Shown piece after piece: positions 1 to 64,000 of a stretch of 64,000 bases of DNA. Under the pieces are notes generated by a model, which was not told the DNA's origin, did no database searches, and was given only the letters and a program-made list of their open reading frames with translations. Both the position numbers and the translations under genes were made by a program. Where the stretch lies: the NCBI RefSeq assembly GCF_004010195.1, contig NC_057717.1, positions 107,547,819 through 107,611,818 on the forward strand, in the 5' to 3' direction. The DNA comes from Chiloscyllium plagiosum (lineage: Eukaryota). Position 1 is the first letter of the stretch; every line of letters starts with the position of its first letter.

Positions 1-186
1 GTGGAGGCCCAGTCTCTGGACTCATTTAACAAAGAGTTGGATAGAGCTCTCAAGGATAGTGGAATCAAGGGTTATGGAGATAAGGCAGGAACAGGATACT
101 GATTAAGGATGATCAGCCATGATCATATTGATTGGTGGTGCCGGCTCGAAGGGCAGAATGGCCTACTCCTGCACCTATTGTCTATT
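1..186 (+). mobile_element. CR1-type LINE 3' end
   Basis: Typical CR1 3' UTR ending GGCTCGAAGGGCAGAATGGCCTACTCCTGCACCTATTG. Confidence 0.75.
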
Positions 187-199
187 AAATGAATACACT

Positions 200-655
200 C
201 CAACAATACTCAATGTTTGACACCATCTTAATAAAAATGTCTGCTTGATCAGCTCCACATTCTCAAACATTAACTCCTTCCACCACCAACACAGTAGCAG
301 CTGTGTGTATACCACTTAGAAGATGCACTGCAACAATTCACCATGGCTGCTTAGACTACACTTTCCAAACTCACAATCACTACAGTCTGGAAAACCAAGG
401 ACAGCAAATCCATGAGAACACCATCACCTCCAAGTCCTCTTTTAATTCTCTTACCATCCTGCCTTAGAAATATAATCGCTGTTCCTTCACTGTCATGGAG
501 TCAAAACTTTGGCCTAACCAGCATTCTAGGTGTACCGACACCAAATGGACTACAGTGCTTCAAAAAGGCAGCTCGCCGTCAAATTCTCAAGGACACACAG
601 GGATGAGCATGAAATGTTAGCCCAGCCAGTGATGGCCATATCCCGAAATGAATTA
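200..655 (+). mobile_element. Decayed LINE (CR1/L2-like) 3' fragment
   Basis: Similar sequence recurs at about 2830-3530 and 36030-36325, and its tail is shared with the SINEs at 4280, 49174 and 61188. Confidence 0.6.
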
Positions 656-2004
656 AAACAAGACCCGTTTATTCTTTGCTTCCTGTTAACAAGTCATTGT
701 CTTATCCAAAGAAAAATGTTACTTTACACACCATGTCAGTAAGGGGTTAGGTATGCTCAGCTACTTAAGGCAGTAGATAACTGAACCATGGAGAACAGTA
801 GGTTGCAGGTTACAACTTTGGTTTGTGAATTGTTAACTGATCTCAGCAAGTTTCATTAATTCAAATTTAAAAAAGAAAAAGTATTCCTGCTTACTAACTA
901 TTTAACCCTGCTAGAAAATGTAATGTGTGGATGTCAGGTGAGACCAGGCTGAGTTCATTTGTCATGCTATCTGCCTTAGAATTATCTGCCAAGACCAAAT
1001 GTCTTGGTTCAGATGTGAAGAACGGCCACTGGATTCAGTTACCAAGGTTTCCCACCTTCTAAACAACTGTGCCTTTGTCTGGATGGGAAAAGGGAAAAAA
1101 AACTTACCAAATCAAAAGATTCACATGTTCCATTTGACCTTTCTAATTTTCATTTTCAGGAATTTGAACCATGTCAGGATGGAAACTCAACACTATCCAG
1201 TAAGGACTGGCAGCATGGAAACTAGCCCTTTAATCAATTCACAAAGTCTATTTTGTTGGTGTGTAACTATATAAACAAAAAACTTTTCATACTCACTTTG
1301 TACTCAATTGTTATTGAGTAGATCTGAGAATGTAGTATTATTGAAATTAGAGAAGTGATCCTAATTTTTGGAAATAAATCTAGAAACCACAAAATCATTA
1401 CAGAATGGAAAGGCGACAGTAGGTCTGTCAAGCCCATGCCAGCTCTCTGCATACCCATCCCATTGATCCCATTCACCCTGTTGTATCCACAGAGAACTGC
1501 AAGTTTATTTTTCTTTGGTGCCAATCTAAATTCTTTTTGTGATCATTGATTTTCTTCAATAGCTGTGTAGATATTGAGTGTTGATTTGTGACCACTGAAT
1601 GCATTAAAGAGGAATGTGGGCAATGACAACGAAACTGCATTTATTGCCCGTACCTAGTTTCCCATTTTGGTACTAAGAGCCTTCCTACCTGCCTTCTGCC
1701 TTTCCTATTCACTGGGGACATGTTGTTACCTCTCCTGTTCATGTATCACCATTGTTTTTCAATTCCTCATTGTCATCATACTAAGGTCCTCCTGTTGTCT
1801 CACTACAAAACTTGGCTCAGCCTCTTGACTAATACCTCCACAACACCTTGACAGACAATAATCCCTGGGCTGGTTGCATCTGACCTGTAGGACTGACCAT
1901 GGCACAATCCTGGGACTGCAGGAATACAGGTTTTTTTTAGCTGTGGTGGGACCAAGCCCATGACTGAATGTGGCCGAGCTGCTGGACTGAACACACAAAG
2001 CACA

Positions 2005-2815
2005 GTACAGCACAAGAGAAGACGTTTCAGCCCACAAAGCTTGCGCCAGCAAATGATGCCGTACTAAACTAAAAATCTTTTGCCTCTATGTGGTCTATAT
2101 CCTGCTACTCCTTACCTATTCATGTGTCTGTCAAGGTGCCTCTTAAATGTTGCCATTATATCTGCTTCTATCACCTCCTCTGGCAGCGCAGTCCAAGCAC
2201 TTACCATCCTCTATGTAAAAACTTGCATCTCCTTTGAACTTTCCCCATTTCCCTTAAACCTATGTCCCTTAAGTAATTGACATTTCTACCCTGGTAAAAA
2301 AATTCCAAGTATCCATTTTATCCATGCCTTGCATACTCATGTAAACATTAAAAAGTATGCAGCTGGAAAAACACAGCAGGTCAAGCAGCATCCCGAGGAG
2401 CAGGAGAGTCAATGTTTTGGGCACAAACCCTTCATCAGGAATATTTCACTGCAAACCCTTCCACTGCAAACTCTATCTTCTATGAGTAAGCCAGTTCAGT
2501 TCAGTATGCACCTTTCCAACTCATTCCATGTGACTTCACCTTCTCTGTCAGCCTGCCATGAGGAACCTGGTCAAAGGCCTTGCTAAAATCCATGTTGACA
2601 AAATCCACTGCTCTACCCTCATCAATCATCTTTGTCATCTCCTCAAAAAAAAGCACGTTCTGTGAGACACAACCTCCCCAGCACAAACTCATGCTGCCTA
2701 TAAATAAGTCCATAATTTTCAAATGGGTGTAATCCTATCCATAAGTTTCTTATCCAATAATTACCTTATCACTGATGTAACGCTCTCTGACCTGTAATTT
2801 CCCAGATTATTCCCA
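2005..2815 (-). mobile_element. CR1 LINE fragments interrupted by a Penelope-derived piece (about 2350-2440)
   Basis: ORF 2501-2722 reads FFEEMTKMIDEGRAVDFVNMDFSKAFDQVPHGRL (CR1 RT). Confidence 0.8.
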
Positions 2816-2829
2816 GAATGTATTTTGGC

Positions 2830-3530
2830 TGGAGCTGTAAAGTGGCAAGTAATGTTCATACCACATAGGTACCAGGTAATGACCATCTCCAACAAGAGAG
2901 TATCTCCCCCTTTACATTCAATGGCATACCCTCACTGAATTCCCCACAACAAACATCCTGAGGGTTCCTTAGGAAAGTTAATGGGACTTGCTATATAGAT
3001 ATCTTGGCGACAAGAGTAAGTCCAATGTTAGGAATTTTGCTGCTGATAACTTATCTCCTGATTGTCCAAAGCCTGTCCATTATCTACAAGGCGTATGTCA
3101 GACATGTGTTAGAATACTCCCCACTTGCCTGCATGAGTGCAACTCCAACAACACTCTAGAGGCTTGACACTATCCAAGACAAAACAATCTGCTTGGCACT
3201 AGATCCTCAAATACTCATTCCCTCCACCATTGACTCTACCACCTACAAGATGCACCAGAACAATTCATCAAATCTCCTTAGATAGCATCTTCCAAACCCA
3301 CAGCCACTACGATTGAACAGGACAAGGTCAGTAGATACAAGGCTACACCACCACCAGTAAGTTCCTCTCCAAGCCATCACCATTCCTTTACTGTCACTGG
3401 GTCAAAATCCTAGAACTCCTGCCTGAACAAAATTGTAGAGGTACCTACACTAAATGGACTGCAGTGATTCAAGACATTGCAGCTCACCAGCACCTTTGCA
3501 AGGCAGTTAGGGATGGGCAGTCAGTGAGCC
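2830..3530 (+). mobile_element. Decayed LINE 3' fragment (same family as 200-655)
   Basis: Shared motifs, e.g. AAGATGCAC..CAATTCA and GCAGCTCACCAGCACC...GTTAGGGATGGGCAG. Confidence 0.6.
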
Positions 3531-3572
3531 ACACCTAGGGGTCAGTTAACTCAGCAATGCAGATTGACCCCA

Positions 3573-4100
3573 TCATAGAACATAGAAGAATACAGCGCAG
3601 TACAGGCCCTTCAGCCCTCGATGTTGCGCCGATCCAAGCCCACCTAACCTACACTAGCCCACTATCCTCCATATGCCTATCCAATGCCCGCTTAAATGCC
3701 CATAATGAGGGAGAGTCCACCACTGCTACTGGTAGGGCATTCCATGAACTCATGACTCGCTGAGTTCTTTCTACCATACCAGGCAACATCCTGGTAAACC
3801 TCCTCTGCACCCGTTCCAGTGCCTCCACATCCTTCCTATAGTATGGCAACCAAAACTGCACACAATACTCCAGATGCGGCCGCACCAGAGTCGTATACAA
3901 CTGCAACATAACCTCAGTACTCCGGAACTCAATTCCTCTACCAATAAAAGCCAGTACGCCATATGCCTTCTTCACCGCACTATTTACCTGGGTGGCAACT
4001 TTCAAAGATCTGTGTACATGGACACCAAGATCCCTCTGCTCATCCACACTACCAAGTATCCGACCATTAGCCCAGTACCCCATCTTTTTGTTACTCTTAC
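3573..4100 (-). mobile_element. CR1 LINE 3' fragment, internally deleted, apparently inserted in a SINE (about 3538-3572 and 4101-4256)
   Basis: ORF 3649-4083 reads LYTTLVRPHLEYCVQFW...LERVQRRFTRMLPG (CR1 ORF2 C-terminus). Confidence 0.85.
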
Positions 4101-4279
4101 TATGGGGTGGGTTTAATTCTTGTACTGGTTAAGGTTAGTGTGAAGGACTTCCCTTCTCAACCTCTCCCCTTGCCTGAGGTGTGGTGACCCTCAGGTTAAA
4201 CTACCACCTGTCATCTCTCTCTAATGGTCTGATAGAACAATGATGACTTTACTTTAAATGATAACATATCAAGGGTCGC

Positions 4280-4600
4280 CATGGCCTAGTGGTGTTAGTC
4301 CTAGTGCTAGACTATTAATGCTGAGACCCACACAATGTTCTGGGCACCTGGGTTTAAATCCCATCATGGCAAATGGTGAAATTTGAACTCAGTAAAATTA
4401 AGTGTCCAATGATGACCATGAGCTGTTGTCAATTGTCAGGAAATCTCATTATGTTCAATATTATCCTTTAGTGGGGAAACTATCAACCTTACTTGGTCTG
4501 GCCTATATGTGATTCCAGACCCACAGTAATGAGGTTGACTCTCAGTGTGGTGTAGGGATGGGCAATTCTTGCTGCCCCAGCCTATGACACGCATATTCCG
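4280..4600 (+). mobile_element. tRNA-derived SINE
   Basis: A-box-like TGGCCTAGTGG and B-box-like GGTTTAAATCC. Homologous to 49174-49510 and 61188-61545. Confidence 0.65.
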
Positions 4601-4629
4601 GGAATCTTGGCTGAAGAATTAATGTGATC

Positions 4630-4840
4630 TAGCCACCAAGAGAACTGCCCTCTTCTTCACATAGGAAATTTTATATTCACTTGAGAGGGTCAATTTATAC
4701 ACTAATTTAAACTATCATCCAAAAGATGGCACTGTTGACAATGTAATACTGAAGTGAGCTGAGATTTTGTCAAGTTTCACATGGGGGACTTAAACTGACC
4801 ATGTTCCGTATTTGAGGCAGGTGTCCACCATTGAGGCAAA
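4630..4840 (-). mobile_element. Old DeuSINE-like (SacSINE1/AmnSINE-type) fragment
   Basis: TCATCCAAAAGATGGCAC and GAGATTTTGTCAAG resemble the recalled Deu domain. A possible second copy lies at about 57450-57600 (+). Confidence 0.4.
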
Positions 4841-5484
4841 TTCGAGTGTACATAAATAAGTTTATAATAAATGTGATTAGCATTTTGAGTTTTATAATTA
4901 GGATAAAAGAATACAAGAGAAATGTTTATTCCACTGTGAACCATTATGGACATTTACACTATCTAAATGCAAGTTTTATAGTTGAATTCCCAGTCAGATA
5001 GTGTAGGGTTACAATTAGTCTTAATTCCCATGAGTTAGGGCAAGATTCTTATTTTTAATCATTATTTTCTGATAGTTTGGAAGTACAGGGATGGACATTA
5101 TTAAGGGTCAGATCCAACATGACTCGATTAGAACTCTCTGTGTGCATAACACTGGATGAGTACAAATTGCCTTTTGTATGTACATTCCTGAGCATAACTA
5201 TATTAGATTTATTTGCTTAAATGTTCTCTCTTCTACTGTTCCAGCGTTGCACACATATTAAGATTGATTCCTGTGAGGTGTATTGGTAACTGGATACAAG
5301 GTAAAGAGTGGCAAGAGGATTTATTGATAAATATGATCTGGTCAGACAAATCAGAACCTCTGCCTTTTACAACCCGTCTTTGAAAAAAACCAAGGACAGC
5401 ATAATCTTGTTAAAGGAGCGGCATCATCACAAAAGCTCCCCCCCCAATAAATCTGCACTCTTAAATAATCTGAGCCAGAACTTA

Positions 5485-5622
5485 AATACATGAATGGGAA
5501 ATGTTGAATGAAATATGGGCCAAGTGCAGGGAAATGGGGTTAGCATGGATGGACATTTTGGTCGGTATGGACCGGTTTGGGCCGAAGGGCCTGTCTCCAT
5601 GCTGTAGGACTCTATGACTCTG
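5485..5622 (+). mobile_element. CR1 LINE 3' tail
   Basis: Ends GGGCCGAAGGGCCTGTCTCCATGCTGTAGGACTCTATGACTCT. Confidence 0.7.
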
Positions 5623-5784
5623 TGAACTCTATATGGCACACTTACCCATTCAGTCATTGGGAGTTTTCACATGAATGAGAAAGTGAACATTTTATTAAAC
5701 AAAATCCTAGATATTAAAAATTAGAGAACATGTGCATGCAATAATTTGGCAGTATTACTTGTATAATTTTAGATTTATTGCATT

Positions 5785-7245
5785 AAATTGAATTTATTAT
5801 CATGTGTACCGAGGCACAGTGAAAATCTTTGTCTTGTGAGCAATACAGGCAGATCACAGAGTTAAGCAGCATAGATAAGTAAATAATAGGTAAACAGTGG
5901 CAAAAATAAAAACACAGGTACAGGCGAATGTTAAGAGTTTGTGGGTCCATTCAGTATTCTAACAACAGTAGGGTAGAAACTGTTTCGAAACCGGCTGATG
6001 CGTGTGTTCAGGCTTCTGTACCTTCTCCCCGATGGTAGAGGTTGTAGAAAAGCATTGCCAGGATGGGATGGATCTTTGAGAATGCTGGTGGCCTTTCCTT
6101 GACAGCGGGCCTGGTAGATGGATTCTGTAAATTAGAAGTTGGCTTTTGTGATTATCCGGGCTGAGTTCACCACTCTCTGTAACCGTCTCTGATCTTGAAT
6201 GGTACAGTGGCCATACCAGGTAGTGATACATCCAGACAGAATGCTCTCGATGGCGCACCTATAAATGTTGGCAAAGACATTCACAGTCTTGCCAAATGTT
6301 ATCAGCTGTCTGAGCAAGAAGAGACGTTGTTGGCCTTTGTAACAAGTGTGTCCACATGAAGAGTCCAAAAAAGCTTGTTGTGGATGCCTACTCCCACCAG
6401 CTTGACCCTCTCCACTCGTTCCACCACTGTGCTGTTAATGTGTAGGAGGGAGGAGTAACATCCCACCGAAAGTCAATAAAAAGTTCCTTGGTTTTGCCAG
6501 CATTGAGTGCTAGATTGTTCTCAGTGCACCATTTTTCCAGATCTTTGACCCCCTGTCTGTAGTCTGTTTCGTCGCCATCTGAGATTCGACCAACTATGGT
6601 GGTGTCATCAGCAAACTTGAAAATGGCATTAGTTTCGTATTTGGCGACACAGTTATGGGTATACAATGAGTACAGTAAGGGGCTGAGTACGCACCCCTAG
6701 GGGGTCCAGTGTTGAGTGTTAGTGAGGATGAAATATTGTCCCAAGCCTCACTGATTGTGGCCTGTGGGTCAGGAAACTGAGGATCCAGTTGCAGAGAGTG
6801 GGGCTCAGTCTGAGATCACTAAGTTTAGTAAATCAGTCTTGAGGGGATAATAGTGTTGAAGGCTGAACTGTAGTCAATGAGTAGGATTCTTATGTAGCTG
6901 TTCTTGGTGTCAAGATGTTCTAGGAAGGAGTGAAGGGAAAGTGATATGGCATCTGATGTGGATCTTTTGGTCCGATAGGCAAATTGGAGTGGGTCAAGTG
7001 TAGTGGGGAGGCTGGAGTTGACTAATGCCATGACCGGCCTTTCAAAGCACTTCATGACCACCAACGTTAGGGCCCCTGGGCGGTAGTCATTAAGACATGC
7101 TGCATGAGCCTTCTGAGGCACAGGGATGATGTTGGCCTCTTGAAACAGGCAGGGACAGTGGCCTGCTGCAGGGAGAGGTTGAAGATGTCCAAGAAGACGT
7201 CTGCCAGTTGATCTGCATATGCTCTGAGTGCATGGCCTGGTACTC
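5785..7245 (-). mobile_element. Rex1/Babar-clade non-LTR retrotransposon, 5'-truncated and frameshifted
   Basis: ORFs read ACLNDYRP..LTLVVMKCFER, LDPLQFAYR, ILLIDYSSAFNTIIP and KFADDTTIVG. Same family as 52697-54779. Confidence 0.85.
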
Positions 7246-7764
7246 TCTCTAGTCCCAGCCGAAATTCTGCTCAAAGCGAGCATAGAAGTCGTTGAGACGA
7301 TCTGGGAGGGATGTGACATCGTCTGCTATCTAGCACTGTCTCTTTTTAGAACCTGTGATGTCATTCAGTCCTTGCCATAGTCACCGAGTATCTGTCTGGG
7401 TCTCTAGTTTGGATTGGTTCAATTTTTAGAATTAGATTATTGGTAAGAACATCAGTATCTAAGAGCCTTACAGACTTCACATTATTTATAAAGTGTGCAA
7501 TAACTGAATAAGGACCTGAATAACAGTTACATTTTCTCTGTGACATTAAGCTGATTTATTTGTATGCCTGAGCATTCAAAAGCTTTAATTGCCACCTGAA
7601 GAACCATCATACTCGTAAAAAATAATGACTTTTTTTTCTGCAGTTAAGATTTCATTGGTCTATTCCTTATCTCTGGAAAACTCCAAGCACTGTCACTAAT
7701 TTGGAATGCTTAATTGAAAATAAATGATTTGCTTAATAGATTTGTGGACAAAATAATTATTAAC

Positions 7765-8154
7765 AGATTAGATTAGATTAGATTCCCTACAGTGTGGAAA
7801 CAGGCCCTTCAGCCCAACCATTTCACACCGAACCTCCGAAGAGTGTGGCACAGTGGCTCAGTAGTTAGCACTGCTGCCTCGCAGCACCAGGGACCCGGGT
7901 TCGATTCCAGCCTCGGGTGACTGTCTGTGTGGAGTTTGCCCTATGTCTGCGTGGGTTTCCTTTGGGTGCTCCGGTTTCCTCCCACAGTCCAAAGGTGTGC
8001 AATTTAGGTGAATTGGCCATGCTTAATTGCCCATAGTGATAGGTGCATGAGTAGGGGAATGGGTCTGGGTGGGTTGCTCTTCGAGGGGGTCAGTGTGGAC
8101 TTGTTGGGCCGAAGGGCCTGTTTTCGCACTGTAGGGAATCTAATCTAATCTAAT
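7765..8154 (+). mobile_element. HE1-like V-SINE (7844-8154) preceded by an inverted copy of its own 3' end (7765-7843)
   Basis: tRNA head GTGGCTCAG..GTTAGCACTGCTGCCTC..GGTTCGATTCC, V-domain TGTGTGGAGTTTGC..GGTTTCCTCCCACAGTCCAAAG, and (AATCT)n tail. Confidence 0.85.
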
Positions 8155-9871
8155 TATCTATGCTATGTATATTAATGAGATCATCTACTGCTACTTTGAG
8201 TCTGAGTGACACATTTCCTTATTAAGTCACATCTCCAACAGCAGTACATATATGTGGGTGGGAGTTGGGAGGCGGGTCTTATAACACAATCCCCATATCT
8301 GAGTTCGGGTCCCACCTCAACTACGATGGTCATGGCAGATGTGTGGCAATGTGGCCAAACAGTTTGACTATCAATCAATAGATCCATCTGATTGATATGC
8401 CTATGGAAAATGTGAGTTTGCTAGTCACCCTGAACCCTGTGGTAGCTATAGCTACAGTTTCCCCATGTTAAAGGACTCCTCTTACAGGTTCTTGCCATAA
8501 GTAATTATCATCCTGGTTTTGAGGGACAAAGTAGAGATGTATTTTGATGTTAGTTGTGGTTTTTCTTTCTTTTTTTCCTCACAGAGGGTGGCAGCCCGTC
8601 ACCAAGTCATCCTTTATTTACACGTGCATAATACTTCACAGTGGTTCAGCTTAGCTTCCTCAGAGCCAGCTCTCAGAGTAACAGAAGCTCTGGCACTCCT
8701 GTTTATTTTTTTTCTCCCTGTTACCCCCACACTATCGCCTAACTGTGGTAGTACTTATTTTTTTCCCTAGCGCCCATGTGTGTGTGCAGGTGTGAGACAC
8801 AGCGAAAGACACAAGGTGCATGAATCTTTATTCAAATTTCCACCACCAGGAAGAAAGGAAACATCCGCGTGGCCAGTGACAAGCAGTGGCCTTCACATCA
8901 AAGGGCAATGCTGCGTGATAAAACAGTGAAAGGGGGGTTGTGGTATATTTTCTGTTGCTTTGCAAGTTTGTGAATTGGTTTTCCTGTTTCCTAAATTCAG
9001 AATCAAACACAAGGAAATAAAAGAAATCTTGCGTACGTATCACCTGAAACATTTTATCTATGTCTTCTGGAGATCAGTGATAACATTGCTTCCAATGGGC
9101 TTGGTTAGTTTAATTAGCCGAATGACCAGTTTACAATGCAGAGTGATGCAAACTATGTGGGTTCAGTTCCTGTACTGGTTAATCTCATCATGAAGGTCTC
9201 AAGAACAGCCCTATTGCCCCTGGGATTATGGCGACTTTATCTGTTTCCAATGGGTTCTGTTTTATAAAAACAGGGGAGTTCTTCCATGTAATTCATCGTA
9301 TTCCTTGTGGGACTGATTTCTGCTTTAATCGCATTATTACAGATTCTGAATTTGCATATTGGGGATTTAATTAAGCGATTGTTTGTTTTCCTCTGAAATG
9401 TGTAATACATCGCATCAATTGTATGACACTTTGATCTTTTACTATAAATTTTGTGTCCTATGATCCTGCATCACTAGCTACCTGAAAGCTTGTACTTCCA
9501 AATAAACCTGCTGGACTATAACCTGGTGTTATGTGATTTTTAACATGGAATAAAAAAAGTTGGAAAAATTAGCAAATTAAATTGCTGGACTCATTTATTT
9601 CTCTATACCTGAAATTTGTAATGTAAAACAGACTTTTAAACAACTCAAAATGCATATCTTGTTATGATCCCAGCTGATGTCACTACCAGATAAGTCAGAT
9701 CCCAGAATCAAGTCTGGCTTGATAGACTATTTTTAAAAGACTTAGCTAATGTGGAAAACAGTCATTAAAACATAACTACATGAGGCTGCGTAGTTTATTT
9801 AACAATAGAGCAGAAGTTTATTACACAAAATAATAGCAAACCAGGTTATCTAAATAGAGGAAACAGATAAA

Positions 9872-10313
9872 TAGATGAGGCGTTTGGATGTGCAGGAAAA
9901 TCTCTACCGAATGTGGAAGGATCCTTTGGGACCTTGGATGGATGTGAGGGAGAGGTGTGGGCGCAGGTTTTACACCCCTTGCGGTGGCAACGTTTCAGAG
10001 AATATCTCTGGGACACACACACAATCCCACTGCTCTGTGGCAAACCACTTCAACTCCCCCTCCCACTCCACCAAGGACATGTAAGTCCTGGGCCACCTCC
10101 ACCACCAAATCCAAGCCATCCAACACCTGGAGGAAAAATCCTCTGCCTTTGGACCCTCCAACCATACAGCATCAACGTCGATTTCACCAGTTTCCTCATC
10201 TCCCCTCCCCCACCTCCACATTTCTGGTGCAGGGCTTATGCCCGAAACATCAACTCACCTACTCCTCGGATACTGCCTGACCTTCTGTGCTTTTCCAGCG
10301 CCACACTTTTTGT
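9872..10313. mobile_element. Penelope-like element fragment with internal inversion
   Basis: 9872-9988 matches the - strand Penelope at about 43990-44105. The rest is a + strand 3' end (RFREYLWDTH, VANHFNSPSH) with a degenerate hammerhead at 10224-10251. Confidence 0.75.
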
Positions 10314-11504
10314 ATCTAAATACAGACCACAGTTTGAAAGTTCTTAAAACATGGAGCAAAACAAAATCTTACCCCATTTCCTGGTACTATTCATTACAGA
10401 GACTCAACCCAATGAAATTATAACAATCGATTCAGTTCAACTGATTCTCTCCAGTTCCTTCCGGTGAACTGTGAAATCGTCTTACATGAATATCACAAAC
10501 CTAAAGATTTCCAACCAATCTCTCTTGATTTGGAAGTTCCGTAAGCTAAACCTTTCTATTGCGTTAACTGTGCTTTCGCCGCACTGAACTATGGAATCTG
10601 TATTTTATTCTGAGCCCACTCAGATCACTTCCAAACTGCTAGTGTTTCTTAAACTAAAATTAATGCTTGATTCTCCTGAACCAAAATAAGTTAATGGCTT
10701 TTAATGTTTACTCTCCAGATATAAACTTCAATTGTAAAACCAATTTTCCATTCACTCTTCAGGCCGTCCCTGCTGTCCTTGACACATATTGGGTTAGGTC
10801 CCTGTTCCCGAAGAACTGTCTAACTTAGTTTCATAAACTCTTTAGAATCATATCCAACCCCATTTATCACAATTTTAAACTTCATGCTCAAAAGGTGCGA
10901 TGAATATAAGTCAAACACCATTTATTGTTGCATTCACAATAACCTGATCTTTTCATTAAATTATCTTTATGTGGATTAAAGTACTATAAATCATGAATGC
11001 TATCATTGTCTTTAAAGCTCCAAGCCTCTGTCTAATGCCTGACTTTGAACTTACTCTCACACTGACATTTCTGCCCTCAGCTCCCATTTTCTGTTTAAGT
11101 ATTTTACAGTCTTCAGGACTCAACGTGGAGTCCAGTAATCCAGACCATGAGCTCTGTCCTCATTTTGATTACAGCCTCTCTCTCCTCCACCAAGACTCCT
11201 TTCAAAGAAGTCATATTGAACTCTAAACTTTAGGTCTGCTTATTTCTCCACAGATATTGAGTTTCTTCAGCGCTTGCTTTTTTTAATTTCAGATCTCTAA
11301 TATCTGCAGTATTTTTCTTTGACTTGAATGCGATATGTTGTCCTGAGTTTACTCCAGTCATGACAGATGTAAGCTGAACATATAAGTTGGCCACAATTTC
11401 TGAGTTGTGTGTTTATGACTTTCTTTCAAGTTTAATAATAATTGTTTGTTTATCAAAATTGTTTAAAGGCAAGTTAAAACTTTATTAAGATAAATTTTAT
11501 ATTG

Positions 11505-12985
11505 AGTTATAGAGTCATACAACACAGAAACAGACCCTTCAATCCAACTCATCCATGCCAAATACATTTCACAAACTAAAACTAGCCCCACTTGTCTGAG
11601 TTTGGCCCATATCCCTCCAACTTTTCCCATTCATGTACCTATCCAAATGACTTTTAAATGACTTGTAACTGTACCCGCATCGATCACTTTTTCTGGCAGT
11701 TCCACATAGAAACCACGGTTTGTGTGAAAAAGTTGCCCCTGAGGTCCCTTTTAAATCTTTTTCCTCTCAAAAATGTGCCCCTTAGTTTTGAACTCCCCTA
11801 ACCTTGGAAAAATACCTTTGCTATTCACCTTATCTATGCCTGTTATGATTTTATAAACCTTTATAAGGTCACCTCTCAACCTCCTACACTCCATTGAAAT
11901 AAATCCCAGCCTTTCTAGCGTCTCCTTATAACTCAAACCCTCCAGTCCTGGCAAGATTCTTGTAAATCTTTGCTGAGCCCTCTCCAATTTAATAATATAA
12001 TTCCGACAGCAGGGCAAGTAGAAATATATATAGTATTTCAAATGTGGCCTCACTAACATCCTGTGAAACCTCAGCATGATGTCCGAACTCCTATACTCAA
12101 AGGTCTGAGCAATGAAAGCAAGCGTGCTAAATGCCTTCGTAACCACCCTGTTTACCTGTGATGCAACTTTCAAAGAACTATGTACCTGAATCCGAGGTCT
12201 CAGTTCAATAACACTACCCAGCCTTACCATTAAATGTATCAGTTTTGCATTTATAGATTAGATTACTTGCAGTGTGGAAACAGGCCCTTTGACCCAACAA
12301 GTCCACACCGACCCTCCGAAGAGCAACCCACCCAAATCCATTCCCTTATATTTACCCCTTCACCTAACATTATGGACAATTTAGCATGGCCAATTCACCT
12401 AACTTGCACATTTTTGGACTGAGGGAGGAAACCGGAGCACCAGGAGGAAACCCACGCAGACACGGGGCGAATGTGCAAATGCCACACAGATAGTTGCCTG
12501 AAGCGGGAATTGAACCAAGGTCTCTGGTGCTGTGAGGCAGCAGTGCTAACCACTGCCACCGTTAAATTCCATATGCCATTCCTCAGCAATTTGGCCCATG
12601 CTATCCATTGTATATATAACTGACACAACAGTGGACCCAGCACTGATCCCTGCGGAACACCGCTGGTCACAGTGCTCCAGTTCAAAAAACAACCCTTCAC
12701 CATCATCCTCTGTCTCCAACCGTCAAGCCAATTTTATGTCCAATTGACAAGTTCTCCCTGAATCCTGTGTGATCTAACTTTACTAACAAGGCTACCCATG
12801 CAGAACCTTGTCAAAGGCAAGTCCATATAAACAACATCTACTGCTCTGCTCTCATCAATCTTTTTGGTTATGTCTTCAAAAAGCTCAATCAAGTTTGTGA
12901 GACACTATTTCCCATATGCAAAGCCATGCTGACTATCCTTAATCGGTCCTCACCTTTTTAATTGAATGTATTTCCTAAATCTTAG
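11505..12985 (-). mobile_element. CR1 LINE fragment containing a nested HE1 SINE
   Basis: ORF 11751-12230 (CR1 ORF2 C-terminus) and VTSGVPQGSVLGPLL in ORF 12395-12706. Confidence 0.85.
12254..12562 (-). mobile_element. HE1-like V-SINE
   Basis: Reverse complement of the 7844-8154 element. Confidence 0.85.
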
Positions 12986-13784
12986 AATCGTTAACAGTGA
13001 AGTTATCTTTTCATGAGAAGAGGTGCAAATATGCATCTCAGTCAGCTGAATTAAATATCCATTGTGTGTTTTTAAAATAAATACTTGGTCTGCTATTTAT
13101 CTTGAAACAATTCACTTTTGTCTTTATGTATAGGAGAGTTTCAATTTGTATTTTTGAAAATAATTTGCATACAATCTGTATCATAAATGTGGGTAGGTTG
13201 CTTTATTTGTTTTGCTTGGATTTAATTGTTTTGATAAACTGGAATGAAGATATGGAGACAGACGAGAATCAATCCTGACCTGCGAATTGACTCTGTTGCT
13301 GATTATTTGAATAAAGTTGTGCTTACAGAATGTCTAAGTGAATAAGTTAGAGGCTGTCCTGAGTTTGGAAGGCATTCTATATCAAGTGATATTAAAAAAA
13401 AAACTGAAGCTGATCTCAAACTAAGGAGAAGTTCTTGGCAAGTTTGAATCAATTGGTGACTGTAAAATTGCAAACAAGCTGCACAGTATGTGAAATAGCC
13501 CTCACCAAAATTGCAAGTTTATGTTTCATATTTTTTGACATTAGCTATAATACACATTCTGTTATATTTTTCTGTCCAATCAAAGCACTGTTTCTTGCGT
13601 GATTAATATTTCATTACAAGGATGAGAGGGAGTACATGGTATCACAGAATGTTACAATGTATACAAGCTATTCAATTTATGAACGTTTTTGCCCACAAGC
13701 CATTATGTTTAATCCCATCACTCTGGCTGTTCCCTCTTAGCTTTAATGTTTTTATTTTCCAAGCTACTATTCAATCCCTTTTCA

Positions 13785-14680
13785 AGTAGAGTGGTATACC
13801 ACAAGGATCTGTGGTAAGGCCTCAACTAGTCGCTATGTTTATTAATGACTTAGGATAGCATATTTGATAGCTATACATCCAGGTTTTCTGATGGAACAAA
13901 GTTCAGTGGCATAGTAAGTGGTGTAAACGGGAGCTGAAAGTTCAGAGGAGACACCGTTAGCTTGAGTGAGTGAACAGAAGTGTGGCATATGGATTTGAAC
14001 TGTGAAATCATCCATATTGGACCCAGAAGGGATAAATCCAAACAGTGGAGGACCAAAGAGATTCAGGGATATGTGTACACAAATTACATTTCAAAAGCTA
14101 AAGGTTACAGGAAAGGAACAATCAAGTACACTAATGAAATTTTAGTTTTAATTATGCAAGGGCTAAAATATTAAAGTTGAGTTGCAACTAAACAAAACCC
14201 TGGTTAGGCTGCATTCAGTGTATAGTTTTGGGCATTATACATTAGGAAATATTGGCATTGGATGGAATGGTCTGCAGGTTTACTGGAATGTTATGAGAGT
14301 TCCAAGGGTTCTTTTTTAAGGAGAGGTTACATAAACTAGGCTTCCATTTCTTGGTGGATATAAAGTTAAAGGTGATTTGTTTTTTTTTTAAGATTTGGTT
14401 CCCCATGGGAGACTGGTTAGCAAGATTAGATTCCATGGAATACAGGGAGAACTAGCCATTTGGATACAGAACTGGCTCAAAGGTAGAAGACAGAGGGTGG
14501 CGGTGGGGGGTTATTTTTCAGACTGGAGGCCTGAGAACAGTGGAGTGCACAGGAATCGGTGCTGGGTCCACTACTTATTGTCATTTATATAAATGGTTTG
14601 GATGTGAGCATATGAGGTATAATTAGTAAGTTTGCAGATGAAATCAAAATTGGAGGTGTAATGGACAGCGAAGAAGGTTA
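13785..14680 (+). mobile_element. Decayed CR1 RT fragments (two pieces)
   Basis: ORF 14395-14592 reads VPHGRLVSKIRFHGIQGELAIWIQNWL. Related CR1 debris lies at 15400-15640 and 15950-16070. Confidence 0.7.
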
Positions 14681-15058
14681 ATTTACATTGGACAAACAGG
14701 CAGAAAACTAGCCACCTGGATACTTGAATACTAACTAGCCACAAAACGACTTGACCTTCTCTCACTAGTATCTTTACATACAGATAAGGAAGGACACCAC
14801 TTCGACTGGGACAACACATCCATCTTAGGACAAGCCAAACAGAGATTCGCACGAAAATTTCCTAGAAGCATGGCATTCCAACTAAAACTCTACCAACAAA
14901 CACATTGAGTTAGACCCCATCTACCACCCCCTGAGAAAAAAGAACAGGAAATGACATCACCACAGGAAATAACATCACCAACCCAAAGAAGCCCAAACAT
15001 ATAAATAAAAAACAGGAATCATGTACAGTGCTTCGCCTGAGGCCCACTGAAGATGTTA

Positions 15059-15277
15059 GATCAGAATGGTACTGGAAAAGTGCAGCACGTCAGGCAGCAT
15101 CTGAGGAGCGGGAAAATCGACGTTTCGGGCAAAAGCCCTTCATCAGGAAGCCCTGGTGAAGGGCTTTTGCCCAAAACGTTGATTTTCCCGCTCCTTGGAT
15201 GCTGAATGACCTGCTGTGCTTTTCCAGCACCACTCTGATCTAAACTCTGGTTTCCAGCATCTGCAGTCCTCACTTTT
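15059..15277. mobile_element. Fold-back Penelope-derived element (family A) with a hammerhead motif in each arm
   Basis: About 90-bp inverted arms centred at 15148-15151. Flanking direct repeat GCCCACTGAAGATGTTA at 15042-15058 and 15278-15294. Confidence 0.85.
15118..15147 (-). ncRNA. Minimal type-I hammerhead ribozyme motif (family A), intact core
   Basis: Minus strand reads C-CTGATGA-A-GGGC-TTTT-GCCC-GAAAC-GTC-G. Confidence 0.8.
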
Positions 15278-15649
15278 GCCCACTGAAGATGTTACCTAGT
15301 AGGGCAGACAAAACGCCTGGAAATGAACCTTCCAGCTCAGTTAGCAAACCTACATCCAGAACCTTAACCAGAGCTACAAATCTTCTCAAAACCCACTAGT
15401 AAAGAATAGTAATTGGAAAATTTGGGATTGAGGGTTGATAAATTTCCTGACCTGATGTTACTTGTAGCATACACAGCTGAGAATCAATGGATTTGATGTA
15501 TTTGGATTTTCAAAATGTGTTAGCTAAGATCTCAAACATGACGTTAGTAAATAAAATTAGGACACATTCGATTTGGGTCAAATATACTATTATGGATTGA
15601 CAATTGGTCAATAGAAAGCAGAGGGTGGGAATAATTTGATCATTCTCAG

Positions 15650-15948
15650 GCACGGCGGCATGGCGGCTCAGTGGTTAGCACTACTGCCTCACAGCACCAG
15701 GGACCCTGGTTCAATTCCCACCTCGGGCAATTGTCTGTGTGTGGAGTTTGCGCATTCTCCCAGTGTCTGCATGGGTTTCCTCCGGGCACTACGGTTTCCT
15801 CCCACAGTCCAAAGATGTGCAGGCCAGGTGAATTGGCCATGTTAAATTGCCCATAGTGTTAGGTGCATTCGTCAGAGGGAAATGGGTCTGGGTGGGTTAT
15901 TCTTCAGAGAGTCGGTTTCCACACTGAAGGGAATCTAATCTAATCTAA
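15650..15948 (+). mobile_element. HE1-like V-SINE
   Basis: tRNA head, V-domain and (AATCT)n tail. Confidence 0.85.
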
Positions 15949-16077
15949 TAGGATGTTACACCTGGGGTCCCATAAGGATCAATGCTAGGACTACAACAAT
16001 CCATGTCAATGATTTGAATATGAAGACTAATTGTAATATTTCCAAGTTTGCTGATGACACCAAACTGCAAGGGAATT

Positions 16078-16490
16078 TAGAGTCACAGATCTCAGCACAG
16101 AGAAAGGTCCTTTGGCCCATCACCTCCATGTCAAACAAAAACAACCATCCCATTTTCCAGCACTTGGCCCATAATTGTGTACCCCTTGGCTTTGCAAGTG
16201 CATATCTATCTACTTCTTAAATGTTATGAGTTTCTGCCTCTACCACCCTTACACGCAATGAGTTCCAGATTCCCACTACCATCCAGGTGAAAAGTCTTTC
16301 TTCACAGGTTCTCCTTTCCTTGACATCGATACACCCCCATTCCCCTGCCCCCTCCCACTCCGTCATTGATTCCTCCATGAAGGGTAAAGGATTTTCCCCG
16401 TCGTTTCAATCTCTGCCCCTCATAATTTTACACGTTTCAATCATGTCCCTAGTCAGCCTCTCTGCCTCTTACAAAACACCCAGTCTGCAT
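16078..16490 (-). mobile_element. CR1 LINE 3' fragment
   Basis: Resembles the reverse complement of the other CR1 tails in the window. Confidence 0.6.
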
Positions 16491-16839
16491 AGGTTAAGCT
16501 TATGACTTACAGTTCAAGAAGGCTGCAAGATGCTTCAAAGCTTGAATTGGATGGACACTTCAACAGGCAAAGTTTGCTGAACCCGAGGGAAATTGGGGGA
16601 TTTGGAATTAGTGGATAGTTTTTTTGAAAGAGCTAACACGGATATGAGGGGCTGAATTCCCTCCCTTATATTGTTTGGGACTTGTAAAGGTTTTGCAGTG
16701 TTGGAGTTGAGATCCTATCAATAGCTTAGTTTTTGTAAGGCTGTATATTTGGAGGGTGCGGTTGTAACACTAGGGAATACATTCCAATAGAGTAACGGGA
16801 CAAGCTTGTGACACACCCCTCTCTGATAATTGGGCAGTT

Positions 16840-17044
16840 AGAATGTCAATCGGAGGGTCCACCAATCTCCAGGTACCTATTGGTTGGTCTCGCGATGTGG
16901 AACCCCCCCCTCGTTACTGATTGGACGGTCCCGCCCACAGATGGCATCGTGGATTTGTGACGGAGAGAGAGCGAGCGCGCGAGCGGCTGGAGCCGAGACC
17001 GGGACCGGGACCGGGACCCGCGGGAGGAGAAGGCGGCGGCCGCC
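16840..17044 (+). promoter_or_regulatory. CpG-rich, TATA-less promoter and 5' UTR of the distal first exon
   Basis: Densest CpG tract outside TEs. CCAAT at 16862, ATTGG at 16879 and 16920, GC box CCCGCCC at 16930-16936, TCTCGCGA at 16888-16895, then a CCGGGA-repeat leader. Confidence 0.75.
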
Positions 17045-17069
17045 ATGGCGGGTAGTGAGCAACTGCAAG
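17045..17069 (+). CDS. slc44a2: Putative distal alternative first coding exon of SLC44A2/CTL2 (MAGSEQLQ + first base of Gly)
   Basis: Perfect Kozak GCCGCCATGG at the end of a CpG-rich leader. Followed by donor AAG|GTCAGT at 17070. Ends in phase 1, compatible with exon 59993. The assignment rests on context and phase; the peptide is too short for homology. Confidence 0.65.
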
Positions 17070-17212
17070 GTCAGTTATTGTGTCTCCATGTGTCTGTCTG
17101 TTTTTTACAATCTACTCAGGGAGACCCGGGCTCCTGAACACATTACCCCCCCTCCCAGACCATGGACCCAGGACCTCACTCCCCAGACCATGGATCTCTC
17201 CCCACCCCACCC

Positions 17213-17816
17213 NNNNNNNNNNNNNNNNNNNNNNNNNNNNNNNNNNNNNNNNNNNNNNNNNNNNNNNNNNNNNNNNNNNNNNNNNNNNNNNNNNNNNNNN
17301 NNNNNNNNNNNNNNNNNNNNNNNNNNNNNNNNNNNNNNNNNNNNNNNNNNNNNNNNNNNNNNNNNNNNNNNNNNNNNNNNNNNNNNNNNNNNNNNNNNNN
17401 NNNNNNNNNNNNNNNNNNNNNNNNNNNNNNNNNNNNNNNNNNNNNNNNNNNNNNNNNNNNNNNNNNNNNNNNNNNNNNNNNNNNNNNNNNNNNNNNNNNN
17501 NNNNNNNNNNNNNNNNNNNNNNNNNNNNNNNNNNNNNNNNNNNNNNNNNNNNNNNNNNNNNNNNNNNNNNNNNNNNNNNNNNNNNNNNNNNNNNNNNNNN
17601 NNNNNNNNNNNNNNNNNNNNNNNNNNNNNNNNNNNNNNNNNNNNNNNNNNNNNNNNNNNNNNNNNNNNNNNNNNNNNNNNNNNNNNNNNNNNNNNNNNNN
17701 NNNNNNNNNNNNNNNNNNNNNNNNNNNNNNNNNNNNNNNNNNNNNNNNNNNNNNNNNNNNNNNNNNNNNNNNNNNNNNNNNNNNNNNNNNNNNNNNNNNN
17801 NNNNNNNNNNNNNNNN
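17213..17816. other. Assembly gap (N run); others at 40610-40628 and 51034-51207
   Basis: Runs of N. Confidence 0.99.
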
Positions 17817-19918
17817 CTTTTCTCTCCCCCCCCCACTGCCCTATTTATCTCCCAGCCCCCTTCCTCCCCCTCATTCCTAATGAAGGGCTTATGCCTGAAA
17901 TGTAGACTCTCCTTGGATGCTGCCTGACTTGCTGTGCTTTTCCAGTCCCACACTTTTCAACTCCAGGGTCTAAAACATTGTCCTCAGGACCACACTGCAG
18001 AACCAGGTTGTAAACCCCACCTAGGACCTCACTCCCCAAACCCCAGGGTCCAAACCTCAGCTCCAAGCCCCCAGGATCTTACTCCAGCTGAACCCCAACC
18101 CTCATGATCCAGAGGACTACACTCTGGCAACCGGTTCTTGAGGTCACACTCTATTTTCTGAACCTGAGGAATTGAAAGAATAATGTGAAGTGAGTCACAT
18201 TTTCCAAGACAAATGGAAGACTCAGTTCTTGAGTGAAAATTGAGAATGTCACTTGTTTTGCAGTCAGAACAGTATAGTGGAAAACATGTTGCTGGTTTAA
18301 TTTTCCTCAAAAATAAAAGTTCACATGAACATTCCCTGCATTAAATAAATTCAAAATGATGTTTTTAATCCATCAGGGTGCAATCAGATGTACGTTGTCT
18401 TGATTGTTTTCTACTGGGTCCTTTCCATTTTAAAGAAATCCACTGTATAATCTTGTTTTTTGACAGTTGGTAGATCTGTACTGCTGAGTATTTCTGACAA
18501 TTTTTAGGTTAATGTTTTTCTTGCTATGAGTTCTAGAAGTAAGTTTGTCAGCATTTCAATGAAAACGGATAATTAATATAGGTTCCAACTAGATACCTGG
18601 CCTGAAGTTCTTACTTGCTTTTCTCTGTTTGTATTTAAATTGAAAATCCTTTCTTTCTAATCTTTGGGACCTTTTGTGAAAAGTGACTTAGATCATTGAG
18701 CCGTTAAACTCCAAGTGCAGCAAACTGTAATGATTGGCCAATAGTGTTTCAACATGTCTCATCTGGCTTTTAAATATTGAATACACCATATATACCACAA
18801 GCCTTCCTATTTGCTTAGTCATTAACTACTGTTAACATTGAAGAAAATGTAACTTTTCATACAGGAGAATTAACTGATAAGCTGAAATATGACCATGCGA
18901 AATACAGTTGGTTTCCTGGGAGTTTGCATTACTCCCCTCAGTGTAGTTAGATTTCAAAGATCATTGTTCTGATGTTTTGAGCTACGTGGACGTAAATTTT
19001 CCAAGATGGACTTTATTGAAATGTTTCTAATTTAGGATGGCTACCATTTGTAGTTTTCTTCCATCCCCTGAATGAATATCAACTGGAGATGATGGTATCC
19101 GTATTAATCAGTTGTATCTATTCCTGTGAAGAATTGCTTAGCTTCACTCTGGCATCAGTGCTATCATGAAGAGAGATTGTATTCCTGTCCAGCCTCACCC
19201 CTCAGGATTTTATTAACATGTGTAATACCTGGTGAAGGTAGTCACTGTAATCTGGCCAGAGATCTCAGTCACCCCGTCTGCTGTTAAGATTTAGATTAAT
19301 TTGTTGTATCAGATTTCTTACTGTCCTAAAGGTGCAGTTTCCTGTTGATGTTCAATTGCACTGATGTCAGCTTCCCTACCATATGTCATCCAAGTGACCA
19401 ATCTTCAAATGTCAGTCTGAGGTTTTACTATGGAGACATCATAGCCAGGTCCAGTCATGTTTTTCCTCATGTTCATACATTTACACTTCCAGTAACTGAT
19501 AACTGAATAGTGACTGGGAACAGATATCCTGGTTGACTTTTTCCAATTCCTAGAGCTGCACTGTTGTGCCCCTACCCTGCCTTGGTTAAGATTTGCTAGC
19601 AATCTAAATTAAAGCTCAAACATTAGCAAAGACGTAACTGAAATGACAATTGTGTTGACTGGTGGAATGTCACTCGTTCAAGATTATTTTGTGATCTCTG
19701 CATGATCATAGTATTACTGGGAGTTTGAGAACACAGCGTTCAGAATATTATCCAAAAAGGCATGTAAATTCCAGGTTATTCAGAATTAATGTTTGGAGCC
19801 AGTCAACTTGGCTCTGATCTGTTATTGTGTTGAGGTACAACTTGAGCTGTAGCTGGTATTTTGACAGTATATTCAATATTTTGTCAGTGTTCCCAGGTAG
19901 GGATCAGATTGAAATTAG

Positions 19919-20080
19919 CGCTGAAAGTGTGTTGCTGGAAAAGCGCAGCAGGTTTCCTGAAGAAGGGCTTATGCCTGAAACGTCGATTCTCCTTTCCCTG
20001 GATGCTGCCTGACCTGCTGCGCTTTTCCAGCAACACATTTTCAGCTCTGATCTCCAGCATCTGCAGACCTCACTTTCTCC
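19919..20080 (+). mobile_element. Short fold-back Penelope-derived element (family A) with 15-bp TSD
   Basis: TCAGATTGAAATTAG at 19904-19918 and 20081-20095. Inverted arms GCTGAAA.TGTGTTGCTGGAAAAGCGCAGCAGGT / ACCTGCTGCGCTTTTCCAGCAACACA.TTTCAGC. Confidence 0.85.
19957..19984 (+). ncRNA. Minimal type-I hammerhead ribozyme motif (family A), intact core
   Basis: CTGAAGA-A-GGGC-TTAT-GCCT-GAAAC-GTC. Confidence 0.75.
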
Positions 20081-21769
20081 TCAGATTGAAATTAGTATAT
20101 CTGGCTAATTTTGATGTGATAATTCAAGTGTATAAGTTGTTATGATCAACATAATTTTCTTAATACTCACTGATAACATGATGCAGAAACCATAACAGAA
20201 ACAAAGATATTTTGTTTGTTGGTTAATCAGTTAGTTATCCACAATATAGGACCAGGCTCTGTCAGCCTCTTGAGCTTGTTCTGCCAAACAGTTAGATTTG
20301 TACCTCAGCTTAATTTACCTGTCTTTGCTACATATTCTTTATCCTTAGGCTGTGTAGATCTCTTGATCTCGGTCCCAGCTGTTTCAGTTGAACTCCAGGA
20401 TGCAGAGCTATTTTAGGGTGAGAAAATGTTAGGTTCTCTCAACTTTTTCTGTGAAGAAGTGGATCACTCCTTGATTGTCTAGTTTTAAGAGTATTCCCTT
20501 TTTCTTGATTGACTAACCAGAGGAAATAGTTCTTCTTTACCTTTATGGGTGCTGTGCTTTTTATCATCATAAATAGTTCACATTGATCACTTGTCAACCA
20601 TCCTAACTCGAATGCAAACCAGGATTCCAGTTTATAGCCAGACAGCTGTGTTATTAAACACTTGGAGAGAGGATCTTGTCAGTGGCCACTGGAATTAAGT
20701 TAATTGCAAGCCTCCAACACAAATTGAGCAATTAATTTTATTATTTAATTTGAAAATTTAGTAGAAATATTTTGACAGGCAAAATGTTTAAACAGAGTTG
20801 TTAGTGTAATGCCTTACCGCACCTTTTAGATACCTCTGTTTGCTTTAGCTATGGGAGTTCTATCCGATTGTAGTTAGTCAGTTTGTTCATCTGGAAAATG
20901 ATGTTTCCCACAATAGACAATTTCCTGGGTTCTGTTTCAGACTCTTGGCCTGCATTATAACCATCTGAGAGAGAAGACGTGAGTGCAGCTAAGTGAGGCT
21001 CATTAAATAGTGCCTTTAATATAAGGTAAACTGAAAACCAGCTTGTTTCAAAGATAAGTGAAACTTTTACTTGGGTTGCATTGAATAAAGAAAGTCAACT
21101 AACATCACTAAAGTGGTAACAGAGTTATCTTGTTAAATATTACAGACAATTTATGGTTAACTGGGAATATTAACATCTGTGCTTGTTTTTCTTCTTGAGT
21201 ACTGGGCGTGACAGACATCTGTACTGAAACAGTTGAGACAAAATACTGAAAGCTGTTGATAATTGTCTGTACCTGCCTTTGGTATCTACTTTGGTGCCAG
21301 GAATGACTGTGTAGTGCAGGCAACAAGTTTCTACCTGCCTTGTTTGTTGCAGCAAAATTACATCCGGAAACATGTCTTTGCCTTCAGTTGTTAAATCATC
21401 CAGATTTTTCCTTGAGTCACCCTCAATCATCGATCCTTGCCCAAACTGAATGAACAAAACAACACTTCAGACCTAGATTTCAGTTGAGCATGCAGGCTGG
21501 GACAGTTAACTCAAACTAAGGGGAATTGTTCATAACAAGCATCCTGTACTTCTCTGTTCCCAAAGAAGTTCATCTTGCTTCTTTGGAGATGCAGTTACTA
21601 TTACAAAGGGCAGCTGAAGAAAGCAAGAATTACAGAAGGAAGATTTTTTTCAAAAAAAAATGTGGAATGGATTACTGCTATGAATGGTGGAACCAGAAAC
21701 CACAGTTGTGTTTTAGACAGAATTCAGCACATTCTTTCCGACAAATAAAATTCTAGGTTCTTCAAACTT

Positions 21770-24700
21770 AGAACTGTACAGCACAGGAACAGGCTCTTCG
21801 GCCCATGTTGTACAGTACATGATGCCAAATTTAAACTAATCCCTTCTGCCTTTGGTCTATATTCCTCCCTTCTTTGCTTATTCATGTGCTTATCTAACAG
21901 CCCTTTAAATGCCTCTGACAGCACCTTGAACAGTGCCTTCCAGACTCACCACTCTTGTGCAAAACAAAATTGCCCCACATTTTCTTTGATTCTCTCTGCC
22001 TCCATCGCTCAAGTGAAAACATCCTAGTTTTTCTAGCCTCTCCTTATAGTTTATACTCTCTAATCCAGGCAGCATCCTGGTAAACCTCTTCTGCACCCTC
22101 CCGAAAGTCTCCACATCCTTCTTGCAATGTGGCCACTTGAATGCAACTCAACACTCTAACTGCCTAACTAAAATCTTTTAAAGCTTCAACATGACATCCT
22201 GACTCTTGTCCTTAATGCCCCAGCCAGTAAAGGTAAGCATGTCATTGGATGCCTTTACCACCCTATCTACTTGCATGGCCACTTTTAGGTAGCTATGGAT
22301 TTGAACCTCATGATCCCTCTATACGTCAAGTCTGGTCGGGGTCCTGCCATTAACTGTATACTTTCCTTCATATTTGATCTCATAAAGTGCAACATCTTAT
22401 ACTTGCCAGGATTAAATTCCATCTGCCATTTCTACATCTATATTTAAACTTATCCTTATCCTGCTATATCCTTTGACAACGTTTTACACTATTCACAAAT
22501 TCACTGAACTTTGTGTCGTCTGCAAACTTACCAATCCATCCCTCTGTTTTCATCCAAGTCACATAAACAGCAGAGGTCCCAGTACGGATCCCTACAGAAC
22601 ATCACCAGTCATGGACCTTCGGCCAGAAAAACACCCTTCCTCCACTACTGACTTTTCTGGGCAAGCCAGTTCTAAATCCAAGCAGCCACGTCATCATGGA
22701 TCCCATGCATCTTAATCTTCTGGATGAGCTGACCTTGTTGAAAGCCTTACTAAAATCCTTGTGGACAAGATCCATTGCTCTATCCTTAGTCATCTCCTGA
22801 AAATTCACTCAAGTTAATAAGATATGGCTGGCCCTGCACAAAGCCATGCTGATTGCCCCCAATTGGGCCATGCTCTTCCAAATGGGTGTAAATCCTCTCC
22901 AGTAGCTTCTTAGCCACTGAGGTGAAACTCACCGGTCTATAGTTTCCTTGATTATCCCTATTTCTCTTCTTGAGCAGTGGAATAACATTAGCTACTTGCC
23001 AGCCCTTCGGGACCTCTCCAGTGACTAGCGAGGAGACAAAACTCTTGGTCAAAGTCCCAGCCCCTATCAATAACCTGGGGCAAGTGCCATCGAGCACTGG
23101 GATCCTATCTACATTAATGTTCTTCAAGAGACCTAACACCACTTCTAGATCTCAAACTGCCCTATCATATTAGTGTGCCCCACACTAATCTTGCTGTCTT
23201 CCATGTCCTCCTTGAGTGAATACTGACACACAGTACTCATTGAAGATCTGACCCACATCTTCTGCCTCCAAGCACAAGTTCCCTTCTTTATCCTGGAGTG
23301 GTCCTACCCTCTCCCTAGTTATCCGCTTGCTTTTAATATATGTATAGAATGCCTTGGGTTTCTCTTTCACCCTACTTACCAAGGTCATTCCACGGCCCTT
23401 TCTTGCTCTCCTAATTGCCTCCTTGAATACTTTCCTACTTTCTTTATATTCCGCAAATGCTCTGTCCAATTTTTAGCTTCCTGAACCTTACATATGCATT
23501 TTTTATTTTTGACTAAATTCACAACCTCCCTCATTATCCATGAGTCCTATACCTTGCCATCCTTGTCCTTTCTTCTTACTGGATCATGCCAGTCCTGAAC
23601 TCTGATCACAACTTTAAACAACTCCCAAATGTGAAATGTGGACTTGCCCGATAACAGCTCCTCCCAATTAACATTCCCTATCTCCTGCCTAATACTACTG
23701 ACTAAGTTTGCCCTCCTCCAATTTAGTACCTTCCCACAAGGTCCTGACTCATCCTTTATTCATAGTTTTCTTAAAATTTAAGGAGTTATAATCACTATTT
23801 CCAAAATGCTCTCCCACTGAAAGGCCAGTCGTCTGGTTAGGCTCATTAGCCAATACAACATTCAGTATGGCACCTCCTCCATTTGGACTATCTATTTACT
23901 GTTTCAAGAAACCCCCTTGAATTCTGCCCCATTTAAGCCTTGTGTTCTAAGGAAGTCCAGTCAATCTTGGGGATGTTAGTCACCCTGTTGTTTTTGCATT
24001 TTTTCATATTCTGCCAACATATCTGTTCCTAGATGTCCTGGTGGCTGTTAAGAGGGCCTATGCTATAGTCCCATCAGAATGATTGTACCTTTCTTGTTTT
24101 TGAGCTGTACCCATATTTCCTCAGTAGATGAGCTTTCCAGTATGTCCTCTGAGTGCAACTGACATTCTCCCTGATAAATAATGTAACACCTCCAACTCTT
24201 TTACCTCCTTCCCTATCGCGTCTAAAACAATAAAAACCTTGCAGCTTTGAGTAAACACTCTTATCCAGATCTCTGTAATGGTCACAACATCATAGTCTCA
24301 TGTGCTGACCCAGACTCTAAGCTCATTTGCTGACCCATAATACTCTGAGTTGAAATAAATATACTTTAGCCCATTAGTACTATCGTGTTTATTAACCTGT
24401 CTCTGCCTGTCTTTTCTTTCTGTTTTCTGGTCCTAATATCTACCTTCCCCTCAATCCCTCCAATTGCTGACCTGCTGCTTTGATTCCAAGCCCCCGCCAC
24501 TCGAGTAGAAATCCTTCAGAGTCGCATTAGTGAACCTCCCTGCAAGGATTTTGGTTCCCCTTCAGTTTAGGTGCAACCCATCCTTCTTGTACAGGTCCAT
24601 AAGACCATAAGACATAGGAGTGGAAGTAAGGCCATTCGGCCCATCGAGTCCACTCCGCCATTCAATCATGGCTGATGTGCATTTCAGCTCCACTTACCAG

Positions 24701-25190
24701 CGTTCTCCCCGTAGCCCTTAATTCCTCTAGACAACAAGAATCTATCAATCTCGGCCTTGAAGACATTTAGCGTCCCGGCTTCCACTGCACTCCGTGGCAA
24801 TGAATTCCACAGGCCCACCACTCTCTGGCTGAAGAAATGTCTCCGCATTTCTGTTCTGAAATGACCCCCTCTAATTCTAATTCTGGGGTAGGTCACCCCT
24901 ACCCCAGAAGAGGTCCCAAAGATCTAAGAACCTGAAACCCTGTTCCCTGCACCAGCTTCTTAACCATGCATTCATCTCTCCTGTCTTTCTATTCCTTGCC
25001 TCACTGGCGTGTGGCACTGATAGTAATCCAGAGATTGCTACTCTAAAGGTCCTACTCTTTAGCCTTTTTCCTAACTCGCTGTCCTCACTACACAGGATCT
25101 CATCCCTCTTTCTACCAATGTCATTGGTACCATTGTGCACAACGACCTCTGGCTGGTCACCCTGTCCCTTAAGAAATTTCATTTCTTAGG
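21770..25190 (-). mobile_element. Long decayed CR1 LINE (ORF1 esterase remnant plus ORF2), with a nested CR1 tail at about 24598-24880
   Basis: ORF 24877-25182 VVVHNGTNDIG (SGNH esterase); ORF 22786-23142 WQVANVIPLLKK..NYRPVS..NQHGF; ORF 22602-22808 DFSKAFNKV. Confidence 0.85.
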
Positions 25191-25227
25191 AATCCTTGGA
25201 GGGAATCCTGGGGATTGGAGGGCTGGA

Positions 25228-25515
25228 TAGAAACAAGGAGCAAGAGTAGGTCATTCGGCCCTTCAAGCCTGCTCTACTATTCAATATGATCATGGCTGAT
25301 CATCCAACTTAGTCCCCAGTTTCTGCCTTCTCCCCATATCCTGTTATTGCTTCAGCCTTGAGAATGATAATTAACTCCTTGGAAACATCCATTGTGATAG
25401 CCTCAGCCACTTTGTGACAGTGAATTCCACAGGCTCACCACATCCTTGGATGAACAAAGTTCTCCTCATCTCAGTCTTAAATGGCCTACCCTGTACCCTT
25501 AAACTGTGACCTCTA
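25228..25515 (-). mobile_element. CR1 LINE 3' tail
   Basis: Reverse complement of the tail type at 1-186. Confidence 0.7.
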
Positions 25516-25823
25516 AATATCCTCTAGTAAAAATCATATACATTGATATCATCAACCAGGAAGCATTATGGAACATCCTTCTCTGCTTTAGCTGCACCAT
25601 GAAGCTTGTCACTAAGACAACCCAAAGTATACTAATGAGTTAATTGGTTATTTTTGAAAATTGTTGCACTGGAGTCTAGGCCTAGTAGGTACCTTGAGTC
25701 CTTCTGCAACTGAAACTGCTGGAATTAATTGTAAAAACTGGGAAAGTAGGAGATCAGAGTTTGGCACTATTGTGTGGTTGTTCTCAGCTGATATCAGTCT
25801 TGAAGATAATACATTATAAAGAA

Positions 25824-26010
25824 GTGATTTGGAGGAGCTGGTGTTGGACTGGGGTGGGTAATGTTAAAAATCACAACACCACGTTATAGTCCAACAGGTT
25901 TATTTGGAAGTGCTAGCTTTGAAAGCACTGTTTCTTTATCAGGTCGAAAACTAGTGCTTCCAAATAAACCTGTTGGACTATAACGTGGTGTTATGTGATT
26001 TTTAACATTT
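25824..26010. mobile_element. Fold-back Penelope-derived element (family B)
   Basis: Inverted arms at about 25861-25918 and 25947-26009 (GTTATAGTCCAACAGGTTTATTTGGAAG / CTTCCAAATAAACCTGTTGGACTATAAC). Confidence 0.75.
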
Positions 26011-27572
26011 TTTTTACCCTGATTCTTTAGTTTTGGAAAATTTGGCTAATGTGAGTAAAATTGCACAGAAATGTAGAAATGAAATTTTAATCTTTGAGAG
26101 GATTATCTCAACACATCAGTAAATGTTTCAACTAAAGCTGGAGTGCTTATTGGTATTTCAGCAAAGGCTGTACCTGGATTAAGGACAGAGTGCTGGAGGG
26201 GCTCAGCAGGTCTGGCAGCATCTGTGGGAAAGAGAAACAAGACAATGTTACAAATATGGTTTGATTCTTTGGAATCGTCTGTATTATCTGGTTAGATTTG
26301 GGGGCAGGGAAAAAGCACTAAGTGGACGAAAATCATCCGTGAGGAAAGTTGAAATATTTGCCTTATGATAAAAGGCATTGCCTGTTGGTTTGCTCAACAT
26401 GCATTTCTTAATGTTTTCACTTAGGTTTTAATTGTGTTTTTTTTTTATACTTGGATATTGAAAGTGTTTGATCAAAGACTGCAGAGGGTGGGGATTTTGT
26501 ACATTTTACAGACAAACCCAACACTAGTCTCAGAAGGGTGTTCTTTCCCACTGAGCACCATTTTTTTTTCGCAGAAAGGTCAGGAGGAAATCATGAGCGT
26601 CGATGTAACCCACAATTGGGTTACAGAGAATTAATGCTTGTCAATTGGGAACTTGGTGTTATTTCTGGTGGGGACTAGATTTCAGTTCAGCCCAGAAGAA
26701 AGCCCTGATGACTAGGTTTTCTGATTTGTTCTCAGCATTTGAGTGATGTTGACATGATCAGAAGTTTTAATTTCTCACTTTTATGGTGGAGAGCCTCACC
26801 CTGAATAACTGTGTCTGGTTCTGGGTGGGTGGAAGGGGGGGAATATCCAGATCTCTGATCCTGTGATGATAGAACAGCATGCATTCAAATTGGGATGTGA
26901 TATTTCTAGGAAGTTGAGATTACTGTCCAACTATAGTTACAATGTTCATTAGGGTAAAGGGAAATAATTTCAGGGCACCATTCTTTTACTATCGAGGTGA
27001 CTGCTTATATTTCCAGTCTATAAGGCCTGTTTCCAATTGCTGAGCTCTGGTTTTACTCCCTGTCGAGTTACCTCGCTCCATTCTGCTGGGTCATTTCAGT
27101 GGAAGTAGGATTGACCAACAGGACTCCCCAGCCGCATGTGATAAGTGATCAGGATCTGGCAGGACCTCAAGTCTGATTAAATGAGGCTGATAAGGATTTC
27201 CCTGTTGATGTCTAGTTTCCAGTGGCATTGGTGACTACTGTGGACACCCAACTGCAGGCCAGGATAGGGGAACAGTCTAGTGACATGTCCTGGAAGATGA
27301 AACTAATTTTTTAATTAATGATTTTAAAAACTCTTGGAAGAAGGCATCCACATTGAAACACACACACTGACTTACCGTTCCTTACAGCCTGCTGCTGCTG
27401 CTGTCAAGCTAAGAAATGCCTGATTGGTCCTGCAGTTTAGAGACCTCCCTCTCCCCCACCCAGTACCTTTTAAGATGACTTGGAATCTAGCTTCATGCCA
27501 CTTAATGGGATGGCATCAGGAAAATTCCAGCGAGCAGGAGACTCTTCCCAAGGCCAGTTCAAGATATAGAAA

Positions 27573-28099
27573 TGAGAATGTGTATCTGGTATGAGCAGGT
27601 AGGGAAAGAGTTAAGTTCTGAATTTTGTGAAACAAGAGGTTCGGCTGAGCATGACTCGGATCAATTAAGAACTTGCAGTTAACAATGGGGTGTTGGAAGC
27701 AAGGGTAATGGTGAAAAAGCATTATTTAGAGCCATTTAACAATATTGGAAGCATTCAATATGTAAGGTCAGTTTCACAAAGTCAAAAGTATTCATTAAGT
27801 GAAGCCAGTTAAAGTTAAGAACATTCATTGTATAACACTAGATGGTTTAATCTTTGCTATTGACACTCTCTGATTGTGATGGTCACCCAATTAATATGTA
27901 TGCTGCCTTATCTGGATGCTCCTCCCAGTAAAATGATTATATAATTCATTAAGAAACTGCTGTTTGAGAGGGAATACCCATGTCTCTGTGCACATGGGCA
28001 ATCGTTCTCGCTCCCTCCAGGGCATGGAATAAAGATGGAGGAAAGACTATACGCTGTCTGAGCATTTTGCTTCGACTGAGGAGGGGGAATGGGAAGACA
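27573..28099 (+). mobile_element. Solo LTR (TG...CA) with 4-bp TSD GAAA
   Basis: Starts TGAGAA and ends AAGACA. GAAA at 27569-27572 and 28100-28103. Internal TATATAA and AATAAA. Homologous to the 45918 and 58156 copies. Confidence 0.8.
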
Positions 28100-30620
28100 G
28101 AAACAGTCTGGCCTCCTGCTTCCCCTCCCAGAGGGAGATTTCAGTCTGCCGAACCAAACTGGTTATTTGTTATTACATGGTGGAGAGAGCCTAGTTGGAA
28201 TGAATGCTTGTTTACTTGTTCAGTTTGGTCTTGGACCTGGTATGCAGGACAGCCCCAGCTTAGCTGTCCAATCCACTAAAATAATTGAACATGTCTTGTA
28301 ATGTGTGATCTCATTCCTTCATCTAGATGCTGATGTCAGCCTTTGGATCTGAATTGAATAAGAAATCATTACATTTACTAATTAAATCTGAATTGGACAA
28401 ATATGTTTGCACAGTGTGAGCAATCTGTCGTAAATGGCTAATGGGTAGGTGCTTAAACTGCACTATCGCCACCAGTGAGATTATGTCCACTTGAAGTACT
28501 CGCTGATGGTAAAGCATTGGGCCTATTACTCAGTGTTGATGAGCTCTGCATTGTTGTCGTCTACCAGCCCCGAGACCTGTTTTCTACGGTTTCATTGCCA
28601 GACAATGCTAATACCACATTTTCCATATCGAGAAATGATTCCACAGGTAACACTGACTCAGTAACTTTTCCCTGATGGTTGTGGTTTACATGTAAGTGCA
28701 AATCCTGTTGTTAGGAAATGTAATCAGCACTGTTAGTCCAGTTTGAACTGTTCCCTGCTTGAATCTATAAGGATGCACCTTTTAGCAGTTGTCAGTGGCG
28801 ATGACCGTTAAACTGGTAACATTGGCCCTTGCTTTCTCCTGGGAAGGTATAAAAGTGAGGGAGGGTGCAGTGTGAGACATTAGGGGTTGATTTCATTACC
28901 AATTGCTCTTGCCTTTGACAGGCTAAGTTTTCTTTTGTGTAGATGGGGCTCAAAGTTTGCTTGGGTTGTGTTGGTCAGTGTGCCAGGGGCTCAAATACTC
29001 TTCCAGTCTTGATTAGAGACCTTCACACTGCCGCCCTCTCCTTATTCAGTAGGTACAGATTGAAACTGAAATAGAAACTTGCAGCTCAGTCACATGGTTA
29101 TTCATTTTTAGCTACTGCTGAAACAAGACCACAGCAAAGACACTCAGTCAGAATATTTTCTTCATCCTACTGGGAGGATTGGCATTTCCCTGTATTGGGA
29201 TTTTGTTTTCCTTTTCAGTGCTTTATTAAAATAAGTTGTTCATCTCTCTAAAATCTGTTCTTTTAAATCTTTTTATTAGCAAATTTTGTCAGGTTTTGGG
29301 AAGCAAGAAATGATGTTCCTTGTGGAAGTGGGTAGTTCTTAAAGGATCAGTTTATTCTTCAGACGACTTGTATATGTCTTAGCCTTGATCCTGCCTCTAC
29401 TGACCTCTGTCAGAAGAGTGGTGGGGCTTTAGTGGGAGGAGACAATGACCTATATTTCTGTCACTGATTATTCTGTTGGAAAGTATATTTGGATGTGAAG
29501 TGAGGACAGGACTGAGCTAGACATCTGCTCCTGTGTTCTTGAGGAACCCACTGAAAGTCCAGAGACCAGGCTGTAAGCCACTTCAGCACGGTATTATCAA
29601 CAGACGTAGAATTGTACCCCAGAGAGGAGTGGGGAAAACTACTGGGGCAAAGTAGGAAACCATCCGCCAAATGTTTTGGCAGTTACCGGTAAACATAGTG
29701 TGAATGTTTGAAAACTGCTGGGGCTGTGTAATGCCCAAAAGGTTGTTTTAAATCTTGAGGCACTTTAGAAATACTTTGGCACACATGACGGTCTTGTTTT
29801 CAGCTACAGCCTTGGCCTTGAGAGGAACAGCTTTCTAATGCAGCAATGTTGTATCTGCACTGGGCTAATGCCCAAGTTTTGCATCATGAATGACAGTGAG
29901 GCAGACAGCACAACTCATGGGCAGTATGATTTGAAGCCTGCAAATAGGTAGACATCCAAAAGCTGATGTCTGGGTTGCCTTGAACCTCCACATGTTTTTA
30001 CTGAAAGGCTCTGCATTGAAGACAGTGAAAGGTCATGAAGTTGCTCAACTTACCTGTGATGTGTGCAGGATAGGTTGGGACTGGTGTGTTGGTGTCCAGG
30101 TGAATTTTTAAAAGCATGTTAAATCCCAATTATTGTCAACAAAGTCTCTGGCAGTGAAAACAGAGCGGAATTTATTTTTTCCCAAATGTTAATGTTGGAG
30201 ATTCTGAAAATTTAACTTTAACATTTTTCTGTCTTTAGTTTACTCTCAACTCCACCTTTCTTTCCTTCACTTTACTTATTTTCTGTATAAACTTTAAAAT
30301 GTTGTACAAATGTTCAAGTTTATCTTCCTGGTTTAGACTCTTAGAGCTAAATTAGATACCTCCTGAAACTGGATTTGGGGTTGGAGTGAGTGGCCCAGAC
30401 CTATTCATTGTAAACCACGCAATAGACTTCAGATTCAACCTGTGTCAATAATTCATCTTCGTCCAGAGGATGTCTAAATAGTCCCAAACCCTCCAGTACT
30501 TTTTCCAAGTAGTCCTTAAACCGAAATTTGTTCCCAGCACTCCTCGTAGCTGCCATACAACACTCCTACACCTTGCAAGGTTTGTAGCTCAGGTTGAGGT
30601 TTAGGGCGTAGGTTTGATAT

Positions 30621-30660
30621 CCAGACGTTTCATTACCTGGCTAGGTAACATCATCAGTGG
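30621..30660 (-). ncRNA. Minimal type-I hammerhead ribozyme motif (family C), intact core
   Basis: Minus strand reads CCA-CTGATGA-T-GTTACC-TAGCCA-GGTAAT-GAAAC-GTC-TGG; stem I is CCA/TGG. Confidence 0.8.
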
Positions 30661-30933
30661 CGACCTCCAAGTGAAGCGAAGCTGTTGTCTCCTGCTTTCT
30701 ATTTGTTTGTCCTGGATGGGGTTCCTGGGGTTTGTGGTGATGTCATTTCCTGTTCATTTTCTGAGGGGTTGATAGATGGTATCTAGACCTAATATGTTTG
30801 TTAATGGCGTTGTGGTTGGAGTGCCAGGCCTCTCAGAATTCTCTGGCATAAGTCTAGAACCGCAGGAACCCCATCCAGGACAAACAAACAAATAGAAAGC
30901 AGGAGACAACAGCTTTGCTTCACTTGGAGGTCG

Positions 30934-30973
30934 CTACTGATGATGTTACCTAGCCAGGTAATGAAACGTCTGG
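30934..30973 (+). ncRNA. Minimal type-I hammerhead ribozyme motif (family C), intact core
   Basis: CTA-CTGATGA-T-GTTACC-TAGCCA-GGTAAT-GAAAC-GTC-TGG. Confidence 0.8.
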
Positions 30974-31327
30974 ATATCAAATCTACAGCTCAGCGAGCAA
31001 ACCTACACCCTATTCCTACACCTTTATCAGACTGCAAATGCAACAGACAATATTTTTAAAATTCCTGCGATAAGGTCGTTAATGAGCTCGTCAATTAGTG
31101 ATTTACAAATGGCAGACACATTGCGAACTCTGCAGCTTCTCCCCATCCCTAAGTTGAGAGATTCGCTGTTATCGCACCCTCCTTTACATTCCTCCCACCC
31201 CCCTGCCCTGCTCTGCCCCGGGGGGTGGGAAGGGAGCTGGTTTGTGAATATAAAATTCAGCTGTGTGGGGACTGTAGTTGGATGCGGAAGGTAATGCGGA
31301 GAATTTTCCTACAATGAGTGTCTAATC

Positions 31328-33587
31328 CCGGAAGCGACGGCTTACCGGTCGAGCTTTATTCTGCTCTGTGGGACTTGATTGGCTAGGACCTGCTGGAGGT
31401 GTATGTCAGTATGCTTCGGACAGGTACCATGAGTGAATCCATGAGGAAAGGCGTCATCATCCTCATCTACAAGCGGAAGGGGGAGAGGGAGGAACTCAAA
31501 AATTGGAGACCAATCTCACTGTTGAATGCGGATTACAAAATTCTGTCAAAGGTAATCACCAACCGAGTCAGGTCTGCTCTGGGGTCGGTGATTCACCCTG
31601 ACCAAACCTGTGCTATGCCGGGCATGAAGATCGCTGAGTCTTGCACTCCTCAGAGATACGATTGCGTACGTGCAGGACAGAGGGTTGGACACCTGCCTGA
31701 TCAGCCTGGACCAGGAGAAAGCCTTTGACAGGATATCACACAGGTGCCTGAGAGATGTTCTCTCCAAAATGGGCTTTGGGGAGGGAATCTACAATTGGAT
31801 CAGACTGCTCTACGCCAACATTGTCAGTGCAGTCTCAATCAATGGGTGGGAATCAGATAGCTTCCCAGTCAGATCTGGAGTCAGGCAGGGCTGCCCTCTC
31901 TCCTGCCTTGTTTGTGTGCTGCATAGAGTCATTTGCCGAGTCCATCAGGAAGGATGCGAGCCTGAGAGGGGTGACTATTCCTGGCAGCAGGGACCTGCAG
32001 GTTAAGGCCTCCCTGTACATGGATGATGTCGCCGTGTTCTGCTCGGATCCGCTGTCCGTGCGCAGCCTCATGTGCATTTGTGACCAGTTCGAACGGGCCT
32101 CGGGGGCCAAGGTAAACCAAGGCGAGAGCGAGGCCATGCTCTTCAGGAACTGGGCCGACCAATCCTCGATCCCCTTCACCGTCAGGACTGACCACCTGAA
32201 GGTGCTGGGTATTTGGTTCGGGGGGGGGGTGCTGGGCATGCGCCACGGAGGGGCTGGGGCATGCGCCAAGTCTTGGGAGGAGTGTATCAGCAAAGTGAGG
32301 CAGAAACTGGGCAGATGGAAGCTACGGTCGCGCTCCATCGCGGGGAAAAAACCTGGTCATCAGGTGTGAGGCACTGTCATTGCTATTATGCGTGACACAG
32401 GTCTGGCCTATTCCCAGAACCTGTGCCGCTGCAGTCACCCGGGCCATCTTCCAGTTTATATGGAGGTCAAAGATGGACCGGGTCTGAAGGGACTCGCTGT
32501 ACCAAGATCTGGGCAAAAGGGGAAAAAATACAAACAATGCCACCCTCACCCTGATGGCCACCTTTGTGTGAGGCTGCATCAAGCTGTGCGTGGATCCCCG
32601 GTACGCAAACACCAAGTGTCACTACGTACTGAGGTTCTACCTGTCCCCAATGTTGCGAAGGATGGGCCTGGCCTCGCTGCCGCGGAACGCTCCGAGTAGT
32701 TGGACCGTTCCGTATCCCCAGTCCTTCGTGGAGAAGTTTATGAACAAAAACACTTTTGACCACAAGTCCATCAGGAAGTGGTCAGCACGTAGTGTCCTTG
32801 AGACCCTTTGGGAAAAGGAGAGGGCGGATCCTATTGAGCGGTTCCCTGAGCAGATTGTCAAAGCCATTTGGCAGAATGCCTCATCGTCAGAACTTTCCAA
32901 TAAGCACCAAGACATGGCTTGGCTGTGGTGAGATGGGCTCTGCCTGTGAGATCCTTTATGCACGCCCAGACTCTCAGCCGCACCGCTCACTGCCCTCGAA
33001 GCGGCTGCGGAGGAGACGAGACTGTCACACACCTCCCTCTGGGATGTGCCTACGCAGAAGAAGTCTGGAGAGGAATGCAGTGGTGTTTGTCGAGGTTCGT
33101 CCCGAGCAGCGCTGAGACGCGGGACTCCATGCTCTACGGCCTGTTCCCCGGGGCGCACACCGAGACAAACATCAACTGTGCCTGGAGGATCATCAACTCG
33201 GTGAAGGACGCTCTCTGGGCAAGCCGAAACCTGCCGATCTTCTAGCTGAAGGAGTTGACCCCGACTGAGTGTTGCAGACTGGCACATTCCGAGGTCCAGG
33301 ACTACGTGTTGAGGGACGTGCTGAAGCCTGGGGCAGCTGCCGCCAAGGCGCGGTGGGGAAAGACCACTGAGTAACGTCTGCCTGCCTAAAGAAGAACAGG
33401 GGGCCCACGCAGTCATTTGGGCTCTGCTGACGCCTCAGCTCAAAATGTAATCATACAGACCTGTAAATAGGAATGATTACTCTGTTTCGGTATGCAAACA
33501 AATGGAATGTTTACATATGTATGGCATGTCCAGTTGTATAGATCATCAAAGTATTTATGAATAAAGTATATTTTTGAAATAAAAAAA
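31328..33587 (+). mobile_element. Tx1/L1-clade non-LTR retrotransposon, 5'-truncated ORF2 (RT + C-terminal zinc finger), frameshifted
   Basis: PGSDGLP, LKNWRPISLLNADYKIL, LDQEKAFDRISH, SGVRQGCPLS, LYMDDV and CPRSGCGGDETVTHL. AATAAA + poly(A). TSD GTGTCTAATC at 31318-31327 and 33588-33597. Confidence 0.92.
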
Positions 33588-35289
33588 GTGTCTAATCTGA
33601 AATAGTCATCCTGTTGCCCTGGCTTACTATTGACTCCATAGCTAATCTACATGGATGACATCTAATACCCTCTGAAATAAATGATCAGGAGAAGGCAGCT
33701 CATTCTTGCTGAGAATCAGGGGGTGGTTAGGAAATACTGCTGGATGATTTGAGTCATAAGCTTGGAAACAGACCCATTGGTCTAATCAGTCCATGCTGAA
33801 CATAATCTCAAACTAAACTAGCCCCACCTGTCTGCTCCTGGCCCTTATCCCTCCAAACCTTCTTGATTCATGTACTTTTAAAAGTTGTAACTGTACCTGT
33901 ATCCCCCACTTTCTCTGGAAGTTCATTTCACATCCAAACCATCCTTTTTTCTATTAAAAAAAGTTTGTTTTAATGTGCTAACTGCAAACTATGGATTGTC
34001 AGGCCATCTATGGGAACACTTTACTGCTCTCTATGTAAATAGGATACAGTGTGGCAATCAGTGAGGAAGGAACTTGGTGCATTCCATGCTGCACTGTGCG
34101 AACTCTATGTAATTACAGATATGCAGCCTTTTTCCCAAACAGATTGATGCTCTGTCTCTACAAAGTTGAAGAACAATATATTTTTTATTTGGAGCTTTCA
34201 TCCAAATGAGGTTTCAGGTTGATCCACATTTAACAACCTGCTCTGAAAACTGTATATTGACAGCTGTAAAAGAAAATTCCATTCAGCAGCTGAGACAATC
34301 TGTAACATTCTAATTAAAACATCTCTCAGCATTCTTATTGATTTGCACAATATTATCAGATTCTTTACAATATTCCATAACTCAGATTCTTCTCTTTATG
34401 AAGCAGCTGTTTAATTTATTAATTACACCAGTTGAAAGGATCTGGTTTTCCAACATAGGATGTTTAAAGTTCCTATGTGCTTTATAGACATTGTAATCAG
34501 ACTAAGCTGGCCATAGAGGATGGATAGCCAATAACTTGGTCAGAGACATAGATGCTTTGTAGTGAGAGGAGGTTGAAATTGCAGTGTTTGGGTGTAGGCA
34601 AAGTGCAAAATGCACAAGTGGTCAGAATTGCAGGAATGTAGAGACTCTTGAGAATTGTTGGCCAGAGCACGTCAGGAATATTTGTCTATTATGAAGAAAT
34701 ATGGCTTTTTAAGATAAGTTTTATATTAATGTGAATCAGTCTCTGGAGACCAGTTTCTACATTACTTATTTATAACTATACAGCTGCAGTTATGGTCCAC
34801 CGCTTCTCAGCGGAACTTGATGGTTCTTTTTATTCATGAATATGCCGCCGGTTAGGGCAGGACTTATTGCCTTTGCTTAACAACATGGTACTGTGGGAGT
34901 TGAACTGCAACAAATCGTGAAGATTCAGTTCTTTAATTTACTTTCCTTTCCCCTATTTGCTTTTTGACCAGAATAATAGATACCCTGTCTTCATTGGGAA
35001 GTAACAAGATGCCAGTTTAGTCTGAGGAGTGGAGAAAGTCAGGGTGCAGGTACTCAGGGCAACAAAACACTTCCAGGGCACTCTGATCATACATTGATGC
35101 AGTTCCTGCACTTACTGTTGCTTTGAAAGCAACACAATACAAACATAAACAGGAAACTTTGTACACCCCAGTCCAACACTGGCATCTCCAAATCATAAAC
35201 AGGAAAGCAAGTTATGAGGATTCAAAGTGTCTACAAAGAGATAGCGATTGAATGAGCGGGCAATGGTTTGACAAGTTGACTATAATGTA

Positions 35290-36030
35290 GGCAATAATGT
35301 AGGGAAATAGAAACCAGAATGTTTTTTAATATAGAGAAACTGCCGGATGCTGGCATGCGGATGAGTTTTGGTGTCCTTATCCGTGGATTACAGAACATTA
35401 TGCCGACACAGTAAGTGATTAAGAAGGCAAACAATGTTCAACTTAATAGTAAGATGCAGTACTATAAAAATAGAGGAGGCTTGCTATAATTGTCCCGAAC
35501 ATTGTTGATACCATTCCGAATGTATTGTGTACAGTTTTGTTCTGCTCACTAAAGGAGGGGTGGAAATATTTTGAGGCATCCAGGGAAGGTCACTCATTCC
35601 TGAGATGAAGAGCTTATCTTCAGAGGAACAATTGGAGATGTTGGCCTACACCCAAATAAAGGGATCTTATTGAAATATACAAGATTTTGAGGACTTGACT
35701 GGGTAGATGCTGAGAGGATGTTTCTTCATGGGGACTCCAGATTTGGGAGGCAAATTCAAAGCAAGGTGTCTACCATTTAAGATGGAGATGAGGAAGAATT
35801 TCTTCTGAGGGTAGTTAATTTGGTTTTGGAATTCTTTTCTCCTAGGAGAAGTAGAGACTGGGTCACTGTTGATTTCAACCTTTCAAGATTGTCAGATATT
35901 TATTGACAAAATTAGTACAGAAAAGTGATGGAAAACAGACTGGAAGGTATAAAGATCATACAAGATTATAGACGATCTGTTTATGATACCACAGCTTTCA
36001 GAGGCTGAATGACCTACTCTTGATCTGATG
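35290..36030 (+). mobile_element. Old CR1 LINE 3' fragment
   Basis: Degenerate ORF2 C-terminus and tail GAGGCTGAATGACCTACTCTTG. Confidence 0.6.
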
Positions 36031-36646
36031 ACCACCAACAAAATCTACCATCTTCACAATCTAAAAGGCATAATCGTAGGAAGCTGATTTGAGAGACCAC
36101 CACCTACGGGTTCCCCTCAAAGCTGCACACCATCTTGATTTAGAGCTAACGTTGCTCCTTCACTGTCTATGGGTCGAAATCCTGTAAATCCTTCCCTAAC
36201 ATCTCTCGCTGTACACTCCACGGATTTTAGTAGTTCAAGAAGGCAAGTCACCAGCACCTTCTCCAGGGCAGTTAGGGATGGACAGTAAATGTTAGCCCAG
36301 CCAGCAAATTTCAAATCCTGTGAATTAATAGCTTAGCATGTTGGATTTTGTCCATTCTCTCTTTCACATTGTGTGCAGTAGTATAATTGTAACCTTGTGA
36401 GCTTAGCTGAGCACTGGAGCCGTGGTAACAACAATAAACAGTATAGAATCATAGCATTTGACAACACAGGAGGCGGCCTTCTGCTCCCAAAAGAGCTACC
36501 CATTCTCCAGCCCTTTCTCTGTAGCCCCAAAAAATCATCACTTTCAAATATGTATGATTTGGAGATGCCGGTGTTGGACTGGGGTGTACAAAGTTAAAAA
36601 TCACACAACACCAGGTTATAGTCCAACAGGTTTAATTGGAAGCACA

Positions 36647-36676
36647 CTAGCTTTCGGAGCGACGCTCCTTCATCAG
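36647..36676 (-). ncRNA. Minimal type-I hammerhead motif (family B) at the end of a Penelope-derived insertion (about 36553-36676)
   Basis: Minus strand reads CTGATGA-A-GGAGC-GTC-GCTCC-GAAA-GCTA-G, with palindromic AGCT in place of helix III. Stem I is truncated at the junction. Confidence 0.7.
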
Positions 36677-38599
36677 ATTTCCTCTTCTAAAATGCATGAC
36701 CTCACATTTCCCAGCATTGAAATTAATCTGTTAGACACCTGTCCATTTGGCCAACTGATTGATGCGCTCTGAAGTAACTCAGTGGCATCTTCATAATTCA
36801 CTACTTTCCCTAGCTTAGTGTTATCTGCAAGTGTAGAGATTTTACCGTCAACATCCATCAACAAATCATTTATGTAAATCAGAAAAAGCAAGGGTCCAAA
36901 CTCCTGATCCCAGGGTGACATTACTTTCAATTTGTCTCCAGTCTGTGAAATGTCCATCTATACCTACTGTTTCCCATCTTTTAACCAACTTCTAATCCAT
37001 GTTGCCAATCTCGAACATTTCTAATTTGCTCACCAGCTTGCTGTGTGCCCCTAGCAATTGCTTTCTGAATGTCCAAATATCCACAACTTCCACTGCCTGT
37101 GTCACCTCATCAAAGGACTCAATTAAAATTTGTTGAGGCATTACTTACCCTTGACAAAGCCATGTTGACTGTCTAGTATTAACTTATTTTTGTCTGTTTT
37201 TATTTACCTTAACCTGTATTATGGCCTTCATCAGTTGTTATCAAGCTGTCAGATCTGTAGTTTCCTGGGTTATCCTTTGCCCCATAAACCATGGTATCAC
37301 AATTCCAATCTTCCAGTCCCCCTGGGACAAATCCAGTATTCGGAGAGGCCTGGAAACAGCTTCACAATTTGCTCCCTTACCCCTCTCAGCAATTTAGGAT
37401 ATATCCCACTTGTGCCTGGGGACTTCAGTGCCTGGAGTGCTGCCTGCCTGTTTAGCACCTCTTTAGTTATCTCAGTACCACTCAATTGTTCCCAGCCCAC
37501 AGTTGCTCAAATAGGCCATTGTGACCATTTTGTAATCTAGTAAAAATGGAAGGAAAGTCAAGTCCTCTGGCATACCTTTCGCTTCTGTAAGCAATTTCTC
37601 CTGCTTGTTCCTGATGAGCCCCACTCTATCCTTCACTAATCTTTTACTATTATGATGTTTGAAGAACATTTTACTACTTGTTTTAGTGCAACCTGCCATC
37701 CTTTCCTCATGTTTCCTCTTAGCATTCCTTATTCCAGCCTGCATTTGTGATATTCTTCCTGATTTCTATTGCTATTATTATTCCGGTATGCATCATATGT
37801 CTCCTTTTTCTCTTATTTTTTTCATCAATATCCTTAGTCATTTGGGTACTCTACATTTGAATACCCTGTATCATGGATATGTACCTAGCTTGTATCTATT
37901 CATCTCTCCCATTTTTCACCTGTTTTATCCCCCAAAATGTTTCAATTGCTCCAATTCAGCTTTTAGACCCATAAAATCTGTTTTCCAGTCTGGAATCTTG
38001 ATCCTTGACTGATTTTTATCCTTTTCCAAGGTAATATCGAACTTCACTATATAATGATCATTATTTCCCAAATGCTCCCTAGCTCTGATGTTCTCCAGTT
38101 GGTCTGTCTCATTCCCTAGGACCAGATCCAACACCCCACACTCCCTCGTGGGACTGAAAATGTACTGTTCCAGAAGTTCTCCTGCACATATCGTAGGAAT
38201 TCCCCCACCCCCTTCTGTGCCCCACACTCTACCTTTTTCCCAGTCTATTCTGAGGTAATTGAAATCACCAACTGTCACAGCCCCACTTGTCCTATAAGGT
38301 TTCTATAATCTGTGTACAAATGCTCTCTTCTACTTCCTTCCATTATTTGGAGGTCTAAGGGTTACACCCGAAACATTGCAGCTCCCCTTACATCCAACCC
38401 CAGTCCTGAAGAAGAGTTACATCCAAAAAGTTGACTTCTCCACTTCCTGCTGTTGCCTGGCTTGCTGTGTTCTTCCAGGCACCTGCTTGTCTACCTAGGA
38501 TTTCAGCATCTGCAGTGTTTTTGTCTCCTCATAATAAATACTCAGCAACCCCCCCCCCCCCAAGCCAACACCTTCCTGTTTCCCATCTCCAAACATATA

Positions 38600-38759
38600 C
38601 AGAGGAACCTCGATTTTCCGAAGGACTCGGGCAGAGAGAATTTTGTTTGGTTAGTTTGAATTCTGGATGATCGAATGCAGGAGAACTTAGTTTAGACACG
38701 CGTTGGAACCTTGCGGTCTTGCTGGATAATTCGGTATTTAGATAATTGAGGTTCCTCTG
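38600..38759. mobile_element. Tc1/mariner-superfamily (Tigger/pogo-like) MITE, 160 bp
   Basis: Terminal inverted repeats CAGAGGAACCTCGATT / AATTGAGGTTCCTCTG, flanked by TA at 38598-38599 and 38760-38761. Confidence 0.85.
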
Positions 38760-40464
38760 TAGATTCTAATTCAGGAACTGAATCTTCAAGGGCTATGATA
38801 TTATCTGTTACCAAGACACTTACGCCACCTCCTCTATTTTTACCCCTGCCTGTTGCTGTAAAAAGCCTTCTAACCTGGGATGTTAAATATTCAGTTCTGT
38901 TCTGACGTAAGCCATATTTCTGTCAGTGCTACTGTGTCATATCCCCAGAGCAATTTCTGCTTTCAGTTCTCCAGTTTTGTTTTCTATATTCCACGCATTT
39001 ATCACTTTCTTGCCCATAGAAGGTGACCGTAATCTTTGTTCATCTTCGGAGGGTCAGTGTGGACTTGTTTCCACACTAAGTAATCCTAATCTAATCTAAT
39101 TGTCAACACTCAAGCCTTCCCCCCCCACTGCCTTTTTGCCTCTGTCCTGATATTTTCTCTTTTTTGCACTGTTTGGTAGTTCTATTAGTCAACCTACCTG
39201 GTCACCTGCCTTAGAAATGTAGATCCCTTCCCTCCTCCGCACATGCACCACAGCCACTGGTTGTACACCCTCTCTTTCCAAATGTTTATCCAGTCATTCC
39301 TGAACCCTTGCACCGAGGAGGCAACGGACCATAGGGACTCACCTCAGTTGCAAATTAGATTGTCTCACTCTTGAACTAGTGAGTCGCCCATTATTGCCAC
39401 ATCTGATCTGCTTACCAGCCTTTCTCTCTCTTCCCAGAGTAGTCTTGGGCATCACGGTACTGTGGTTCTCCCGCAAGTCATAAAAGAATCATCATAGAAT
39501 CTCTTATCGTGTGGCCCATCAAGTCCACACCAACCTTCTGAAGAGCATCTCCCCCAGACCACCCCCCTATCCTAGCCCTGTAACCCTAATCCACACAGTT
39601 GCCTGAGGGTGGAGTTGAACCTGGGTGCCTGGCATTACGAGGCAGCAGTGCTAACCACTGACCCACTGTGCCTTCCTTATAGGCGTCCCTTGTGGAGTCA
39701 TCCACCCCAGATTCAGTCATGTTGCTCACTGATTAGATGTTTAAAATTTCATACCAGGAGTCCTGGGTTTTGTGGACCTGCTGTTTCCTTTCCTTTCAGT
39801 GAAGAATCTCCCACTCTTCTGTCTCTGCACTCCTCGTTGCCAGCCTGTCATGATGCAGACTGACCACTCTGGTACAACTGTCCCAGGTACCCCTCCTTTT
39901 GTACAGTGCACAGAGGAAAATAGTTGCTCCAAGTCAGTCTCAAGTTATTCAAAGACTGCTATCTTCTGGCACTTCATGCACTGTGACTATCCTGGATGTC
40001 TTGTGTATCCACAATTCCCACATTTTACATACCATATATATTGCATGCTTTCCCAGAGCCCCTGTCATCTTTACTGGTAAAGATGATGCACACTGCTGAG
40101 GCCCTGTTGTTTCTAAGTCGCAAACAAATTTTCCGGCAGCCAGTCTCTCTTTGGTTTGAGGAGGAGGGAGGGAAGCACTAATGTTTGGGGCTTCACCGTT
40201 TTTTGACACTGAGTACTCCCACAATCCTCTTCTCGGTTGTGACTTCTTCCAGATTCATCCTCAGTCACTTCTCACTCGTGGCCAAGTTGCCTTGTCTTTC
40301 ATGACCTTCAAGTGGTCCTTACTGACGGAACCTCTCCAAACCCTATCTCTGTGCAGACTAGTGAGAAACTCTGGATTGCGCCAACTCTCCTCTGTTTTCC
40401 TGGCTGTAACGCTGCATCCCGTCTGCAGCAAATTATCCAAAGGTCTGGGGATAATTGAACAGAA

Positions 40465-40797
40465 CACTCTGCCGAGGACATGGAGATCCTGGGCCTCCTT
40501 CACCGCCGCTCCCTCACCACCAGACGCCTGGAGGAAGAACACCTCATCTTCCGCCTCGGAACATTTGAACCCCAGGGCATCAATGTGGACTTCAATAGTT
40601 TCCTCATTTNNNNNNNNNNNNNNNNNNNAGCTTATCTCTCCACGCTTCAGGCTCTCTGCCTTTATTCCTGATGAAGGGCTTTTGCCCAAAATGTCAACTT
40701 TGCTGCTCCTCGGATGCTGCCTGAACTGCTGTGCTCTTCCAGTACCACTAATCCAAAAGCTGGTTTCCAGCATCTGCAGTTATTGTTTTTACCTAGT
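40465..40797 (+). mobile_element. Penelope-like element 3' end (family A)
   Basis: ORF 40480 RRLEEEHLIFRLGTFEPQGINVDF (Penelope ORF C-terminus). Degenerate hammerhead at about 40668-40695. Confidence 0.8.
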
Positions 40798-40927
40798 TGA
40801 TTTTAACAAGCAGGAAACTGTCAGCCTTGACTGTTTCAATCTAAATCCAAAACAGAAGAGGTTGGTGTATGCATTCCTCCGGAATGGAGCTATAGTTACC
40901 GATGACTCCTTCTCTGAAGTTTGTGAA

Positions 40928-41250
40928 TAGAGTCATATGGCACAGAAACAGACCCTTCAATCCAATTCACCCATTCCAATCAAATTTCCCAAACCCAAGT
41001 TAGTCCAACTTGGCCCATATCCCTTTAAACCTTTCCTATTTATGTATCTGTCCAAGTATCATTTAAATGTTGTAACTATACCTGCATCTGCCACTTCTTT
41101 GACAGCTCATTCCATATGCACACCACCCTCGGTGTGAAAAAGTTGTCCCTCTGGTCCCTTCTAAAATCTTTCTCCTCTCACCTTAAAAATGTGCCTCTTA
41201 ATTTTGAACTCCCCTACCCTGGGGAAGAGACCTTTGCTATTTACCTCATC
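40928..41250 (-). mobile_element. CR1 LINE 3' tail (similar copies at about 33750-33950, 42405-42870, 49750-50590 and 58820-59252)
   Basis: AGAGTCATA..CAGAAACAGACCCTTC start, as in the other reverse-oriented CR1 tails. Confidence 0.75.
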
Positions 41251-42145
41251 TCTTATGGGCGTTTCAGTGAATACTTCAAAAATAAGGTCCTTTTCCAGCC
41301 GGTCAAGAAGCGTGCCCTCCCGAAAACCTACAGCAGGTACCTCGAAGCATTGAGTACCACCATTGGTGGCTTTAATGTCCTCAAAGCATTGCTGTCAGCT
41401 CGCAGGATATCCTGGATTGTGATTGACCAACATGGAGAAGGTGCATCTTTGAGTTAATACACTGAACTCGTCAGGAACAAGTGGAGCCACAGTCAAGGTG
41501 TTAGAGAGTGTGCACAACCCAACCCTTCAAGCACCACCAGCCCCACCTATGTCAGGGTCTGAACTTAGACATTGTGTTATCAACTATCCTCAAACCCATT
41601 GAACAGAATGGAGCCAGGGGTCACCCTCCATTTCAAGGGACTGATGAAAAGGATAGTTAGCCCCTCTCTCACACACTTAGCTTCTGAAGGCCAGGTATGA
41701 GCCATGTACAGCAGTCTTAGTTTGATTTTACTGAGATGTATCATTTGATACTTTGCAACATTTGGAACTTAGAACAAATAGTTATTTGCTTTTTATTGTC
41801 ATTACATTCCCCTTTATTTGCCTGTATCGTCACTAAATTATCAGGAAAATGTGTTATTCAAATGGAATATTAAATGTACAATGAACACACCTCAGCCTTT
41901 CAGACATTTTTAACCTGGTTCAGGAAGGACGGGTGGTTGGGCCCCCTGATACAAAAGCCAGCAGTAAAGGAACTTGCTGAGCCGCCACCCAGTTGTAAGA
42001 GCTGAGTATCCAGTTAAACCAGTCTGCACTGTGCTGAGCACTGCAGCGTGTTCTACAGCAGGCAGACACGAAGGATATTGTACTGAGCGATGCAGAGTAC
42101 ACAACGTCATCACAATTGTGAAAAGAATTTGCACAGTTGAAGACC

Positions 42146-42179
42146 ATGAGCACAGAGGAGAATTTCTATGGGAAATATG
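42146..42179 (+). CDS. slc44a2: Proximal alternative first coding exon of SLC44A2/CTL2 (MSTEENFYGKY + first base of Gly)
   Basis: ACCATG start and donor G|GTAATG at 42180, phase 1. FYGKYG resembles the N-terminal YYGKHG of human CTL2 (recalled). Confidence 0.8.
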
Positions 42180-43401
42180 GTAATGGTTTATGGGCCCTGA
42201 TTGTTTCTTGCTCATGTTTGGAAACTTGTTTTTTTTCCTTTCAGGCTGTTGTTGCTGTTTGTTGTCAGTGCAGTTCAGGCCCCAGAGTGCGTACAGTCGC
42301 GGTTAGACAGACTTGTAGTAAGTGGTGGAGCGTTCACAGCATTATTTGCGTGTTTCTGCTTTCACAATGCAGAAGACTGACTTAGAACTTCAATTATAGA
42401 TTAATAGAGTCATACAGCATGGAAACAGGCCTTTCAGCCTACCTCATCCATGCCGATCATGTTTTCTAAACTGAGCAAGTCCCATTTGCCTGCATTTGGC
42501 TCATATCCCTCTAAAACCTTTCTATTCATGTACCTGTCCAAATGTCTTTTAAATGTTGTAATTGTACTCTCCTCTACCACTTCCTCTGGCAACTCGTTCC
42601 ATACATGCACCACCCTCTGTGTGAAAATGTTACCACATGGGTCCCTTTTAAATCTTTCCCCTCTTGCCTTAAACCAATTCCCTCCTAGTTTTGGACTCTT
42701 TTACTCTGGAGAAAAGACCATGATTATTCACTGTATCCATGCTCTTCATGATTTTAATATACCTTTATAAAGTCCCAGCCTCTCCTAATAACTCAAACTT
42801 TGCGGTCTCAGTGATATCCTTGTAAATCTTTTTCTGCACCCTTTCCAGTTTTATAACATCCTATAGCAGGAGTGTACACAAACAGATTGGGCCTGAAATG
42901 ATATGGCTCTCAGATTTTAATCAAAAAGAGTGAAACTAAATATAACTTTAATTAACAGGTGTGTGCAGAAATCTAGTGACTGTATATTTTATCTATTTTA
43001 AGTTCAAGGAGAAACTTGAAACTGGAAAGGTCTCATTGACTAGCTTGTATTTGACAGTGAAAGTGACTCTCCTGTTTGACCCTTATCAATACAATTGCTA
43101 GAAGTGTGTGACGATCAATCTGTTCTTAATTTCAAAGTTCCAAGTGGTTGGGGAGAGATTGTCCTGTAAAGATCAATTATTCCTTTGGCTGATCCTGGTT
43201 TCCTTTCAGCCATGTTAACAGTGGAAGAGCACAGTTTAATTCTAAGTTTTACTTAGTAAAAATATGAGGTGTGGCACTAACTTTATCGACGATTGCAATC
43301 CTCTCATTCTGCTGATAACTGATATTGAAGCTGCAGAGAGTGTCTTCATATTGATGTTGCTGGCATGTTGCTGTTGCCGCTATCTTGTGTTTCATGTTGA
43401 A

Positions 43402-44273
43402 AAGTGTGGCACTGGAAATGCACAGCAAGTTAGGCAGCATCCAAAGAGCAGGAGAATCGATATTTCAGGCATTAGCCCTTCATCAGGAATATGGAGAGGG
43501 GTCAAGGGGGCTAAGAGATAAATAGGAGGGTGGGGTGGGGTGGGGGGAACACAGATGGGAAGGTGATAGGTAGATGCAGGTGGAGGGTGATAGTGATAAG
43601 TCAAAAGGGTGGCTGGAGTGGATCGGTGGGAAGGAAAATGGATTGGTAGGACAAGTCAAAAGGGCGGTACCGAGTAGGAGGGTTGGATGTTGGGTGAGGT
43701 GGGAGGAGGGAAGGTTAAGAAACTAGTGAAGTCAGTGTTGATGCTGTGTGGTTGAAGAGTCCCAAGGTGGTTAAAAAAAAAAGGCGTCGTTCTTCCAGTT
43801 GTTGAGTGGCTTGGATTTGGCAGTGGAGGCGGCCCAGGATTTGCATGTCCTTGTGGGGGGTTGAACTGATCGGCCACAGGGCAGTGGAGGTGTTTGGTGT
43901 GTGTCCCAGAGATGTGCCCTGAATCGTTCTGCAAGTTAGCGTCCTGTCTTCCCAATGTAGAGGAGACCACATCGAGAGCAATGGACATAGTAGATGAGGT
44001 GGGTGGATGGGCGGGAAAATCTCTGCTGGATGTGAAGAGATCCTTTGGGGCCTTGGACGGAATGAGATGGGAGGTGTGGGCACAGGTTTTACTACTTGCA
44101 GCGGCAAGGGAAGGTGCTGGATGTGGATTTTGAGTCGGTGGAGGGGTGTGGACCTAGCAAGGGAGCCATGGAAGGAATGGTCTCTGCAGAATGCAGATAA
44201 GCACGTGGAAGGAAATATACCTCTGGCGGTGGGGTCTGATTATAGATGGCAGAAATGGCGGAGGATAATACAC
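43402..44273 (-). mobile_element. Penelope-like element (family A), GIY-YIG endonuclease region plus 3' repeat
   Basis: Minus strand near 43940-44000 translates as LIYYVHCSRCGLLYIGKTG. Degenerate hammerhead at about 43455-43487. Confidence 0.85.
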
Positions 44274-44289
44274 TGTATTCTATCTTGTA

Positions 44290-44442
44290 GGAGAAAGTGA
44301 GGACCGCAGATGGTGGAGCTCAGAATCAGGAGCATCTGGAGCATCAGGAATCCTGATGAAGGGCTTATGCCCGAAACATTGATTCTCCTGTTCCTCGAAT
44401 GCTGCTTGACCTGCTGTGCTTTTCCAGCACCATGCATTCGAT
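44290..44442 (+). mobile_element. Short rearranged Penelope-derived element with 16-bp TSD and hammerhead motif
   Basis: TGTATTCTATCTTGTA at 44274-44289 and 44443-44458. GAATC-CTGATGA-A-GGGC-TTAT-GCCC-GAAAC-ATT-GATTC at 44348-44385. Confidence 0.8.
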
Positions 44443-45239
44443 TGTATTCTATCTTGTATTTGTTAGAAATGCCCTGAACGTTTTGCTGTACAATACCTTA
44501 TGTCTTACAGCCAATGTTGTATGGCAGTATGAATTGATTTCTATTTTGGGTTGGGGACCTTGATGACATATTTCACCAAGTTGAGCAGGTATAGAATTGG
44601 GGAGAGGACATAGACTCCCCTGTTCATGAGGTGGGTTTGGAGGAAAGGCTGTATTTAATTGGAGTGGGGAGGGGGTTCTGAGTGAGGACAACATGAGCTT
44701 TCAGCCTCTGGACCTGATTGAGGAACCAGCATCAGGAAGTGTGGGTCCGCTGAGCAATGCCCCAGGCAGCCATTCTAATCCCGGCCTCTCATACCTTTTG
44801 GCCTGAAGTCCCCGTGGATTACCAGCACAAACCCGGGAGCTCTCCAGGCAGTCAGGAATTGTTTGGTCTCTGGCAGCTCTCTTGGTGTTGGAATTCCTCC
44901 GATTAAGTTCTTGACCCCAGGTGCTTGGCAGTACTTGATGTGAGCTTTCTCCAAAGGAGGTGATGTGGGGCTTTCACTGGCTGTCCAGCTCGTGGGTGAA
45001 TCTCACACGTCGTGTGGATTTAATTTTGACCCACTAGACTATGACATTTGGTGAATCAGAATGGATCTTGAAAGCTGAACAGTGTATTCATGGCCAGCTT
45101 TGGATATTAGAATGAGATGGATGATAATGGGCAAATGTGGCTGGAGAAAGTCCTGTCCTCAAAGCTTTAAATCAAAGTGCTTATGCCGCAATTTCACCTT
45201 TATATTCAAAACTTATTGTGAAATATTTGTGCAATTTTT

Positions 45240-48200
45240 TGGCGGCAGTTGCAGTGGGAGGTGTGTCAGCGTGAACCAGGGGCCTGACCCGAAGGTAAGT
45301 TTTTAAAGTATAAAAATTTACCTCTTGTATAGGTGGAGAACACGCTGTTCAGCAGCAGATACGGGACTTCTGGATAAGTGAGGTTATATATTTGGGCGGT
45401 TAGGGGGATAGATAGGAGGTTCTTTAGGAACGGGAGAAACTCGCGGTTGATGTGTTGCCTTCCAGGTGCCAGGGTTCGTGACCTCTTATTGTGTTTTCGG
45501 GATCCTTGAGGGGGAGGGGAAGCAATCCCAAGTCGTGGTCCACTTAGGCACCAACGACATAAGTAGGAAGAGAGATGGGGATTTAAGGCAGAAATTCAGG
45601 GAGCTAGGGTGGAAGCTTAGAGCTAGAACAGAGTTGTTGTCTCTGGTTTGTTGCCTGTGCCATGTGCTAGAGCGGCAAGGAATAGGGGGAGAGAGGAGTT
45701 GAACACGTGGCTGCAGGGATGGTGCAGGAGGGAGGGTTTGGATTTCTGGATTATTGGGGCTCCTGCTAGGGTAGGTGGGACCTCTACAAACATGATCGCC
45801 TTCACCTGAACCAGAGGGGTACCAATATTCTGGGGTGGGGGGGTGAAAGTTGCTCATGCTCTTCGAGGAGGTTGAAACTAGTTCAACAGGGGAATGGAAC
45901 CCAAATTGTAGTTCCAGTGAGAAAGTGTACAAGTTATGAGCAGGAAGGGAAAGAGTTAGGTTTTAGGATGCGTGACAAAAGCTCAGGTAGCGTGACTTTG
46001 ACCAGACAGGAACTTGCAGTAAACAATGAGGAGCTAGAGGCAAGGGTAGTGAGTTAATGAGATAAAACGCGTCCATTATGTAATGCCAGTTAACAAGGTT
46101 AAGAACATCTATTGTATCATGCCAAATGGCTTAATCTTTACTGTTGATGCACACTGATTGTAACGGTCACCCAATCAATATAGATGTTACCTTGTTTGGA
46201 TGCTGCTCCTTGTAGTGACTATAGAATTCCTTTAGAATCTGCTGTTTGAGAGAAGAACGAGAACTCGTGTCTCTGTGCACATGGGTGATTGTTCTCTCTC
46301 TCTCCAGGGACTGGAATAAAGATGGAGAAGGTAAAGCCATACTGTCTGAGTGTTTGTTTCCACCAATACGGGGATAGGGAAACAGTACGTCAACGTGGCA
46401 AGTCAGGCAGGAGTCCAAACGAATTGTTACAATCGGACGGTGTCAGCAATCACCTGGAACATCGTTACCTCGAGATGGACGGGCCCACAAGATAAGATTT
46501 TAAACCGTAATCACTCTGGATATTCCTGTGTTGGAAACGGTCCCCTTGTTTAATCACTTTCTATTCTACAGCCATACTGTGTCTGAGTGTTTGCTTCGAC
46601 TGATACGGGGATAGGGAATTGGGACAATACCAGTATACAGGAGGTTGAGAGTAGTGAGGTCAGAAATAAGGTTTCAAAGTCGCAAGAGGGCACCGGCAAG
46701 CAGGAAGTTGGTTTGAAGTGTGTCTACTTCAATGCCAGGAGCATCCAAAATAAGGTGGGTGAACTTGCAGCTTGGGTTGGTACCTGGGATTTCGATGTTG
46801 TGGCCATTTTGGAGGCATGGGTAGAGCAAGGATAGGAATGGTTGTTGCAGGGATTTTGATCTTCAGTAAGAACAGAGAAGATGGTAAAAGATGTGGAAGT
46901 GTGGCATTGTTAATCAAGGACAGTATTACGGTGGCAGAAAGAATGTTTGAGGACTCCCCTACTGAGGTGATATGGGCTGAGGTTAGAAACAGGAAAGGAG
47001 AGGTCACTCTGGGAGTTTTCTATTGGCCTCTGAATAGTTCCAGAGATGTAGAGTAAAGGATAGCAAAGATTATTTTCAATAAGAGCAAGAGTGACAAGGT
47101 AGTTGTTATGGGGTCTTTAACTTTGCAAATATTGACTGGGAGTACAAACTTCAAGTTCTTTTAGATGGGTCAGTTTTTGTCCAGTGTGTGCAGGAAGGTT
47201 TGCTGACACAGTATGTAGACAGGCCAACAAAGGGTGAGGCCACATTGGATTTAGTACTGGGTAATGAACTGGACCAGGTGTTAGATTTGGAGGTGGGTGA
47301 GCACTTTGGTAGTGATCACAATTCGGTTATGTTTACTTTAGTGATGGAAAGGGATAGATATATACTGCAGGGCAAGAGTTATAGCTGGAGGATAGGCAAT
47401 TATGATGCGATTAGGCAAGACTTAGGATGCATAGGACTGGGAAGGAAACTGCAGGGGCTGGGCACAATTGAAATGCGGAGCTTATTCAAAGAGCAGCTCC
47501 TATGTGTCCTTGATGAGTACGTATCAGTCAGACAAGGAGGAAGATGTTGAGCGAGGGAGCTGTGGTTTACTAAAAAAGTTGAATCTCTTGTCAAAAGGAA
47601 GGAGGTTTATGTTAGGATCAGATGTGAAGGCTCAGTTAAGGTGCTTGAGAGTTACAAGTTAGTTAGGAAAGACAAAAGAGAGCTAAGAAGAGCCAGGAGG
47701 GAACATGCGAAGTCATTGGTAGATAGGATCAAGGAAAATCCTGAGGCTTTCTATTGGTATATCAGGAATAAAAAAATGACTAGAGAAAGATTAGGGCCAG
47801 TCATGGACAGTAGTGGGAAGTTGTGCATGGAGTCAGAGGAGATAGAGGAAGTGCTAAATGGATATTTTTCGTCAGCATTCGCACTGGAAAAAGATAATGT
47901 TGTCGAGGAGAATACTGAGATATTGGCGACTAGACTAGATGGGATTGAGGTTCACAAGGAAGAGGTGTTATCAATTCTGGAAAATGTGAAAATAGATAAG
48001 TCCCTTGGGCTGGATGTGATTCGTCCTAGGATTCTCTGGGAAGGCAGGGAGGGGACTTTGATCTTTGTCGTCATTGTCTACAGGAATAGTGCTAGAAGAC
48101 TGGAGGATAGCAAATGTTGTCCCCTTGTTCAACCCTGGTAATTATTGACCAATGAGCCTTACTTCAGTTGTGCGCAAAGTGTTGGAAAAGAGTATAACAG

Positions 48201-48830
48201 AGAGGATTTATAATCCTGTTGAAATAAATTGATTAGGAATAATAAATACGGTTTTGTGAAAGGTAGGTCGTGCCTCACAAACCTTTATTGAGTTTGAGGA
48301 GGTGACCAAACAGGTGGATGAGGGTAAAGTAGTTGCTGTGGTGTATATGGATTTCAGTCGGGTGTTTGATAAGGTTTCACACGGTAGGTTATTCCACAAA
48401 ATACAGAGGCATGGGATTGAGGGTGCTTTAGCAATTTGAATAAGAAATTAGCTAGCTGGAAGAAGACAGAAGATGGTGGTTGATGGGAAATGTTCATCCT
48501 GGAGTTCAGTTACTAGTGATGTACTGCAAGGATCTGTTTTGGGTCCACTGCTGTTGGTCATTTTTATAAATTACCTGGATGAGGGCGTAGAAGGATGGAT
48601 TGGTAAATTTGCAGATAACACTAAGGTGAGTAGAGTTTTGGATAGTGTGGAGGGACATAAATAAACTGGAGAGCTGGGCTGAGAGGTGGCAAATGGAGTT
48701 TAGTGCAGAAAAGTGAGAAGTGATTCACTTTGGAAGGAGTAACAGGAATGCAGAGTACTGGGTTAATGGTAAGATTCTTGGTAGTGTAGGTGAACAGTGA
48801 GATCTGTGTCCATGTACGTAGATTCCTGAC
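45240..48830 (+). mobile_element. Long decayed CR1 LINE (5' region, ORF1 esterase, APE endonuclease, RT) interrupted by an LTR element
   Basis: VVVHLGTNDI (ORF 45466), LKCVYFNARSIQNK (ORF 46587), TLDLVLGN..GSDHNS (ORF 47188), QGSVLGPLL..KFADNTK (ORF 48473). Confidence 0.9.
45918..46629 (+). mobile_element. Internally deleted LTR retroelement: LTR (45918-46392), PBS, short leader, partial second LTR end; TSD CCAG
   Basis: CCAG at 45914-45917 and 46630-46633. GCCATACTG..GGGGATAGGGAA occurs twice (about 46336 and 46571). TGG-initiated PBS-like tract at 46396. Confidence 0.75.
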
Positions 48831-49173
48831 CTGGTTCCCCATTATTATTTCCCAGGCTCTGTCTTCCAAGGGCCAATGTCTACTTTGGCCTTATATGCGC
48901 GCGCGCACACACACGTGTGTGTATATGTACTTGCAAATTTACAATCAAAAGTTTCTTTCTTTTAATATTCTTCATAGTTGTTTTAAAACTTTCTCAATCA
49001 ACTGCTTTATCATGAATCTTTACCACTTTTGTTTTCAATTTGATACTATCCTATAGTCCCTGGTTAACCATGGTCAGTTTGTTCCCTTCAAATCTGCCTT
49101 CCTCACTGCGATGTATCTTTGCTGTGAGTCATAAACTATTTTCTTGAAAGTCTGCCATTGTTCATCATTTAAA

Positions 49174-49510
49174 GGAGGTGGTTGCAACATAGTAATGTCA
49201 CTGGACTAGTAATACAAAGCCTCTGGTTAATGTTCTGAGGATATGAGTTTGAGTTTCACCATGGCAGATAGTAACATTTGAATTCACAAAAGTCTGAAAT
49301 AAAAAACTAGTCTTATCACAACTTTATAATGACTATTGATTGTCTTAAATACCCGCCTGGTTCACTAATGCCTTTTAGGGAAGGGGATTCGCCATTCATA
49401 TTAGGTCTGGCCTACATGTGACTCCAGGTCCACAGCAACAAGGTTGACTTTTAACTGTCCACAGAAGTTGCCCCAGCCAATGATGCATCATGTCTCATGA
49501 ACAAATTGAA
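49174..49510 (+). mobile_element. tRNA-derived SINE (same family as 4280 and 61188)
   Basis: Shared internal GGTCTGGCCTACATGTGACTCCAG..CCACAGCAA. Confidence 0.65.
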
Positions 49511-49883
49511 AATGAAAATCTCTTCTGCTAAACTACTTTCCCAGTTATTCCTTTTTGTAATTATTAGGGCTTTTAAAGGTTTTGCGCAATAGTTTCAGAC
49601 CCAAGTTTCTCTCTCAAACTGAATGCTAAATTCTGTCATGTTATTTGGACACTGTTTCTTGGAGGATCATTTATTAAATCTGCCACATTACATATTACTG
49701 GATCCAAAGTAGCCTGATCCCTGTTTGGATATGTAGTTTATTGATTTAGCGTTATAGAGAGACACAGCGTGGAAACAGACGCTTTGGTCGAACTAGTTTG
49801 TGCCAACCAGATATCCTACCTTCATCTAGTCCCATTTGCCAGCACTTGGCCCATATCCCTCAACCCTTCCTACTCATATAAGA

Positions 49884-49947
49884 TCCATCCTACCCTGGCA
49901 ATGCTTTTCTACAACTTCTACTATCGGAGAGAAAGTACAGAAGTCTG

Positions 49948-49995
<48 letters not shown>

Positions 49996-50206
49996 AGCCG
50001 GTTACGTAACAGTTTTTCTCTACTGTTGTTAGAATACTGAATAGACTCCCAAACTCTTAACATTCGCCTGTACCTGTGTTTTTATTTTTGCCACTGTTTA
50101 CCTATTATTTACTCATCTATGCTACTTAACTATGTGATCTGTCTGTATTGCTCGCAAGACAAAACTTTTCACTGTGCCTCTGTACACGTGACAATAAATT
50201 CAATTC
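49884..50206 (+). mobile_element. Rex1/Babar 3' fragment nested in a CR1 tail
   Basis: Matches 54533-54779 and the reverse complement of 5785-6075. Confidence 0.8.
49949..49994. repeat. (AC)n microsatellite, about 23 units
   Basis: Read directly. It lies at the position of GAACACATGCACCAG in the sister Rex copy, so it expanded inside the TE. Confidence 0.95.
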
Positions 50207-50814
50207 CAGATACCTTTTAAATGTTGTAATTGTACCAGCTTTCCTCTGGCAGCTCATTCTGTACATGCACCACAGTCTGCATGAAAAGATTGCCCCTTAA
50301 TGCCCCTTTTTAAAATCTTTCCCCCTCACCTTAAATCTATGCCCTCTAGTTTTGGACTCTCCTCACTGGGGGGAGAAAAGACCTTGTTGATTCACCCTAT
50401 GCCCCTCATGATTTTATAAACCTCTAAGGTCACCCCTCAACCTCTAACGCTCCAGGGAAAATAGCCCCAGCCTGTTCAGCCTCTTCCTATAGCTCAAACC
50501 CTCCAACCCCGGCAACATCCTTGCAAAGTTTTTCTGAACCCTCTGAAGTTTCACAACGCCTTTCCTTAAGCAGAGACACAAAAATTGGTTAGGCCACTTC
50601 TAGACTATGGTGCTCAATGTCCTGTATTTAGTCAATTGTCAAATGCAATCTGAATTCTTCCTCCTGGATATCTCTGCCAAGCTGCTCTTACCAACCTGTA
50701 AAGAGTAAAGTCACCCATGATTAACATACTGCTTTGTTTCCATGCCCTTATGTCCTGATTTATTCTCTTTCCTATGGTATAGCTACAGTTAGGAGGCTTG
50801 TATACTACTACTAC

Positions 50815-51408
50815 TAGGTAAAAACAATGACTGCAGATGCTAGAAACCAGATTTTGGATTAGTGGTACTGGAAGAGCACAGCAGTTCAGGCAGCATCCGA
50901 TGAGCAGCAAAATCGACATTTTGGGCAAAAGCCCTTCATCAGGAATAAAGGCAGAGAGCCTGAAGTGTGGAGAGATAAGCTAGAGGAGGGTGGGGGTGGG
51001 GAGAAAGTAGCATGGAGTACAATAGGTGAGTGGNNNNNNNNNNNNNNNNNNNNNNNNNNNNNNNNNNNNNNNNNNNNNNNNNNNNNNNNNNNNNNNNNNN
51101 NNNNNNNNNNNNNNNNNNNNNNNNNNNNNNNNNNNNNNNNNNNNNNNNNNNNNNNNNNNNNNNNNNNNNNNNNNNNNNNNNNNNNNNNNNNNNNNNNNNN
51201 NNNNNNCCCTAAAGCGCTCTGCTCGGAGGCGTCCAGTCTCCCCAATGTAGAGGAGACCGCATCGGGAGCAACGGATGTAATAAATGATATTAGTGGATGT
51301 GCAGGTAAAACTTTGGATGTGGAAGGCTCCTTTAGGGCCTTGGATGGAGGTGAGGGAGGAGGTGTGGGCGCAGGTTTTATAGTTCCTGCGGTGGCAGGGG
51401 AAGGTGCC
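50815..51408 (-). mobile_element. Penelope-like element (family A) spanning an N gap, inserted in a CR1 endonuclease fragment
   Basis: Homologous to 43402-44273. Flanks encode VVYKPPN..IMGDF. CTACTACTA occurs on both sides. Confidence 0.8.
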
Positions 51409-51844
51409 CTACTACTACCAGTATCATCTTCCCCTTGTTATTTCTTGTCTCCACTAATCTGGATTCTATATCTTTCAGTTGAAGATCATTTCTTGCTATT
51501 TACTTATTTTGTTCCATACTAACAAAACTATTCTACTACCCTTTCCTTCCTACCTGTCCTTTTGAGAAGTTACATGACAGAGTATTTAACTCCCAGATTT
51601 GATCTGAGGAATTACCTGAGAATGGTGATGACATCATAAGCAAAGGTTGATGGGTATGATATTAATTTTTTTGCTGAATACTGTATGCACCATCCCAATA
51701 CTCTGTTTAGTTAATGCGTTCTCTACAACTATGGTAATGTGATATTCCAGAACACTGGACACAGCATAGTCCAAGTGAACCTTGTCTCACCTGAACATCC
51801 AGTACTAGTGCCTGTGCCCCATGAAGCGAAACCCGTTCAACCTA

Positions 51845-52283
51845 CCGTATATAGTCGAGTAATAATCAACAATTGTTTGGACTATTTTTAAGGTTAGATT
51901 TATGGGGTCGACCAGTACATGGATAGGACTTTTGAGGGGTTGAAATTCATGCCTGTCAAAATTTATACCTTAATCATTAGCAGAAACCCAAGTGATCTCA
52001 AAACGAATAAAGGAAAAAAAATGAACCATGGTAATTCTGAGAACCCGGAGGGGAACATTACAGCCAGCGAACTGGAAGACTGGGAGTGGAGCTTAACAAA
52101 CAGCAGACCAGGAAGCTGGAGCGGGGCCTGACGGCCGGTGCACTGACTCTCAAATGTCGTTCTGTTATCTGTGAAGAACTAGGGTTGACTTTCACCTGAG
52201 ATATATGGAAAATTCCAGGTTATTTGGCCAGAAATAGGGGATCGACTTTTACATGAGATCGACTATTACTCTAGTATCTATGG
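51845..52283. mobile_element. Non-autonomous Tc1/mariner (Tc2/pogo-like) DNA transposon
   Basis: Imperfect terminal inverted repeats CCGTATATAGTCGAGTAATAATC / GACTATTACTCTAGTATCTATGG, with TA on the left and TG on the right. Confidence 0.7.
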
Positions 52284-52696
52284 TGCATCAACATTTTGAG
52301 CTATGGTTTTAACTCATTGACTATTTACCCTGCGTATCTCTATATGATCTCAGGAGATCTTGTGGAACACTTTACTACATATTGCTAAATAAGAATCTTA
52401 CCCCTAAGCCAGTGACCCACTCACTGCCCTGGAGATTGACACTTCAGTTTGGTTAGAGCGGGCTGAATGCTTCCACAGTTGGATAGTCTGCCAGCAATTA
52501 ACATCCAGGCTCCCTACAGTAATTCACCTTGAGGTTGTATTAGGCTGGACTGTGATTTTAATCACCAACTTCTTGCCTCACTTTGCTGTGAAATTTGAGG
52601 AAGACAAAGAACAGGTGACTTAGAGTCAAATCCAGTTACTTTGTCAAACACCAGAGTAAAAGGACAGGATGTTGCCGTATGAATAGTTCACTCTAC

Positions 52697-54779
52697 TTTA
52701 AGACAGTAGTCAGGGGCCCAAACGTTTTAGACTATCACTACACCACTGAAAGATGCCTCCCGCTCCATCCCCTGCCTTCATTTCGGGAACTCCGACCACA
52801 ATGCCACGCTTCTTCTCCTGGATTACAGGTAAAGGCTCAAGCAGGAGACCTCCTCACGGATACAGGTCCAGTGCTGGTCAGAGGAGGCAGAGGATCAACT
52901 CTGGTGCTGTCTGGAATCAGCTAATTTGGGGCATGTTCAAACAGTCCGCAGGTACCTTGGACGAGTTCGCCACCACTGTCAGCAAGTGTGTGGAGAACTG
53001 CATACCGAGGAAATGAATCCAGGTATTCCCCAACAGGAGGCCTGGATGAATCAGGACATACAGAATCTGCTAAAAACTAGGCCTGAGGCCTTCAGATCAA
53101 GAGTCTAGATTAGAGTGGTGCTGGAAAAGCACAGCGGGTCAGGCAGCATCTGAGGAGCAGGAAAAGCTTGACCTGCTATGCTTTTCTAGCACAGCTCTAA
53201 TCTAGACTCTAGTTTCCAGCATCTGCAGTCTTGTTTTTACCCTTCAGATCAGGAGACCCACTCAAATATAAGGAATCCAAGTGTGACCTTCGCAGAGCCA
53301 TTAAGACAGTTAAGGACCAATACCGATCCAAACTAGAGACCCAGACAGGCACCTGGTCACTGTGGCAAGGACTGAATGACATCACAAATTTGAAAAAGAG
53401 AGTGCAAGATAGCCGACGATGACATGTCCCTCCCAGATTCTCATTGCCTTCTTTGCTCGCTTTGATTAAAATTTTGGTGGAGAGGTAACACCTATTTTGA
53501 CAAGTCCGGACGAACCTATCCCAAGAGATACTGCATCAGAGGTCAGATCGGTTTTCCTTTGTGAGAATCCAAGGAAAGCGATGGGACTAGACAGAGTACC
53601 AGGCCATGCACAGATCAACTGGCAGAGGTCTTCTCTGATATCTTCAACCTTTCCCTGCAGCAGGCCACAGTCCCTGCCTGTTTCAAGAGGCCAACATCAT
53701 CCCTGGCCCTAAGAAGGCTCACGCAGCATGTCTCAATGACTACCGCCCAGTGGCCCTAGCTTTGGTGGTCATGAAGTGCTTTTGAAAGGCTGATCATGGC
53801 AGTAATCAACTCCAGCCTCCCCCTACACTTGACCCACTCCAATTTGCTTATCAGACCAACAGATGCATGTCAGATGCCATATCACTTGCCCTTCACTTCC
53901 CTAGAACATCTTGACACCAAGAACAGCTACGTAAGAATCCTACTCATTGGCTACAGTGCAACCTTCAACGCTATTATCCCCTTAAGACTGATTTACTAAA
54001 CTTAGTGATCTCAGACTGAGCCCCACTCTCTGCAACTGGATCCTCAGTTTCCTGACCCACAGGCCACAATCAGTGAAGACTGGGGACAATATTTCATTCT
54101 CACTAACACTCAACACTGGAACTCAAAATTGACTTTCGGCAGGATGTTACTCGTTCCATCTCTGTGCTGGTAATGTGTAGGGGGGAATGAGTGGAGAGTG
54201 TCAAGCTCTTGGGAGTGGTCATCCACAACAAGCAGCTCTTGGACTCTTCATGTGAATGCACTGGTTACAAAGGCCCAACAACATCTCTTCCTCCTCGGGC
54301 AGCTGAGGAAATTTTGACATGACGGTGAATACCCTTGCCAACTTTTATAGATGCACCATCGAGAGCATTCTGTCTGGATGTATCACTACCTGATATGTCA
54401 ACTGTACCATTCAAGATCGGAGACTGTTGCAGAGTGTGATGAACTCGGCCCAGATAATCACAAAGGCCAACCTCCCGTTTATAGAATCCATCTACATGGC
54501 CCACTGTCAAGGAAAAGCCACCAGCATTCTCAAAGATCCATCCCACTCTGGCAATGCTTTTCTACAACTTCTACCATCGGGGAGAAGGTACAGAAGCCTG
54601 AACACATGCACCAGTTGGCTTTGGAACATTTTCTATCCTACTGTTGTTAAAATACTGAATTGACTCAAAACATTCGCCTGTACCTGTTTTTATTTTTGCT
54701 GCTATTATCTATGCTACTTGACTCTGTGATCTGCCTGCATTGCTCACAAGACAAAGCTTTTCACTGTGCCTCTGTACAC
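52697..54779 (+). mobile_element. Rex1/Babar-clade LINE, truncated, interrupted at 53100-53240
   Basis: LEHLDTKNSYVRILLIGYSATFNAIIP and LPSGRRYRS. Same family as 5785-7245. Confidence 0.85.
53100..53240. mobile_element. Short fold-back Penelope-derived element with 11-bp TSD
   Basis: CCTTCAGATCA at 53089-53099 and 53241-53251. Arms AGAGTCTAGATTAGAG / CTCTAATCTAGACTCT. The hammerhead segment is absent. Confidence 0.8.
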
Positions 54780-56769
54780 AGGACAGATATTTCCAACCAT
54801 TTTCTGTGGAAACTTTGTTTAATCCCCAGAGTATAGGAAGTTTAGGTGAGATATACACAAGATTTGAATGGACGAGGTCATGTTCGAATGGCAGGTACAT
54901 CGCCCTCAAGTGTTTTGAGTAAGTTAGTATGGCGGAGACTGACAACACTTCAGATTCGACTCCTACTATCCCTCTGTCAGGATAGCTTCAGGGGACTGTT
55001 GCTGACCTCACTCACGGAGATCAGAAAGGGATAATAATTTTTGGAAAAATTAACACTTCATTACACGAAAAGAGCATGCAATTTTCAACACAGCAAACTG
55101 TGTGTATTTATCTCTGAATATTTATCTTCCCATTGAGAAGCGTTTTGTTACAAGACATGTGGTCTGATTAATCTGATGCTGTGCAGCACATTCCATTCCT
55201 GTTCTCCACATGGTGCCACTGAAGTTTGTGTTCAGGCACTGCACATACTTTCTCCAAATATTGTAGTAAAGAAAAATCCATTTCAAATAGTGAAATCATA
55301 AAAGAACTTGTTTTTCAATGCAATTTATGGGCATGTTTGGCTTTTTACAAAGTGGGTAGGAGCAAGAATGATGTCCTAGTGAAATGGGGGATGAAATGTT
55401 AAAGTGGGTTGTCAGAATTCCATGCCTGGTAGTAGATGGCTCTTAATGATTGCTGACTCCATGTTCATGGACACACCATGGAAAGGTGTCTGTTGTAGGC
55501 AGATGGCATTCTGACTGCAGGTTTTACAGTTGGGGATGGTCATTTTAGCAGAATGTTTCTCTTATTTGGTTCTGATGTTGGGATCTGTTATTCAGTATAA
55601 TCCCTTTGTCCAAGGGGGGATATGTGCAGGCCCCTCTCTCCAGTTACATTCCAGTTATGGTCTGTCATTTGCCAATCTCGTAAAGAAACTGAAAAACTCA
55701 TTAATCACAGATTTACACAGGACAGAAAGGGACTCTTGGTCCATTGTGTTTACATCAACTCTCGGAAAGAGCATTTCGCTTAATACCATTCTCCGATCTT
55801 TGCCTCGTAACCCCCACTTTGATCCTTTTCAGATAACTCCCTTTTGATTGCATTGATTCAAGTGGCTTCTCCCATATCCTCAAGACCCTTGTCACTAATG
55901 TCTCTGCATTGGGCATTTGCTGGTTTAAACCTAATTCCAAGATTATAGCATGTAAATTGTGCTGATGTTCTAGTAGTGTGTGAGGATTGCTGGGCTGTAA
56001 GAAGTGCATTTTGGTCACTTAAAATGATATTAAAACCTTTGGTATGTTCACCATCATGAGGGCAATCTTTTGATTAATTGGAGATAGATTAATTGAGTTC
56101 CTTTCTCAGTAGATACTCCTGCCAAATTTATTCAAAGACTCATACAGTACAGAAGAGGCCTTTTGGTTTGAGTCTGCACTGACATAAACTACTCCATATC
56201 CCACTTTCGAGCACTTGGCTATTAGCCTTATGTTATAACATTTAAGTGCTCATCTAAGTACTTTAAGGGTTGTGATGTTTCCTGCTTCAAGTCCCTGCCC
56301 CGGGCACATGATTTGTTCCAGTGCTGTTTGTGGAGAGGGTTATAGTTTATCTCTTGACTATATATCTATCTGCAGAATGCAGCCACTGATCTTTCCAATT
56401 AACTCCTGATTAAAATCACCCGGATGTTCTGACAATGTAAGAAGTCAACGTGTGAATTGTTTCCTCTTGTGTTTGTTTAATTAGTGCATGTTGTCAGTGG
56501 CAGAATATCAACGTATTGGTAACTTCACTTTGGGATCAATTGCTTTCTTTAATTTGTCTTTTCAATCTCCAAATGTAAATTGAGAGCAGAACTTAGACAG
56601 CAAGATATTTCCTGTGGTGATATTGCGCAGTTTGCTACATAAACAGTCAAGTCTACATGTCTGTATAGAGCATGATTGTAAACTGCTACTTAAATGAACT
56701 GAACATTCTTTTCAAAAAAACGAAGCCAGCTTATAAAGAGAAGGATCAGGTTAATGTTTTAAATATAAC

Positions 56770-57129
56770 TAAAGGTAAAAACCACTCAACACCAGGTTAT
56801 AGTCCAACAAGTTTATTTGCAAGCACTAGCTTTTGGACCACTGCTCCTTCAGGTGATTGTGGAGAATAAGATTGTAAGACACAGAATTTATAGCAAAAGT
56901 TTAAGTACGATGTAACTGAAACGATATATTGAAAAAGACCCGGATTGTTTAAGTGTCTCATCTCTTAGAATGAACATGTTGGTTTCAGTTCAGATGGTTT
57001 CACAATCACCTGCTGAAGGCGCAGCGTTCTGAAAGCTAGTGCTTCCAATTAAACCTGTTGGACTATAACCTGGTGTTGTGTGATTTTTAACTTTGTCCAC
57101 CCCAGTCCAACACCGGCGTTTCCAAATCT
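56770..57129. mobile_element. Fold-back Penelope-derived element (family B) with degenerate hammerheads
   Basis: Arms at about 56771-56862 and 56999-57094. CAC-CTGCTGA-AGGCGCAGCGTTCT-GAAAGCTA-GTG at 57007-57041. Confidence 0.8.
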
Positions 57130-57649
57130 TAAATGTAACAGTTAGTGTTAGCACAAACTGTTGGGTATTCTGGTGTTTGTGATTTAAATTTATAGGATTT
57201 TAAAATTGTTTTCTATTTGCTGCAATGTTTGGCAGAGGGAGAATTCCCAGAATGTGGCAATGTTTAACGTTTTTGTTTGCTAGTAGCCAGGATTATCAAT
57301 CCACAAACAAAAGTCACCAATATTAGAGAATTAGAGGGAAGATGGCAACTCTATTTAAGAACACTACAACGTGAAAGCTCCCTACGGTATTTGAAAGAAG
57401 GTTTTGTTCAAATCTCACATCAGAAGCTTGCTATCGCATTCAATCTGACATTCAAGTGCAGTGCCAAAGGCGTTCTGCACTGTTGGATGTGTCAGCTTTA
57501 GGGCAGGGTGATGAGCCTTTCAGGTTGGTTATTAAAAAAAAAAATCCTGTGGTGGTATTTAAAGAGCAAAGATTTCATTCTGTGACCTTGTCAATTTTAG
57601 TATGTCAACTGACGGATTAAAATCTCTTGGGGGGGGGGGGGGGGGGGGC

Positions 57650-57845
57650 AAGTGAGGACTGTAGATGCTGGAGAGTCAGTTGAAAAATGTGGTGCTGGAA
57701 AAGCACAGCAGTTCATGCAGCATCCAAGGAGCAGGAGAGTCGCCGCTATGGGCATAAGTCCTTCAGCCCTTTCTGATGAAGGCCTTTCTGCCCGAAACGT
57801 CCTTGGATGCTGCCTGATCTGTTGCACTTCTCCAGTGCCACACAG
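57650..57845. mobile_element. Fold-back Penelope-derived element (family A) with hammerhead core at 57773-57801
   Basis: CTGATGA-A-GGC-CTTTCT-GCC-C-GAAAC-GTC. Inverted arms TGTGGTGCTGGAAAAG / CTTCTCCAGTGCCACA. Confidence 0.75.
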
Positions 57846-58155
57846 ATAAAATTGTTTGTGGATTCTCAACACTTAGTTTTAATCAGCAGGCCCTTGGAGA
57901 GGAATATGGTTAACTTTGTATCAAATCAAACTTTAGTTAAATTCTTAACATTAACTCTTTCTCTCTCCACAGATGATGCCAGACCACTTGAATTTTTTTC
58001 CGACACACACACACTTTCTATGACTTCAAATGTTATCCGGGTATTTAGTTTGTTACTTGAGAGATCTTGTTGTGTGCACTTTGTTGTTGGAGGGTGGTTC
58101 CCATAGGAACTCATTAGGAATTACAGAATTTCAAGATGGAAGTTGTCCATGAGGT

Positions 58156-58719
58156 TGTCATTCCTTCCCCCCCCCCCCCCCCCCCCCAGTCGAAGAAAGA
58201 CACTCAGAGACAATATAACTTTACCTCCTTTATCTTTATTCTGGGCCCTGGAGGGAGAGAGAACAGTCACCCATGTGCACAAGGACATGAGTTCACGGTC
58301 TTCCCTGGAGCAGCAGTTTCTCAATGAACTATATAGTCATTTTGCAGGGAGGAGCATCCAGATAAGGCAACATACATATTAATAGGTGACCGTTGCAATC
58401 AACAATCAACGAGCATTAATAACTGAGACCAAGCCCTTTACTGTTATACAATGAATGTTCTTAACCTTGTTAACCAAATTCATACAATGAATACTTCCCC
58501 TTGTTAGCTGATCTTGCATGCTGAATGCTTCCAATATTGTTACATGGCTCTACATAATGACTGCTTTTCTGCCTTGTTAACCCACTATCCTTGCCCCCAG
58601 TGCCCCATTGTAACTGTAAGTTCTTATCTGATCTGAGTCATGCTCAGCTGAACCTCTTGTTTCACGAATCTCTGAACTTAACTCTCTTCCTGCCATCTTA
58701 TACCTATACATCATTCTCA
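58156..58719 (-). mobile_element. Solo LTR (TG...CA) with 4-bp TSD AGGT
   Basis: AGGT at 58152-58155 and 58720-58723. Reverse-complement homologue of 27573-28099. Confidence 0.8.
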
Positions 58720-59992
58720 AGGTGACTGGCGTTTGTAGAATAAATACCTGCAGAGGCCAGTTGCTATGATGGAAGAAGCATCTAGTCTCCCTGCTATGAA
58801 CAATATTGTGAAACTTTAAAGGAGTTCAGAAAAGATTTACAAAGACATTGCCAGGGTTTGAGATATAGGAAGAGGCTGAATAGGCTAAGGCCGTCTTCCT
58901 TGGAGCATCAGAGGCTGAGGGGTGACCTTTTATAGAAGTTTATAGAGTCAGGAGGGGCATGGATAGGGTGAATAGCCAATGTCATTTCCTCAGGGTAGGG
59001 GAGTCCAAAACTAGAGGGCATTGGATTACGATGATAGGGGAAAGGTTTATAAGGACCGAAAGGGCAACTTTTTCTCAGAGGTGCATGTATGGAATGAGCC
59101 ACCAGAGGAAGTGGTGGAGGGTGATACAATTACAACATTTAAAAGGATGGATGTATGAATAGGGTTTAGAGGGATATGGATCAAATGCTGGCAGATGTGA
59201 TTCGATTAATGTAGGCTATCTGGTCAGCATGGACAGGTTGGCCTGAAGGGTCAGCGATGATAATGCCATTGAATGTCAAATGGCGATGGTTAGATTCTAT
59301 CTTGTTGGCGATGGTCATTGCCTGGCACTTGTGAACATGAATGTTACTTGGCACTTGTCAGCTCAAGCCTGTGTTCTGTCCTAGTCTTGCTGCATTTCAA
59401 CATGGACTGCTTCAGTATCCGAGGAGTTTTGAGTGATGCTGAACATTGTGCAATCATTGGCAAACATCCCTACGACTGATCTCCAACAACCGCAACCGTT
59501 CTCCGATGTGCCAGGTTGCCAGGTATAGCACCAACCAGCAGAAAGAGCCACCCCCCACCTCAAAAATCCCATTGACTCCAATTTCAGTAAAACACAATAA
59601 CTGTTGTTCAGATGGTCCATGAATCTATTTATAGCCGACTAGCCTTGTTTTGTCTGTGAACCAAGACAGGTCAGGACGCAAGATCGAAGATGATGAAACT
59701 GACTATTATCCAACTAACACACCAATCAAAATCATGTTTTTCATCATTTCATGGAACCAGCAAAGTTTTGGCGAGAAACTGCACATCTGTAGGAAGGAGA
59801 GCAATTACATCTCAATTATTTGTATATGTCATTGTTCAGTAACATACTTCAGTATGAAGCTTAAGTGTTTTATGTAAGAATTAATCTTTGTTCTTGTATA
59901 AAGTTGTTAATTGTAGATAGACGTGTTTTGTAGTTTCTTTTGTTTCAGATCTGCCTTTGTTTATGTTTTCTTGTATCTTTTCATTGTTTTAG

Positions 59993-60041
59993 GTGATTCA
60001 AAGAAATATGATCCAAAATTCAAAGGCCCAGTTGCAAACAG
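59993..60041 (+). CDS. slc44a2: SLC44A2 coding exon 2 (GDSKKYDPKFKGPVANR)
   Basis: Polypyrimidine tract + AG at 59991-59992 and donor GTAGGA at 60042. 49 nt, phase 1-2. Carries the KYDPxFKGP motif of the CTL/SLC44 family. Confidence 0.93.
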
Positions 60042-60137
60042 GTAGGAGATGTTTAAATGCTGTATTCCATAGAGCTGAAGGGAAGACAGATTTTGTAGTC
60101 CTAAACTTGGGATGTGTCTGGGAAGATTATTTGAGCA

Positions 60138-60314
60138 TCACATTGGGGTACAGTACTGGGATGTATGGGTCTGCTACTCTAAAGCTGGCAGACATTGTGT
60201 ACACAGGTTTGTCACTGTGTTACACTTGGGCACTGGAGTGGACATGTCTGTCAGTGTTAAACTGGGGTGCAGTACTGGTGAGGACAGGTCTGTCACTGTA
60301 ACACTGGGGCACAG
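60138..60314. repeat. Degenerate minisatellite, unit about 42-44 bp, about 4 copies
   Basis: Recurring ACACTGGGGTRCAGTACTGG..GGACAGGTCTGTCACTGT unit. Confidence 0.65.
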
Positions 60315-61187
60315 ATTTGGTAGATTTAACTTGTGTTTTGGGAGACAGCAGATGTGCCTCTGAGAGTTGGTTATTAGATGTTCTTGCCTGCGTTAACAGA
60401 TTGTTAACCTTTCCTGCTTTGGTGTATTTTGGTTTTGAGAAATCAGTTTTGCCATTTGTGGGGTTGCATTAACAACTGGATTATCAAACAAACTTTTAAT
60501 AACCGTGAAATTAATTAAAATTAATCAGTTGATTTTATTTCTTATTGAATTGATTTAACCTGTTCAATAAACTTAGCTTTGCTGTCAGTAAGTTTGTTAT
60601 TTTCACCCTTAGGAGCAGATCCAGCTGAAGATGATGCTAGTGGTATCTTGGTTTCCGCTCCTTTTCCCTTCCCTTCCCATCCCTGTGTTTGGTCCATTCT
60701 TCCCAATGTTTTGGATTTGCTGGAAGTCCCAGTGGCACCATTCTCCCTCTAGAATGGGCACAAATGTTTGTAAATAGTGAAGGGTTAATTCAGGCATCTC
60801 ACCCAGGCCATTTGATATCTGTATGTGTTTCATGGTGATGATGATTTCGAACCTTTACAGATTTTCCCCTCTTTCTTACGGGTGGTGTGATTGTCTGAGT
60901 TGGTTTGTTCAGGGCTTGGATATATGGGACCTTTCGCTCTCTGTCATGTCATCTTTTACTTCTGTGAACTTGGAGGGCCACTCTGTAAGGTTTCACGATC
61001 AGTAAAGAAAAATCAAGAACTGCATTAGCATAAGAAAGCAGCCCAACCCATGTGGAAGAAAATGCAGAGACTAGCTGAGTGTATTGTGAACTTTTGTGCT
61101 TGTTTCCCTTAAAATGTGGCATCAGTTTGCAAGCAGGGAGAACAAAGGAAAGCATAATAAGGTGATGTCAAGCAATAGTATATGGTA

Positions 61188-61545
61188 TGGGGAGGTGATG
61201 GTCTCATTGTATTATCACTGGACTGTTAATCCAGAGACCCAGGTAATGTTGTGGCGACCCAGGTTCAAATTCTGCTGTGGTAAATGGTGGAATTTGAATT
61301 CAATAAAAACAAAATCTGAGATTGAGTCTAATGGTCATAATGAAACCATTACTGATTATTGGGAAAACCCATCTGGTTCACTAAAGTCCATCAGGGAAGG
61401 AAACTGCCATCTTTACTTGGTCTGGCCAACATGTGTCTCCAGACCCACAGCAATGTGGTTGACTCAATTGCCCTCTGGGCAATGAGGGAAGGGTGGTAAA
61501 TGCTGGTCTAGCCAGCAATGCCCTCATTCCATGCATGAGTTTTTT
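61188..61545 (+). mobile_element. tRNA-derived SINE ending about 60 bp upstream of exon 3
   Basis: Homologous to the 4280 and 49174 copies; B-box-like GGTTCAAATTC. Confidence 0.7.
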
Positions 61546-61607
61546 TAAAAAGTTTTTTTCCCTGGGTTGTTACTCTACTTGTTCTCTCATGGTCTTTATC
61601 CCTACAG

Positions 61608-61681
61608 GAGCTGCACTGACATCATCTGCTGCCTCATCTTTTTTGCAGCCACCATAGCATATGTCATTGTGGGGATAGTGG
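61608..61681 (+). CDS. slc44a2: SLC44A2 coding exon 3 (RSCTDIICCLIFFAATIAYVIVGIVA; first TM helix)
   Basis: CCTACAG acceptor and GTAAGT donor. 74 nt, phase 2-1. RxCTDxxCC motif followed by a hydrophobic segment. Confidence 0.95.
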
Positions 61682-63483
61682 GTAAGTAAATACAAACTGA
61701 TGGTGTACATATAAAAATCACCTATCCTACTAATGCTGCTAAAGCAGCCCAGCTGCGGACTGAGAATCCCGGGTTTTCAAAAACATGATATAATCACCAA
61801 ATTCCAAAGAGGGACAATGAGAAAGTCACTTAATTTTACCCTTGGTGGGTTGGACTCCTCTTCAACTGGATTCGTTTTTTTTATTTATAACCTCCACGCT
61901 CTTTGTGTGAAACCATCTGTCTTTGTTCTATTTGTGAATGAATGTGTGGGGGTTTGGATTTATAGGGAGTATAATTTAAGTTTCCCTTTAAGTAATTACC
62001 CATCAATTTTGCCACTTGTTTATTATAACCAAAATTATTCTTTAACAAGTTTTATTGTTTGTTGCTGAAAACTGATGTGAATTTCTTAAATTGGAGATGG
62101 TAGTCAAAGTCAGGCAGTGTCCATGGAGATTAAATTGGTCATTTATACTTTTGTGACAAACTGGATTAGTAATGTATGAAATTGTATTCCCTATAAATCC
62201 AAAGGTGGAGTATTGTGACTTGATTTCAGATTACTGTTCCTATCAGCAACATGGCACAACATAACAGGGCTGAGGCTGTTCGCTCACTGAACAATCAGGC
62301 AGTGTAGCAGTCCTCACTATCTGCCAGCGTAGACATTTCTCATTTGCTTGGATGTGACTTGACTAATCAAAATGTTGCAAATTAATGTTTTTGATACAAA
62401 TGAGAGAGTACAATATCAGCCTGTGCAAATGCTATGTGGACTCCTCTAGGCAGTAATGTGGGCCTTATGAAACAAAGTGTGAGAGTTTCCATTTCCAGAA
62501 TGTGGCCATTAACTACAAAACCAGAATGTCTTGTCCTTGAAGGGTGTGTAGTGATCCATTGCCTTGAAATGTGGCAGCGTGTGGTCAAAGTGTTCCCACG
62601 TTGCTGTTTAAGAGTGCTGAAGAAGAACAGCTTGCACCTCAGTGGCTTTCACGCATCTGCTGTTGTTTTGGAGGGGCTGAACTTCCTTCTCATTGCCTGT
62701 ACTGGCTGCCTTGACATTTCAGGAAGTGTATTTCCGCTATGCACTCGAAACAAACTGCATCGATGCATAGAATTCTGTTACAGGAGGAAATCATTGTGGT
62801 TACAGGCACCAATTGTTCTTAAATAAAAACAGAACGTCTGAGTCCATTGAGGCATACTCAATGAAAACAGACCCTTTTGTCCAATTCGTCCGTGCTGACC
62901 AGATATTCTGGTGAAATTCAGCAGTTCTGGCAACATCTGTGGAGAGAGAAACCAAATTAATGTTCCAATTCACCTGACTGCTTTCTAAACCCATTCTAAT
63001 CCTACTTCTCTGCTTGTTCCATTGAATATGGTTTTTTCCAAGCATATTTGTTAAACAACATTTTAACTGTATGGTACAAATGCTTCCTGCCATTTTTCAG
63101 GATATTGCACAATTGTTTCAGTATCTGGGGAGTCACAAATAGTGCTGAATATTGAACAATTATCAGCGAACATCCCCACTTCTGACCTTATGATGGAGGG
63201 AAGGTCATTGAACCATAAAGATGGTTGGATCTAGGACATTTAACTCCTGCAGTGATATCTTGGAGCTTGATAATTGAGAATATAGCTCAGGGTGTTGGGT
63301 TAGTTTGGTAGATAAAGAATTTGCCTGGGCCCAGAGACTTTTGGCCTGTTTATTATGCTGATCTTTGCTTTTCATGGGTTGAGATGGTTATATTTTCCTT
63401 TTAAGTAACAAAAGTAAAATGAATGCATTGACTATTTTCTGTGGTACTGCTGACTCTTGCCATTAATGATGGTCTATTTTTAG

Positions 63484-63568
63484 CATGGATCCATGGAGAC
63501 CCTCGCAAAGTGATCTATCCGACTGACAGTCGTGGCGAGTTCTGTGGTCAGGTTGGAGGCAGGAATGA
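63484..63568 (+). CDS. slc44a2: SLC44A2 coding exon 4 ([29 protein letters not shown])
   Basis: TTTTTAG acceptor and GTAAGT donor. 85 nt. [20 protein letters not shown] matches human CTL2 as recalled, favouring SLC44A2 over SLC44A4/A5. The gene continues beyond the window. Confidence 0.93.
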
Positions 63569-63749
63569 GTAAGTTCTGTTCTCTTCCTTGGATGCCAAAG
63601 TTAGAGACTTATCCAAAAGTGGGTTGGAATTTCAGAATAAAGCCTCAGACATGGTGGTTAAAATCTCGAAGACCACTGCCATAAAAAAAAATTACAAGTC
63701 ACCATTAACACAGTAACTTGGCCTGGGAGTGAAATTACTATGATACACA

Positions 63750-63890
63750 AGGTTAAAGCTTCATCTGGAGGCTCACTGATGATGTTACCTAGTCTGGTGA
63801 TGAAATGTCTGAAAACTAACCTTCCAGCTCAACGAGCAAACCTCCATCTAGAACCTCAACCTGAGCTACAAATCTTCTCAAAATTTGCTT
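63750..63890 (+). mobile_element. Penelope-derived 3' repeat (family C) with hammerhead motif at 63773-63812
   Basis: TCA-CTGATGA-T-GTTACC-TAGTCT-GGTGAT-GAAAT-GTC-TGA. Confidence 0.75.
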
Positions 63891-64000
63891 AGTTTAAAGG
63901 AGTCTGACAGTAAACCTATGAAAGCAAAGAGGTCTCACTGTCTGCCATGCTACCCAGTAAAACTCTCGGTAATCTTTTAATGTTGAAGGGCTTCAGAGGA

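Follow-up and report, generated by a model that had tools for sequence, protein, structure and literature searches.

Minimal hammerhead ribozymes have been described in the pseudo-LTRs (pLTRs) of metazoan Penelope-like elements (PLEs), among them Xena, Poseidon and Neptune of fishes and elements of the coelacanth and Xenopus (Cervera & de la Pena 2014, PMC4209133). These motifs lack helix III; they contain both core boxes, one additional unpaired nucleotide ahead of stem II, a palindrome at 15.2–16.2, then U16.1, and H at position 17. The same work gives a helix I of typically 4–5 bp (2 bp in D. virilis) and poor cleavage in vitro. For the Poseidon element PAc of Anolis carolinensis, Frangieh et al. 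(2024, PMC11167929) place the hammerhead ~110–120 nt upstream of the reverse-transcription start and overlapping the start of the ORF; inserted copies would thus end ~100 nt after the motif, and the two adjacent start sites given there would produce an optional tail of 30–40 nt. PLE insertions, as described by Craig et al. (2021), are typically truncated at the 5' end, lie next to an inverted copy that is itself 5'-truncated, and may bear a 30–40 nt tail at one end only.

Here, a stretch of 64,000 nucleotides from Chiloscyllium plagiosum (the window) was analysed. Its motif-bearing repeats very probably derive from three or more PLE families of an orectolobiform-type shark and represent their non-coding modules at the 3' terminus, each with a minimal type-I hammerhead for which cleavage in active copies is suggested by analogy.

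Minimal hammerhead motifs in three repeat families

A strict descriptor (CTGANGA, 0 or 1 extra nucleotide, a stem II with 4 bp or more, GAAA, a palindrome of 2 nt, T and finally H) matched six sites in the window (Table 1), against a mean of 0.02 in 300 dinucleotide shuffles, five of which gave any match. The looser pattern CTGANGA-N(4–30)-GAAAC gave seven matches versus 1.13 expected, and none of 100 shuffles reached seven; its match at 28076 was rejected as a hammerhead. The signal announced in a preliminary description of this DNA was thereby recovered by descriptor, but Rfam hammerhead models matched none of it, either at gathering score or at E values up to 10, in the whole window or in ~110-nt stretches round intact copies, as expected for a motif without helix III. 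The Rfam hammerhead families are types I, II, III, HH9 and HH10.

Copies of three unrelated repeat families, 22 altogether (12 of A, 6 of B, 4 of C), carry the motif or its remnants, and the claim that it recurs over a dozen times holds at all 18 places named earlier. Since copies of one family are not independent, the independent units are the three families. Window self-BLAST matched A sites to A only, B only to B and C only to C, and the part alignable between families is the core alone.

The anatomy is that published for metazoan PLE minimal hammerheads, with the CUGANGA and GAAA boxes in type-I order and both intact in 5/12 copies of family A, 1/6 of B and 3/4 of C. The extra unpaired nucleotide that separates position 9 from 10.1 is required by all six strict sites; families A and B have A there, family C has U. 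Palindrome and position 17 together read ACGTC in families A and C (palindrome CG, H17 = C) and AGCTA in family B (GC, H17 = A); longer palindromes were looked for at the motifs and none was found, helix III and loop 3 being absent. Stem II had been described as distinct in each family yet paired round a common core, and this was confirmed, with GGGC/GCCC in A, GGAGC/GCTCC in B and GTTACC/GGTAAT in C. The closing pair G10.1–C11.1 of helix II is present in the majority of family A and in family B; a G·U takes its place in all three readable copies of family C and, through CpG decay, in three family A copies. Helix I, counted by eye, is 2 bp long in A; in B and C it reaches 3 bp (the B value uses the upstream consensus taken from reads). 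These lengths are at or below the range published for PLE minimal hammerheads. Monomer folds did not exceed shuffles in stability (z −0.85 to +0.63), and in the minimum-free-energy folds of families A and C the ACGUC stretch is paired to a portion of the core.

Among the 12 aligned family A copies, CTGANGA is intact in eight, GAAA in seven and the full descriptor in three. Two of the three family A cores previously called intact stand, at 15119–15146(−) and 19957(+), whereas the third, at 57773(+), is mismatched in stem II and has lost sequence after GTC; conversely, a site listed as decayed, 43459–43486(−), still passes the strict descriptor, with an ATAT palindrome through a double CpG change, and the other named sites are decayed or damaged. 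The reading of family B agrees with ours, 36648–36676(−) being the sole intact copy among six and the pair at ~56827 and 57010 decayed, as does that of family C, with two copies intact, one altered (63776) and one decayed (15283) among four. Further features, overlooked in the earlier description, are a left arm at 57740–57764(−) and a unit without hammerhead at 53100–53240 in family A, and the pair 25826–26009 and the fragment 9484–9547 in family B. Family B has two alternative 3' ends ~35 nt apart, used by three of the six copies each. For family B copies elsewhere in the genome, the loose-end consensus at 36645 likewise spells an intact motif, on the opposite strand.

Table 1. Copies of the three repeat families in the window (strand in brackets; strict, site matched by the strict descriptor; TSD, target-site duplication)
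Family	Copy	Hammerhead	Other features
A	2362–2444 (−)	2413–2440, decayed (G12 to A, CATT)	short copy
A	9872–10310 (+)	10224–10251, decayed	5'-truncated; endonuclease ORF remains 9872–10216; short tail
A	15059–15277	15119–15146 (−), fully intact, strict, CTGATGAAGGGCTTTTGCCCGAAACGTC; 15153–15180 (+), decayed	head-to-head inverted unit; (−) arm short 3' end, (+) arm long 3' end; TSD 14–17 nt, 15042–15058 / 15278–15294
A	17826–17963 (+)	17876–17903, decayed (CTAATGA)	assembly gap 17213–17816 just upstream
A	19919–20080 (+)	19957–19984, core intact, strict, N7 = A, G·U at 10.1/11.1	preceded by inverted partial tail arm; TSD 15 nt, 19904–19918 / 20081–20095
A	40629–40797 (+)	40668–40695, decayed (G12 to A)	long 3' end; assembly gap 40610–40628 upstream
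A	43390–44273 (−)	43459–43486, strict	long 5'-truncated PLE copy; order: GIY-YIG endonuclease ORF remains (motif 43945–43992), C-rich stretch, hammerhead, short tail
A	44290–44442 (+)	44353–44380, both boxes intact, palindrome broken to CATT	inverted distal-tail arm to left; TSD 16 nt, 44274–44289 / 44443–44458
A	50813–51408 (−)	50915–50942, decayed	5'-truncated; GIY-YIG ORF piece 51208–51408 (query P0001); upstream assembly gap 51034–51206
A	53100–53240		inverted tail pair without hammerhead; TSD 11 nt, 53089–53099 / 53241–53251
A	57650–57843	~57740–57764 (−), decayed; 57773–57801 (+), boxes intact, stem II mismatch, deletion after GTC	head-to-head unit (left and right arms); poly-G run adjoining
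B	9484–9547 (+)	5' box unrecognisable	tail fragment
B	25826–26009	~25914–25942 (−), decayed	head-to-head pair; right arm begins inside motif at 25946
B	36550–36676 (−)	36648–36676, only intact one of family, strict, CTGATGAAGGAGCGTCGCTCCGAAAGCTA	
B	56771–57134	~56827–56853 (−) and 57010–57038 (+), decayed	inverted pair
C	14645–15391 (+)	15283–15320, decayed	5'-truncated PLE copy; endonuclease ORF remains 14684–14905; tail
C	30608–31010	30624–30657 (−) and 30937–30970 (+), intact, strict	head-to-head pair; arms 94–97% alike
C	63758–63883 (+)	63776–63809, boxes intact, palindrome broken (ATGT)	

Link to Penelope-like elements and mode of insertion

Fragments of GIY-YIG endonuclease ORFs precede families A and C at close distance on the same strand. 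Upstream of family A hammerheads, GIY-YIG motifs occur at 43945–43992(−) and 51235–51282(−) and homologous ORF remains at 9872–10216(+), and the piece P0001 is 90% identical to a Chiloscyllium punctatum protein with the C-terminal part of a reverse transcriptase (RT) and GIY-YIG. The endonuclease remains of family C are ~130 nt upstream of its hammerhead after removal of the nested family A unit 15059–15277, whose TSD covers the first 12 nt of that hammerhead, and they share 83–85% identity with Stegostoma tigrinum proteins containing RVT_1 and GIY-YIG. The closest database relatives of both ORF pieces are carpet-shark proteins with RT followed by GIY-YIG, in agreement with the earlier suggestion that these are shark versions. 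The motifs had been assigned to PLEs in all three families; the ORF remains uphold this for A and C, but family B shows no link to a PLE ORF within the window. Judged from sequence, the PLE reading of the motif-bearing repeats is supported. Shark relatives of family A have a CX5CXXC linker, which, going by a passage of Craig et al. (2021), points to Neptune rather than Poseidon. No full-length element, direct pLTR pair or tandem array was found in the window.

The copies show the PLE insertion hallmarks of 5' truncation, head-to-head pairs, TSDs and an optional 3' extension of 30–45 nt at one end only. Eight units are head-to-head (five in family A, two in B, one in C), TSDs of 11–17 nt flank four family A units, and a 3' extension of 40–45 nt is found at one end only in all five family A units. 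Between the hammerhead and the insertion's 3' end lie ~75–130 nt. In a DNA-type run, word depth in bins bearing these repeats exceeds that of adjacent unique bins by 4–5 orders.

Decay of the copies and role of the motif

Among the window copies, the family A core is not better kept than the proximal tail (mismatches 30/180 vs 90/636, p=0.41; without CpG sites 12/132 vs 80/600, p=0.24). Because the core decays at CpGs and is no better preserved than its flank, the window copies are dead fossils; their decay is neutral, with the highest rate at the core's two CpGs, and they are inactive now.

For active master copies, a mechanism can be proposed by extension from other PLEs. The motif runs from CUGANGA through a single unpaired nucleotide, a helix II peculiar to its family and GAAA to a palindrome, ACGU or AGCU, that replaces helix III, and the C or A of the cleavage site comes next. 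The module would be transcribed in partial tandems, in which two motifs could pair via the palindrome and form helix III in trans. The paired motifs would then cut weakly after GUC (A, C) or CUA (B), and the element RNA would be trimmed. RNA reads showed no ends at that site, in a library poorly suited to revealing them.

It is possible, if rather doubtful, that PLE masters keep the motif because it serves structure or protein recognition, or that it parasitises the element, with self-cleavage taking no part in transposition. Frangieh et al. (2024, PMC11167929) report, for one reconstituted PLE, that catalytic mutants of the hammerhead leave insertion in vitro unchanged and that RNA-seq yields no reads terminating at the cut site, and Craig et al. 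(2021) note that hammerhead-less PLE clades proliferate well and that hammerheads 'may simply parasitize PLEs'. The very short helix I, the G·U at 10.1/11.1 in family C and the arm end within 1–3 nt of C3 in 4/5 family A inverted units fit such a role as well. Against it, conservation across three otherwise unrelated families falls precisely on the catalytic boxes, the additional nucleotide, the palindrome and position 17 as a non-G, none of which a protein-binding hairpin alone would need, and hammerheads of PAc and of fungal PLEs do cleave (Cervera & de la Pena 2014, PMC4209133; Frangieh et al. 2024, PMC11167929).

We consider it improbable that the short units without an ORF, those of family B above all, represent non-autonomous hammerhead retroelements, such as animal non-LTR retrozymes, which PLEs would mobilise in trans, rather than truncated copies of PLEs. 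Retrozymes derived from PLE pLTRs are reported in one Chondrichthyes species (Li et al. 2026), many family A units measure just 140–220 bp and carry TSDs, and, besides the missing ORF link of family B, its copy 36550–36676 begins at the 5' edge of the hammerhead inside the reverse transcriptase of a CR1-like LINE. However, reads from other genomic family B copies run on upstream of the hammerhead, families A and C include long copies that extend uninterrupted into endonuclease ORF remains, and the three families form no head-to-tail tandem array, with TRF giving only one repeat of 18 nt and one of 2 nt in the window and direct neighbours of the same family never closer than 3.7 kb.

That the matches arose by chance within the tails of LINEs or SINEs, or that the hairpins are microRNA-like genes, is hardly credible and was disfavoured: two inverted pairs give sub-threshold Rfam matches (mir-302, 39.3 bits with gathering 55; mir-722, 29.7 with gathering 81), the family B pair 25826–26009 scores as such a sub-threshold miRNA-like hairpin, and some copies adjoin LINE reverse transcriptases, but these hairpins are head-to-head repeat arms with TSDs, the LINEs are separate elements (L1-like 31387–33242, CR1-like 36677–38400) and the strict descriptor almost never fires in shuffles.

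Comparison with known systems

Read as PLE modules, the window copies differ from Athena/Terminon of bdelloid rotifers, which likewise have a minimal hammerhead near the PLE 3' end and dead fragments placed head-to-head, in being endonuclease-positive elements with TSDs, whereas those elements have no endonuclease and carry telomere-complement repeats. With animal non-LTR retrozymes (Cervera & de la Pena 2020; Li et al. 2026, preprint) they share a type-I hammerhead, a palindromic helix III and a relation to PLE pLTRs, but the head-to-tail tandem arrays of retrozymes have no counterpart in the window. The spacing from hammerhead to end and the optional tail resemble those of PAc. Shared with the minimal hammerheads of metazoan PLEs are many consensus families per genome, mostly solo or truncated copies and opposite-strand pairs 100–700 bp apart. 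Unlike the hosts listed for those, the lineage here is elasmobranch, with three family-specific helix II sequences; family C departs from the usual G10.1–C11.1 through its G·U, and helix I lies at the short extreme. The kind is already known, PLE minimal hammerheads having been in print since 2014 and PLEs and retrozymes having been reported in cartilaginous fish, and the three families are further members of it.

Hammerhead motifs in three repeat families

The recurrence of a CTGANGA-hairpin-GAAA string, claimed in the preliminary description from the sequence alone, is real when counted against shuffled sequence. A loose pattern, CTGANGA-N(4-30)-GAAAC, matched the window 7 times compared with 1.13 expected, and 7 matches were reached in 0 of 100 shuffles; the match at 28076 was discarded as not hammerhead-like. 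A strict descriptor modelled on the published definition of minimal hammerheads (CTGANGA; one optional extra nucleotide; helix II, 4 bp or longer; GAAA; a palindrome of 2 nt; T; a non-G) identified six sites in the window, against a mean of 0.02 across 300 dinucleotide-preserving shuffles, any match occurring in 5 of the 300. The extra unpaired nucleotide was required by all six sites, and searches of the window with a U3-A8 variant of the core and with longer helix III palindromes added no matches. Copies within a family cannot be counted as independent, which leaves three families as the number that matters.

Copy numbers were obtained by self-BLAST and alignments, all counts referring to the window, and 12, 6 and 4 copies spanned the motif position in families A, B and C, respectively. 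CTGANGA was intact in 8 of the 12 family A copies, GAAA in 7, both in 5 and the whole descriptor in 3, while the copy at 57773(+) retains both boxes but has a helix II mismatch and a deletion after GTC. In family C both arms of the intact pair satisfy the descriptor, the copy at 63776 carries ATGT instead of ACGT, and that at 15283 is decayed. Since self-BLAST matches never cross family borders, for A, B and C sites alike, the families share nothing alignable except the core, and helix II reads GGGC/GCCC in A, GGAGC/GCTCC in B and GTTACC/GGTAAT in C. All 18 coordinates in the preliminary description were recovered within a few bases; it had overlooked a left arm (57740-57764(-)) and a hammerhead-less unit (53100-53240) of family A, as well as a pair (25826-26009) and a fragment (9484-9547) of family B.

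Motif sites, element remains and insertion boundaries of the three families, in window positions
Feature	Family	Position (strand)	Detail
Strict-descriptor site	A	15119-15146(-)	
Strict-descriptor site	A	19957-19984(+)	
Strict-descriptor site	A	43459-43486(-)	Central CpG decayed on both strands (ACGT to ATAT), still palindromic
Strict-descriptor site	B	36648-36676(-)	Sole intact motif of the family
Strict-descriptor site	C	30624-30657(-)	Intact arm
Strict-descriptor site	C	30937-30970(+)	Intact arm
GIY-YIG remains	A	43945-43992(-)	Upstream of a long copy, same strand
GIY-YIG remains	A	51235-51282(-)	Upstream of a long copy, same strand
Homologous ORF remains	A	9872-10216(+)	
Endonuclease remains	C	14684-14905(+)	
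Unit with target-site duplication	A	19919-20080	15 nt
Unit with target-site duplication	A	44290-44442	16 nt
Unit with target-site duplication	A	53100-53240	11 nt
End near C3	A	15147-15152	
End near C3	A	19954-19957	
End near C3	A	44340-44353	
End near C3	A	57769-57773	
End near C3	A	2440-2446	

The Rfam hammerhead models gave no match to the whole window or to 110-nt stretches, at the gathering score or at E up to 10, and the lesson for annotation is that a whole class of minimal hammerheads of Penelope-like elements (PLEs) escapes these models. Head-to-head arms at 25875-25992 and 15113-15185 scored in Rfam as sub-threshold miRNA precursors (39.3 bits for mir-302, whose gathering score is 55; 35.5 for mir-2005, whose score is 61.4; and 29.7 for mir-722, whose score is 81). 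Because these miRNA-like hairpins are PLE pairs, PLE inverted pairs are likely to produce false miRNA predictions.

In a DNA-type sequencing run of the labelled organism, the depth of repeat bins exceeded that of adjacent unique bins by 4-5 orders of magnitude, which points, in qualitative terms only, to a very high copy number. At 36645, the consensus of loose ends from other family B copies reads TAGCTTTCGGAGCGCTGCTCCTTCATCAGG on the plus strand, the complement of an intact motif. A single-cell polyA RNA run placed reads on both strands of the repeats, and 23,726 of its 23,810 aligned reads fit only partly and therefore come from other copies. This run, of a library type blind to 5'-OH cleavage ends, contained no positions where many molecules begin or end, and a second RNA run aligned 0 reads.

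Association with Penelope-like elements and insertion anatomy

Pfam searches of 249 stop-to-stop ORFs in the window, each 65 aa or longer, detected no GIY-YIG domain, and the matches were confined to LINE-type domains (RVT_1, APE endonuclease, zf-RVT and GDSL); the endonuclease remains were detected solely via reading frames and a motif regular expression. P0001, the translated family A piece 51208-51408(-), shares 90% identity with an uncharacterised Chiloscyllium punctatum protein and also matches Mobula and Hypanus proteins. Its relatives carry the C-terminal part of a reverse transcriptase (RT) followed by GIY-YIG, the architecture described for PLEs (Craig 2021; Cervera 2014, PMC4209133). 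A CX5CXXC motif precedes the endonuclease in these relatives, and as a motif of this type has been tied to Neptune elements (Craig 2021), family A may tentatively be placed in the Neptune clade. For family C, a 57-aa endonuclease piece showed 83-85% identity to Stegostoma tigrinum proteins with RVT_1 and GIY-YIG. The best matches are carpet sharks, which fits the earlier guess that these are shark elements. In P0022, a Stegostoma tigrinum protein, the last 30 residues run beyond the endonuclease and resemble a translated family C-type hammerhead and tail; this impression at the peptide level suggests that the endonuclease-to-hammerhead contiguity may also exist in another shark.

Two RTs close to the motifs were rejected as partners. 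Comparison with solved structures shows the one adjoining family C (31387-33242) to be L1-like, and the one upstream of the family B copy with the intact motif belongs to a CR1-like LINE; both are mere neighbours. Elsewhere in the window, inverted repeats at 5786-7418 and 49880-54783, with arms of up to 358 nt that are 87-95% complementary and about 44-49 kb apart, bear RVT_1-positive ORF pieces and represent two oppositely oriented LINE copies. A GDSL-lipase-like ORF occupies 24599-25185(-) (PF13472, E 1e-08), and the repeat tail beside it has very high depth in RNA and DNA runs, its loose ends being sharp, at 24598 and 24672. Rather than a host gene, this is probably an esterase of the LINE ORF1 type together with a highly repeated LINE tail. 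Another abundant repeat family has six copies (11509-11594, 40927-41012, 42404-42489 and relatives) and long minus-strand ORFs with no Pfam matches, such as 11754-12257.

The insertions themselves resemble those of PLEs. The family C copy 14645-15391 is split by the family A unit 15059-15277, whose target-site duplication of 14-17 nt (15042-15058 / 15278-15294) takes in the initial 12 nt of the hammerhead of that copy; without the family A unit, about 130 nt separate the last endonuclease residues from the family C motif that follows them. Head-to-head inverted units number five in A, two in B and one in C. Family A copies have two alternative 3' ends, one about 90 nt downstream of the motif start and the other 40-45 nt further on, with the extension at one end only in 5 of 5 units. 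The family B copies divide three versus three between two ends about 35 nt apart, and in family C roughly the final 30 nt seen in the other copies are missing from the arm at 30937. PLEs are described as often truncated at the 5' end, accompanied by a truncated copy in inverted orientation, and bearing a tail of 30-40 nt that is often confined to one end (Craig 2021); two neighbouring internal sites at which reverse transcription starts account for the tail (Frangieh 2024, PMC11167929). The truncation, inverted arms and one-end tails in the window match these traits. No tandem arrays of the families were found in the window, so nothing in it is a retrozyme in the strict sense.

All three assembly gaps (17213-17816, 40610-40628 and 51034-51206) are situated upstream of family A copies, at most about 100 nt away, and adjoin the C-rich low-complexity stretch of this family. 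The family A element appears to break the assembly; such structures are described as doing so (Craig 2021), and the position of the gaps fits. One target sequence is seen three times near family A copies (43380-43388, 44274-44289 and 44443-44458): a 9-nt part precedes a long minus-strand copy and the full 16 nt stand on both sides of a short plus-strand unit, suggesting either one complex insertion event or one target used repeatedly.

Family A ends, function and decay of the motif

The 5' ends of short family A copies and inverted arms cluster at the 5' edge of the hammerhead, 1-6 nt from C3, in 4 of 5 units that are head-to-head or flanked by target-site duplications (53100-53240 being the exception) and in one solo copy. 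Cleavage does not explain this clustering, because it falls 3' of the motif. That the hammerhead marks the end of the PLE RNA template, or the RT strand switch building the inverted arm, and so has a structural role in the insertion products, seems improbable at present; if the clustering holds genome-wide, such a role would stand besides self-cleavage or replace it.

By analogy with published cases, the motif would act in transcripts from master copies that are active and partly tandem, where two motifs would pair via ACGU or AGCU to form helix III and would cut after GUC or CUA. Several points count against a strong ribozyme. Helix I measures 2 bp in family A and 3 bp in the other two, family C has G·U at 10.1/11.1, and the motifs go unseen by every Rfam hammerhead model. 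Thermodynamic folds of the monomers were no better than those of shuffles, and in A and C part of the core was paired elsewhere. Weak cleavage has been described for minimal PLE hammerheads (Cervera 2014, PMC4209133), and catalytic mutants of the sole reconstituted PLE inserted normally (Frangieh 2024, PMC11167929).

The preliminary description would have counted a core no better kept than its flank, across genome-wide copies, as a refutation, and the window copies show just such a core. In family A, mismatches affect 30 of 180 cells in the core and 90 of 636 in the proximal tail of 53 nt (p=0.41), or 12/132 and 80/600 when CpG sites are left out (p=0.24). Since core mismatches are no rarer than those of the proximal tail, the inserted copies are neutral fossils. 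The core CpG sites of family A are mismatched in 18 of 48 cells, and because C11.1-G12 and C15.2-G16.2 are CpGs, cores die early; a G12-to-A change, found in 5 of 12 copies, hits a conserved position of the catalytic core. These two CpGs inside that core show why such motifs are lost quickly from methylated vertebrate genomes. The functional case rests on the comparison between families, not on the window copies.

Relation to known PLE hammerheads

The search, conducted outside the supplements of Cervera 2014 and Li 2026, Repbase and Dfam, found no publication on shark PLE hammerheads specifically. Penelope elements appear in a published listing of whale-shark repeats, and a preprint describes, for a single species of Chondrichthyes, retrozymes together with Neptune/Poseidon PLEs (Li et al. 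2026). Minimal hammerheads were reported in 2014 in PLEs of fishes, coelacanth, amphibians and reptiles (Cervera & de la Pena, PMC4209133). Families A-C each supply a natural, intact sequence for testing, with helix II differing among the three and that of family C having an unusual G·U beside the core. They are further members of the known PLE-hammerhead class; the current picture of PLE biology is unchanged, and the known link of PLEs to minimal hammerheads now reaches carpet-shark genomes.
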